DNA of 64,000 nucleotides from Cenococcum geophilum (Eukaryota), in NCBI GenBank assembly GCA_050273025.1, contig CP158635.1, positions 14,880,001 to 14,944,000 of the forward strand, in the 5' to 3' direction. Under the pieces are notes generated by a model. That model was not told the origin of the DNA, made no database searches, and was given only the letters and a program-made list of their open reading frames with translations. Numbering within the stretch: the first letter of the stretch is position 1; every line of letters starts with the position of its first letter. Made by a program: the position numbers and the translations under genes. Of this stretch, positions 1 through 64,000 are shown piece after piece.

Positions 1-369
1 AGGTCTAGGCGCCGAGCCAACCGTGCCCCTTGGCATCAAACCGGTTCTTCTGGGCGACGTCTTGGTCTTGACGACATCCGCTCTATATACCTTAAATTCA
101 CTTCCGTTCATTTTCCGAAATTTGGGGCGCTAACAAGTGTTCCAAATTCAATGATTTGGCTCGCAAAAGACGTGTCCCAAGGCACAAAAGAGCTGAATAA
201 ACTTTATTTTCATGCAGTCCGAGTATTGTCAACAAATCTCGAATATAAGTACAAGCTTCCCTCACCAAAAATCACAACAGGGAAATCCCAAACGTATTGT
301 CGCTGATGAAATAATAGAACATGAACGCCTCAATCCTAAGGCCGGTATCGATATGAAATGAACGCTATC

Positions 370-2005
370 TCACGTAACCATGAACCACGCACCCCCTAAT
401 ATCCCGCCGAGTACCAGGGTCGTCAAAATCCCCGCGCCGGCTCTATCGCCCGTCGTCACTGGGTTACCCTCCAGCGGGTTCTTCGTCTCACCATTACCTG
501 TTCCCGCCGCCGGGTTACCCTTGCTGGTTCCTCCCGTCACGGCCGTCTTTGGGGACGCCACCTCCATGATCAGATTCGCTGATATGACGCTGAGTGCACT
601 CATTTCCTGCCCGACGCCGGTGTTGCCGTCCGAGGTCGACTGGAACCAGCGCGAGCCGCACGCAGTCCCGGAAGCACCGCCATTACATTGCGCCGCAGCT
701 GCCTTAGCCGAAGCGGCAAGTTTAGGCATAATACTCGAGGCCGTGTATGGCGCTATTTGCGCAGCGACGGCCATCCAACGTGACAGGTAAGCTTTGAAGG
801 ACCACTGATCCGTGTCGCACTTTTGGTTTAGTTCGCAGGCGACTTCTACCATTACGTTACCTCCGTATTGGGAGGGGAAGAAAACGTCAGAGTTGTTTAG
901 CAGGCCGGTAAGGCGCGTTTGCCAGATTGTAGAACCGTTGGTATAGTTGTACATCTATGAGAAAGTTAGCTAGTGAATGGGTAAATTGAGTGGTAGTGAT
1001 ACTCACATATGCAGCACCACCAATTAAGATACCGTAATTGTAAGACCATTGCATTTGGTCTGCGTCAGTGCAGTTCTGGAGAGAGTTGGAGCCATCATAG
1101 ACTTGGTATTGGTCTGTTAAAAGCGGAGACGCTGCAAGCCAATCGTACACTTTGTTCGCCCAGTCAGCGTAGGTCTGATTTCCAGTATATTTCGCAAGGC
1201 GGGCTGCTAGCTGGAAGAAGCCACCATTCGAAGCTGTATTCTTGTAGTCGTAGCCATTATTAAAGGTATAGATTTGCCAAGGTAGACCACCAGAACATAG
1301 GGTTATATCCCATCGTTGGGTCATCTGATTGAATATTGCTTGCGCAAGGGCAAGCCATTGCGGCTGGTCTGCAGGAGGATTAGGGAAGTTCAGCTCTGCA
1401 GCTGACATTACTGCGAAGCCCCAGAAGAGTTGATCGTCGTTGCCCTGTCAATGTGAGTAAGTCCCAATTGGATATGATATTGAAGAGCGTCTCACCTCGT
1501 CCTTGGACTGATTCGGAGGCATCTACAGTTTGTGTAAGCAGAGAATTTGCGTTCAGATTCGTTAGATCTTACATAATTGGCCTGAGGTCCCACTTGGAAC
1601 AGCAGTCCAGCGGTTACCAGGTCATTGTAAGTAGTATCGTTGGTATAATACCAGTATTCGATCATCTGTCCAAACATGGCACCGGCTTCCCACCAATAAT
1701 ACGGTGGGTATGTAAGTAATCCAGGGATACCGCTCAATATTGTACCACTTGCGTTTGTCGCGTAGTAGGCTATCATGTCATCCGCGATCGTCTTAGCGGC
1801 AGCCTTGATGGATGCTATGTGGATATATTGTTAGCTTAATCGCGCATGTGAGAGACAATTTGCGATGCCCTGTAATCGCAAGGACCGCTGCGAAAGGCAT
1901 ACAAGGTTGTGTGAGATCCAGCTCAACAGCTTCAGCGACAAAGGCATTCTGAGTAAAGAGGCTGACTGCTGTTAGCGCTCCAACGGCTCTCCGAAAGAAA
2001 CCCAT
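370..2005 (-). CDS. DFG5: GH76 alpha-1,6-mannanase/transglycosidase, DFG5/DCW1 family, GPI-anchored (multi-exon)
   Basis: Signal peptide [17 protein letters not shown]; exons with [56 protein letters not shown]-terminal GPI signal [21 protein letters not shown] tail; GT-AG introns. Confidence 0.92.
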
Positions 2006-2786
2006 GGCCCCATATGTTGCTATGAGGCAAGGCAAGGGCGTAACGAGTGTATGCGGTGGGGAGTGGTGGACAACGGAGAATAAAGGACGAAAGTGAAGGT
2101 GTGCATACAGGATCTCAAAGGGGGCCAAGGGAATAATAGGCGGGAGGGATTGCGTGTGTCTTGGCCGCGTGTGTACATGGAGAAGGCTTGAGAGGCTTGT
2201 GTCGGCAGGGGTGTGCCGAACAACCAGAGCGCTGTTTCAGGGCAATCAGCTGAGCCCGTGAGTGTGCTGAACCTCGTGCCCTTCGTATCGTTCAGACGCA
2301 AAGCGAGACGCTGACGTCGCAGTTTTGAGTTGGACCCGTATCTGGTTGCGACAAGGCAGGGCATGCAACTGGCTAAATTGGCACATTGGCACAAGGGGAA
2401 ATTGGCGTGGATGCCAATCCCTTTTGTACGAGCGCAAATAAAGAAACCGCGGGCCAAGCTTTGCTAAGCTTTCCTGCACCCTCGCCCCGCACATAGCGAA
2501 AGCTTGGTAGAAATGGTCAGGTTTCAAATGAACACCATGCTGATATCCTCCGTTCTTCTGCTTATTTCTGTTGAATTAATTTTCCAGTTTAGCAGGGCGC
2601 CATTTCTCTGACATATCTACGCGTCTAAGGCGCAATTGGCTGGCTAAGCTGCCGAACGAAGCGGGGCAAGACTTGTAACGTATATCCATTCCACCAGGGA
2701 CAAGTAGAATCTTTGTGATTGTAGCATCTAATCTGCAGCTGTTTAAATGTTCCGGACAATATATATACATTTAATCCAACCCTTCA

Positions 2787-4451
2787 TCATCCAGAAAGGA
2801 AGCCTGTCACGAAAGACGCAACATCGTCTGGCTTCTCAACCATCGGCAAGTGTCCAGCCCCATCAACAACGAAGAGTGGAGCACCATTCCCAAGCTGCTG
2901 GGCCATTTCTTTCATCGTATCGGGTAACACGCCATCTCCACTTCCCACTAGGAATGCGCCTTTGCCGGCATAGCTTTTCATCTCTGGCCCGAGGTCATAT
3001 TCAAACAGCGCCTGCACGCTCTCCTTAAAACCCTTGAGACTATTTTTTACCACCATATTTTTAACCCTTCCTATTTCCGCCTCCATCTTCCCTCCATCAT
3101 AGCTCTCTTTGACGAACCACCTCCTGACTGTCATTTCTGCCAATTCCTCCCCTACTACCGTCTCTCCTGCTTGACTCTGCGCCCCCTCCATTTCCGCAAC
3201 TGCAATCCTATCACCCCAAGCCTTCCTGTTCCCAGAAGGACTTACCGCATTTGTATCACATGACACAAATGCAGAAACTCTCTTGGGATGCTTTAATCCA
3301 ACATCCAAACTCGTCGCGCCACCAAGACTGACGCCAATCGCTGCTGCCGCCTTCTGGACTCTCAGCGCGTCAAGCAGCGTTATGATATCCGAAGCCAATA
3401 AATTCACGGTAACAGGTTGGTCTCCGCAACTGCTTGACCGGCCTCGGGTATGATAGCGTACGATGCGATATTTCTTGTTTTCTGGCTTCGACAAGAACGC
3501 GGTGATGAAGCTGTCCCATATGCCCCACTCGACGAGAATAGAGTTGCTTAGCACAATGAGCGGCGCATGGATATCTGAAGAGCCCTCCAGCCTATAAGGA
3601 AGCACGGCACCATCTTTCGTTATGACGTACGACTCGATTGCTGCACTGCTACCGGCAGACACGGGTATCGTCCTCGTCAGCCCATCCGTACTCTCAAAAG
3701 GAACCGCATCTTTACTCCCGAGTGCCGCCAAATCTCTTGGTGCAGGTCCAAATGTATAGTATAGATTGTATACTCGCCTCCTCTTCTCCTGCACTACGTT
3801 CTTGTAAATCTCATCGTTCCACTTGGTACTGGTCGCCGCCTTGAACTCCTCCCCACCCAAACCATTCTTCGACGCATACTCATGCAGTGCAAGCCACTCC
3901 AGCTCCTCTTTGCCCTCAATCTTCGCCGTAACAAAACGCCGCGTCCTCAGCCACCCAGGCACTTTCGACAACAGAGGGATATGCTCCTCAGTATACCACC
4001 TCGCGAGCTCCTCCTCCTTGTCTTTCCCAGAATGCAGGGTCAAGCTGACTGCAACCAGCACATTCTCTTGTCCGTCTCTCTCCACCTCTTCCAGCAGCCT
4101 AAACTGCTCTAACTGTTTTTCGTCTACAAGATCAAAAAACTTCCTATCCACTTTTATCTGTTTCATGGTGTCCCTCTCGCGCTGACTCTGCACCGGGGCC
4201 TTCCTGAGCCGGGTATACGGCTCTCTCATCAGCTCGTCCATGTCCGCGATGTCGTAGATGGCCATCCACTCTGGCTTCATTTCGCTGAAGGCTTCAGCAT
4301 CGCTGGCGCGGTAGCGGAAGCCGTTCCTCACCAAATGAAGACGCAGGCGGCCGGGGCCATGCTCGTTATCATACCAATCGTGGAATTGAGCAAGGGGAAG
4401 GCTCTCCCGTGGTTGCATCGTCACGTAGAGGATTCCCGAAGTCGACGCCAT
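2787..4451 (-). CDS. Two EthD-like dimeric alpha-beta barrel domains fused to an alpha/beta hydrolase (3-oxoadipate enol-lactonase PcaD/CatD-like)
   Basis: Intronless ORF from MASTSG; FHDWYDNEHGP and WYTEEHIPLLSKVPGWLRTRRF (EthD-like); LSNSIL, GVSLGG nucleophile elbow, GAGHLPMVEKP catalytic His. Confidence 0.85.
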   Translation of the reverse strand: MASTSGILYVTMQPRESLPLAQFHDWYDNEHGPGRLRLHLVRNGFRYRASDAEAFSEMKPEWMAIYDIADMDELMREPYTRLRKAPVQSQRERDTMKQIKVDRKFFDLVDEKQLEQFRLLEEVERDGQENVLVAVSLTLHSGKDKEEELARWYTEEHIPLLSKVPGWLRTRRFVTAKIEGKEELEWLALHEYASKNGLGGEEFKAATSTKWNDEIYKNVVQEKRRRVYNLYYTFGPAPRDLAALGSKDAVPFESTDGLTRTIPVSAGSSAAIESYVITKDGAVLPYRLEGSSDIHAPLIVLSNSILVEWGIWDSFITAFLSKPENKKYRIVRYHTRGRSSSCGDQPVTVNLLASDIITLLDALRVQKAAAAIGVSLGGATSLDVGLKHPKRVSAFVSCDTNAVSPSGNRKAWGDRIAVAEMEGAQSQAGETVVGEELAEMTVRRWFVKESYDGGKMEAEIGRVKNMVVKNSLKGFKESVQALFEYDLGPEMKSYAGKGAFLVGSGDGVLPDTMKEMAQQLGNGAPLFVVDGAGHLPMVEKPDDVASFVTGFLSG

Positions 4452-4961
4452 GGTGGGCGGTTGGGTTAAATTCTGGCGCTTAAGATGGTGGGATTGTGTA
4501 ATCGGGCTCCGGAACAGGGGACTACGGAGAGTGTATGAGTACTGTAGCTGGCGGGAGCATCGGGCGGCGGGGAATGCGTGGGCGGCGGGGAATGCGCAGG
4601 CGGCGTATATGTATACCACCCGACCCCATCTGCCGAGCGTGGAAATCGCGGCCTTAAGTTTTGGAGAGGCACGAGAAGAGTTACATGACGTGAGTCATGT
4701 GTTTTGGTTTGTGACATGGTGAAACAATGTCCCTGTAGACAATTGAAATGTAATTGTTTAAGGTTTCTTAGCCAATCGGAATCATGATAATATTGTAGTT
4801 GAAGTGATGTTCAAGGCGGAAGGCGGAAGTCAGATCTTGGCCTGTGCGCCCCCGGTTTCTTCCTCATGTTCCTCGCAAGTCGCATCTACGCACCGCACTC
4901 TGAAACTGCTGTACTACATATCCAGACCACCAACACCTGTACAAAATCTAACTGGACTCTA

Positions 4962-6203
4962 TCAATCATACCAAATAGCATTCATACCAAACCCCGGCTC
5001 CGGAATATCCAATCTCGCAACCCTGCACAGAAACTCCTCATGCCATCTATAAATCTCAATCCCGCCCTTCTCATCGTCCGTGAGTGCCAGCCACTTGTCG
5101 CTCCACGGGAAAGGGCTGACTGCATTCGAATGGCCACCGCTAGTAGGCGTCGGGTTTAAGCAAATCTGGCGCTCGATGCTGCCAACGGGCGAGAGCTTGA
5201 AGGCAGCAATGTAGCCGGTTAGGGAGGATGAGTTGGCGCGCGATGTCGCGAAGAGGTAATTGCCGCTATGGGAGAGGAAGACAACGTCGGAGCGGTACAT
5301 TTTAGTGTTAGTGATGCCTGTGGATCTGTCAGTTTCTGCGGAATCGGAGAGGTTGTGGGAGACCATACCGGGAGGAATGAGAGGGTATGTGATATGCGTG
5401 AATACGGGCATGTGAGTCTGTTCATCTATCACGTAGACTGCAAGCCTGTTACCGGCTTCCATCAACGCGTACAGATACTTTCCCGCAGGATGCAATTCCA
5501 CCCATCGAGGGTGATCTCCAGGAGAGGGAGCATCAATGCTATCAATAAGCGTTAGATAACCTGTCTCACTGTCCTTTTTGTGCATCCATATCTTGTTCTC
5601 CCACATATCCGCCGAATAGAGGTATGTTTCTGTAGGGTCGAAAACCATGCCGTGTATAGCAGACCCCTCGCTATACTCGTAGTTTTGGATATTTGACTCC
5701 AGCCCACCATCCTGGTTAACCGAGAAGACATTGCCGTAGCCTGCGTATTTGTAGAATGGATTTCCGTATACGCTGTATGGTGGTTTATTTGCGGCTAGGA
5801 CGAAAATTGCTCGCGTGTCCGAGTCTGGGCTTGACGCCTGTACTGGGAAAATATGAGATTAGGCGTAGATTGGGCTGGGTAAGGATGGTACATACAATGG
5901 CCTCCCATAGGATGTGAAGCATGGTGTATTATCTCCGTTGGGCCTTTAACAGTGTAGCTGGACCACTTTTTCATCGAAGCTCCGTAGATATTTTTTCTCG
6001 CGTGCTGCACATCTGTTTAGTCCAATGCTGCTGGACAGATGGAAGAAGTAGACGCTCACATCAAAAGTCATCCATGAGATAGGTTCATCATGAGGAATGC
6101 TAGTTTTCTTAAGCAATTTTAGGGTTAATGCTTCATCGTCAAATTCTATAGTATAGATGTTTCCAGGTTGTGTCCAGGTTCCCACCATCAGACGATGAAG
6201 CAT
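4962..6203 (-). CDS. cmcA: 3-carboxy-cis,cis-muconate cyclase (lactonizing enzyme, beta-propeller), multi-exon
   Basis: MLHRLMVGTWT, DEPISWMTFD, IHGMVFDPTETYLYSAD, PGDHPRWV, PTPTSGGHSNAVSP, EPGFGMNAIWYD closely match Neurospora CMLE as I recall it. Confidence 0.93.
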
Positions 6204-6893
6204 GTTTACGGATAGGATGAGACGGGCAGTTAGAACAAAGGCACGAGTACAAGAAAAATCATACAAGCACAGGGTCTGTGAAACAGATTCAATTCTCAAT
6301 AGCTTGACATAGTCGGAGCATAATCCACGCGTGGAACACGCGTGCGATAAACCAATAATTCATTTCTGAGTAAACACCGCTGGTGTGAGACGTGCATTAG
6401 AGAGTGCGGGGGAGGGAACGGCAAAGGAAGCGGCAAAGCATTCATGGTTATTGCGGAAGTAATCAGTTCTCTGATTGGCGAATGCCGAAGCTCTAACCCA
6501 GCCTCTTACAAGGGGTAACACGTACGGGACGGACCCCTCCTGCTAGTATGTTTTTAAAATACGCGAGCCACCTGCAAAATACACGGGTTGTGTTATTCTG
6601 CAAGCGTACTAGCAGGGAGGGCGTCCGTCCGTACCCTGGGTGCGAGTCTCGGCATTTTTTGGAGGGGAGAAAGGCCAAAAACAGAAAGCCGATGGATCTG
6701 CCGCTAGAGTGATCTGACATCAGTCGGTCAACGGGACGTTGAGGTCTTAGTACTTCCCCCGTATATATCTTTTACAATTGGTAGAATTTTCATTGAACGC
6801 TCAGACAATCATATTCCCCTTTCCAATATCATCCTTTACCACCTCCCATCTATCTTCTCCCAAAGAAATACTTTCAAAGCTCCTCCATTCGCA

Positions 6894-7976
6894 ATGGCTC
6901 AGCACAGATTTGACCCGGATTTCACCCAAAATGTCATCGACGCCATTGGACCGAAATGCGAGCCTCGAACGAGGGAGGTTATGTCCGCATTCATTAAGCA
7001 CCTTCACGACTTCGCTCGAGAGGTCGAGCTCACCGTAGACGAGTGGATGATGGGTGTGAATTTTGTGAATACCATCGGACAGATCAGTGATTCCAAAAGA
7101 AACGAAGGACAGCGAATATCAGATGTCCTCGGACTTGAATCGTGCGTACACCCTCCTAGTTTCCCGTTTCTGAATTTTTTTGATGCCTCCATAGGCTAGT
7201 CGACGAAATCGCACATACGCACATCAGCGAGTCCGGCGAGAAACCTACCTCATCTTCGATATTGGGCCCATTCTGGAGTCCAAACGCTCCCTTCCGCGAG
7301 AATGGCTCCACCATAATCCAGAGCCCGCATCAAGGCGAGGTAGCACTCATGTACGGAGTCATTAGAGACCTAGACACCAAGAAGCCCATTCCCGGAGCCG
7401 TTCTTGACATTTGGCAAGCTTCCTCCAACGGGAAATATGACTTCCAAGACCCGGAGAACCAGGTTGACAACAACCTGCGTGGCAAATTCAGGACTAACGA
7501 AAAGGGCGAATACCACTTCTACTGTTTGCGGCCAACCGCATACTCACTTCCTACCGATGGTAAGATAATGATGTTAATTGAACGTTACTCCAGAAATACT
7601 AACATGTTGGCTCTTCAAAGGCTCGGCTGGCACTCTCTTCAAAATTCTTGACCGGCACCCAATGCGACCCGCTCACATTCACTTGATGGTATACATATCT
7701 CCAGTGAGTTATGGAATCAACGTTTGCTGACAAGGCTCGCTCCTCTAGATTACCGCCGAAGGTTATAAGCCAGTGACTACTCAAATTTATCCCAAGGACG
7801 ACTCATACTTGTCAACCGACACAGTCTTCGCTGTGAAGGACGACCTCGTCGTAGATTTTAAGCCGCGGGAGGGCGATCCAAAGGCCAAGCTGGATCTCGA
7901 GTACAACGTCGTTCTTGCACCAAGGGAGCCGCAACGAAAGAATGCACCACAAGCGCAAGGAGTGTCCCGCCTATAA
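6894..7976 (+). CDS. prcA: Intradiol ring-cleavage dioxygenase, fungal protocatechuate 3,4-dioxygenase (PrcA)-like; ends in SRL
   Basis: [81 protein letters not shown]; three introns; lies within the cluster. Confidence 0.85.
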
Positions 7977-8480
7977 GCGACAGATTGAGGGTGAAAAGGG
8001 CATAGAGGCTTTTAGAAACTTGTATTTTTGCTTAGAGTTAGGATGGGAAATATTTTCATGTCAAATCGGAAGGAGATAAGCGGCTGGGTCAGCTGCGGCA
8101 TTCGTGAAACATCGTTTCAGCGCGCATGGAGAATCAAGCGTCTCCCAAAGTTTTGACAATGTATAAAGCCCTGTTCCTTGTACATGAATATAAAGTTCAT
8201 AAATTGACAAATAATCTTGACGCTAAAACGATTACTTAATGGATATTCCTTAGAAAACTCTAAGAAACGTCAAGAACTCAAATGACGGGATTCACATCGC
8301 TCATGATATTGCCGCGAGAAACGAGGCAAATGCCGATCATCCGTTGACCACTAACTCTTGAAATAGCATATATAGAGTCTAGCAACCACCGCTCTGCCGT
8401 CCTCCTAAAATTTCACCTATCTATCAATTGCTACACCTCCCACCGATTCAACAACGGTATACCAAGCCTCCATCTCCACC

Positions 8481-9089
8481 ATGCGCCTCCCATACGCCCC
8501 CTCCACCCCCTCTGACGCTTCTTCTCCCACTGCGGCCATATACTCTCGCATTGCGGCCCGCCGCGCCCCACGACCGCTCATCCCGCTCGATCTGGCTCTG
8601 CTATATTCCCCACCCGTTGCGGATGGTTGGAACTCTTTCATAGGCGCCGTGAGAACTCAGACTTTAATTGATGCCCCCATAAAGGAGTTGGTAATCAGCC
8701 GCGTGGCAGTTCTCAATGGCGCCGTCCTTGAATGGAACGCGCACGCACAATTGGCATTGAAGGGAGGCGTTAGCCTGGAAGGGCTGGAGAGCGTAAGGAG
8801 GGCGGAAGTAATATCCAAAGGTCGGAACGACGAAGTGCCAAAGGACGGAGAAGGAGGTCTAAGTGCAAGAGAGTGGGCCGTTCTGGCGTACACAGATCAA
8901 ATGACGAAGGAAGTGGCGGTTGATGAGGCGGTATTTGAGAGACTGAAGGAATATTTTACGGAAAGGGACATTGTGGAGATCACGGCAACAGTAGCGGCAT
9001 ATAATTGTGTGAGCAGGTTTCTCGTAGCGCTGGACGTGGGCGAAAGTAATGGGAAGGATATGAAGAGTGTTGAGGAGTTGAACAAGTGA
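8481..9089 (+). CDS. Carboxymuconolactone decarboxylase (CMD/AhpD-like) family protein
   Basis: LLYSPPVADGWNSF, KELVISRVAVLNGAVLEWNAH, EITATVAAYNCVSRFLVALDV; single exon. Confidence 0.85.
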   Translation: MRLPYAPSTPSDASSPTAAIYSRIAARRAPRPLIPLDLALLYSPPVADGWNSFIGAVRTQTLIDAPIKELVISRVAVLNGAVLEWNAHAQLALKGGVSLEGLESVRRAEVISKGRNDEVPKDGEGGLSAREWAVLAYTDQMTKEVAVDEAVFERLKEYFTERDIVEITATVAAYNCVSRFLVALDVGESNGKDMKSVEELNK

Positions 9090-9410
9090 AATGGTGCTTC
9101 AATACTCAGATTGACACGATGTTTATTCAAGATATTTGTGTATAGTACGCTCCAAGAAGAGAATCAATGCATGGAAAACGACATTTTTTGGGTCAGTCTT
9201 GCCCGGGCTCATGCTCAATGGCTGAAAGCGTGCATCAATACAGCCTCATCCTCCAAAGATAGAAGGTCCGCCGTGTTAGAGCATAATATAGCTGTCGATC
9301 CAATGCAGATCAGATGAAGATGAGGAAGACTCTGTCTATTAAGCGTGGCTCTAGGGCCCCTATATATACATAACGAGGGTGTAGGCAACAGGAAGGGGAG
9401 TTACGCAATA

Positions 9411-9500
9411 GGGGTGACAACTGGAACGGGGGTGGCAGCTGGAACAGGGGTGGCAACTAGGACAGGGTGATACGCATCTAGAACAGGGTGGTAGGACAAC
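9411..9500. repeat. Degenerate 18-bp tandem repeat (about 5 units)
   Basis: GGGGTGACAACTGGAAC / GGGGTGGCAGCTGGAAC / GGGGTGGCAACTAGGAC units. Confidence 0.6.
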
Positions 9501-9729
9501 CCGATTTTGGTCAACAATAGCCTAGCATGCACTTCGATAAATGTGGATTTATTAGGCCATACACCCGTCCTTTCAGTTGATCCCTCCAAAAAAAACTAAT
9601 CGGGTCAATCCGGTGACGAGACGTACTCATTTTCGGATGATGCGGAAATGCTTTAAATAAATACAGTTGCAATATGACACCAAGACCTTCAGGATGTCGC
9701 TTGAACTATGTCCGAAAACTCATATTCCG

Positions 9730-10420
9730 AGATATAAAACCGGTATGAATCCTACTAGTAACTAAGACACCTTCCGTGTGCCCGTTTTTAAATTAGCTCT
9801 AGATTCGTCTATAAATACTAACTAATCGACGGTAAACTGCGAGATCGTGGCCCAAAACAAGGTATAATCCTCCTGGCTCCGCTCGCGGGCAACTCGAGCT
9901 TTATATATAATCAGCAACTTCCTCACGCGCAGCTATTAAAGTATCCTTACCAACTTCCTGCTCCAGCTAGTAACCCTCAGTCCTACACTAGGCGTCTACT
10001 TGCTTATAACGACCTTAACCCAATCGTAGATAAACTATATTATCTTAATAATCTTTTTAATACTTAGTATACGCCTTAGCTTATATTCACGACCGAGCCT
10101 TATTTTTCCGTATAGCCTTATCTTCCTCTGAATATGTTAAATTGCCTCAAGGGAGTAATCGGCTTAATGGGCGCATATATGCTTACTAGCGCCAGCCATA
10201 AGAAGGATTTTAATAAAGGCGTACACCAGTCGCCTATATTTAGAGCTATATTAAGGAAGGCAGCAGGGTAAAACACTACGATCCGGAACAGATATCGCGA
10301 CTTTTGGTGAGCTTCGAAGTGGGTCGTTAGCTTAAGCCCGGGCCACGTACTACACCCCTTCCTGCTAGCTCTACATACTACGCCGTCTCGGCGCATCCGG
10401 TTGAAAGCGCGTGATCAAAC
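9730..10420 (-). mobile_element. RIP-degraded Tc1/IS630-like transposase remnant
   Basis: TpA-rich patch; minus strand reads ARVARERSQED..ISQFTVD*LVFIDESRANLKTGTRKVS*, i.e. the LVFxDESG..GxRxxxWSP motif of DDE_3 transposases. Confidence 0.65.
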
Positions 10421-10624
10421 GGCAGAATTTATACCTCTTGAAGTAGTAAGCACGGCCATTTTAACGTATTTTTACCTACTTTTGGGTACAAATGTATGCA
10501 TTTCGGTTAGCGTGATTAACACGCGCTGGATGCGCCGAGACGGTGTAATTTAGCCGCAGACGTAGCGAAATTAGGTGTGTCGCGCGCGCAACTAGGGAGG
10601 GACACCGAAGGTCGGATACCCTGC

Positions 10625-12154
10625 ATGGCTTCAGTAATACCACCAAGACTCTTATCACGGGGCGTAATACAAATATGCAGACACCGGCCAGTATCTACTC
10701 CCCTCAATATACGACGTGCAGCATCCTCGAAACATCCTCAGGGCTTCGTGCCTCCGGCAAAAGAGGACCTTGATGAACTACGGGAACGGGTTCAGGAATT
10801 TGCTAGTATGCTCTTTCTCGATGAATGTGATGAACTGGAGCTGAATAGTACTTGCAGGGCGTGAGATCCCCGAAGAAGTCGCTCAGAAGACCGATTCAGA
10901 CAATGCATTTCCTATGCCAATGTGGAAGAAGCTTGGGGATGCAGGTTTCCTCGGTATAACAGCGGATGAGGACTATGGGGGTCTAGCAATGGGTTACCAG
11001 GCGCACTGTGTCGTAATGGAGGAGATAAGTCGGGCGTCAGGTCCATCACCCTTAGGTCAGCCCTTCAATATCGAGTCTGACCATGTTAAAAAGGCAGCAT
11101 TGCCCTCTCCTACGCCGCACACTCCCAGCTATGCGTCAACCAGTTCATGCTTAACGGATCCCCGGACCAGAAAGCCAAATACCTACCAGGTCTAATTTCA
11201 GGAGAGAAGGTTGGCGCGCTAGCCATGTCGGAGCACTCAGCGGGTTCGGACGTTGTCAGCATGAAAACAACAGCTAAAGAGGTAGATGGAGGATACCTGC
11301 TGAATGGGACGAAGATGTGGATCACAAATGTATGATCCAGTCCTAGAAGAATAAAACATTCACTGAAGATTTTGCTAACCTCACTAGGGGCCAGATGCAC
11401 ACTATATTATCGTCTACGCCAAAACGGTTCCCGACGGCGGCAGCAGAGGCATCACTGCCTTCATCGTCGACTCCTCTACAAAAGGCTTTTCATGCGCACG
11501 CAAACTCGACAAGCTTGGCATGCGTGGCTCCAATACCGGCGAGCTAATCTTTGAAGACGTCTTCGTGCCGCGCGAGAATGTCCTAGGTCAAGTCAATCGA
11601 GGTGTGCATGTACTAATGGAAGGGCTGGATCTTGAGCGGCTGGTTTTGAGTGCTGGACCGATAGGGTAAGCTTTCTCGTGCTCAGTCCTCCGCTACTTAC
11701 CCATCTGTCCTTTCTCGTACCACTGACGTCACATGCCTAATTATCTAGTCTAATGCAAGCCGCTCTGGACCTCACCATCCCTTACGCGCATACCCGACGC
11801 CAGTTTAACACCCCAATTGGCCACAACCAGTTCATCCAAGGTAAACTTGCCGACATGTACACTAAATTGCGCGCCTCTTCTTCATACACGTACTCCGTTG
11901 CTGCTGCTGTCGACAACTCTTCTACTATTTTAACCCAAGATTGCGCCGGTGCAATTCTGTATGCCGGTGAGCGTGCAACGGAATGCGCGCTTGACGCTAT
12001 ACAGTTGATGGGCGGGATGGGCTATATGAATGAGGTCCCGGCCGGGAGAATACTTAGAGATGCTAAGCTTTACGAGATTGGTGCGGGGACAAGTGAGATT
12101 AGACGGATGGTCATTGGGCGCGCTTTCAATAAGATGTATGCGGAGGGAAGGTAG
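10625..12154 (+). CDS. ivdA: Isovaleryl-CoA dehydrogenase, mitochondrial (multi-exon)
   Basis: Arg-rich presequence; [76 protein letters not shown]. Confidence 0.93.
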
Positions 12155-12517
12155 CGTTGCGGACTGGGAGAAGGGATATTCGAAAATCCATGTAGGAGTT
12201 GTCACCTGATAAACCAAGGAGTGAGCAAAAAATCACTTGATTGAGCTGAAGATATCATTTAAAGTGGTTAATACTGTTTATATGTCCAAACTATTGTCAA
12301 TATATTGTAGCTTAGTGCAATCGATATGCCCATACCATTGGCATTGTAGGAAGAATTTAAGGACGAGATCACGCTGTGAAATGCTTTGTCCCTCTACGCA
12401 TCCATTCGATCAGGTTTTGTCGCTTTTTCCGCCTGTTGTTTTTTCCCTTTCATTATATGCTTATTTCCTGGACCGTAACATCTTGCGTGGCTTGGGCATC
12501 TATAGATGATCTTGCAT

Positions 12518-15500
12518 CTACGCGGCAGGAGGCAACAAACTCCCATCATAAATTCCCTCATCAGGCGTAACCGTGTACGTTGGTCTCTCCTCTGGTTTCA
12601 GGGATTCAGGGTCGATATAGCGACATGTGAGCGCAAAACGCAGTTTGCCGGATGGATCAACAGCATGCTATTAGTCGTTAGCTAAGCATCCCCTGCAGTA
12701 TATTACCCTATCCGAATACGAAGTATATAAATCGGCTTACTTCATAGAACTCTTGTATACCCACACCATGCATAATAACAATGTCGCCATGTCCCAGAGT
12801 CATCGTAATTGCGTCTGGTGCCTTTCCTGACTTTTTCACCAAGCCCAGCTGTTGCGGAAGATCTTTGATCTTTTTCTTGTATGCATCGCGGTTGGTCATT
12901 TTGAGTGATTGGATACTATCGTAAGCGGCTTTGCGTGCATCATAATGTCTGCTGCCAGGTAGTGGGGTAGCCTCTGTGTAGTTCCCGGTCTTCGAAATGC
13001 CATGATAGTGCTTGGCTTTCAAGCGGAGTTTCATGGTAGCCGGAGCGCCTAGAGAGAGCGTAGCAATTGTAGGGCCAAGACCGAATTCGCCATCGTCGTG
13101 GTAATCAATAGCCTGTTTTTCAAAATATCCAAGGGCCAGAACCTCGTTGAACTCCTTGTGGTCTTCTTTTGTAATATGTCGAGCTGCCCAGTTGAGGCGT
13201 GAGCGAGTACTCTTAATCGCGTCCGCCGCGCCATCAAAGCTTCTGCTAGAAGTTGCCGCAATGAACTTATACGGCATACCGTAATTCACTAGGAAATGCT
13301 GTGTCAACATCTGCCCTTTTAGCATTGCTGTTTGCAAAGGTCTTCTCCGCAGTCCGATATCCGTCCCTTGCAACTCCACAAACATGTCGTCTGGGCCGCC
13401 AGCTTCCTCATTCACAGTCCTATTTGCGATAAGATGAGCAACGAAACCATCTATACCTGGAATCTCAAAATAGTTGATCCGGTAATTGTGAGCAAAGTCT
13501 AGCCTCATTTTGATCAAAGGTAAACACTTGTCCCTGGAAAATGCATAATTCGAGGATAACGGATAATAAGGGTCATGGAGTAAGTTCGGTGTGATAAGAG
13601 TGTGAGTAAGGCTGTACTTGAACCCGCAATTGGCATTGCCACATTCCCAACCTATCCAGGACTCTCTTGAATTGCAACGCCCACATCGAGGACAAACAAA
13701 TCCTTTCCAAGCAGCGTAAGAAACATCTTGGCCGATGGTGGGCATTGAATTAATTTTCATTAACTCCGGACGAAGTTCATAGGGCTCACTGGAATGCGGC
13801 CATTGGGTATGTTGCTTCATGAACCTCGGATCGTATAGCAGACATGCTTCCTGTGGCTCAGAGCCATTCTCAAGCTTCCAGAAAAGCAAGCAATCGGGTT
13901 GCAAACACATCCATCCCTGAATATATACCTGTAAGCTCTCTTTACTGCAGCCACAGCACTGCTTACTGATTGCTGGAGAAAGGTCTCCAAGGCCCACTGG
14001 TTCGTACATCTGTTGAGGAGCCCACCAGCAACCATCATATGGCCTCAACTTCTCAAACCGGTATCGGATAATTTTCTTGTCCTGTGACTTCTCGAACCAG
14101 ACATGTGTCGGTTTGAACCAATCCAGAACACAGTACGGGTGCGGGGGCCGAGATGGCGATGTTGGGTTGTTTTCTCCTACAATCATTACGACTGGATTGA
14201 AATGGAAAATGCTATTTCGGACGCTGGAAACCTGGCTCCCTTCTGTCTGGTCTTTTTCCATTACCATATCGCCAGTGGCTTTGTCCTTAGACAACCCACC
14301 ACCAGCACGAGATATGATAATATTCGCGTCCATATAGTCTCGCTCGTGGCTTTCTTTGTCGTACATGAACCCGCGAGCGAAACCGCCGGTGCAGTACCCG
14401 CCTCCTTGGTATGATCGGAAATAGGGAACCGTTTCACATAGCGCTTGACGGCCATCGGCCCAAACGGATGGCTGACCTGAAGGCGCGGGCTTTGGGAGAA
14501 GTGCTGCCGCAGTGGTGAGCTGCTCGGCGAGGTCGGTGAGCCGTCTCTCATCGTCACTGATCGCGGCATTATGCAAGTATACAGCATTATATTCTACCGT
14601 CTTCGGAAGGGCTTGGTGTGCCGGCCATCTCTGTGACACCAGAGTGCTGGTAGAAGTATCATCGACGACGCGAATATCAGGGGGATTTGGGAATGATGTT
14701 TCGACGACTTCCATTTGAGGGTGTTCCCTTAGCTGGTCCGGTGCAATTTCTCCGGTACCCGTTTGCGACGGGTATAATGGCAAGGTGGTACTACGAAGAC
14801 GTTCTTGACTAGGTAGCGGCGTATGGCCCGTACCATTGCCTGGCTTATTATTCTGGCCCGTGGGGCCGAGAGAGATAGAGCCATCTTCAGGCCGGGAATG
14901 AACGTGTGTTTGGTCATCAGTAGAGCTCGCCAAAGGAGCGAATCTCGTTGTGCAAGTGGTACCACACTCTTGTTGCGGCTGTTTCGCCTCCACGGTATTC
15001 AGTGAATCAGGCTCAGCAAATATAGTATTAACTAACTGTGGTGCGCTCTTTCGGCGTGTTGACTTTTGGCCAGAACATCCCGGGCTCTTTGCAGGGGAAC
15101 GAGAGGTGATTTTGCGGCGTGATCCAGTAACCGCCGCAGTCTTTGTTCGTGATACAGCAATCAGCCCAAGTGACTTATTGGCAAGTACCTCTGCTGTCGG
15201 CTTCCTCGCACGACCACCTAAAGGAGTAGGACTGGAGATTCCGACTCCCTGTGTACTAGGTTTTGCGGATTTCTGAGCTGATGTGGGAGGTATCAAGAAT
15301 TTGGCCGTATTTTTTGCCTTCCTATGTGGCTTGTGTTCTCCATCTCTTGCATCTGTATCAGTCTTCAGACGCTTCTCAAGGCGTGCCTCAGGCCAATCAC
15401 TAATGTCGGATGCGGGAGAGCTCAATGGGGAATCTGGTGCGTCCAAGGAATTTCTCGGTGAGTTAAAGACACTCGATAGTTGCGTAGGCAGGGTGTCTGA

Positions 15501-15674
15501 TGCGACTCTCTTCTTTTTTATGTCTGGGGTGGTAGGGCGTAGTATTGTCGAGAGTTGGCCATCGGTTGTTGATCTAGTACGGCCAGAGCCAACTACAGAT
15601 GTCGGTGTGATAATTTGGGTTGGTAGACCGCTGTAATCAAGCGAGCGACGTATTGCTATGCGCATGGAGGACAT
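12518..15674 (-). CDS. Large protein: disordered N-terminus + SRA/SAD-like domain + Cys-rich zinc-binding region + AlkB-type 2OG-Fe(II) dioxygenase
   Basis: Long ORF plus a last exon after intron 12668-12740 reading HAVDPSGKLRFALTCRYI; HDD...H...R..R AlkB signature (YHDDGEFGLGPTIATLSLG, GDIVIMHG); CCGC..WMCLQPDC and CPRCGRC..WECGNANC; start codon uncertain. Confidence 0.8.
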
Positions 15675-16962
15675 GACACGTAACAGATGAACACAATTAT
15701 CCCTCAATCTGGACGTCAGGAGGGATGTCCGTTGAGGAAATCTGAGACTTAGATGACCCTGCTGCTACAAGTGAGAGCAATGCAGATAGCGAGTCGGAGA
15801 ACGAGAGACAAAGGCACATGAAATTTCTCAGAGCAAAAGCGATGTGGTGAGATGTTGGGGGCATGAATTGACCACACATATGAATCAATTCTACTGGAGG
15901 TCAGATAAGCTAAAGCGCCCGGTATGGTGTCATGTGAAACGAATTCGGGAAGAAGTGAGTGATGCGTGTGATAATGCTGTCTAGTAGAAGTCTGGTGATG
16001 TATTATATAGACTTTCTTGACTCCGATACAATGGTTACCTTGGAGTGAGACGATTAATAGCCGGCAAAGTAAATCGGTAATGGGGATGGGATAATAAACT
16101 ACTTCTCGCAGAACTATCATTTCTATTAATGCTAATGCTAGTCATCGCAAAAGCGCTTCGTCCGGATATTGAGACGCTCCTTTAGGTGAATGAGCCCAAG
16201 TGAAGTGCGAGGTTGGGCCGGTTCCTCGGTCATTATAAAGGCTCCGAATCATATAAGTTTCGCTCCGAATACAACTGGGTACTATTGGCTATGCTCACTT
16301 AAATATTTCTTCTTTATAAGCAATGAAATTTCATAGCTGAAAGAGATAACCTGAGGGACTTATATAGTGTATTAATACTGGAGAGCTTTCTATTAAGTGA
16401 TCTATACACTGGCAAAATAACAATTGGGCATCCCGATTGGTTCTATTGGGCTGGACCTTATCGATAACTGTAGGACGAATTGTACCGTTCAACGAGCGAG
16501 GACCTTGAAGTAAGCGCGAGCTAGTTCTTGAAAACCTACGCAACTCGTTTTACATCATGGACAAATATCTGGAGGTTATGCCCTTGTTAGTCCCTGTAAT
16601 GTGACTGCGTCGTTCCTACATCTTTTGAGCGATCTTGTGATCCTCCTAAACTCCGAGAGTTGCAGGATGGGCCCTATACGATGGTTGAGGGATATTTGCA
16701 GGTTTGGAGCCAGATACGTAAGGGAGTCTGATTTCATGGTGGCGGTGAGGGGTTTACTATTCTGAAACTTGGCCGCAATCGTTAAAAATAATGAAAATCA
16801 CGACGCCGATTTCTCTATAACTTCACTGTCCATTTCTGCGTACTTGAGAGTTCTCAATTCTATTCCCAACTTTCAACGGCTTCTTATTTGAGATAAGCCA
16901 CGGGAAGCTGCAAAATTCCGAATCCGTACACATGTCTCGGGTACAACGCCATAATCGACCTG

Positions 16963-18524
16963 TCACCCTATGAGGTTAAAGAGCTTCATATCACTTATCA
17001 GGGTTTTAGTGCGGCGGGCTTCCTTCTCTATCCGCTCGAGTAGGCGCGTCTTGGCCCCATTTTGATATTCAGTTAAAGTCTCCCAGTTGCCACTAACAAT
17101 TTTTGGAGCGATGGCTGCTGTGCTAGCATTGGAGTCTTCCACAAGGGTTTCAAGATCTTTCACGCTTTCGTAGATCCGTTCCTCCGCGGCGCGCTGAATT
17201 CTCAGCAGGGAGAAGAGTTCCTGCTCCCGGACCACTCTATCGGGCATAAATTCTTCCAGCTTTCTTAGGTCCAAAACGTCATCAATATGCAGCAGAAGTC
17301 AGCAAGTATTTATTTCAGTGTACACAGCGAATTTCATACCATTATGGAGTTCAGAAAACAATTCCATCCCTTGTTCCATTCGTTTAAAAGATGCAATAAT
17401 GCCACTTGAAATATGGCAATACCAATAAACTGTTCACATATGTTGAGCTCAATTCGGCGACGGCCCTCCAGATCATTCAGACAAGTTGTAGGATGATCAC
17501 TCAGCATTACCATTGAATAACAGGCAAAATTCGAATCCAGACTGGTATTGGTGGCAACTGCTATCCGGCGTTCAATGAAGGAGATCTCATGTCCCTTTTC
17601 GAACGAAAAAATTTGACCCTGTTGCCGGCAGATGAGTAGCCCCTCAGACCGATCTTGGGGAGTCCGGGGCGATGCGACCTTGTCGGGGACCGAGAAATAG
17701 CGGAGATGAAATTGGATATGACAAATACGTTTGCCCAAGCAACGCCATCTTGTCCAGTTCGTGCTCGGCCAGATGACTGCGTAACGCTGGGCAAAGACCA
17801 TGGCGCAGTAACCAACCTCTTCAGGTTCAAGATCATGACCCAGCGTGGCTTGGCAGAGAACGAATGCCAGAACGGCGAAACACATGGAGGGTTCTGTTGG
17901 AGAAACACACCTGTTTACCGTTACTAAATATATCTAGGACTTTCATGTCAAACGTCGGCCTACCAAATTCTGCCGTATATCTCCTTCCCTAATACTAATT
18001 GGGGAACAACAGGGATGGAGTTCGGAAACCAACGATCTATCAGCTTTGGAAGGCCAATATCGTGGTAATATGACTCGATCAAGTGTATCACGGTTCCTTG
18101 AAGGGATCCCATCTCATATTCGTGGTCTCCTCCGAATCTCTTGGGCCATCTTCCTCTAATATATCCCGCTATTTCCCGGGAAAATTTGTCCCAGGCATCC
18201 TCTCCAGAAGGTTCATCCGACTGACACTCTACGTAGTGCAAGTTTCCTCGTCCATCAGGTTTCTGGAGGACCAGCCGAGTAGGGCTGAAAAGGTTTGTGA
18301 TGGAGGGATCGGATGGATCTGACACCTCAGACGTCTAATTTCGGGGCGTGTGTCAACACGTCAAAGAACACGATTCGTAGTGCGTTGAGCTTCCCCTCAG
18401 CCGGGCATTGCGCGCGCCAGAAGTTTTTGGGTGTGGTGGTAATGCGGTCTGTTCCATCTGATGTTGAAGTCGAACTCAGATTCCGCCGCCGGGCGATGGC
18501 AACGTTAACAAAAAATGCCGACAT
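16963..18524 (-). pseudogene. Fragmented hypothetical gene, possibly a truncated fungal CorA-like family member
   Basis: Consecutive same-strand ORF pieces with frame breaks (about 18326 and 17890); LLRI..LLERIEK..LFN resembles the pre-TM segment of fungal CorA-like proteins, but no intact TM region follows. Confidence 0.35.
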
Positions 18525-20122
18525 GGCCCTTGAGCAGTCTGAAACCAGAAGAATACTATCGAGGGCCTAATTTCAGATTAAACCAGTTTGAGCAGCCGCG
18601 AAAATATGGCAGAGGATAAGTCATATTGTTGCTGCACGTCAAACTTGCGACCACCGCCATTCTGCAAGCTCAGACGTGTCCATCCACTGGGGTAAGTTAA
18701 ACATCCACTCATAGATCATAACCGCGAGTTTCCACATATCTGCATATGTCAAAGCAAATGGGAGCAGTTGATAGTTGGGGCGTAATGATGAGTTGGCATC
18801 GTCCAGAAGGTGTCGAGAGCCCTCGTATCATTGGTTGCCTGGCACGGCTTCCATGAGCCCACCGACGACAGACACGGCACCGAACACTCCACGACACAAC
18901 CCGGGTAAGCTACAGAGGCATTGGACACGTGAGTTGCCGTAATTGAGCTGTGGAACTTCGGGTAGTTACAACTTCGACGGTCCGACACTTGGCTAGATGA
19001 ATGGGCCACACGATCGACGAATGCTTCCAAACTTTGGGAAGTTGGGTCTACTCAATTAATTACACTTCAATAATGCCAGAAGGAGAGTTTAGGAGCTTTA
19101 TTCTGATGTCGTTAGGTTCAGGTTCGAAAGTGATACTCAACTGCATTGATAGCTTCGAATCGGATTTTGGGTTGCTGGTGACGCTTACAATATTCCCGCA
19201 CACATATGAAGGGAAGTGTCCTTAAGCTCTTTAGTGTTCTTCTAGATATCACTTTGTTTGCTACTGAAGGCGCTGAACTGCGTGCACATTTTGGAAATGC
19301 AGCTGACAAAGTTATCTCTATCCCAGACCTTCTACCGAGGTTCAGCCGCGCACAACTTGTCAATGGCCGAATGTATATTAAGGCGTTAGTTGGTGGTTGA
19401 TTGATGGATGAATTTTTTGTATGGCAACTCTAGCCTGAAGTTCAATCGCACGCTACGCCGCTTTGGGTTTCACCTTTGTTAGAAGTACTTTGCAACTAAA
19501 TGTGTAGAGTAACTTTTATAGCTTTCTTGATAAATGCCTTTACTTAGCTAAGGCTTTATTGTAATTCTCCGTAACCTTATAATACCCGAGTCCCTTCGCG
19601 GGGGTGTGGCTAGAACGAGTAGGAAATCTGGCTGGGAACGATTTAAAGATCCGGGCCCTAGCACCCGTTTGGACAAAAAATTACGAAAGCAATTTGCTAA
19701 ACCTTGCGCTATTGGGTGTCCATTTGATCAGTTGCAAAGCCCCGGATCGTCAATGCAACCGGTCCATTTTCCTTCTTTTTCGACACGCCCAGGATAGCTG
19801 CTCGTCATAATGTTGATAACCGAAGAAATTGAGCAATTTAGCTTGCATCGGCCCGACAACAGGAAGCCTCGGCACCCAATGGCATAAGGAAAATAAAGGG
19901 GGACGGCCAAGAGCAACATCTTATTAGGCTTTCTCCTCATTGCTCAACTATAAACTTCACATCTCCATCCACTGTTCTCGGTTATTATTCTCCCTGTCTC
20001 CGCCTTAGTACCCAAACGTCTTGATAGCCAGCTCTAGTAAATACCTCCTACATACTTGAAATTAAAGCTGTCAGCTCTCGCAAAGCGAAGATTACCATCA
20101 ACCAACAGAATACTCTTCTGCC

Positions 20123-22166
20123 ATGCCTTTCCACCCACCACCATGGGTCCCAAAGCTTCCTTTCGACCCTCCCGACTCAATTCCAATTTCCGATTTTATG
20201 TTTGATGAGAATTATGGTCGATATCCTTTGGGATACTCTAGAGCGCCATTCACTTGTGGTCTCTCTGGCAAGGAATACTCAGCTCTCGAGGTTAAAGAAC
20301 GAATAGATTACCTTGCGCGGGGACTCGCTAAGGAATTTGGGTGGCATCCAAATCAGGGTTCAGAGTGGGACAAAGTTATTGGCGTATTCAGTGTCAATAC
20401 GGTAAAATGGTCCAGCAACTGTGCGCTTTATCTCACTCTAGCTGATGCGCTTTGCAGCTGGATACTGTTACCTTAGCATGGGCCACACATCGCCTCGGTG
20501 GTATCCAAACACCAGCCAATGCCGCCTATTCCGCCAAAGAGCTCGAATACCAGCTGAAGGATTCCGGCGCCAAATGCCTGTTCACCTGTCTTCCCCTACT
20601 CAAGACGTCTCTTGAAGCCGCACAGAATGTCGGAATACCTAAGAATCGCATATACATTCTCGAAGTTCCGAAAGAATTAACAGGCGGACAAGGAAGTCCT
20701 AGCGGATTTAAGACAGTGGATGACTTTATCCAAGAAGGTTCCAAGCTCCCACGTCTGGCACCATTGAATTGGCCGAGAGGAGAGGGTGCAAGACGAACAG
20801 CGTTTCTATGCTACTCGAGTGGGACGTCCGGCTTACCCGTATGGTTCTCTTAGGTATTCCCAATTGATCATTGACTGATAAATAACAGAAAGGCGTCATG
20901 ATCTCGCATAAGAATGTCATTGCTAATACTCTACAAATATATACATACGAAAAGCCTTATCGAGATACAATGAAAGAGCCGGGAAGTCAGGTCGACTATG
21001 CTGAAAACGCTCTAGGTCTTCTCCCTATGAGCCATATCTATGGACTAGTCGTCATCTGCCATGCAAGCATCTATCGAGGTGACGGCGTTATAGTACTCCC
21101 GAAATTTGAGTTTCAAGCGTTGTTGGCAGCCATACAGCATTTCAAAATCAACACACTGTACTTGGTAAGGAACCTTGCGTGGTATTTGTCTCGAGATTGA
21201 TGACTAACATGTCGACTATGAAGGTACCTCCGATTATTATACTCATGACCAAAAATAGGAGTACTATGGATAAGTATGACTTGAGCAGTGTCCGAAGTGT
21301 ATACACCGGTGCTGCACCACTTGGAAAAGAGACCGCGGATGGTTTACAAAAGATCATTCCCAGCTGGGCCATCCGGCAAGGCTACGGTAAATGAATTTTT
21401 AATGTCAATCTGCAATATAGCGGAAATTGGGAACAGCCAGTACTGAGACTGTTATTAGGCTTGACAGAGACTTGCACAGTGGTATGTTCCACAAGCAATG
21501 ATGATGTCTGGTTCGGCTCTTCCGGATCTCTTATACCAGGTATCGAATGCAAGCTTGTTAGCACAGAGGGAGCAGAAATCGAAGGCTATGATCAGCCGGG
21601 CGAGCTCCTCGTAAAATCGCCTGGTGTAGCTCTTGGTTACCTTAACAACGACAAGGCAAACAGAAAGACCTTCCAAGATGGCTATATGCGCACGGGGGAT
21701 GAGGCGGTAATCCGAAGAGCCCCCTCGGGTAATGAGCATGTCTTCATAGTAGACCGGATAAAAGAGCTTATCAAAGTGAAGGTCAGTATTGCATACACCT
21801 TTTCTCGATACCGCGTTAACTATGAGCTAGGGCCACCAAGTCGCACCTGCAGAGCTTGAAGCACATCTTCTTACCCATCCGGCTGTTAACGACTGCGCGG
21901 TCATCCAAGTCCCTGATGAGAAGTCAGGAGAAGTGCCAAAGGCTTTTGTTGTCAAGTCGCCTTCTGTGGGTCTGGAAGAAAGCGACCGAATGCTTGCGCG
22001 GCAGATCCAGAAGCATATAGAGGAACACAAGGCACGATACAAGTGGATCACCGGCGGGATAGAGTTTATCGATGCTATTCCGAAGAGTCCAAGCGGCAAA
22101 ATCCTGAGACGGTTCCTCAGAGATAGGGAAAAGGAATCACGAAGGAAGAAGGGGGCGAGGTTGTAA
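20123..22166 (+). CDS. pclA: Phenylacetyl-CoA ligase / 4-coumarate-CoA-ligase-like acyl-CoA ligase, peroxisomal (PTS1 ARL), multi-exon
   Basis: YSSGTSGLPKGVMISH AMP-binding motif, QGYGLTET, RTGDE, VDRIKELIKVKG, PKSPSGKILRR, C-terminal ARL; N-terminus resembles Penicillium Phl/PclA as recalled. Confidence 0.85.
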
Positions 22167-22579
22167 ATATTAGTTGAAACGTAGGGGAAGAGCTTGGTTA
22201 ACTGGAGGCGAGTTGGAGGCGAGTTTTTGGGTGATGATACCCGCAGCGTACATAGAATTAAGAAATAGAAGCAAATTCAACGATAAACTTGTTGTACCTT
22301 GCAGAAGATACCTGTCACGAATCGACATTATGAGCAGGTTGTGCAGTAGGTCGCTAGCCTGCCGATGACGTTCGGCGACTTCAGAGCTCCGAATGCGAGG
22401 GGCACTTTCAGAAAAATGGTTGCTCAGCGAGATGAATTTCTAAGCACATTCCAAAATCACCGCCTTCTGTGCCCATTCCTTCTCCAATAAATAGAGCTTT
22501 CGAGTGTAAGTTGCACGCTCCCTCTCATCTCTTTACGTTACTCACCATTTCTCTTAGACCCGCCCCAAACTTTCCCACA

Positions 22580-24168
22580 ATGTCCGCCCACCAGCCCCAC
22601 CAAGAAGAACATGAGCTCGGTGGTGAAGACGATGCAGCAATGCTCGACCCAGCCGAAGCTGGCGAGGAAATACCCGACGACGAAGATGCTCCCATGGAGT
22701 CTGATAATGACGAAGATCCCTCCGCCACCCTCGAAGAAATCCAGCTACAGAACGACAGCGTAGCCCACTTCGACGGCCACAAAGACAGCATATTCTGCAT
22801 ATCGCAGCACCCGGTCCACCCCGAAATCATAGCCACGGGTGGAGGCGATGACCTCGGGTATATAATAGATAGCACTCCACCAGAAACGCCTGTGCTGCCA
22901 GCAAGCTATCAGAGCAATCCGCAGCCACAGGAGCGCGAGAGCTTGAAAGCGATTTACAAATTGGAGGGGCATACAGATTCACTCAATGCGATCACTTTCA
23001 CATTACCCAAAGGGCAGTATGTGGTCTCGGCGGGCCTTGACGGGAGATTAAGAGCATGGCAGGGTGAGCCAACGGGACGACGGTGGAAATTCCTAGCCGA
23101 AGCACAAGAGGTGGAAGAGATTAATTGGCTGGCGCCGTGTCCGCACCCCAGCTATCCAAACACAATAGCATTGGGAGCCAACGATGGTTCGGTGTGGATA
23201 TACACAGTCAACGCTGCCGACACCTCTTCGCCCCTCACCATTGTCCAGGCGTTCTACCTACACACGGAAAGCTGCACAGCAGGATGTTGGACGCCGGATG
23301 GCAAACTCCTAGCTACGGTCTCGGAAGACTCAAGCCTCTATGTGTGGGATGTATTTGGTGAGGCAGCAGCGGCTGGTCTTGCGGAGGCTCAAGGAAGCCA
23401 GAGCGTAGTAGGATTAACAGGCCTGGATGAACGATTTAGAGTGGATGGCGGCCTCTACAGTGTTGCGGTAGCACCTAATGGAGCTTTTGCTGCTGTTGGG
23501 GGTCGAGAAGGCAATATACGCATAGTAGGGCTCCCGAGGATAGGGGCAGAACCGTCGTCAGTAGCAGGTGGGAAGGGTACAAGCGCTAAAAGCAAGGTAG
23601 GAGGCAGCAAGAAAGCAGGAGGGCCAAAAGCGGCTTCATCATCTGCAAGTGGTCAAGCTGGGCAAATTCTCGCCTCTTTACAGGCTGGGACGGACAATGT
23701 AGAGACGATATCGTTCTCGCAGCCCCCCTTGACTCTTATGGCAGCCGGAAACGTCGATGGCTCCATTACCCTTCTCGATACAGCACACCGCTTCGCTGCT
23801 AGACGGAATATACCCGGTGCTCATGAGGATGATCAGGGTGAACAAGCCGTTGTCAAAGTCGAGTTTGTCACGAATACAAGAACTGGCGGCTGGCTACTCA
23901 CTTCATGTGGTTATGACGGTGTGGTGAGGAGATGGGATGCAAGAGGAGGCACTGCGGCGGCAGCGAAAGGCCTCGTTGGCGAATGGAGAGGACATAGGGG
24001 TGGTGGTGAAGGTGGCGGAATAATGGGCTTTGTTCAAGGCGATGGAAAATATATCACCACCGCGGGTGATGAGTAAGTCCACTCTTCTCAGCAATAGCTC
24101 TGGGGAAGTAAAAAGCTAATTCAGTACACAGTGGAATTTCGTTGGTCTTCTCCACTCCCGTAGTATAG
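22580..24168 (+). CDS. SQT1: WD40 ribosome assembly factor Sqt1 (uL16/Rpl10 chaperone)
   Basis: Acidic N-terminus, NDSVAHFDGHKDSIF, ATGGGDD, multiple WD repeats; intron 24073-24131 then DGISLVFSTPVV*. Confidence 0.85.
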
Positions 24169-24434
24169 GCACAACCGTAAATAATTCGCCATGCCGTCAA
24201 ACTCACAGTACTCACATTATTACCTCGTGACAACTAGACCTAGCTAAAAGCTAGCTATTCGTTCTGCGTAGCTATTTACAGCATGGCAGCCGGATTGAAG
24301 CGTTATTAGCCATATTCTGAACCAGGGAATTCACTTAATTCTAGCAGTTGAATCCCAATCTTACAGTAGGTTATTACCTTACACCTACAACACTCTACTC
24401 AATCTGCCCTAAAAGCAACCAAACCTCCCTCACC

Positions 24435-25163
24435 ATGCGACTATTCACAGAGAGCCTTGCGACCATTACGGTGCTCTTTGTCCCTCTCCCCTCTATGGTT
24501 GCGGCACCGATACTCTTAAACGGAGCTAGCTTTGGCGTTCACACACACCCTATTTCAGCAATTTATCCCAACGTCAACCTTGCATCGGGAACCCCAACAT
24601 TCTCGTCAGTGGCTGCTAGTTCATCTACACCTAGAAACATCCTGCCCATTCTAGTCACAGTTGATACCAATGGGCTGTTGAGACCTAAGAATACGGTGCC
24701 GGGCGGTCCAGCCACTGAATCGAATCATCTATGGGATGCAATACAGGCCGTTGAGCAACTCATTGGCATGCCGGATCCACCAGAGCTTACCTGAATCAGC
24801 CAAAATGACGGCCCGATCCACACTACGCCGATGCTACCGGGAACCTCTCCACTAAGTCAAGTGGTCATACCAGGACTTACACCGGCAGAAAAGATGAAGC
24901 ACGGCCTTAACTAAGTCTATAATTTGCCTGCCGCTCCGCCAGGTTTTACGATAGTAAAAATGCTAGTGACTATTGAGGGAAAAGGCTTGTTCCCGCCACC
25001 GATCAGCATCTCGCACGGCGCATCAAGCCCCAGATTTACCAAACGCAACCTTACATCCGAAGAGACAGCATATGCCGAAGTTATATTACAGGATGTGCAG
25101 AAACCATTACTTTATTCTGTTCCAGCAAGAAACCCTAAGTGCAGCGGAGTCTGTCTTGGCTAG
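24435..25163 (+). pseudogene. Small secreted protein gene with premature stops (or an intact 119-aa ORF ending at 24794)
   Basis: Signal-peptide-like MRLFTESLATITVLFVPLPSMVAA; the same frame continues through TGA 24792 and TAA 24912 to TAG 25161. Confidence 0.45.
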
Positions 25164-25366
25164 CCCAAGGTCAAAAGATTCGCTTAGGTACCTTTATGAC
25201 GTCTGCTATGATGAAAAGGAAACTCAGTAGAAAAGGGATCCTACTAGAACGTCGAGCGTAATCCGTTGGCGGTTAGTATGACTTCAAGTAGACGACCTAG
25301 TAACCTCCGCAGGGCGTCGGCTAGATAATGACATGTGATGTCGAGTACCAACACGTCCTCCAAGGG

Positions 25367-25456
25367 ACACAATTCGGCTGTGCTCTATGCAATATATCCC
25401 TCTGTAAAGAAGGACCTTGCTGGCAGGGGCGCCTTAACCTAATTACGGCACGATAG
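25367..25456 (+). mobile_element. Possible piggyBac transposase C-terminal Cys-rich remnant
   Basis: Reads TQFGCALCNISLCKEGPCWQ (T-x-x-C-x2-C-x3-LC-x4-C-W/F pattern). Confidence 0.4.
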
Positions 25457-28149
25457 AGTCAATTATATACAAGTTTAAGCTTTACTATAATGATTTAGAG
25501 CCTTGATTCGTTGATCAAATCCACAGCTTCATTTCGCCAAGACTTGATTCAATCTAGAGACTCTAGTTGGTTCGCTTGCGTGTACGCCTTTCTCAACGGC
25601 GCATGGGATAATAGCCGTATAGTACGTAGTAGTGGTATTAAAGCGTCTTACTATAGGGTTCCTGATCTAGTCTCAGACTATAGCCTTAAACTTATCTTAT
25701 AGTAAAGGACCTTTATTTTTAGTACCTAGCCGGTAATAAACTAGTTAGGCGATTAACTTTTCATTTATAAGACCTTTAATAGCGTAGCGCTTGCGTCACT
25801 TATAGTTATAGTTAGCGTTATTAACTTTAAATTAGTTATTAACTAATTCTATTATATCCTAAGTTAACTAAAAGAAAAGGTAGCTAACTATTATAGGACG
25901 AGGGTAGTGGCTATAGAACGTATATATTTAAGGAGTCTATAAGACATTACGCGATTGATTGTAAGGGTCGAGGGCGTAAGGAGGTAATATACCTACGCGT
26001 AGCTAATATAAGTTGTATATAAGGTATACGTAAGAGTACGGGGCTCTCTTATAGAGGCCCCTATAGTAGGGTTCTATAACACTACCCCCCCTCCTATAGA
26101 GGTGGAGCTCCGGTAACGCTATAGTTACTATATATATATAAAAGGGATATTTAAGGTATAGAGAAGAAAAAATAGGGTATTGCTAAAGGCTTATAATAAC
26201 GTTATATAATAAGGCTTAGTACCTAAGAATCTAACTAATTAGATAACTTTAACCGCCGGTTAAAGTTCCTAGACATCTTAATAATTTTCTAGTTATATAA
26301 TCGCACTTTACTATTACGCAACGGCAGTCTACGGCAATTTAATGGCAATTTGCCCTTACGTAGTAATATATAACGGTTTAACTCTATAAGGGCTCCTATA
26401 GAGGATTAGGTATAAAATCTCTACTTAGGCCTAGTTTCTATAGGTTCGCGTAATAAAAATCGCTAATTAGATCCTGTGCATTTTTAAAGTCTTCCTATAG
26501 TTACTATTCTGGCTAATCTATATCGAATCCTATATAGATAGCTCTATAGTAGAGCCGCTATCCTCTACCTTTATATATATAACCATACTAAGGTAGTTAG
26601 CCCGTAACCCTTTTAGGCGGCCGACTTTATAGGCTATAACCTTATTCTTAAATACCCTTAGCTTATAGAAGTAGATCTTAAGATACGCTTTAAGATAGGA
26701 GCCTTTAAATAGTAGAATAATAGGGAATTAGAAAGGCGTATATTACTAATAAGCTTAAAAGATATTCTAGAGGATATAGCTCTAGGTAAAATAGTATATA
26801 CTTTATACCTAAAGGAGTATTAGATCTAACCCCTATTTTATAATAAGACGGATATAAAGCCTAGTATAGGTAATAACCCCTCTATAATAGAGACCCTATA
26901 GGGAACTACTAGATAGGTTATAGAGACACTATAGGGAGGCGGCAATCTTAAAGATCTTATAAGATACTTCTACCGCTATAGGTTACTCTGGCTTAAGCAA
27001 TACGTAAAAAGTATACTATAATATCTTAAACGCTGCGTTAAAGAATTCCCTACCCTCTACTAGCTACTATATGTAATAGTTTAACGTATAGTGGTAATTA
27101 TATATAAGTAACTACTATAACGTATAACGCTACCCGTAAATATCCTAAGGGAGCTTTAGGACCTATCTAATAATAACGCGGAGGATAAACGTAACCCTAA
27201 TCTGTTAAATATCCTATTAGGTCTAAGGGACTTACTAAGGGTATTTTTAGGTAAGTAAGCTAAAGTCCTTTTATAGAACTTAGAATATAATTATATAATT
27301 AATCTAGAAGAAGGTAAACAGCCGCTAAACCTCCCTATTTATAACCTCTCTTATAAAGAGCTTAAAATTCTATAGAAGTACCTTAATAGCTTACTAAAAA
27401 AGGGGTAGATCTGGCTTAATAAGTTGTCCATAAGTATACTAATCCTCTTTATTCCTAAACTAGATAGAACTATAAGGCTATATATAGACTACTATAGTCT
27501 TAATAAGATTATAATTAAGAACTATTACTGTTGGTGTTACAGGGTAACTTACTAATGCTACTCGAGTAGACACAGTGAATGTTGGTTGTAAAGCTTGTTG
27601 TTTAGAATTAGGGGGTGGGTGAGGAACTTAAGGTTCCTCACTACGCTAGTGCCGCGGCGACACGTGACGACACGTGACGACTGCTTGCCTTATTCCCGAC
27701 ACTGGCAACTCTTCTTTTGTAGTTGCCATCTATATACACTTATAGATTGCTACTATATAAAGATATAAAGCTAAGGAGAAGAAGAAGGACGTTGGGGGTT
27801 AACGCGAATATAAAGGGGCCGCCAAGGCGCTAGTAGTAAGCGAGCTAATAGCGATTTTCCATCCCGGGGATGGAAAATCCTAATTGGTTGGCGGAAGTTA
27901 GGGTCGGTAGAATATGGCAGAATTTGGCAGGTAACGCGCCCCTACGCTGTTATACTTGCCCAAAGTCCTAGGTAGAAAACTGTATTATTAAAATAGGGTT
28001 GCGGAGCTAGCGGAGCGTAACTGGATAAGGCTAGCTCGAGCAAATGGGGACGATAGTTGACTAATAGGAATGCTCTTGAATTGCCTCTGTCATCGCATCT
28101 GCCGGGTTGTCTTGGCCATTAATCCATCGAATCCCAAATAGTTCTTGAT

Positions 28150-28405
28150 GCTCCACAAGGACCTCCACGAGGACCTCTGCGAGAACCTCCACGAGAACCT
28201 CCACAAGGACCTCCGCGAGGACCTCCGCAAGGACCTCCACGAGGACCTTCGCGAGGACCTCCACGATAACCTCCACGACGACCTCCGCGAGGACCTCTAC
28301 GAGAACCTCCGCGAGGACCTCCACGAGGACCTCCATGAGGACCTTCGCGAGGACCTCCATGAGGACCTTCGTGAGGACCTCCACGAGAACCTCCACGACG
28401 ACCTC
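28150..28405. repeat. 12-bp minisatellite (GAGGACCTCCAC-type) inside the Copia element
   Basis: About 20 tandem units. Confidence 0.9.
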
Positions 28406-28563
28406 GCGGTCGACATTGATCGTACCCTCTGCCGTATTCCAATTCCCCGCTAAACTTCTTCTCCTGATCTTGCTGTGGCAGAGTTTGGAGGTTGTTGGAT
28501 CGCGAAGCAAGGGGATCTTGCGCTTGCTCTTAAGGGGCAGTAGTTAAAGTTATAGGTTGAATT

Positions 28564-28735
28564 GGTGGATACTGGGGAGCTAAAGATAGAGGTGGAGGTG
28601 ATGGATACGGAACTAAAGATGGAGGTAGAGGTGATAGATACGGAACTAAAGACGGAGGTAGGAGTGATGAATGCGGAACTAAAGACGGAGGTGGAAGCGA
28701 TGGATACTGGGAAACTAAAGATAGAGGTAGAAGCG
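28564..28735. repeat. ~30-bp tandem repeat (GATACGGAACTAAAGACGGAGGT...) inside the Copia element
   Basis: About 5 degenerate units. Confidence 0.75.
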
Positions 28736-31700
28736 TCTCTGGTGGTGTATTGCTTAGATTCCCTCGTAAGTTAAGCTTCTTTTAGTGCTTGATCTCTTGT
28801 AGATTCCATTATAGGCTGAGCTTCTTTTAGTGCTTAATCTCTTATAGAGTCCATTCGTGCTCTTCTTTTGCGTTAATAACATACTCCTAAATATTATCTC
28901 TAATAATGCCCCCATCTATAGGGACAAATACTCTATTCTCCTGAAGGAAGTTACGGAAGTCTTATACGATAACCTTCTTCGCGAGAGCCTATATTTCCTT
29001 TATCCATCTAACGAAGTCCTCCTTTATGCAATACTATAGCATATTATTAACGTATTTGCTGTCCTTATAGTATGCTATGCGGTATAATAAGAATTTATTT
29101 AGCTCCTTTTGCTTAGCGGTTGTAAAGTTAGTTATAGGTCTATTCTATATCTTTGGGTTAATATCTTTCTTATACTTCTTTGGATAGGTTAACGCTATAA
29201 TAATAGTTATTCGATGTGTAGAGAGAGTCGAGAATATAGGGATAGCGTGCTGGTAGGACTTTGAGAGTCTGGCAGAGCTAAAATTGTTATAGGGTAAGGG
29301 CGCGCTAGTAACTGCCTTAGATGCTGATAGAGTATAAGGGCTAGAGAGCGCGTTATTAATATAATTTCGATGTGGCAGGGCCGCTAGAAACGTGGCAGAG
29401 TGTTAAGAGTATTATTTTTAACGCGTTTCGGACGTTAACTTAGGACCTTAGGTTTAGTAATACTTCTGACCTAAAGTACTTAACTAAATCTTTATAAACG
29501 TGGTTGTTCTGTATAATAGACGCAACTTGGTATCTCCTAGTACTTAGTGATACTTCTGTTACTAGTTTTCCGTAAGTTTAAGGTAGCATAGTATCGCTGG
29601 GATCTATTCCATATGAGCGCATATAGTACCCCTATACGAAACTATCTCTTCTATTGAAAACCTTGCTGTTCTGTAGTTAACTGTGTATTTAACCACTAAT
29701 TAGTGTTAGTGTTACAGGGTAACTCACTAATGCTACTTGAGTAGACATAGTGAATGTTGGTTGTAAAGCTTGTTGTTTAGAATTAGGGGGTGGGTGAGGA
29801 ACTTAAGGTTCCTCACCACGCTAGTGCCGCGGCGACATGTGACGACACGTGATGACCGCTTGCCTCATTCCCGACAATTACCTACTACTACTAGTTAGTA
29901 AAATACTAGATTAACTATTTAGGGCGAAGATCTTTATAAAGCTAGATCTATAAGACGCCTATTATAGGCTCCGTATTAAAGAAGGGGATAAGTAAAAAAC
30001 TACTTTTAAGACCTAATACGGCTACTTTAAGTATCTAGTAATGCCTTTTAGGCTAGCTAATACGCCTATAATATTCTAATTATACATTTATAGGGCCCTA
30101 GGGGGACTAGTTAACTATATATACGTTATCTATCTAGATAATATACTAATCTACTTAGAAGATAAGGATTAGTATAAGTAATACGTCTATAAAGTGCTAG
30201 AATGTTTAGATAATTAGGGCCTCTACGCTAAGGCGTTAAAGTATATCTTTAATACTAAGTAGGTCAAGTTCCTAGGTTATATTATAACACCTATAGGCGT
30301 AGTTATAGACCTAGTATAGGTGTAGATAATTTAAGAGTAGCTAGAGCTAGAGAGCTACTAGGATATTTAAGTATTCCTAGGCTTTACTAATTTCTATAGG
30401 CGCTTTATTTATAACTACTTAGATATTACCTAATACCTATTTAACTATATTATAGAAGCTTCCTAAAACCTAGCCTAAGAAGTAAAAGGCTTAAAGGTAG
30501 GAAGAAAGAAAACTAAAAAGGGACTAACTAAATAGTATAAACTATAGTTATAGCCTAGAAAGGTTTAAGAGGCTTTTTAAAAATTACGCGTAAAGTTTAT
30601 AGAAGCTCTATTACTACAGCATTTTAACCTAGATTAGCTATTAATAATAATTACTAATATATTAAATTTTGCCCTTATTAATATCCTACTATATCCTAAT
30701 AGTTATCTAAACGCTACCTAGCTCTACTAGAGACTAGTAATATTCTATAATAGAAAATTCTAGGGGCCTAAAATTAGGTATTATACCTATAATAAGAAAC
30801 TGCTAGCTATAGTTAACTACTTTAAATAGTAATAATATTACCTTAAGCACGTAAGCTATACTACTTATATACTCTTAGATTATTATAATCTACGCTACTT
30901 TATAACTATAAAGGAGCTTATACCTTAATAAGCTAGATAGGTAGAAGAGCTTACGCGATTTAATTTTAAGATTAAATATAAACTAGGGGAAAGTAACTCT
31001 ACTAATAAACCATTATAACGGCCAAACTATACTAAAGGCTTTAAAATAGGAGAAGGAACATAGATAATAGATATCTTACTCCCTATATTATAGAATAAGC
31101 TCTAGGTATAAAATGCTTAAATATCTATAGCTCTATATACTAAGTCTTAGACGGTATAAACCCTATTAGCTTCTATTAATATTTTAGTTAGTATTTAATC
31201 CGTTACTAATAAGGGTCTAAATATACCTAAATAGGATATCCCTAATATAAGTTTAGAACCTAGTAATACGCTACCTCTAATTGCTAAGCTATCCCCTTAA
31301 ACTAATAGCGAAGCTATAGAGTAATTAGAACTTAGAGCCCTATAATAACTAAAGGACTTTAGCCTTATAGCGGCCTTCCTAATATACACGTACTAAGAAG
31401 TTATAAGATCTATAGTACTATCTAGTCTTATACTTAGAGTAGTATAAGATAAAATAGCTTTTACCTAGGAACTATGTAAAAGATTAATAGATCTTATCTA
31501 TAAGGTGTAATAGAGGGACGCCTTCTATACTATCTTTAATATAGAAGTAGACTAGAAATATAATAAAAAGGAAGCTATAAGGCGCTAAAATTAGGAACTA
31601 GACCTAATAGGCCTACTGCGTAGAAATGGTAAGGTTTAGGTGCTATATAAAGTAAATCTATAACAGAAGATCCTTATAAGGAATTATAATAATCCTCTAG

Positions 31701-32641
31701 GTAGCTACTATAGTTAAGCTAAGATAGTAGAATTACTATAATATAAATACTATTAGCTAAAGCTTAAGTAGGAAGTAAAGGAGTATATTAGCTACTATAA
31801 GAAGTATTAAGTATATAAAATCCAAAGGTATAAGCTATAGGGTTTACTTAAATTAGTTCCCCCTACTAGTAAGCTATAGCAATATTACGCCATAGACTTT
31901 ATTATAGATCTCCCGCTATCTAAGGATAAGTAAGGATAAATATACAATTCGGTCCTTGTATTTATTAATAGGGTTTTAAAATATATCTAATACCTTCCCG
32001 TTAATAAGATAACTAATATATAAGCGCTTATAAACCTAATTAAAGAGAAATGCTTTCTTAAAGTAGATTAGCTATACTCTATTATTACTAATAGGGGTAG
32101 CATCTTTATAAGCTAATACTAGTTAGATCTATACTTTTATTTAAAGATAAACTACTATTATAGTACGGCTTTCTACCTATAGATAGATAGGTAAATAAAG
32201 CGCTAGAACTAGGAACTAGAGTCTTATCTATAAATATATTTAAACTACTAGCAAGATAACTAGTACGAACTACTTCTATACGCGGAATACGCTTATAACT
32301 TAAAGTAGTATTCGTTATATTAGTATATACTAATCTAGATTACCTATAGTATCCAACTATTAGGGTTTAATAGTATTAGGGTTTTTTAGATAATGCGAAT
32401 AAGCGAGTATAAAATATTCTTTATCTAATAGAAAATGCATAAAATATCGCAATCGATAAGGATAAAAGTGCCCTATGCGGAGCTTTTCTACCCTAACTAG
32501 GTAGAATAGGACTTAATTCTAGTAGAATTCGGCAGAATTTAGTAGACTTAGCAGAATTTAGCAGATATTGCAGGTATTACAGATATTACAGATATTGCGG
32601 ATATTACGGTACCTTTCCCCCTTAACTATATAATAGCTAAA

Positions 32642-32725
32642 GGTCCTTAAAATCAGACTCTACACCTATATGTAGTAAGGCCTACAAACCTACTAGTCTT
32701 TAGACTTAGCAGAGCTAACGTAGAG
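32642..32725 (+). ncRNA. Predicted HDV-like self-cleaving ribozyme (RIP-damaged copy)
   Basis: P1 GGTCCTT/AAGGCCT, P2 CTCTAC/GTAGAG, P3 ACC/AGT, L3 TATATGT, P4 hairpin, J4/2 CTAA. Confidence 0.7.
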
Positions 32726-33647
32726 ACGTCGCATAGTTGTGGGTAGGAGGGTGGTGGTAGTTAAAATGTTGTGGGGGGTAGTGAAAAGTTTTTACATAGG
32801 ATGGTGAGATTTCGAAAACCACTACTAATGGTACCCCCTTTATAGTAGATAACTGCTATACTCCTATTTAACCCTATATAATCCTTATAGATATAAGATA
32901 AAATCTAAACGTCCCCTAACCCCTAATAGAAAGTATTAATAACCTCTTATATTAACGAATAAATAAATATAAATAAACAAACGAGCAAATATATGGCCCC
33001 TCCTAACCCTTAAGGCGATCGCCCGCGGAGTATACGGTTACTTACTATTAACTACTAAATACTACCTAGCAGCCTAGATAATACCGTACGGTTTTCCTAT
33101 CTCCTTTTAAGGAGTGGTAACCCTTAGTAAGGGCCTAGCAATTAGGGCCTAGATATAAAAGATACCTAGGCATATATACACACGTCCCACTCGCCTTTTA
33201 GTATAGTAGTAGTTTATAAATAAATCCCCCTTATACCTTTAATAGGCATAGCGTATATAGTAATAGTTAATAGGAGATAGTATATAGGGGACGGTTAAAA
33301 TATAGGAAACAATAATAAGACACAGCGATTAATCGGCAAGGCCTAGCTAGGACGTAGTGAACCCTAGCTTAGGATAAGCTATAGAGAAGGAAGTAGTGGT
33401 TCCTAAGGAGTTTAAGACATCTAAGGAGGATAGGACGTAGCTATAGGCCTATAGGGCCGCTGCTATGGACGGACATGGTAAATTGGGGTTTTTTTATCCT
33501 ACTAAGATAGCTTATAGGGTTTTTCCTCCCCTAACCTAACTGTAGGGGTTTTCTTCCTGTAAATACATAAGTTTTCCCCCTACGATGGAGTAGTCTGCGT
33601 AGGCTAGTAGGATCCGTATTAGACGTTAATTAAAGAATTATTATTAT
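32642..33647 (+). mobile_element. ~1.0-kb non-autonomous retroposon (SINE-like), copy 1
   Basis: 15-bp TSD TATATAATAGCTAAA (32627-32641, 33648-33662); (TTA)n tail; homologous end to end with 61848-62856. Confidence 0.9.
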
Positions 33648-34672
33648 TATATAATAGCTAAATACTTAGAGAAAATCCACCTATTTTTCTTATAGTTCTT
33701 CTCTAATACTAATTCTTTAAAATACTCTATTTTCTTAAGAGTTTAGGATCTATCTATATTCTCTCCTATAATACTATATAACGTCCTTCTAAAAAGACTC
33801 TTTCTAGCTTATTACTTATTACTAGAATTAAGAGAATTTTAATTACTATAAGCAAGAGCCATAGCTAGCGCTTTTATTACTATTCTTAAGACTACTACTA
33901 AAGTATAGTTGTTAAAATCTTATATAGCGTCTTAGAGATAAAGTCCTTATACTTATCTTAACTTTTTGGTTAAAATATTATACTATTAAGATCCTTAGTA
34001 ATCTTATTAAACTTATTAAGGTCTTAAGCTAGAGCTAGCCTTTTATATAACGATATACTTCTAGGTATAAAACTCCTATTCTAATATCTTTCCTAAAGCT
34101 CTTTAACGCCGTTAAGTATAGGCTTATACTACTCCTTCTTCTAAACCTACTTAATATATTTTATATAACGGGCTAGATAAAGAATAAGTATAGCGGCGTA
34201 AAGGGGCAAGTTATCTATTTTATGGTAATATCTATTAAGGGTATTCTAAGTATTTTTAATATGTTTAAAGAACTCCTTATTAGATATATACTCTTCTATT
34301 ATATAATATTAGCTAAATTAAGAAATAGAAAGGGGAGATAAACTAACCTAGGATTTATTAAGGTGCTTAATTATAATATCTATTATAAAAAGTATATTCT
34401 TAAGCGTTACTTTATATCCCTAATATTTTAGGGTTACCTAGTAGAATATCTAAAGAAAACTTTTTATTATATAAAGCGCCTCCTAGTCCTTTAGACTAAG
34501 ATAGTCCTTTTTAAGTATATTAAGGTTATACTTAGTATACGTATTAATAGTAGACTCTTTCTAAATTACTACGTTAAGTATAAAATACTAGCTATTCTAT
34601 CTTATATAATTATTAAGTAGAATTCTTCTCCCTATAAGACTTTTAAACTCCCTTATATAACTAGCTAAGCTA

Positions 34673-34813
34673 TCCCTTCGCACGTTGGTTTGCGTCCTAC
34701 GGTATTAATAAGGGCCTAGCTAATAAGAGGCACGCGTTGGACGCCTGTGTGTATAGCTAAGCACGATGTTCTACGGCTTGGCGCCAGGTGTAGGACTCTA
34801 ACGTGCGAAGGGA
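34673..34813. mobile_element. MITE (Tc1/mariner-type), 141 bp
   Basis: TIR TCCCTTCGCACGTT / AACGTGCGAAGGGA, flanked by TA on both sides. Confidence 0.88.
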
Positions 34814-34954
34814 TAGATATATATAGTAATATTATAAAGCTTTCTAAGTACGCCAAGTTTCTAAAATATATTACTTTTCTCTTTCTCCTCTTTTAGATCT
34901 AACTCTTTTCCTTTTACCTTATCTATTTTATATAACTTAATATTATTAAGACTA

Positions 34955-35545
34955 TCCACCCGCCTTTATTATTACCTAACAGCTTGGACCTGCCGCACGC
35001 GGTATATGTCCTCCTTTGTGTTACAAAGGACCTAGGTTGGGGCCCTAGGAAAAGACACCTAGCACCGATTACTGTCCCGTTGTTTTGGTTTTAAAAAAGG
35101 TCATACAGGACTGGATATAAATGCATTATGTGGGAGGGCAGTGGATCATACTAGAAGGTATAATAATAAGATTGGATTATGCTGCAAGTAGGGAAGCTGC
35201 AAGTAGCATATATGTATGCATATAGGGCGGAGTAGGGGAAGGGCAGGTATACAATTCCACATAGGCAACAACAGATAGGGAAAGTGGTTCAAAAGGCAGA
35301 CAGGGCAAGACAGGCATTCGAGACACCTTACTTAGGGGTCTCTGAGCAGTAACCTGACGGTGTTTTTCCCCCCGTTGATGTAGTACGAATGCTATCTGGA
35401 AGTATTACCTCTCACGTTTCCCTCGGGGGTTTTTTGTTCACCCAAAAAATGGGTTTTTCTCAGTGTGTATATTGAGTTTTTACTATAGGAATTAGTCTGC
35501 GTGGACCCATTAGGGGGACCGGGTCGGACGGTAAATTGAATTTAT
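34955..35545 (+). mobile_element. ~590-bp retroposon sharing the 3' end of the resident LINE (SINE-like or 5'-truncated LINE)
   Basis: 14-bp TSD TATTATTAAGACTA (34941-34954, 35546-35559); 3' end CTGCGTGGACCCA..GGGACCGGG..GGTAAATTGAATTTATTATTA almost identical to 58713-58770. Confidence 0.85.
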
Positions 35546-35960
35546 TATTATTAAGACTAATTAAGTTTTTAAAGAGGAAAGCCTATACGGTAAGATTAAG
35601 AATATAACCCTAATAGCGGATCCGTTAGTAGATAGGATTCTATTTAATTCCTTCTTCTTAAAGAAGCTAGTTACTTATTATATAATAAAGCTTATTATTT
35701 ATAGTATAGTTATTAGATATAACGGCACCCAGCTTTTACATAATTCTATAGTCCTTAAGCACTAGAAGGAGAGTATTTTATTACTTATCTCTATTATAAA
35801 AGGCTACCGTACAGAGGCTAAGAAGAGCGTTTATAAGCTTTTCCTGGCTATTAGTGAAATAGCCGCAAATTATAAGGAGAAGGTAATTATTTAAAGAGGT
35901 CTAGATATTAATAGAGAGATAAATACTTATTAGTCTAGACTATAGCCTCTTTTATATAAT

Positions 35961-36141
35961 TATAACGGCGCTAGGGCATTGCCCCTACGACGTCTATATG
36001 CAGCCTAGTTAGGGGCTTACTTAGAGACTTAGCTCGTGTATATAGACCTTTCCTCAACCTTCTTCTACTCCTTAGCTTAGTATCTTTATAATATAGCATT
36101 CTACAAGCTTCGGTTTAGAGGCATTTATATAAGCCGTAACA
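35961..36141. mobile_element. Solo LTR, 181 bp
   Basis: T(G>A)TAACGG...CCGTAACA termini; 5-bp TSD ATAAT (35956-35960, 36142-36146); interrupts the hAT ORF. Confidence 0.85.
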
Positions 36142-37779
36142 ATAATATCCTTTTATAATAGCTATAAGTTATAAATCTTTTTTACTAACTGCTAAATAGG
36201 CTATAGTTATATAGCTATCTACTTTAGGATTAATTAACTATAGAAGAATATAGAACTCTAGCTACTTAACTATCTAAAATAGTAAGTTTTATATAATAAT
36301 TAACGTAATAAGGGCCTTATTAATAACTTCCTTATTTAGGACTATTTAGAGTACTTTTAAATCTAGCTCTTCTATCTTATCCCAAGACAATACTTTAAGG
36401 TAAAGGTCTTTTAATTAATCCTACATTACTTCTTTTATATAACTAGTTTTAGGCTTAACTATAATACTATACTTTAATACTAAGTAGTTTTATAAGTTAG
36501 AAGTTAGAAGTTAACTATATAGTATATAACTCTATATAGTGTTTATAATAGAATAAAAGATAGGCCTTTTTATTTTATATGGGCTTATTACTACCTAGTA
36601 GATAGGTATACTCCTATATTAAAAGAGCTAAGTAACCTCTTATATTTTTTAGTCGCCACTATTTATACACCCCCTACCTCATTTGGTTTAGATGCTTCCT
36701 CATTAAGTTAGATGCATCCTTATTAAGTTAGAATATTACATACGTTTAACTTATTTGCGCCTGCATCACGAAAATCAAAGTGCGAGTCCGTAGTACAGCT
36801 AGTATTTCGCTTAAATGCTAAGAGCCCTACGAGTAGATCTGTTGACGCGATTGGCAATTATAGAGCTAGTTATAGAGTTAATTAGCTGACCGCCGCGACG
36901 CTCTACAATTGCAGGCTCTTAAATGCGAAGTAGAGGTATTAATTTGGTCCTACCGGGCGCGGGCGTAGGCGCGAAGCAGAGGGAGCAGCACCTAAATTAG
37001 TTTGTGCGATGCCTTACAAAGCACTACGCAATCCAATTAATTAATTACCTCAGCGAGCTTAGACGCGATTTTTTAGCTAGCATTGGAATAACCTATGCCG
37101 TCTTCCGAATTGCAAAATCACGTCTAAATTACCTTAGCAAGCTCAGACGCGATTCTGTTGGTGCGGAGCCAGTCGGCCCACAAGCGAATAACTAACTACG
37201 TTTGTGGTAAACCACCAGAATCACGTCTGAGGGACATTTCTAACGTTTATTACATTTTCCGACAATATCCGCGTTGTGGAGGTTGCGGATATTAAAATAA
37301 CTTAATACTAGTATTTTATATCCTTTCCTAAAGTTTATTAATTATATAACAGAACCTAGGCTTTTAGGCTATATCATTTTTATTACTTAGGTATTCTTAG
37401 GTCTTATGCTTATTTTCGCAAAAAAAAACGCATTATTAAGGATTGTAGAACTCTATATAATTTTATTAAACGCTAGCTAATATATATAAAAACCATATAG
37501 ATCTACAATAGGTACCTTAGGGCACCTACTATAGCTAGGTAGATATACAGCATCCGCGTTATACTGGATAATCTTACTTTAAACCCTACTACAAGCCAAC
37601 TACCAAGTCACGGATATTTAAGTTAACCCATAGTATGCCGCTATAAAAACTTATTAGAAGGAGAGGTAGAAGGTTAAATAAGATACTAAAACAGCCGCTA
37701 CCGCATTAGGTGCCGGATACTTAAACTTAAAGAGGTTGTATAATAGAGTGGGCGCGATAGCTATGGGACCTTTAAGATT

Positions 37780-39460
37780 AGCTTCTTACGCTTTACGGAA
37801 AGAGCGAGGCCTAGTAGCTAAGTAAGGTTAATAAGGCTATTATATTTTTATATTTGTATTATAGATATATAAAGCAGCTTAAAGTCCTTAGGTGGTTACT
37901 ATTTAAGGAAAAATATATAATACTTATTATAAGAACCTTATTTAATAAGAGTATAATAATATAAGCAATACTATATCTTCTTCGGGCCTTAGTGGTAATT
38001 ATTATCTTGCTACTTAATATAATTAGTATAGAGCAGAAGGTAAAGATTAAGGAGCTTCCTAGAATAAGGCCGGTTTATATATATAAGGAGATAATATCTA
38101 AACGCCTTTTAGGGGAAATCCGCATTAGAGTATATACCTATATTTTAATATCGCTAGAGCTATTAGCTAGGGAAAAGCTCTATAAGATTCTTACCTACCC
38201 TACTTTCCGCGCATATATTGGCTTAGTAGTAATTAATAAGGTGCACCTTATAGCTAATTAGGGGGGTTTATTTTAGAGTTCGTATATACAGCTATAAAAA
38301 GTGCGGTTGTTATTAGGGCGAAGGCCTTAGTTTACTTATACCGCAACGCTTAATAATATAATATTTAAGATTATATAAGAGTTGGCGGGCTTTTAAGATA
38401 ATATTAATATAGTACGGACGTTAATTAACCGGCTAGATCTATTAATTATTAGAGAATATATTAAGCGAGGGAGTAAGAAGTCCTTTAAGAGCTTATACTT
38501 TGTTATAAACCGCGCATATAAAGAAGCTCTAAAAGGGAATCTATTATCTACACCAATTAGAAGGGTGTCTAGTTAGATATCTACTATATTTACCCATTAG
38601 AGGGTTAAATATACGCTAACTCCTTATTAGATCCCAAAGACGATTATCTTCTTTAATTTAAAGGAAATGATATTATAATGCAGAGACGCGATTTATTTAT
38701 AGTTAATATATTATAGGTACCAGAAAGCGCAGGCTAGAAAAGCAGTTTAGCTTTATTATATATTATTAGCTACTACAGATAAGGATAGACTATATAAGGA
38801 GTTTAGAAAGCCTAACTCTAAAATCTATTTTAGTTTCCTCTAATACGCTTACTTATAGCGCTAATATTCCTAATATTAACTATGCTGTATAGTATTACAT
38901 ACCTAAAATAAAGTTAATTAATATAATATAGCAACGATTTAGGCGCGCTGCTTATAGTAGTAGTTAAATAGGTATAGTAATATTCCTAATTAAGGATTAA
39001 TATAAAGGTCTATATAAGGATATTACTAGGCTAGCCAAAGGTTATAGTTATATAGGTAGAGCTTTCTAATTCTAGCCAAGTTAACTTAGACGTAAATATT
39101 ATATCGCGCGAGAGATACCGCAAGAGGTATCATAAGAAAACAGGGCTGCTAATTTTGCTAGTAATATATCTTTAAGAGTATCCATATATAGCGATATAGA
39201 TTCTAATCCGTCCGCATTTAATATAGGGTAAAAGCTTAGTTTAGGCGGAATATCCGTAGTTCTACCTATAGATATCCTACTAAAGAAGCCAGCGTGGCGC
39301 CTAAAGACTAAGGCCAAGAAAAGAGTAAAGCTCTCCTATTATATTTATGCTCTTATAAATAAGAAAAAGGGCTACTTATAAAAGATTATATTAGAGAACT
39401 ATAAGGAATAGTCTCTGTCCGCTAGTAGCTAGGGTTATTACTTTAACTATAATCCTACTT
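37780..39460 (+). pseudogene. RecQ-like SF2 helicase A (AcademH-like), RIP-inactivated
   Basis: De-RIP: RTSFGKS (motif I, ~37930), VIDEVHLIANWG (~38230), TATL, YGADIPDI, QRFGRAAR (~38932), CCxNC zinc site (~39435). Confidence 0.82.
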
Positions 39461-40329
39461 TGCAGGCTTTTAAAGAGTTTAATATCTATAAGCTGTATAT
39501 AGAGGGGGTTCTAAGGCAGATATAATAAAAGGCCTTTACTATAAGCATAAAAAACTAGTTCTGTAACTAGGCGGAAAAGAAATATTAGTATACTGTTTAG
39601 AATTTAACCTTAAGCTACGTTATATCTAATAAGCAAATTGCCGCTCTTTATAGCTACGCCTAGTATATAACTGGCTATAAGGCGCTTAAGAGAAACCTAC
39701 CTAATTAGAATTAGAATTAGCTTAGTAATAATCTAGATAAGTTTATTACCTTTATTTAAGCGGAGGTAGAAAAGGCAAATTAGGTAGAGAGCCAACTATT
39801 AGCATTAGTAAGTAAATTAAAAGATAGCGTAGAGCGGATATTACTATAGTCTAGAGTAGTGGAGAGGCGTATAATATTAGCAGCTTAAAGTCCGTAAATA
39901 TAAGTAGCCTAGTTACCTTAATTAATATCCGCCAAAAATTCGCATATAGGGCTACTAATACTATTACCTTCTTAGTTTATATCTAGTAGGAACGCGTAAC
40001 TAGCTAGCCTAAACTCTAGCTAGTAGAATACCTCTAGGCTAAGTATACTAAAACCCTATAACGGATATTAGTCCTAGCAACGCAATAATTAGGTTTAGTT
40101 TTTAACGCAAGGCGAATATCTAGGATCTTAAAGTTAGGCCCACTCTTAGATTTAACATTAGGCTAGGTATTAATAGCCCTAGGGTAATAATTAGCGTTAG
40201 TTATTATCCGGTATTAAATATCGGCCTCTTAGATATTAGGGTCTATACTATAATAATAGATATTAACTCCCTATAGCTCCCAGATATCTAAGTCTATACT
40301 ATAGTATTAGAAACTAGTCTCTAGGGTAG

Positions 40330-41070
40330 GCTAGGTATTATAGCTTATAAGGCAGCTTTATATTCTAACCCTTAAAATAATCTAGATATTAGAGCTTATA
40401 GCGGAGTATTAAGTTTTAGCCTTTAGAGCAATTTAGATATTAAAGCTTATAATAACGTGGGTGACAGGGTTTTAACGGTTTAATGGGTTTTGACGGTTTC
40501 CAACATCAAAACTCTAAGCGAGAGGCACAGACAAAGTTTGTATGGGAAACCTTAAAACCGTCAAAACCCTGTCACCCACGTTATAGTATTAAATCTAAAT
40601 CCTTAGGGCAGTCTAAGTATTAGAGCTTATAGTATAACACTAAGTCTTAACTTTTAGATAAGCCTAAGGTTTAATATTCGTAATATAGCACTAGATCTCC
40701 AATTATAAAAAATCCTAAAGTTTAAGATCTATACCGTAGCACCAGTTCCTAGGTAGTAGGAAATCTGGAAATTTAGAATTTAGAATATAGTATTAGATCT
40801 CCGCTCCTAGAAAATCCTAAGGCTTAGAATTTAGGTTATAATACTAAATCTCCGCTTTTAGGAAACTCTAAGGCCTAGGGTTTATAGGCTAATACTTAAT
40901 CTCCGCCCTCTAAACTAGGCGTAGTTTAAAATTTATATATTAATACTTAATCCCTATCTTCTAAATTAGGTACGGCTTAGAATTTACAGCCTAATATTTA
41001 ATCTCCGCTCTTTAAGCTAAGTGTAGCTTAGAACCTATAGCCTAGTACTTAATCTCCGCCCTCAGTTTTA
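40330..41070 (+). repeat. Degenerate ~51-bp tandem repeat downstream of helicase A
   Basis: AATACTTAATCTCCGC-like units at 40891, 40942, 40993, 41044; related units further upstream. Confidence 0.6.
40455..40581. mobile_element. MITE (Fot1/pogo-type ACGT termini), 127 bp
   Basis: TIR ACGTGGGTGACAGGGTTTT / AAAACCCTGTCACCCACGT with TA TSD. Confidence 0.9.
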
Positions 41071-41339
41071 GATATAACGTAGCTATTAGGTCCACCTCGC
41101 AGTAAGAAAAAATAAAAAGGCGTATTTACGCACTTTAAAAGTAAAAAATCCGCTTACTAAGTAAACCTAATATCTACTTATAACCCTTCTCTAGCACCTT
41201 AGCCAAGCAGTAATTTTATATTAATATTACTTTGTAAGTTAACTAGACGGCGCCCACTTACTTTAATTAGTAGTAACTTAACTATAAAGAATTTACGCGT
41301 TATAAATAAGCGTATATAAGGTAGTTAATATTTACTAAA

Positions 41340-43200
41340 GTAAGTTATAGCGGCGATTATTTATTAGCGAGCTAATTTAATAAAATTGGCAGCATGGATA
41401 TTTATCTTAATTAACCTCCGCACCTTTTCTTCTACTAACCTTCCACCTTACAGCACCGCACTATAAACTTTACCGTTATTATTTTATCTACTATCTATTA
41501 GTATACCACTATCTATAATACCTTTATTTATACCTCTAAATACATCCAACAGCTATTTAGTTAAGGAACTTAATATACGCGACGTTAATAATAAAATAAT
41601 TAAGGACGCTTTTAAGGACGCTCTTTCTTTTACTAATCCTTTAAAATCTCTACCTAAAGAGTAAGCTTTCTAATACTAAATTATGCCTATAGCTAATATA
41701 GTTTTAGGAAATATGTACTAAAGCACTCTTTATTAGATATAGCAGAGCACTATAATAATGCTATTGCAAAATCCGCTAGAAATCCGCTTACCTCTTTACT
41801 ACCTACTTCTCTGCCGCCTACCTCTTTGCTACCTTTATTTAAGCCGCTTATTTCTTTACCTATTACTTTTAAAAAGTTTAATCCTTATTATACTTCTACT
41901 TCTTTTAAAAGGTAGGCTAATAGAATTGCTGTGTAAAATATTTAGTATAAGATAGCTTTTAAATCGTATATATTAGCTATACTCTTTTAATATCTTATCT
42001 ACTAATTTACCTCTTATAGTAACCTAATAGAAATGTTAGAGATTTTAGATAATAATAAAAAGAGTAATCTTAATAACGCCGACTCTCCTAAAAGCCCTCC
42101 TCTATTATTTTATAATCTCTATAGTCCTCGTAATCTCTACAGTATATAAATGGCCTAAGCTATAACGTTGGATATTGACACAAATAAGTGTCTTCCTATT
42201 TAGGTGCCGTTAGTAAATAAATATTATACCCTAAAAGCTAGTGCTTAGGAGAATATAAAGGAAGCTTGCTAGCGAATATATACCTATATCCAGAATATTA
42301 AGGGTAGCTCTAGTATACTATATAATCCGCTATACGCTCTATATATTAAATAAGATTATAAATATCACGTTTATAAGCAGAACTCTAGGCTATATTTTAG
42401 AGGCGCGTACTTAAGATATTGCTTAAGTGGTAGGTTATATAGAAAGGTATATACTAATAATATACTACTATTCTATCGGCTAATACATATATAGGATAGT
42501 TCGCTAATACTAAAGCCGGTTATACCTTAGTGCAAAAAACATACGCAATTAGCTTCTATTAATAGTCTAGCTAGAACACCTACTAAAAAGGTATAATATC
42601 CGTATAGCTTTATACCCGCACTATCCCCCCTCTAGAGACCTCCCCTCCCCCTAAAACTCCTACCTATAGTAATATACGCAGCCGTAGAGGCACCCGTTCT
42701 GCTGCTGCTTTTTTTTACTCTTTTACTAATTCCTAGTACGCGTAGTGCTGCTTCTAATACTACTGCCGCTCCCGCTAGTACAGAAAATGTTAGGGCGTAT
42801 TTAGCAATTGCTGTTTCCGCGCGCGTTAATATAGTTTATAAATAGGTAACTAAGATAGTAAAAGATACTCGGGCTATAGATCGCCAGTTAAGTAAGCTTA
42901 AAGATTCTCTAAGTAAGATAAAGGATAAACTTGCGTTTATAAGGCGTAGTATTACTACATTTATATATAATACTGGGTTGCCAAATATAGAATTTAAGTA
43001 GATATAGGTTGGCTATTATTACGGGTTTAGAGTAATAAAATAGTAGCTTTTATCTCTCTGCTATTGCATATATAGGAATTAAGTCTCTACCTTATATTTA
43101 ATAGATATACTTAATTAATATTATAATATCTATATAGGCTAGGATAAGGATATCCGTATAAGCCAGGATAGAGATATTTATATATCTGCACCGTTAATGT
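41340..43200 (+). pseudogene. Intron-containing cargo gene, copy 1 (hexa-Cys motif + coiled coil)
   Basis: GTAAGC..GCTAAT..TAG introns; de-RIP C-x2-C-x6-C-x14-C-x2-C-x6-C at 42333-42440; tandem copy follows. Confidence 0.6.
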
Positions 43201-43209
43201 TTACTAGGG

Positions 43210-45190
43210 TAAGTCACTATAGTAGCAATTATTTATTAGTAAGCTAATTTAATAAAATCGGCAGCGTGGATATTTACCTTAATTAACCTCTATACCTCTT
43301 CTTCCTCTACTAACCTTCTACCTTATAGTACTATACCGCGAACTTTATTATTATTGTTTTATATACTATCCCTTAAAATACTACAATCTATAATACCTCC
43401 ATTTATACCTCTAAATAATATTAATACAAATAATAGTAACTAGGCAGTTAAGGAACTTAATATACGCGACGTTAATAATAAGGAGTTCAATACTGTTAAG
43501 CACGCTATAACTACTCTTACTAAGCCTTTAGGCTTTATTTCTAAAGAGTAAGCTTTCTAATACTAAATTATACCTATAGCTAATATAATTTTAGGAAATA
43601 TATACTAAGGCGCTCTTTATAGAATTTAGTAGATAACAATAATAAGGATAAAGCAAAATCCGTAGAAAACCTACTTACCTTTTTACTAGATGCCTTTCTA
43701 CTGCCTATATCTTTGCCATAGGCTACTTTACCATCCACTACTTTACTATCCGCATCTCTACTGCCGCCGCCTAATATATCTAAAAAGAGGCTTAATAAGG
43801 CTTGTTTGTTTTCTTTTCTTAAAAAGTGGGCTAAAAAGGCTGCTAATACGAATATAAAGCTTAAGATAGCTATTAAATTGTATATATTAGTTATACTATT
43901 TTAGTGTCTTATCTACTAATTTACCTCTTATAGTAACCTAAATACTATATATAAGGTTTCTTTAGATAGCGAATCTTTAGACGGCGACAAAGATAAGGAC
44001 CTTAATAATGCTAACTCTCGCAATCTCCGCAGCCCGTATAATCTTTATAGTACTCCTAATATAAATAAGCGCCTTCCTATCTAAGTACTATTAGCGAATA
44101 AATAGTATACTCTAAAAGCTAGTGTTTAGAATAATATAAAGGAAAGTTACTAGCGGATATTAACACACGTCTAGAATATTAAGGGTAGCTTTAGTAAGCT
44201 ATATAATCCGCTATATACTCTATATAAGAAGCATAGCCACAAATATCGCGTTTATAAAAAGGTCTCTGGGCTATATTTTAGGGGTGCGTGCTTAAGATAT
44301 TATATAGGTAGTAGGTCGTGCGGAAAGGTACATGCTAATAGTATACTATTATTCTGTTAGCTAATACACGTATAGGAAATTTTACTAAATCTAAAGCCGG
44401 TTATACTTTAGGGCAGAAAATATGCGTAATTAGCCTCTGCTAGTAGTCCAGCTGGAACACCTACTAAGAAGGTATACTATCCGCATTTTAATAATATGGA
44501 TATTGCTAATATTCGCATAGCTTTATTCTTATACTATCCCCGCCTACGCCACTACGCCTCCCCCTACTAAGACCTCCCCTCCTATTAAGACTCCTACTTA
44601 TAGTAGTATGCACAGCTGTAGGGGCACCTACTCTACTACCGCTCCTCTAACCCTTTTGCCAATTGCTAGCACGCTAGGTGCTACTATTACTACCGCCGCT
44701 TTCGCTAGCACTAGGTCTATTAGGGTATATTTAGCAATCGCTGTTTCTATATATATTAATATAGTTTATAAACGGGTAACTAATATAGCAAAAGATATTC
44801 GAGCTATAGATCGCTAGTTTAATAAGTTTAAAGATTCTTTAAGTAAAATAAAGGATAGGCTTGCGTTCATAAGGCGTAGTGTTATTATACTTATACGTAA
44901 TACTAGGCTACTAGATATTAAATATAGGTAGATATAAGTTAGCTATTGCTACAGGTTAGCTATTATTACTAGTTTATAATAATAAAATAGTAGCTTATAC
45001 CTTTTTGCTACTATATATATAGGAACCAAGTCTCTGCCTTACATTTAATAGATATACTTAATTAATATTATAATATCCGCATAAGCTAAGATAATGATAT
45101 CTATATAAGCTAAGATAATAATATCCGCGTAAGCTAATATAAAAATATCCGCATAAGCTAAGATAAAGATATTTATATATCTGCACTATA
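43210..45190 (+). pseudogene. Intron-containing cargo gene, copy 2 (tandem duplicate)
   Basis: Colinear with 41340-43200; motif at 44214-44321 retains two TGC codons (GAC, RSC). Confidence 0.6.
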
Positions 45191-45249
45191 AAATAGCCTA
45201 CTGCTATATTATATACTACGCACTAAGAAGATTATACGCTAGCTAGAGT

Positions 45250-47750
45250 TAATATTAATAAAAAGAACTCGATTAATATATTAAGATAAAAACGTACCAT
45301 AAGCCTAAGCATTTAAAAGTCCTCTAGTATATTATCTATAGCCTTATTAAATCCGTCCTTATAAAAGTTATATAGTAAACCGCTAATATAAGACATCCGT
45401 ATATTAAAATCAGTAATACCGCCCTATAAGAGCCGCTCTAATCTAAGTTAAAGAATAGTAAGTGCCTTAAACCTAATGTCCTGCATACGCTAACGCATAA
45501 TTAAATCCTTAGCAATTATATCTATAAGGGACTGGATATTAACCGCAGGAGACTTAATTATATAATTGGATATCGTCTACTTACTAAATACATCCTTAAA
45601 CTTAGTATAAAGAGGTCTAGTATAGCTTATAGTAAGAACGCTCTACCTAAATAGAGAGTCTACTCTAAAGGTTAAGTTTCCGCGTAATTAGAGTAACTCC
45701 TTTAGCTAAAGATTTATTAGTTTATTAAGTCGATTAGCTTTAAAAAAGCTATTTAGCTATCCATAATTATTAATTAGCCCATTTATAAGTATGGCCTACT
45801 ATAGTACTAGATTATACGCCTTTATTATAATTAACCTCTAGAAGTATATTATTTTAGATATATAGTTATTGCTCCTTAATCCGGCGAAGTAAAGGCAAAC
45901 GTAGGCAATTATACGCTTTAAAAGGCTAATATCCGCATACTTAATAGCATATTTCAACACTTTATATATTTTAACCACCTATAGATACCAAATATAATTA
46001 AAGAACTCTATATTAATAATCTAAGCAGGCTAGCTCGTAGTAGCAGAGTTAGGTACTATCTAAGAACCTCCGCAGGTAAAGGGCTGCAAAGAAACCAATT
46101 TATTAGCCTTATAGCCGACGTTAGAGCTAAAACCCACTGCGTAGACATCCTCAATATACTATAGAAACTGCTTAGGCGTTAAGGATCCAATATATCTTTT
46201 AATCGCACCTTCTTTGTAGATATTAAGCCTATCGCGGATATGTGTTAAGAAGAGTGCAATAATGCAGGCATTAAAACTATATAGTACTAGCTCCTTAAGA
46301 TAGTAAAAGAGAGGGCACTTTATAGGAATATTTTATCGCCTAAGGTGATTTATATAAGTATAGAGCGTAGAGTACTACTACGTATATTACTTACTACTAA
46401 AGAAAGTCCTTATAATTATATATAGGAAGTTTAACTAGAGGTGCCAAAGACCTAAAATAGGTAGTACCTAACGGTGGCTATTATATAAGAGCGTAGCCTC
46501 TACTCACTCCCGCTTATAGGCGTAAATAAGCTTTATAGTTTTCTAGTCACCGTACGCTAGATATAATTGGTCCTAAAAATCGTTATCGTAATTAAGCTGT
46601 AGTTGCTCTAGGAAGATCGTCTTAAGTATACGGTAGTTGCTATTTATAGAAGCCTCGCTCTTTATAATAGGGCCCAGGTTTATATAGGTTATCTTTACAG
46701 ATAGTAAAATATTAATCTCTGGTATACGCGGATATTTAAGCTCAGTATTAGATTTAAAAATACTATTTACGGCAGTAGAATACGTGCTTTAGAGAGCATC
46801 GGCAATTATAAAAATAGATATCTAATTTTAAACGCTATTATATATATTACCTAGCGCCTTAGCAATATCCTTAATCTAAAGCTATACCTAGTTATACAGC
46901 ATACTTTAAAAAAGGCTATTAGGGGGAATATAAGATCCGCGGATAAGCTTTCCAATAGTATAGGAATGGAAAACACTAATATCTCCAATTAACTAATATC
47001 GCGTTTGCTTAAGGTAGTTAAAATTATTATATATAATATAAATATTATTAAGTGCGGATATTAATTAGAGGTAAGTCTTTAATAACATTAGCGCTAGTAT
47101 ATCCGCCGCTAGTATTATAACTTTCCTTAAAGCGTTTAGCTAATTCTATCTTTTAGCAGTTAAGCGTCTTATATCCGTTAATAAGCCCTAGTCTATAAAG
47201 CAGTAATAGAACCCAACGCTTTATACCTATACCTTAAAAATAAAAACTAAGAAGCTAAGTAAAATAATTAGCAGAGCTTTAAGCGCGGCTTAATAAAAGG
47301 ATAGATATAAGAAGAACAACCCGCCCTAAGTGCGGATTTTATAATTTATTAATTCTTAACTATGCCAATAATCCTTCTATTAGTTAGTAGAGTAGAGGGG
47401 CATATTAGCTAATTGCTTTATAGCCCTCTAAGAATTAAATATCTTTAAACTCTAGATCTAACTTCTATAGGCTAAAGATAACCGTCTTCTGCTAAAGATT
47501 ATAAAGCTCTTTATAAAAGATATCTATAACTACATTAATTAGTTCCAAATAGATATCTACAGTCTCTATAATCGCATTATAGATTTCTTCGTCCCCTAGA
47601 AGGGTAGTAATAAGCTCCTTTACCTTCTTCTTTTTTATCTTCTTCTTTCTTTACGTATTATCTTTTTTTACAGCACTAAGCTATAGCCACGCTAAAGAAA
47701 GGTTACTAAAGGACCATCGCCAGTCCTATAAATGCTCTAAAATAACCTTA
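45250..47750 (-). pseudogene. DUF6589-type (Academ-like) transposase A, RIP-inactivated
   Basis: LAYGD*KT..YxSHR*VLPILGLWHL at 46438-46560 (GDQKT...GLWH motif); boundaries approximate. Confidence 0.7.
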
Positions 47751-48589
47751 ATCTTCTCTTCCTTTATTATCTAGCGCGATATCCACTCGGCAAATGCTCT
47801 AGTTAGTATTTAAATAGGCGTCCGCCGGTTAACTAATATTATATTTATAGTGGGAGTAAGTAATTTAATTGTTAACACATCACCTATTTAGCGGCGCTTT
47901 CTGCTTAATATCGCGGAGGCTAGTAGGGTAGAGATATTTATCGATTATAGAGCTGCTTCTACGGATTAATTTAACGGTATTTCTAAGATAATAGCTGCTA
48001 TAGGGGTGTAGATTAATTTCGTTAAAGATAGTAACTGCTCTATATATAAAATAAGTTATGTCACTTAATAAAGTCTAGAAAAGTCCCTTAGACCATAGAA
48101 TTAACTTTTTAACAAAAAAGGTTAGCGATATCCGCTTGCGGATATACGTATGTCCGCTAATTAATTCTATAGTCTGAGCTTGCTAAGGTAAACGTCTAAG
48201 AGCCTTTGGCGAGTTTTATTAAAATTATAACTAAAATCCGCCAAGCAGAGATTGCGGATATTTAATTCATTTATTTATATAACGCATTATTATTACTACA
48301 TAAAGCCACTTTTTTTTTTAAGACTTAGGGCTTCTAAATAGTATAAATTTTATAATACGGCTATTACTTAGTCCTAATATTAATTTCATTAAAGTTAAAA
48401 ATCGCGTTGTTAAAATTATAAATATATATTATATCTTATTAAATAGTCTACTAATATAGATAAAACTATACAGATCTATAGATATCTACTACTTAAAGCT
48501 ATTGCAATACCTAGTAGGTGTTATAGTTAGGTCCTTCCTTAAAAATACCCTCCCTTGGCCCGGAGAGCCTCTGCTACTACTAGGGGGTA

Positions 48590-49260
48590 AGCTTTGGGCA
48601 GAGCCTTATGCAGAGCCTTAGTAGAGCTTTATATAGAGCTTCGTATAGAGCTTCGTGCAGAGCTTCGTGCAGAGCCTCATGCAGAGCCTTAGTAGAGCTT
48701 CGTGCAGAGCTTCGTGCAGAGCTTCGTGCAGGCGTGCAGACATGTAGCTGTGCAGACGTTCGTACGGGCGATCAATTGCAGAGACATTTGTAGAGACGTT
48801 TGTATGGGCAATTGATCGATTAATTGTATGGGCGTTTGTACGGGCGTTTATACGGGCGATTATAGAACCTTCCTAGTATGACGATAGAGCTGACGACTAC
48901 AATTTATAATTGCCACTGTCGACAACGCCACTCAGTCAGTATGGGAATCGACAATAGGGCTTCGAGCAGAGCTTCGAGCAGAGCTTCGAGCAGAGCTTCG
49001 AGCAGAGCTTCGAGCGGAGCTTCGTGCGGAGCTTCGGGCAGAGCTTTGTGCGGAGCTTTCGAGCAGAGCTTTGTGCGGAGCTTTCGAGCAGAGCTTTGTG
49101 CGGAGCTTCGAGCAGAGCTTTGTGCGGAGCTTCGAGCAGAGCTTTGTGCGGGGCTTCGAGCAGAGCTTCGAGCGGAGCTTTGAGCGGAGCTTCGTGCAGG
49201 GCTTTTGCAGAGCTTCGTGAGAGCTCCGTGCAGAGCTCCGTACAGAAAGCTCCGCAGCTC
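48590..49260. repeat. 11-bp minisatellite arrays (CAGAGCTTCGT/CAGAGCTTCGA)
   Basis: Two arrays, about 48595-48730 and 48958-49250. Confidence 0.9.
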
Positions 49261-50379
49261 TACGCAGAGGGCTGGCCGCGTGGGCGTAAGCGTTTAGCGT
49301 TGGTGTTTACTGCGCGGCTCGGCGGTCCAGAGGTAAAATTAGGGCCTCTACGGCGGCGACTTCCTCTTAACATTGCGCGGGTATAAGGAGCTAAGGATCT
49401 CATAGCTTTATAGAGTAGGCTTTTCTCTATAATTTGGTGTACTTTTAATATTAATAGATATTATGGGAGGGTAGATTAATTTCGTTAAAGTTAATAAAGT
49501 CTTCTTATATAAACAGTGTTTAGGTTTTCTACAAATCTCGCCAAAGTCCCTCAGACCAAGAAAACGATTGCCGTCCTAAATCAGCTTAGCGGACGGTGCG
49601 GATATTCCTATATCCGCACAATCGATTTCTTAGTCTAAGCTTCTAAGGTAAATTAATTAACTCAGGCGCGATCTGAATTTAGACTCTACTACTTATACTA
49701 TAACTAAAATCGAGACTTAATCGTAATGTTGCAGTTGTAAAACTTATATGGCGCGTACTTTAATTTTCGCTTATCTTAGTATGCTTAGACTATATAGGAG
49801 GCCGGATAAATCTGGCCTGATGGCACTAAACCAGTTTAGGCCATCTATCCCTGTGTGGTCTAAGACACTTTAGCAGACGTTTATAAAGCACGTCGCGATA
49901 TCCGCATAGCTAATATTACGGATATTCACTTCTTATTCTTACGACAAGTTTAGGCAGCTTAAAAAATCCATTAATTATACACTAGGCTCCGGCGAATCAA
50001 ATAGTCTATATAAGAAGTCTCCCCGCCTTTTTATTCCTAATATTAATTTTAAAATAGCCGTAACGCGGTTTGCTAAAGTAAATAATTAGCAATATCCGCA
50101 CTAATAACGCGTTAATTTTAACTACCCACTCTTTATCTATTATATCTATAATCTAATAATTAAAACCTATTAAGATCTATCTATTATAACGTATTTAAGT
50201 CCTCCCTACCTTTATTTAACCCTCTATTCTCCCTCTACTACTTTTAAGCGCTATCTACTAATACCTCTATTAAAGTAAATAAGGTAAAGAGGTTGTAAAC
50301 TATAAGTTAGTTAAGTAGATTAATAAGCTAGCAGTACGTAATAGGCTAGGGATTATATTAAAATGGATCCCTAGCGGTC

Positions 50380-52060
50380 TCTACAGCTATATAGCCTGTG
50401 GAGGAAGCTACCCTAGCTTATAAGCAGCTCTTATAAACTTTAAATAAGTAAGCTAGATAAAGCTATTGCGGAGATATATCCGTACCGCGGTTATATAAAG
50501 CAGCTCAAGGCCCTAAGGGTGCTAATATTTAAGCGGTAAGATCTTATGCTTGTAGTAAAGACGTCTTTTAGCAAGAGTATAATAATATAAGCACTACTAT
50601 GTCTTATACCTAATGTAGTTATTATTATTATTATTCTACTTAACGCGATTAGGTTAGAGTAAGTAAAAAAGATTATAAAGCTACCTTATGTTTAACCTGT
50701 TTATATATAGGAGAAAACAATATTCATTAAGCTAATTAAGGATATCCGCATAGGCAGCTATATACATATCCTTATCTCCCTAAAGCTTTTAGTTAGTAAT
50801 AAGCTATATAAGGTTCTAATAGACCCGATATTTCGTTCCTATATTGCCCTTATAGTGGTTAATAAAGTACACCTACTTACTAATTAGGAAGAGACCTTCC
50901 GTATAGCATACACACAACTCTTTAAAGTACGTTTAGTCTTAGTTAATAAGCCTTAGTTTATATATACCGCAACACTAAACCCATCTATATTTCAGACTAT
51001 ATATAAGCTAGCTAGGTTTAAACCTAATATATAAGTTATTAAAACCCTAATTAATTGGCTAGAGCTAAAGATTATATAGAGGGTTATAACCGCGCTAGAG
51101 AAGAAGGACTTTTAAGCTCTTTACTTTACTATTACTACTGCTTTAGTATATTTATATACTACTAGTAATAGTAACTAAGGAGAAGGCGAGTAATTAAAAA
51201 GCTACTTAATATCCACACAGTAGACATACCGCTAATAGTTTAATTAACTTTAGCTAATTTTAAAGACAATCATCTTCTTTAATTCTAAGGAGTGGATAGC
51301 TGCCTATTGTAATACTATTTATAGCTAGTTAATCTATTATAGCTATAATACTACTATTGCTAGAGAAGCGGTGTAGAGCTACTACGTAATGCTTACGGAT
51401 ATTAATAAAGACCGCTTATACGCCGAATACGCGCGCCCAACGTCTTAAATTTAAATTTTTATTGCATTAGATGTAGTAGTATACAGTATAGATATCCCAG
51501 ATATCTACTATTTAATTTAATATAGAATGCCTTGCTATAAATCCTATAATATACTGGCACAGCGGTTTAGCCAGGTAGGCTAAAGAGAAGGCCTCTTAGG
51601 CGAAGTAATCTTTATAGTTAAGAGCCGCTGGCGAAGTCCTTATAATAAATTAGGTGGTTCTAAGTATATATAACCTTAGTATATAGGCGATCTTCGCGTA
51701 AGCGCGCTGCGTAATAATATCCGCAGGCGATAAAACGTAGAGACTGCGGATATTGCGGGCGATGCTTTATCTATAGCGTTAGTTAGTATTAAGCAGTTAG
51801 TAGATATAAGAAGCGGGCGTAGGTTAAGCCCTAGTAGTTCTATAGTACGCCTACCTAAAGAGCTTATCGTACTAACCCTACGTCTAAAAAAGCGGTTAAC
51901 TAATGCGCAGTTACATAGTAAACTGCCGTTCACCCTATAGCGGCTAGTTAATAAGGATTAGGTATACTTATAAGTAATATAACTTATATACTATAGAGAC
52001 CTACAGTCTACTATTAGTAAAGACTTATATTGCAGTAACTATAACCTAGTAATATTTATG
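50380..52060 (+). pseudogene. RecQ-like SF2 helicase B (AcademH-like), RIP-inactivated
   Basis: KTSFGKS (~50560), VVDEVHL..WGETFR (~50855), TATL, GMDIPDI, QRFGRVG (~51560). Confidence 0.82.
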
Positions 52061-52999
52061 GATTGTAAGTACAATATTTATACTAGCTATAGTATAGATA
52101 TTACAAAAACCTACTAGGAGCCTATATTAAGCAATATATAGAAGTAGTTATATAATAGGCGGAGGCTAGGTATTAGGATATATTATAAACGCCTATAGTT
52201 AATTGTGTTATACTAAATAAGTAGCTTTATCGCCTCTATAATATAGGGTAGGTTTTAAATATAGCATCATTAAGGCAAGCAATGCCTAAGTGGAATCCTA
52301 ATATCCTTAGTAAGGAGCTTCTATCCCTTATTAAGCTTTTAGCAAATAAGAAATAAAAATAGAAATAGAAAGAAATAGGGCAACTCTTAGGTTCTTCTAG
52401 GTTAATTATATAGATATTAAAGCGGTTTTCCTAAGCATTAAAGCAGCACGCTGCTATAAATAAGCGCTTATTATAGGCTCTTATATAAGCTTTACAGGTT
52501 TTAAATAGAAGATTTAAAATATTAGCGCCGTGGCAATTAGCGCCTTACTATAGCGCTAATATATTGTAGGCTAGTTAATAGTTAGCTATAAACCTCTTAC
52601 TAATAACTTAGGAAGAGAATATACCTATACCTTTACTAACTCTTAGGTCTCCAGCTCCTACTTCTCTATTATTACCCTTATACTAACCGTCAGATACATC
52701 TATACCGCTAGCAACCCGCTAGTTAGATATATCTTTATTAATACTATAAAGGCGGTTAGCGCGATTAAATAGAGGTAAACGTATATAAAGAGCACTATAG
52801 GAAATTAATGGTAACGCTAATTAGTATATAGCGGGCTAATATTAGGCAAGGTTAGTTAATATTAGGCAGGGTTAGCTAATACTAGGTAAGTTTACCTTAT
52901 ATCTACTAAGCGGATATTATAACTATAGTAGCTAATATCTATTAAAATAACGCCCCCCTTTCCCTTATACCTTATACCCCTAATAAGCGCGGCCTAGGA

Positions 53000-55900
53000 A
53001 CTAAATAGATTAATTAATTAATAATATTAATTACTTAGGAATATGTACTAGTGCTACTAACTATAGCGGATATTAAACGGTTGTAGTAATAGCTTATAGC
53101 TAATATCTTATATTACTTATTAAGCAACTTATATATAGGTTAAAGCTAGGTTTAAGTAAAGTTAGTAGGGAGTATAAAGCCATCTAGCTTATTATTATTG
53201 TTATAGAGATTAAGCTTATTAAACATGGCGGAAAGATTACCGCCTAGCCGTAAATTAAACTTATTAAGGGCAGATTAATTAAGTCGTTTAATACCTAGTT
53301 ATAGTAGAGGCGGCGCTTTTATCTTTGCTTACTGTGCCTAACGGCAGATAATAGAACCTTCGGCAATTACATTAGTAAGTAATTAAATATCCGCTATAGG
53401 AGATTTAATAGTATATTAAGTAGACATCCGTTCGCTAAATATAATCTTAAACTTTATACGTAGTGGCCTTATATAATTAGTTATATAAAATAACTTAAAA
53501 ACCTATAAAGCCGCAACAGCAGCGAAACTAGCCCAAAACCACTTAATAAAGCAACCCGATATCGGAATCCTATTCCCCGCACTGAGAAACCCCATAAAAC
53601 CACGTCGCCCCCATCTAGAGCATGGGGGACGACGGAGGGGCGCAGGCTTCCTACTAGAGTCGTAAGAGTTGTGACGCGCGGGAACCGAACCATGAACCAG
53701 GTAGGCAATAACGCGAAAAGGACAGCTACTAGCAATAGTAAAAACTAAAGGAAACACTTAAACAAATTAAAGACAATCTTATAAAAGAGGAGGAAGAAAC
53801 CCTATAGCACTAAATACTTGCCTTTATTTAAGAGGTAATATAGTATATTAAAGCCCTCTTAACGCGTCTAGTCCTCTAGATAACCTAAAAATAAAAGACT
53901 AAGGCCTAGCTTAACCAAATTAAAGCTAGTATTAAGAAAATCCAAAAAGAAACGCGTAAAGGAGGACCCCTAGGCCTAGGAGTTCCCCTAGTACAGGTCT
54001 AAACCTAGGCAGCCGTTACTACGTAAGCGGCCCGCACGGTAAATATAGTCGCGGCACTATAGAGAGCGAGTATACGCGTCTAGCTTAAGGAGCCCTAGGG
54101 CTATAAACTAAGGGAGCTTCTTAAGACTATTTAGAGAATAATACTAAGCGTATACGCCGTACGCACCCTTAATAGTGGGGACGTAGATATTTATATCCCC
54201 TCCTAAATAATAAAGGACTAAATCCTAAATAGGCCAAACGCGCCAGGACTTAGGATACTAAGGAAAGATTACCTCTTAGAAGTACTAGGAGTCCCGCTTA
54301 AGACTCTAATTAATAGCGGAAGGGACGTAGATAATTTAGAATTAACTTAATCCATTTATAAAGCCACGAAGCGCCTTATACCTAGGATAACTATTAGCTA
54401 GATCCGATAGCTATACGACCCTAAAGTATAGGTAAAACGCCAGGCAAACTCCAGCAGCGCCTAAAAAGAACCTAAGAAGACTAGGGGAATAATTATAATT
54501 AGCGTCCTAACCTAAGCAATTTAGTAAAAGATTATAAAAAGCGGGATAGTTATTAAATCCCAGCTTTTTAAGACTAGGCTATTTAAGAATAGCGTAATTA
54601 TAAAGTAATGCTACCGCTATAATTAATAGGGGTATATATAAAGCGTATGCGGAAAGCAAATAAAATATAGGCAATGTGCGGGACAATATAACACCACAGA
54701 TTGCCCTAAGAAAAGGGTATCCTATATTAACTGCGGTAAAGCCTATAAAGCATAGTAAAGAAAAGAGTGTAGGACCTTTTAGAGCTACCTTAAAGGTATC
54801 TAAATAAAAAGAATAGCCCTCTTAACGCAGTTGCTCCGTATATAAGAAGCCGCAGAAACAATATACCAACCCTTAATACTAGGAAACCTTATAATCAGCA
54901 CTAATAAGAAAAGAGGATGGGAAATATCTTACTTAGGGACTTAAGAATAACCACTTAAACGGGGACCAGGTAAACTATCTTTTATTAAAATAGTAAGCAG
55001 AGATAGATTATAATTAAGGCTCCGGCTTCGCGCTAATAGAGTAATAATAGTTAATAGCAAAAACAATAAGGAATAGAACATAGATATAAATGAGCTTATA
55101 CCTACTTTAAATAAGTAAATATACAATTATTTAGTATAACTACGGAAATGCAAACCAAGGGGCGTATCGCCCCTTCTTTGACAGCGTTACGCTAGCGGAC
55201 TACTAGGTCCTTATAATCTAGGAGCTAGTATATAATAGATATACTAAATTAACATACTGCCCTAGGGGATTTACACTTATATATAACGCTCTCCCTATAA
55301 TAAAGGTCTGCTTTATAATTAGCCGGAATATAAATACCGCGTATTAGAAGCGTAGATAGTACGGCCCCTTTACTATAGCCCTCTAGGTACGCCTAAAGGG
55401 GCTAAAGGCTATAATTATTAATATCTATAACCCGCGCGAAGATGGCCCTTAGATTAGGGCATAGCCTAAGGTTAAAATAGCTATTAAGGAAGCTAAGGGA
55501 AAAATTATACTCTTAGGTAACTTTAACGCCTACTATCTAATATAAGGCGGAAAGTATATAGCTAGCAAAGAGCAGGCGGAACGCCTTTTAGCCAAAACCA
55601 ATACTAGAGGCCTAGTACTCGCTATACTAAAAGGAAAGCCTATATAGAAAAGAGGGTAATAGGAAAGTGTAATAGACCTCACGTTTATATCACCAGATTT
55701 ATACAGAAAAGTTAACTTTTATAGTATAGTTAAGGAATAGGCCCTTATAAGAGACTATATACCAATCCGCATCTAAATTAATAACACTAGCTATCCGCTA
55801 GCGGAACGCTAGCGCCTTGCCCTTAAGAAGCTAAACTTATAGGGCTTTCTTTAAAGTATCTAGGAGCTTAACTGGACTATATCTAAAGACCCTATTTAAG

Positions 55901-58900
55901 CCCTATAGGAAGGGATTAAGCAAGCACTTAAAGAATACTGCCTATAAGCACAGCCTAGCTAGTAGGCCCGTTAAGAATAGTCGCCACAGGCCATATAGCT
56001 CTACGCCGGCGCCTAATAGGCGCGACGATAGCTCTAAGCTTATAATAACCCTAAAGACCACTAAAGATATTTAGTATTAAATAATTAATTACAAAAAGAG
56101 ATTAGGAGAGTCAGTTATAATAACTAGAGACGCTTTATTTATAAACTTACTAAAGATTAATTAAAACTATATAATAAGGGACTTTAGACTCTATTAAAAT
56201 AGAGCAGAAAAGTAAGCGTAGTAAAGGCGGACCCCTATCTACTAGACCTTAGGAGGTCTACTAAGGATCCCTTAATAGATAATAATATCACAAAGGCCGA
56301 TATTCTTATAGCTAAGTTCTTTCCTAAAACTGGAATAGTAGACCTTAGCGACATAGAGATAATAAGGGAATAAAATGTGCTTAATATTAGCCCCACTATC
56401 TTAATAGAAGAAATTGGTAAGCTTATTAGGAGTCTTCTAAATAGAAAAGCCCTAGGGCTAGATAGCATACCAAATAAAGTCCTTAAAGTAGCTGCCCTAG
56501 TTATTACAAAAGATTTAGCAGAAGTAGCTAGTTATTACTTTACTAGCGGAATAATACCAGAAAGTCTTAAAGAATCTATAACTATAGTATTATATAAAGA
56601 AGGAAAGAAAGACTACTCTTTCCTAAATAGCTATAAACCAATTACCCTTAAAAATATACTAGCAAAAGTCCTAGAAAAGTACGTAGCTAATATTATATCT
56701 AAGGCTGCGGAGGAGTATAGACTACTTCCTTAGAACTAGATAGGAGTAAGGCGTAAACAATCCACACTATTAGCGGTAGGACTGCTTAGCTCTTACGTAT
56801 AAACGGCGTAGCAAACGCGCCGCGGGTATATAGTATTAATGCTAAGCCTAGACTTAGCAGGGGTATTTAACAACATCTCCTATAAAAGGCTCCTCTATAT
56901 TTTAAAAAGAAAAGGCTTTTTAAAGTAGCTTATAGATTTTATATAAAGCTTCCTAACAGTACGTAAAACCTATATTAAGTTTATAGAATATAAGAGTAAC
57001 TAGATTTAGATACAGACAGGCATCCCCTAGGGGTTACCCTTATTACTAATCTTATTCCTCTTTTTTATATTAGAGCTATTAGAGGAATTCTAGCGCCCTA
57101 ATAGCAGCACGCTAGGGTTTAGCTTTATAGATAACATAAACCTTATTACCTAGGGGGACTCCGTGGCAGAGAACTGTTAACAATTAGAGGCCGCCTATAA
57201 CTACTGCGCTATATAGGCAAGTTAATATAGGGCGGCGTTCGCCCCTAAGAAGTACTAGCTTATACACTTTATAAGACAACGGCGCCATGCCACCGCAGAC
57301 CTTACGTTTACCGTGCGCATCGCCAGCTACAAGACAGCCCCCTAAAAAACCAGCATGCGAGTCCTAGGGATCTAGGTAGACCCTAAGCTCTAATAGAAAG
57401 AATAGGTTAAAAAGGCTGCGAGTAAGGGCTTAGTAGCCTTTAAAGCAATATTAAGGATTACTACATCTATATAGGGCCTATTAATGCGCCGCTTACGCCT
57501 CCTATATACAGCCACCGTCTAACTAGCGATACTATATAGCGCCTAAGTGTAAGAAGTACGGGATAACGGCAAAACGCCAGTAAAAAGCTTACTTAAACTA
57601 TTATAGAAAGTCCAGAACTAGTGTCTCTATAGGGTTATAGGGGCATACTAGCAAACACTAATAGCTGCAATAGAGAAGGAAGCGGCTATTCCCCTAATCC
57701 AACTCTATATTAAAACGACAGCCCTCTAAAAAGCCGCCAAGACGGCCTCTAATAGGGTAGAAAAGGAATTAGTAAAGGTACTTAACGGTATCTGGAATAT
57801 ATTAGTAAAGCGCTAGCAAAAAACAAAACGGCTACTAGTACTATTAGAAGCGCTTAGGGAACGCGTAAAGGACTATAAAAATAAAATATAAGGCTTCCTT
57901 ACGCACTAGAAGGACTATATAGAGTAGGAAGCTATAATAAACCCCTATAAGCGCGGCCAGCGGAACGCCGGCAAAGCGTAGGTGGAGCGCCGCTACTATA
58001 TAGGAGGTCACCAGCACTAAAGGCAGGTAACCACCTTTATTGCGAAATGGGCAGATTTAGAATAGCAATAATAGTAGTAGGTAAAGGCTAAAGACCGCAC
58101 AGAAACCATATAGAAGACCCTATAGGGGAAACCTATAATCCTATTATACGAAGGCCTAATAAAAGCAGAGGCTATAGCACTATTTCTTCTTTATATAGAG
58201 GTAATAGGGCTTAATATATAGCTTATATCCGTTAGTATACCAGCGGTTCTCCTATGGTGCGAATATAGCTAGATAAAGCAGATAGTCTACTATATGCTAT
58301 TCTAGTGTCCACACTACCAAAGGGCGGACTTTATAGCAAAATGCGCCTCTAAACGCCTTTAGGATGTTTTAAATAATAAAGAAAGCGCCTAAGCGGCAGC
58401 AAAATGGCTAGTACAGTTAGGTGCGTTACCCTAGTTTTAGGTAGTAAAGGTAATAGATATAGAGAATATAAGTAGATACTAGCCCTTTTAAAGCCTAGAG
58501 GACTGGTAAAAGAATAAGGGTAAAAGGATAAGGAAAGAAGGGGGTAGAGTAAGATTATCCGCGAAGCGCGGCTAGTTAGCTTAATATGCAGACTTAAAGG
58601 CAGGTAGAAGGCGAGCCGCCAGCGCTCCGATGTCGGAACGCTGCTATCTCTCCAGCGCGGCCCAAGGTGGGGTTTTCTCTAAGTTAGAGTTTTTCCTATA
58701 GAAGGTATTAGCCTGCGTGGACCCACTAGAGGGACCGGGACGGGCGGTAAATTGAATTTATTATTATTATTAATTAGTTATATAAATACTCTAGCGAAAG
58801 AGTAAGTCTAGGTTAAATATTAAATTGCCACAAGTGTATATAAGCTACTTTAGCTCCCTATTAAGTAGCTCGTTATTAAAATCTATTAGGTAGTAACTAT

Positions 58901-60950
58901 CCTATTTACCGCGGATATTTACTAAACTATTTACTAGAATAGCTTACTAGAGCTTAGGGGAATAAGCATTTATTAAAGTTAACTAGAAGAAACGTAATAT
59001 CTTTAGTAGATAGTTCTTATTTTAACTACCTATAAAATAGATATAAATGCGGGGGAGTACGCGGCTAAGTAGGCTAATATCCGCAAGCTTAATAGCGTGC
59101 TTAAGGACCTTATACGTCTCTACCAGTTATAAAAAGCAGACGTACGTTAGAAACTCTACATTAGCAGGCTTAGAAAGTATTTATAAGGATATAGTACTGC
59201 TAGCCTACTTAAGGTAACCCTTTTGCCGTAATTCCGTAGGCTAGCTAGTATAGTTAGCCGCCTAAAAGACTTCCTAACCGAAAACCACTATACGGATATT
59301 CTTAACTACTGCTAATAAACGTTGCGAAGATAGGCTTTTAAGGTACCACTTAATATCTATAGGCGACTTAGTGTTATAAGACTCCTTAATTTAAGTATAG
59401 AGCAACGCTATAATATAAGCGTTAAAGCTATAGAGAATTAGCTCCTCCATATAATAAAACGGCGCGCGCTTAGCTAGGATATTTCTTTAACCTAGGTGGT
59501 TTATATAGGTATACAGCGTAGAGTACTCTTAGGCTAATTGCTTACCACTATAGTAATACCATATAACTATATATAGGTAGTTTAGCTTTAGGTACTAAAG
59601 AGCTAGAATAGGCAGAGCCCAACATAGGCTATTATAGGCGGATATTAACTTAGTACATTCTCCCTAATATAACCGAATAAGCTTTACGGTCTTTTAATCA
59701 CTATAGATTAAAAATAGTCACGCCTTAAATGCTTTATCGGTGCGTTATAGATTTATTTAATAGAGAAAAATGTTATCTAGTACCTTATAGGTTTTAGATA
59801 TAGAAGCCTCTTTAGTTATAATAGGTCCTAGGTTAAACCTAGACGTCCGCGTAGCGGGTATTACATTAATAGAAGGCATACGTGGATATTTAAACCGTGG
59901 GTTTTTGCTAAGTAATATATTAAGGCCTGGGTACGCCTCTATAATAGCTTTATAGATTAAAGCTATTAAGATCTGCTTCTATATCTTATCTTATAAATTA
60001 CCTAAAGCCTCTACAATATCTAAGAACTTAATTAAAATATCCGTATAAAGCATACTCTGTTAAAGCCTACTATTAGGTATACTTATACTAAAGACAAGCT
60101 TACCAGTTATACGCGAATAGAACGTCCTAGTATCCCTAAGTATTTAATACTAAACTCGTTAAAGGTAGTTAAAGTTATTATAGATAATAATAGTATTAGA
60201 AGCTGCACCTATTAAGCGGATTTTCACCTATATATAGGTTAGTATATACCTATACCGCGGAGATTATAGGCTAAACCTTAATTCCTAGGCTATCCGCTCC
60301 TTCTGCTAGTTTAAAGTAGTATAACCATTAATTAATCCAAGCCTATAGAGCATAGAAAGCACGTGGCGCTTAACGCCATTAGCTTAGAGATATATCCCTA
60401 ATAGCCGTAGAATATAGTTTACGAAGTTTTATAAAAGGCTAAATATAAGCATAAAAGCTATTAGAACCGCACGGCCTTTATATAGAGAACATTTACATTA
60501 ACCCTCTTAATATGCTGTAATTATATGCTCTAGTATAGGTGCGTAAGTCTTTATAGCTTAATAGCACTGCCTAAGGTTAAGCTGCTTAATATCCGCATAT
60601 TAGTTAAAGCTGCTAAATAATAACTCTTTCTCCCTTAGCTCTTTAAGCTCTCCCTAAATAGTAAGAGTAATACTAGTACCCACTATACCGCGCTTCTCTA
60701 TCTCTTTAGTATAGATATTTAGGATATTAGCATCCTCTAGGAGTTTGTTAAGGAGCTCCCTTACTCCTTTTTTCTTTAGTGCCTTACGTAAACCTTTAGC
60801 CATTATAATCCATTTAAGCGCTAGGTCTCCTATAGACATCCACTATAACCTAAAACAGTTAATAATTACCCAGACCTTCTCTATAGCGGATATCTTCTTA
60901 GCAGATATTACAGATATTATAGATATTTTATTAACTCCTACTTCTTTATT
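53000..60950 (-). pseudogene. DUF6589-type transposase B, split by the LINE
   Basis: De-RIP GDQKT..YDSLRWALPIPALWHLKLNY at about 59580-59705; paralogous to transposase A; boundaries approximate. Confidence 0.7.
53490..58770 (+). mobile_element. Full-length Tad1-like LINE (ORF1 with CCHC knuckles; ORF2 APE-RT-CCHC), RIP-inactivated
   Basis: 16-bp TSD TAATTAGTTATATAAA (53474-53489, 58771-58786); QYNC, LLGDFNAHH, KAPGPDGIPN, GIPQGSPLSPILF, FVDD after de-RIP; (TTA)n tail. Confidence 0.93.
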
Positions 60951-61847
60951 CTCTTAGGGATCTATATAGTTTAGCAGTAGTAAGTAGGCTATTAAGGACC
61001 GCTATTAAGCTATAAATAGCGATGGGGGAGATAACAGGGGAGACGATAGGGGAGATAATGGGGGTGGGATAAGACGGCTAATGCCCTCGGGTACTATATC
61101 CGCTATATCTCTTAATCCTCTAGCGGTATTAGTTAATAGAGAGGGTAGTTTATTATTAAAAGCTTAAGAAGACTGGCTCCTGCTAGACAAAATAGAGGGG
61201 TTTCTTTAACGCCTTTTAAATGCGCCTATAGCTAATAGTTAGTTCTAAAAAATCCATTAATTAAAGAGCTAATTAAGGCAATTCTAATATAGGTATTAAT
61301 AGGATAATAGACGTGGCGGTTGCTTACATTAATTTTATTAAAGTTAATAGTTTGCCTTATATAAATAGACCAGCTTAGCTTCTAAAAGCTTGCCAAAGTG
61401 GCTTAAACTAAGAAATAGATGGATTGATCAAATAGGTTAGCTTGCGGATATTTATTGGTTTCTTGGTCTAAGCATGCTAAGTTAAAATTTTCGCGATGCA
61501 CGCGTAAACGCACGTGATAGCAGTCTTCACCACTACGTGCACGGTCCCACTCAATGTACGGTTTTTTCTTACCAAAATTTGCTTAAATATACCTTTTTAT
61601 ACTACCTATAACTTAATAACCTTTTAACAGAATTTTATGAAATTCTTAATATAGCTTATTAAATACTAAAGCTATAATTTTATGTAAAAATATTATAATA
61701 TATTCTAAAATATATATACTTAAAATTAGGTTAAAAAAGTACTTTTTTAGTAAAGCTTAGTATTATTAATAATACTATTAATAAAGCTATTATATAGCTA
61801 GATTTTATATATATTTATATATATTATATAAATAAGTGTTTTTAATA

Positions 61848-62856
61848 GTAGTAATTCTTAATTAACGTCTGATACGGATCCTATCTAGGCCTACGCAGAC
61901 TACTCCGTTATAGGGGGAAAACTTATAATTTATAGGAAGAAAACCCTGCAGTTTAGGGGAGGAAAAACTCTATAAGCCACCTCAGTAGGATAAAAAACCC
62001 CAGTTTGCCATGTCCGTCTATAGCGGCGGCCCTATAGGCCTACGGCTACGTCCTGTCCTCCTTAGATGTTCAAACTCCTTAGGAACCGCTACTTCCTTCT
62101 CTAGCTTATCCTAGCTAGGGTTCACTACGTCCTAGCTAGGCCTTGCCGTTTAATTACTATACACTTGTGGTTGTATTCCATATTTTAACCACCCCCTATA
62201 TACTATCTCTTGTTAACCATTATTATATACACTATGCCTTCCCCCCCCTAAGGCCTATCAAAGGCATAAGGGGGATTTATTTATAAACTACTATTATACT
62301 AAAAGGCGAGCGGAACGTATATACCTAAGTATCTTTTATGCCTAGGCCCTAGTTACTAGGCCCTCGCCAAGGGTTACTACTCCTTAAGAGGAGATAGGAA
62401 AACCGTACGGTATTATCTAAGCTGCTAGGTAGTATTTAATAGTTAATAGTAAGTAACCGTATACTCCGCGGGCGATTGCCCTAGGGGTTAGGAGGGGCCG
62501 TATATTTACTCGTTGCTCATTTATTTACAATCACTCGTTTATTAACGTAAGAGGTCGTTAATACTCTCTACTAGGGGTTAGGGGATGTTATTAAATACCG
62601 CGTATCTATATTAGATCGTATAGGTGCCTTAATAGGAGAATAGTGTTGCTGTTATTCATAAGGGGCACTTAGTAGTAGTTTTCGAGATCTCACCATCCCA
62701 TATGAAAACTTTTCACTACCGCCCATAATACCCACCACTACCACTAGGTCGTATCGCACGCTGTACAACGTCTCTGCATTAGCTCTAAGTCTAAACTTTA
62801 AAGACTTAGGTTCGTAGCCGTCACCACGTACAGGTGCAGAGTCCGTTTTTAACGGC
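61848..62856 (-). mobile_element. ~1.0-kb non-autonomous retroposon (SINE-like), copy 2
   Basis: 15-bp TSD TAAGTGTTTTTAATA (61833-61847, 62857-62871); same start and end as copy 1. Confidence 0.9.
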
Positions 62857-62857
62857 T
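62772..62857 (-). ncRNA. Predicted HDV-like self-cleaving ribozyme (better-preserved copy)
   Basis: P1 (A)GCCGTT/GACGGCT, P2 CTCTGC/GCAGAG, P3 ACC/GGT, L3 TGTACGT, P1.1 GT/AC, P4 CTAAGTCT/AGACTTAG, J4/2 CTAA. Confidence 0.8.
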
Positions 62858-64000
62858 AAGTGTTTTTAATATATATATAGTTTATTAATTATATATTAAA
62901 TAAATTATATTAAATTTTAATATACTTAAAATATATATATTTATATTATAAATAAAGTTTTTACATAATAAATTAAGGATATAAAATACTTTATTATAAG
63001 TAAAATTAAGTATAAAAAATATAATTAAGCTTATTATTATATCTAATATAATAATTGAAATTTTTTAGTATATATAAAAAGTAAGCTTCTTTATTTCAAG
63101 TTATAACCAATAATATTTTTCAACTTTTATTTTATAAATACTTTTATTTGTTATAGAATAAGCTATATTAAAAAAATTATATTAATTGCTATTATAGTAA
63201 TTAAGTTATAAGCATTTAAATATAATTTTTTTAAAATGATTTTTAGAACTATATATAAGCTAATTATATATATAAGCTAGTTACTAATATATTTAAAAAA
63301 AAAACTTACTTATATAATAAAACTAGATATATATATAATCTAGCTATATAGTAGCTTTATTATTAATATTATTAATATTATCAAGTTTTATTAAAAAAGT
63401 ACTTTTTTAACCTAATTTTAAGTATATATATTTTATAATATATTATAATATTTTTATATAAAATTATAGCTTTAGTATTTAATAAGCTATATTAAAAATT
63501 TTATAAAATTCTATTAAAAGGTTATTAAGTTATAGGTGGTATAAAAAGGTGTATTTAAGCAAATTTTGGTAAGGAAAACCGTGCATTGAGTAGGACCGTG
63601 CACGCAGTGGTGAGGTACTCTATTCTAACTTGATGAGGATGCATCTAACTTAATGAGGATGCATCTAACTTAATGAGGATGCATCTAACTTAATGAGGAA
63701 GCATCTAAACCAAATGAGGTAGGGGGTGTATGCGTATTAATTGGGGGGTGTACGTGTATTGTTTAGGGGGTGTATAAATAGTGGCGACCTATTTTTTAAT
63801 TTAGAGGTATTAATAGAGTTAAGAGCTTCTAATTCTACTTCTAAAGCTATATTTTATATAATAATAAAGAAGAAGAAGGCAAATGAAAATTTATTTAGGG
63901 TATGCTAAGACTTATCGCAATAAGACACAATATATATCCTTTTTTTTTGTCCATTGTATTATACTATATACAATACTGCGCATACAGCCTTAGGCTATAG

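Follow-up and report, generated by a model that had tools for sequence, protein, structure and literature searches.

The window, i.e. the whole stretch of 64,000 nucleotides analysed here, is located on contig C1 of the Cenococcum geophilum genome (178 Mb, 7 contigs). Its first 25 kb are occupied by ordinary genes; from about 25 kb onward, the GC content drops to 0.22-0.49 with RIP indices, and the RIP signature is present across the helicase/DUF6589 region. Past 34 kb, no stop-free frame exceeds 142 codons, so that the genes had to be read with X at stop codons or from natural unmutated copies. In this part of the window, three families of AcademH-type DNA transposons, designated A, B, and C, have inserted independently of one another within a MITE of 0.7 kb, giving rise to a nest (Table 1).

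Table 1 Features of the transposon nest, in window coordinates
Feature	Position	Strand	Remarks
Outer MITE	36651..63789	.	~0.7 kb without inserts; GG..CC ends; multi-copy
8-bp TSD of outer MITE	36643-36650 and 63790-63797		TATTTTTT
Own pieces of outer MITE	36651-37044, 49652-49770, 61486-61519, 63621-63789
Element N, non-autonomous, family C	37045..49651	+	9-bp TSD ATTAATTAA
Own sequence of N	37045-37128 + 48192-49651		contains 12-bp tandem repeats
AcademH-type element A	37129..48191	+	11,063 bp; 84 nt inside N; 9-bp TSD ACGTCTAAR
RecQ-like helicase gene of A	37578..41316	+	RIP-broken; long low-complexity tail; located by tblastn from the intact 1184-codon frame
127-bp MITE inside helicase gene of A	40455..40581	.	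ACGT ends; TA duplication
Accessory gene 1 of A	42006..42998	+	cysteine cluster and coiled coil; two reading frames
Accessory gene 2 of A	43920..44922	+	paralogue of accessory gene 1
Transposase gene of A	45274..47944	-	N-terminal frame 47944-47051; DDE/DUF6589 frame 47139-45274
AcademH-type element B	49771..61485	+	6,443 bp without LINE; 9-bp TSD AATTTTCGC
RecQ-like helicase gene of B	50174..52821	+	RIP-broken
Transposase gene of B	53116..61283	-	two pieces, 61283-58773 and 53487-53116, parted by LINE
LINE in B	53490..58770	+	RVT_1, Exo_endo_phos_2 (endonuclease, RT); 16-bp TSD; RIP-broken
E-box CACGTG of MITE	61511..61516	.	starts 31 nt outside the right end of B; target motif of B here
Non-coding 2.1-kb element inside MITE	61520..63620	.	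~320-bp TIRs; TA duplication

The MITE was inserted first, followed by N and B, both into the MITE, then by A into N and by the LINE into B, and finally the nest was subjected to RIP. The inverted repeat at 36.65-63.79 kb consists of the ends of the MITE, which is found whole elsewhere in the genome: its two-ended copies are 654-738 bp long and carry an 8-bp TSD in 15/15 cases, and a further copy of the host repeat, in which the MITE is missing, has the 8-mer of the site described here only once. A, B, and N possess TIRs of about 20 bp at both ends and TSDs of their own, and A and B therefore adjoin by nesting rather than by tandem duplication. The preliminary description of this DNA had read them as two tandem, diverged units, a view that has to be given up, since they belong to different families (39-52% identity between the intact A and B proteins) which nested independently. 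It had also passed over the nesting in the MITE, the third family C, and the two accessory genes of A.

Gene content and classification of the families

Element A has dispersed copies across the genome, among which one unmutated copy, with a length of 10,887 bp, was found on contig C5. Its helicase frame comprises 1184 codons, and its transposase is encoded by two frames of 302 and 629 codons. Relative to this copy, 1,710 of 2,079 substitutions in the window element are C>T or G>A. The TSD has 9 bp in 10/13 pairings; a palindromic site and a doubly nested locus account for the other three. A duplication of 1.9 kb (72% identity) is made up of the two accessory genes, which are small and encode cysteine-rich, coiled-coil proteins; their weak matches to Zn_clus and DUF3716 all lie below cut-off. 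The 127-bp MITE in the helicase gene, presumably mariner-like, is missing from other aligned A copies.

For family B, seven unmutated copies of 6,443 bp were found, each at its own locus; four are identical to each other, as are the other three, and the two groups differ at 6 positions. They contain frames of 883 and 957 codons, and inspection of these copies revealed no accessory gene and no further long reading frame. Almost all substitutions that separate the window copy from them (929/935) are C>T or G>A, and a perfect transition-tolerant 9-bp TSD is present in 32/35 two-ended B copies. Of the 14 flanks of these intact copies, 11 are non-RIP DNA.

Element N occurs uninterrupted elsewhere in the genome, and its ends match those of the autonomous family C (11,091 bp); all two-ended copies of the C/N group (13/13) have a 9-bp TSD. 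A and C have a middle of about 5 kb in common, consisting of the helicase tail, both accessory genes, and the last ~77 transposase residues, which is 93-99% identical per 500-nt block when transitions are ignored, whereas the helicase core and the transposase body share 36-53% identity. The most diverged part is the N-terminal transposase frame (36-39% versus 50-53%, obtained with RIP-hit C copies).

The helicases are RecQ-like. In the intact A and B proteins, the DEAD and Helicase_C profiles score above cut-off and RecQ_Zn_bind below it, and the proteins contain motif I (TSFGKS), a DEVH motif, and a cysteine cluster; the solved structures closest to the B helicase are those of RecQ, WRN, and BLM (PDB). 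The helicase identity proposed in the preliminary description holds for the unmutated copies; in the window itself, the B frame gives a weak Helicase_C match below cut-off (E 0.006), and the profile search with the A frame gave no Helicase_C match. Both helicase genes are real and only their extents had to be corrected (Table 1), and motif I as well as the GDQKT...GLWH/ALWH motif noted earlier recur in the unmutated copies. In a genome survey, 150 of the 150 scored candidates matched the helicase, and all but 8 had in-frame stops. The candidates are spread over all seven contigs at interstitial positions, and the copies fetched sit within elements bounded by TIRs and TSDs. For these reasons, an identity as housekeeping Sgs1 or telomere-linked helicase (TLH) was rejected.

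On the minus strand, the frames of A and B match DUF6589 with E values of 2e-30 and 4e-33, respectively (with X at stops), as had been predicted. The B transposase gene is real as well, the difference being that the earlier single stretch at ~53-61 kb includes a LINE on the opposite strand. A model of the B transposase from an alignment of 148 sequences (pLDDT 79.6), which replaced a single-sequence fold with a pLDDT of only 34.7, is structurally most similar to Hermes (Z 9.9, rmsd 5.6, 301 aligned) and the P element transposase (Z 9.8, rmsd 5.9, 347 aligned), followed by integrases; Foldseek ranked Hermes on top with no match at E <= 0.001. D529, H564, and E805 are nearly invariant in the 148 sequences, and D370 in the first strand would be the first acidic residue. 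As modelled, the DUF6589 protein resembles a DDE transposase with an RNase H-like fold. Its N-terminal frame is predicted to form an uncharacterised helical domain, for which a protein atlas search matched hypothetical fungal proteins only. Neither B protein contains an HLH or bZIP domain according to Pfam.

AcademH is reportedly a lineage of the Academ superfamily, said to have been treated by Kojima in 2020 (Mob DNA 11:15). The convergent arrangement of a RecQ-like helicase gene and a DUF6589 gene, together with TIRs and 9-bp TSDs, supports the assignment of A and B to this type made in the preliminary description; the link between DUF6589 and Academ we infer from the architecture and the TSD. 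For AcademH, a TSD of 9-10 bp, to which the helicase is linked, is given in the consulted part of PMC10045372, and excerpts of further studies place Academ elements across fungi including Ascomycota (PMC10799480; PMC5751038; PMC8290104).

Contigs from three metatranscriptome runs span intact B end to end and show spliced joints; a fourth run, analysed as raw reads, has almost no reads within B (4/30 bins, at the edges). Among the ten B joints listed, eight correspond to GT..AG introns on the transposase strand, some of them across the helicase gene, which makes that RNA antisense to the helicase; one joint of the CT..AC type, found in one run, suggests that some B RNA is helicase-sense. A 49-nt intron near codon 335 divides the 957-codon frame into frames of 334 and 600 residues, and the two transposase frames of intact A, known from sequence only, have a similar junction. 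The B transposase gene is thus likely made as two polypeptides.

Target motifs at a fixed distance from the insertions

The targeting analysis covers one host species. For B, the rule was first seen in RIP-decayed copies and then applied to fresh sets of ends. In the initial flanks, CACGTG or a single RIP variant of it was located 30-32 nt outside one end of the element (14/47 ends listed, one of the 47 being an A end, the window 'left' row, picked by mistake). The seven intact B copies have four exact motifs and three with one mismatch, all at 30-31 nt. Genome-wide, YACGTR starts 29-32 nt outside 61 of 191 exact B ends, compared with 1 in a control shifted to 19-22 nt; 52 of the 61 are exact CACGTG by a hand count of the listing, and since one side per element is expected to face a motif, the 61 ends correspond to about 60 of some 96 B elements. 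Metagenome contigs provided 82 B ends, of which 78 had sufficient flank, 77 were distinct, and 76 lay outside the fetched genome sample; exact CACGTG occurred at 29-32 nt in 23/76 versus 0.19 expected, where the comparison was made with the fetched genome ends only and at least one more flank (L250) matches a row of the genome-wide count. Counted per element, 29/35 have the motif within one mismatch versus 4/105 control windows.

The spacing is narrow: 40 of 42 exact hits are at 30 or 31 nt. Left ends account for 25 of the 42 and right ends for 17, i.e. either end of B can face the motif, and the gap between the motif and the duplicated target measures 15-16 bp. The consensus RTCACGTGAY (T before the core in 23/42, A after it in 27/42) extends the symmetry beyond the core, as expected for a dimeric binder. 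Family B inserts at a fixed spacing beside a CACGTG-type E-box. In the window, the E-box of the MITE is also present in three uninterrupted MITE copies; the motif therefore predates the insertion of B and explains its position.

In family C, a different motif is found at the same distance. TKASTMA was first noticed at B-like spacing in 20 C-type left-end loci taken in contig order, and it is present in 11/51 C ends versus 0.21 expected. In cross-tests, this AP-1-like motif was found in 0/78 B ends and 0/82 A ends, and the E-box in 0/51 C ends and 0/82 A ends. Genome-wide, TKASTMA lies at 29-32 nt in 98 of 885 A- and C-type ends (94 C-type, 4 A-type) versus 8 of 885 in the 19-22 nt control (3 C, 5 A). 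With 94 hits among roughly 550 C ends (an estimate), an exact motif is present in only about one third of C elements, so that targeting is incomplete. Either element end can face it. Family C inserts beside a Yap/AP-1-like TKASTMA site at the distance found for B. Judged by eye, about 27 of the 94 C-type hits are further occurrences of a target that had been scored before, although both element ends are found at such targets. A second C peak at 39-41 nt, likewise seen by eye, was rejected because it is absent from the strict count.

For family A the case is weaker. CCGA at 27-30 nt emerged from a de novo scan, and genome-wide it is present at 29-31 nt in 22/374 ends (control 2), 8 of the 22 hits having belonged to the discovery sample. 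Of 20 A copies picked irrespective of their flanks, 7 are within 100 nt of another AcademH end, for which our own arithmetic gives a chance well under 1%. These data point to insertion of A beside CCGA, often within other AcademH ends. Nesting is explained insofar as other elements carry target motifs; in the window, neither N nor A is at the motif spacing of its own family.

The comparison of the families narrows down the part of the element that would set the target. Since A and C differ in their motifs in spite of having the accessory genes and the helicase tail in common, these parts do not set the C target. As the middle parts of A and C are nearly identical and B has no accessory gene, we infer from the sequences that the specificity determinant is part of either the transposase body or the core of the helicase. 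The Zn-cluster-like accessory genes were rejected as selector of the C motif, being common to A and missing from B; for the CCGA of A such a role is possible.

Proposed tethering to host factors, rival explanations and related systems

For families B and C, a slight preference, with a probability of roughly 55%, is given to the reading that a host transcription factor, bound about 30 bases away, serves as docking site of the transposition complex. The tether of B would be a host bHLH protein (Cbf1/USF-like) and that of C a Yap/AP-1-like bZIP protein, the adaptor being placed in the fast-diverging N-terminal transposase frame or in the helicase core; the DDE protein would perform the cut-and-paste (or copy-out) chemistry and the helicase would act ATP-dependently in target engagement. 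The motif counts are of the kind expected of elements tethered by host factors (Tf1/Ty3/TnGBS type). In the genome, 11 HLH and 14 bZIP matches were found, and from their sequences we take protein L279 to be Cbf1-like and L289 to be Yap1-like. As far as the excerpts show, CACGTG is the Cbf1 site (PMC3408426) and TGACTAA, TTAGTCA, and TTACTAA are Yap1 sites (PMC6545440); the link between motif and factor is built on such yeast motifs. A complex prediction of residues 125-335 of the B transposase with the bHLH dimer of L279 scored 0.00 and bears neither way.

It appears doubtful, yet deserves serious consideration, that a domain encoded by the element itself, either the N-terminal transposase frame or the C-terminal domains of the helicase, reads the motif directly and positions the transposase at a set distance from it, in the manner of TnsD in Tn7, and that the match of the motif to host sites reflects mimicry or convergence. 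The fixed spacing would fit equally well, the N-terminal frame is the part most diverged between A and C and is spliced off separately in B, its helical domain could read DNA itself, and A combines Zn-cluster-like genes with a CCG-type motif. However, related proteins would have to evolve the reading of two unrelated canonical host-factor palindromes including the flanking bases, the B proteins showed no match to a known DNA-binding family, and the C motif differs from that of A despite the same Zn-cluster-like genes. We give little credence to the proposal that bound factors merely open chromatin or bend DNA and that the transposase takes the nearest free site without specific contact. Nucleosome-depleted regions contribute to Tf1 targeting (PMC5371812, in the part available), and the predominantly non-RIP flanks of intact B are in line with an influence of accessibility, but this leaves the 2-nt-wide peak of B unexplained and also the fact that, within one genome, B is found only at E-boxes and C only at AP-1-like sites.

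A single tandem or composite element of 27 kb bounded by the outer inverted repeats, or a motif enrichment produced by duplicated flanks or selection, is extremely improbable. The outer TIRs with their 8-bp TSD do enclose both units, and some flanks recur in repeats; nevertheless, the composite was rejected, since the outer ends are those of a MITE and A, B, and N each have separate TSDs and free-standing copies, while the de-duplicated metagenome flanks show the same peak and selection would not hold the spacing to 1-2 nt. Tethering of B and C to host factors remains our preferred reading. The C motif overlaps the start of the right TIR of B (TGACTCAGC), where five of the 94 C motif sites are located; given this overlap, a TIR-binding domain might recognise some targets.

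The target choice of eukaryotic cut-and-paste transposons is mostly attributed to the chromatin state or to a short sequence present where insertion occurs, whereas a spacing of 1-2 nt width from a separate motif that switches between families points to modular targeting. The TnsC/TnsD pathway of Tn7 combines a transposase with an ATPase, and insertion takes place at a constant distance from the sequence that is recognised; the selector is encoded by the element, one chromosomal site is used, and the ATPase is of the AAA+ type. Transposase, ATPase, and fixed offset are in common with the elements described here, which possess a RecQ-like helicase instead of the AAA+ protein. At somewhat less than even odds, we tentatively propose AcademH as a eukaryotic Tn7-like system with an exchangeable adaptor, in which sister families dock on bHLH, bZIP, and possibly Zn-cluster factors, a RecQ-like ATPase forms the bridge, and insertion occurs 30-31 nt away; the intact, transcribed B element would then represent a re-targetable integration tool.

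Further parallels are provided by TnGBS, ISLre2, and ISKra4, prokaryotic Mutator-like DDE elements which, according to the consulted part of PMC3942029, insert 15-17 bp from the DNA site of a host protein (TnGBS and ISLre2 upstream of sigma-A promoters), compared with 15-16 bp in B; near-symmetric ends permit both orientations, as here, and the signature of specificity is located N-terminally. Unlike the families studied here, they are bacterial, use sigma-A -35 boxes, and have no RecQ-like helicase, and a switch of the target motif between sister families was not found for them in that part of PMC3942029. Among fungal elements, Tf1 and Ty3 are steered by host factors (Atf1 and Sap1; TFIIIB/TFIIIC) (PMC11054761; PMC5371812), although, in the excerpt of PMC5371812, deletion of Atf1 alters Tf1 targeting only modestly; both are LTR retroelements with integrases, whereas the elements here are DNA transposons with a presumed tether.

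Academ is a poorly studied superfamily, for which a testable biochemical question, including the purpose of the helicase, can now be formulated, and the seven unmutated B copies render the system directly testable. By inserting next to bHLH and AP-1-like sites, the elements would come to lie within regulatory DNA and could alter the wiring of stress or metabolic genes. The elements are AcademH of the known kind, with a family-switching target rule that is apparently undescribed: no Academ target motif was found in the literature searched, which did not take in Kojima 2020 and supplements. With AcademH, as far as the available parts of the accounts go, they share the combination of a helicase and a DDE-type transposase, TIRs, a 9-bp TSD, and a fungal host, and they differ from it by the family-specific motifs at fixed distance, the duplicated cysteine-rich accessory genes, and the split transposase frame. 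They also differ in abundance, since AcademH in Ascomycota is reported as low-copy in the consulted part of PMC10799480, whereas about 1,100 exact AcademH-type ends are present in this genome.

Probable exchange between families and insertion into N

In the comparison of family A (L070/L071) with family C (L151/L152), the third AcademH-type family, a middle section of 5 kb is near-identical, whereas the helicase and transposase cores have diverged, and this combination, as judged from the sequences, implies that the two families have recombined with each other. In other copies of N, the non-autonomous element of family C, several distinct A-type elements have inserted, in both orientations, at most 3 nt from the site equivalent to the hotspot in the table. 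Additional TIR variants with differing inner sequences (L060:9256, L171, L175, L177, L183, L185, and L190) suggest the existence of further AcademH-type families.

Coding features and insertion hotspot in the window
Feature	Position	Strand or orientation	Remark
Helicase tail, B	52700-52821		read in intact copy L111
Helicase tail, A	41200-41316		read in intact copy L071
N insertion hotspot	37120-37131	both	84 nt from N left end
1018-codon frame	12708-15764	-	among ordinary metabolic genes

Expression and protein features of intact copies

In the intact B copy (L111:1397-7755), the transposase frame is interrupted by a 49-nt intron, and spliced RNA of the transposase strand continues over the helicase gene, to which it is antisense; together, intron and antisense RNA may represent self-regulation or a two-subunit arrangement. 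The B helicase closes with RRSARL and RRALQEIN, and the terminal sequence of the A helicase is RKSTRRRPLTSISSN. These tails of B and A show a resemblance to a nucleosome-binding core as well as to a destruction box, both of them putative.

Other repeats and a reading frame outside the nest

About 1 kb (61843-62852) of the 2.1-kb TIR element matches another repeat of the window (32647-33649) in inverted orientation with 80% identity. A pair of direct repeats (190 bp, 93%) flanks tandem arrays of 12-bp and 33-bp units (27512-29876) and is possibly a small LTR-like element. The MITE family with 8-bp TSDs is characterized by GG ends and subterminal repeats of 20 to 22 bp (36651-36800, 63621-63789). 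Outside the nest, the C-terminal part of the 1018-codon frame is presumably AlkB-like, as judged by eye.

Follow-up and report, generated by a model that had tools for sequence, protein, structure and literature searches.

A high-copy fungal retroposon of about 1 kb with a candidate HDV-like ribozyme at its 5′ end

The window, by which we mean the whole 64,000-nucleotide stretch of Cenococcum geophilum DNA that was analysed, contains two copies of a ~1-kb unit that is discrete, non-coding and LINE-dependent; that the unit is a retroposon we regard as certain. Its first ~86 nt fit the nested double pseudoknot of HDV-like ribozymes, an assignment that is well supported by the anatomy of the fold, its position, the pairing seen throughout the family and its likeness to existing models. 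The fullest explanation, which we believe is probably correct, is that the unit represents a LINE-mobilised, high-copy retroposon of a Gloniaceae-type ascomycete built from three modules: a 5′ HDV-like ribozyme of ~86 nt, a body of ~850 nt, and a LINE-shared 3′ end of ~70 nt followed by (TAC)n. Within this explanation, we infer both the catalytic activity of the head and the source of transcription.

The unit and its copies

An earlier sequence-only reading of this DNA had described two diverged, dispersed copies flanked by target-site duplications (TSDs). Both were found where it had placed them, with TSDs of 14-15 bp (Table 1). Over ~1040 columns the two copies share 80.2% identity, and sequence comparison revealed no further relatives of them within the 64-kb window. 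At the 5′ end of copy 2, position 62857 holds an A that represents either G1, the first base of the element, altered by RIP, or the fifteenth base of the TSD, such that the duplication measures 14 (or 15) bp. Both window copies are RIP-decayed relics.

Table 1. Positions of the retroposon copies and their parts in the window
Feature	Position	Strand	Basis or remark
Copy 2 of the ~1-kb retroposon	61848-62857	-	1010 nt, RIP-mutated; full-length match to reference copy L005
Copy 1 of the ~1-kb retroposon	32642-33647	+	1006 nt, subfamily B, heavily RIP-mutated
5′ TSD of copy 2, TATTAAAAACACTT	62858-62871	.	read from sequence
3′ TSD of copy 2, TATTAAAAACACTT	61834-61847	.	read from sequence
5′ TSD of copy 1, 15 bp, TATATAATAGCTAAA	32627-32641	.	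read from sequence
3′ TSD of copy 1, 15 bp, TATATAATAGCTAAA	33648-33662	.	read from sequence
HDV-like ribozyme domain of copy 2	62772-62857	-	pairing counts in the family; Rfam HDV models in the same register on little-mutated copies
Copy 2 P1	62851-62857 with 62816-62822	-	read from sequence
Copy 2 J1/2	62842-62850	-	read from sequence
Copy 2 P2	62836-62841 with 62772-62777	-	read from sequence
Copy 2 P3	62833-62835 with 62823-62825	-	read from sequence
Copy 2 L3	62826-62832	-	read from sequence
Copy 2 P1.1	62830-62831 with 62814-62815	-	read from sequence
Copy 2 P4	62785-62809	-	read from sequence
Copy 2 J4/2	62778-62784	-	read from sequence
Ribozyme domain of copy 1	32642-32725	+	degraded: L3 TATATGT, P3 C·A mismatch, P1 pair 3 U·C
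3′ module common to the LINE	61848-61912	-	two hairpins and GACGTTAA box; window 61839-61912 vs LINE 3′ end 81%
Short TAC-repeat tail of copy 2	61848-61854	-	within the 3′ module

Further copies were gathered by scanning metagenome contigs with a degenerate 22-nt motif taken from the ribozyme core, which in the window matches the two copies only (chance expectation 0). The scan returned at least 124 stretches representing at least 125 distinct copies, or at least 127 when those of the window are included. Among the matches listed, no two copies have a 40-nt upstream flank in common, and they are therefore independent insertions. Public DNA contigs of two organisms additionally yielded 5428 and 3283 pieces with at least 80% likeness to copy 2, and a shared 5′ boundary is apparent in 27 and 17 of their contigs, which turn unlike copy 2 just past 62856. 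The differences between the contigs and copy 2 are mostly G or C where the window carries A or T, as expected if copy 2 has been mutated by RIP. Words shared with sequencing runs from soil and roots were discounted as evidence of habitat.

The ends of the unit are sharply defined. Among the matches listed, 54 of the 56 copies for which 1200 nt or more of downstream sequence is available match the ~1-kb reference over its full length; one of the two exceptions ends after ~190 nt and the other is broken by an insertion. A candidate second family with the same head, at locus L039, was rejected as merely a copy cut off after ~185 nt. An exact TSD of at least 10 bp abuts G1 in 43 of the 57 copies that continue for 1100 nt or more downstream (again among the matches listed). 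These 43 duplications are 10-18 bp long, most often 14 bp (13 copies) or 15 bp (15 copies), and 35 of them have TA at their start. A G follows the 3′ TSD in just 4 of the 43, and the initial G1 is therefore part of the element. Of the 124 aligned copies among the matches listed, 115 have G at this first base, 8 have A and 1 has T, and the five flank columns before it hold mixed bases in these 124 copies. By the counts of full-length copies and abutting TSDs, then, 5′ starts are uniform rather than heterogeneous.

The unit ranges from 988 to 1031 nt in length. Its ~850-nt body is unique and includes several strongly conserved blocks, and it terminates in a brief stretch of (TAC)n, which RIP converts to (TAT)n. 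A T6 run is present in the 3′ part. The lack of a recognisable ORF, also claimed earlier, was borne out: in two little-mutated copies the longest stop-free frames, of 99 and 109 aa, lie on opposite strands and are unshared, and the little-mutated copies checked have no long conserved ORF and no frame common to copies. ARAGORN found 0 tRNA genes in a little-mutated copy, and Rfam detected no 5S, 7SL or other small-RNA head in a whole copy, the sole match being to an HDV model.

The HDV-like fold at the 5′ end

The 5′ alignment comprises 124 of the at least 127 copies, the three omitted being those whose locus ends inside the region. When an HDV-like drawing of 26 pairs is laid over these 124 copies, standard pairs occupy 95.5% of 3082 cells, compared with 29-42% after a shift of the 3′ partners by 1-3 columns. 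The helices occur in the order P1-J1/2-P2-P3-L3-P3′-P1′-P1.1-P4-J4/2-P2′, each of them at least 86% paired. The proposed fit of the first ~85 nt to an HDV-like fold is supported across these 124 copies, and the parts listed for copy 2 (P1, P2, P3, L3, P1.1, P4 and J4/2) are present as they had been written. The consensus of the little-mutated copies has a 7-bp P1 (GGCCGTC/GACGGCT), a 9-nt J1/2, P2 CTCTGC/GCAGAG, P3 ACC/GGT and a 7-nt L3 (TGTACGT). Pairing in P1 reaches 95-97%, and P1 is closed by a G1·U wobble between columns 6 and 51 (GU 115, AU 8, other 1; n=124). P1.1 is GT/AC, with a U-A pair in 124/124 copies and a second pair that is G-C in 83, A-U in 4, G-U in 2 and something else in 35, through RIP changes of G to A. 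J4/2 reads (A)GCCAAC, that is C-N-A-A, with its first C and both As at least 90% conserved; the first cytosine is the putative catalytic cytosine.

The most variable helix is P4, for which the 124 copies hold 88 different segments, each 14-30 nt long, that fall into at least five architectures. Nearly all of these segments fold as a hairpin with CUG/CAG closure, and in subfamily B, P4 has gained matched CUG and CAG insertions, one per arm. P3 and the 7-nt L3 with its U and G are found in copy 2 and, with letters that were preset by the search pattern, in all metagenome copies; because the motif fixed the 5′ strand of P2, P3 and L3, their constancy in the metagenome copies carries no weight. 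Three bystander copies without the search pattern show RIP transitions or have an error-ridden look.

The earlier reading had pointed to covariation in the form of a change from G-C to C-G at P1 pair 5. The change is genuine and characterises a subfamily (GC 97, CG 17, GU 8, other 2; n=124): the P1 of subfamily B, to which copy 1 belongs, is GGTCCTC/GAGGCCT, and its pair 5 is a compensated transversion. However, the covariation is thinner than had been suggested. This is the only compensatory pair of the transversion type, and in subfamily B, P1 pair 3 has become a U·C mismatch (18/124 copies), which counts against strict selection for pairing. GC-to-AU double changes in P4 and P2 could be the product of RIP on both strands; the length changes of P4 are paired on both arms, and one double change yields a mismatch. 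RNAalifold, which cannot draw pseudoknots, recovers P2 and the base of P4 with 0 compensatory pairs, and it offers a nested alternative in which L3/P3′ and the 3′ strand of P1 are paired. Several internal blocks of the retroposon are as conserved as the ribozyme domain, and conservation is therefore not specific to the latter.

Rfam searches of the two RIP-mutated window copies gave no ribozyme match at E up to 10, only chance matches to snoRNA models. On little-mutated copies, RF02682 scored 14.4 and 15.7 bits against a gathering threshold of 44, and RF01787 scored 11.8 bits on one such copy against a threshold of 37, the models used being ones that cannot score pseudoknots. Since these scores lie far under 44 and 37 bits, the family falls outside formal Rfam membership. 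Nevertheless, Rfam matches of a ribozyme type are confined to these two models, each alignment begins at G1 with model position 1, and the 15.7-bit match to RF02682 is the sole Rfam match at E up to 5 in the whole 1-kb copy. The core CACCU-N-UACGUGGUGA (P3-L3-P3′) agrees with the RF02682 consensus at 15/16 letters, and the single difference falls in P1.1, where it is compensated: the pair is C-G in the model and G-C here.

The retroposon is also transcribed. A stranded RNA run with the same species label contains 10,580 reads that match copy 2 at a likeness of at least 80%, overwhelmingly in the sense orientation, and no reads in the flanks of copy 2. In this run, 318 molecules end sharply at 62848, with an adjacent depth of 1199, and two contigs of a metatranscriptome enter the sequencing adapter right after 62847. 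The captured RNA ends therefore lie 9-10 nt inside G1 (62857), at nt 10-11. Second-strand cDNA synthesis loses RNA 5′ termini, and we think that the 9-10-nt shortfall reflects such a loss. As they stand, the ends at nt 10-11 count against the cleavage model, and they neither confirm nor exclude an end at G1; we rejected them as proof of cleavage for the reason that they do not fall at G1 itself.

In the explanation that we favour, the element is transcribed on the sense strand, as the sense RNA shows, with transcription that may originate either from upstream read-through or from an internal promoter. The ribozyme would then cut just 5′ of G1 so that all template RNAs have the same first base, a step to which the structure and the uniform DNA 5′ ends both point. 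The most serious alternative, although an unlikely one, is that the 5′ ~86 nt are a conserved structure without cleavage activity, for example an internal promoter, a protective cap-like fold or a protein-binding site. According to this alternative, the uniformity of G1 would reflect a precise transcription start, and the likeness to HDV ribozymes would be either convergent or that of a dead relic. It draws on the fact that HDV-like catalysis is here predicted from the fold, and it would accommodate RNA ends at nt 10-11 rather than nt 1, the sub-threshold Rfam scores, and a P1 mismatch in a subfamily that still proliferated. A promoter role is also plausible given that, according to passages of PMC3185411, the 77 nt of L1Tc are both promoter and ribozyme. 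What is harder to reconcile with a non-cutting structure is that a G1·U wobble, a 7-bp P1, a 3-bp P3, a 7-nt L3 with its U and G placed as expected, a 2-bp P1.1 and C-N-A-A in J4/2 occur together exactly at nt 1, that the flip in P1.1 is compensated relative to the model of a validated ribozyme, and that P4 varies in length yet keeps its hairpin. Moreover, every DNA copy has nt 1-9, and an RNA that starts at nt 10-11 therefore could not have been the template.

Far less probable is the possibility that a conserved repeat accommodates the double pseudoknot by chance, with pairing percentages that mirror how similar the copies are. The copies are indeed related, such that both the pairing percentages and the shuffle controls are inflated, and a loose HDV-like descriptor finds ~1 chance match per 64 kb. 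A descriptor made by hand for this analysis speaks to how often a fit should arise at a position named beforehand. Among the matches listed it recognised 76 family copies, every one starting at G1, against a background of 23 unrelated matches in 1.55 million positions (37 and 15 in two shuffles), which corresponds, at a single prespecified position, to a chance of ~1-2 in 100,000. Both window copies fail the strict descriptor because of RIP changes, and its one match in the window, at 61303, is unrelated. Also at odds with a chance fit are the two independent Rfam HDV models that fall in register from G1, and the compensatory transversion in P1 together with the paired insertions in P4. A ribozyme domain is our preferred reading of the 5′ module.

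The partner LINE and the shared 3′ end

Five matches to just the last 60-90 nt of the retroposon led to a longer repeat, a LINE of ~5.5 kb with many RIP-degraded copies in metagenome loci. The two elements share their last ~65-75 nt only, at 80-90% identity, and the 3′ end of each folds as the same pair of hairpins. The stability of these hairpins does not differ significantly from that of shuffled sequences (z -1.7 to +0.9), and the evidence therefore lies in the shared sequence and not in the energy. When its RIP stops are read as X, the LINE frame matches RVT_1 with 54.2 bits (E 2e-14), and stop-free fragments give only weak colinear RVT_1 matches. An intact protein of 1026 aa that combines an APE-type endonuclease with an RT shares 70% identity with the RT region of the LINE. 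An approach to the LINE by way of long ORFs was discarded, the 15 ORFs of at least 250 aa in the loci being host genes and none of them LINE. The 3′ ~70 nt and the like TSD length, common to the retroposon and this endonuclease/RT LINE, uphold the earlier description of the 3′ end as LINE-like, and they support the view that the retroposon depends on the LINE, as judged from sequence. We suspect that the LINE RT recognises the shared 3′ stem-loops and would copy the RNA where TA-rich DNA has been nicked, giving rise to TSDs of 14-15 bp; use of this RT is suggested by the shared tail and the like TSDs.

The 5′ ends of the two elements are different in kind. The LINE begins GGAGCTCTTGC in six copies, and in these six, all of them RIP-degraded, its 5′ end has no likeness to the ribozyme, no descriptor match and no Rfam match. 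LINE TSDs are 13-15 bp long, with 6, 7 and 20 extra nt before the shared start in three copies inspected by eye, and a script found a TSD abutting the shared start in 0/4 copies tried. The 5′ junctions of the LINE are thus ragged and the start of the retroposon is invariant, as a dedicated 5′-end-making device would give. The last ~70 nt held in common with the 5.5-kb LINE might still raise the thought that the 1-kb unit is the 3′ part of a longer LINE, either its UTR or a 5′-truncated copy, a reading to which we give almost no credence and which was rejected in view of the uniform length and start in 54/56 copies, the TSDs around the exact unit in 43/57, and a LINE match that is limited to the last ~70 nt of an element with a different 5′ end.

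Relation to known elements

Classical SINEs, including the tRNA-derived ones of fungi, are short elements that lack coding capacity, take their 3′ end from a LINE and finish in a simple-repeat tail. The retroposon is like them in its non-coding nature, LINE-derived 3′ end and simple-repeat tail. It is unlike them in that they carry a tRNA, 7SL or 5S Pol III head, whereas it has no such head, is ~1 kb long and contains a T6 run. In animals and trypanosomes, non-LTR retroelements that begin with an HDV-like ribozyme are well documented. The best Rfam match, end to end from G1, is to the Faecalibacterium prausnitzii HDV ribozyme (RF02682), with which the retroposon has in common 15/16 letters of P3-L3-P3′, a similar start of J1/2 and a J4/2 of the form GC-N-AA. 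It departs from this ribozyme in scoring 14-16 bits vs 44, in having G-C rather than C-G in P1.1, and in the unrelated sequences of P2 and P4, and the context of the RF02682 model is bacterial and non-retroelement, unlike that of the fungal retroposon. Such nearly letter-for-letter agreement of the putative catalytic core with a bacterial HDV-like ribozyme could reflect either deep conservation or convergence.

In Trypanosoma cruzi, NARTc is likewise a non-coding, non-autonomous element that is mobilised by a LINE, L1Tc (passages of PMC3185411 and PMC3383444). The HDV-like ribozyme of this pair, L1TcRz, lies in the first ~77 nt and cuts at +1 (same passages), the retroposon fold occupying the first ~86 nt. 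Aside from the host, a fungus here, the systems differ in what the partners share: as these sources describe it, NARTc and L1Tc have the ribozyme and 5′ end in common, whereas the retroposon and its LINE have only the 3′ ~70 nt, and the 5′ end of the partner LINE, unlike that of L1Tc, is without such a fold (6 RIP-degraded LINE copies). P1.1 is of 2 bp here and of 1 or 2 bp in L1Tc, and the retroposon fits the more general description in the same part of PMC3185411 of HDV-like ribozymes with a 3-bp P3 and a P1.1 of 1-2 bp. It is also compatible with passages of PMC3774820 in which a G of L3 pairs with a U of L3 in a reverse wobble, J1/2 may be long, and P3, L3 and P1.1 are conserved while P1 varies with compensation.

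Insect R2 and SIDE elements resemble the retroposon in that a 5′ HDV-like ribozyme generates a precise 5′ end from a co-transcript, and the SIDE derivatives of R2 have kept both the ribozyme and the 3′ RT-binding end (passages of PMC3774820 and PMC3414825). R2 is site-specific for 28S rDNA and has a restriction-like endonuclease, whereas the retroposon is found at dispersed TA-rich sites with 14-15-bp TSDs and its partner LINE has an endonuclease of the APE type; unlike the R2/SIDE pair, the retroposon is not a deletion derivative of its LINE. Schistosoma hammerhead SINEs, retrozymes and metazoan HDV-like SINEs are further non-autonomous elements with a small ribozyme (passages of PMC6765202, PMC7229834 and PMC8501958). 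As portrayed there, the animal and plant ribozyme elements are mostly of the hammerhead or twister type, some with circular RNA stages, whereas the retroposon belongs to a fungus, is linear and lies between TSDs, its head being HDV-like.

A bolder proposal, on which we find ourselves evenly balanced, is that the family represents a modular SINE with a ribozyme head, the first HDV-like ribozyme family to be described in fungi, in which an active head independent of the LINE replaces the Pol III head and makes use of any passing transcription. The sequence-only reading had known of no fungal family of such a design, and a full-text literature search, with Repbase, Dfam and Ruminski et al. 2011 (J Biol Chem) outside its scope, likewise found no fungal HDV-like ribozyme retroelement. 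The work of Ruminski et al. is reportedly the main survey of HDV-like ribozymes in retrotransposons. A 2019 review, in an excerpt, places LINEs and SINEs with HDV-like ribozymes in metazoans. Parts of the 2026 Cenococcum genome paper describe abundant Tad1 LINEs and 17.8% unclassified TEs, and a term search of its main text gave 0 occurrences of 'ribozyme' and 'non-autonomous'; the ribozyme-headed retroposon may account for part of this unclassified fraction.

If confirmed, the family would extend HDV-like 5′-end making to a third eukaryotic kingdom. It would also supply more than 100 natural variants of one ribozyme, with many forms of P4 and two of P1, for structure-function work. The family presents, besides, a SINE design whose head and tail differ in origin. 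A ribozyme head, if that is what it is, could help to explain how the retroposon reached hundreds to thousands of copies in a repeat-rich ectomycorrhizal ascomycete.

In the window itself, both copies of the retroposon sit in the AT-rich, RIP-like right half, where the GC content is ~0.30-0.38 as opposed to ~0.48 in the genic left part. A Gloniaceae-type Dothideomycete as host, reasonably Cenococcum, is indicated by a gene at 12708-15764 on the minus strand, the product of which is matched at 100% in run assemblies only and is 87% identical to a protein of Glonium stellatum.

Possible tail exchange with the partner LINE

Besides an RT, the ~5.5-kb LINE that shares its last ~70 nt with the 1-kb element carries an APE-like motif and a CCHC-like stretch. 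It has ragged 5' junctions and ends in a (TAT)n/(TAA)n tail. This LINE is RIP-degraded; P0027 (1026 aa) represents an intact relative. Several LINE copies have the 1-kb element inserted inside them. At the 3' ends of some 1-kb copies, a LINE-type tail box (GTTAAGCAATGAAT) replaces the usual GTTAATYAAAGA, which suggests that the tail has been swapped repeatedly between the two elements.

Conserved and alternative structures in the 1-kb element

Among 54 copies, transversions and indels are almost absent from four internal blocks (fraction 0.00-0.01 versus up to 0.15 elsewhere), a conservation equal to that of the ribozyme domain. These blocks may serve as a promoter or be bound by a protein. 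One mini-copy has undergone large internal deletions: its ribozyme breaks off inside P4 and continues directly with nt ~152-186, followed by nt ~857-936.

The 5' strand of P1 has an alternative partner in J1/2 and the start of P2; the pairing is CCG/CGG in subfamily A and GTCC/GGAC in subfamily B. This hairpin, the one chosen by RNAalifold, may compete with P1 as a folding switch.

Coordinates of the 1-kb element, its partner LINE and other features
Feature	Location	Strand	Remark
LINE copy	L044:1060-6617	-	~5.5 kb, RIP-degraded
Further LINE copies	L050:2742-9313; L076:2372-8864
Further LINE copies	L023, L053, L060, L074
1-kb insertions in LINE copies	L050 6430-7447; L076 ~6029-7041
1-kb copies with LINE-type tail box	L028, L053 (second copy), L067, L071		3' ends
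Internal blocks	element nt 154-183, 353-402, 573-597, 749-824		reference copy L005:1497-2507
Mini-copy	L013:303-490
Alternative hairpin	element nt 2-17		copy 2: window 62841-62856
Short repeat	window 36004-36133		78% to L050 ~2362-2491
Inverted pair of short repeat	L016 8399-8574 + 8636-8822		example
Open frame	window 12708-15764	-	1018 aa

Other features of the window

The window also contains a stretch resembling a different short repeat, which occurs as close inverted pairs in several loci and may be of the foldback or MITE-like type. A long open frame shows 87% identity to a Glonium stellatum protein, a match that assigns the window to Gloniaceae, and encodes a Fe2OG/AlkB-type dioxygenase domain (PF13532).
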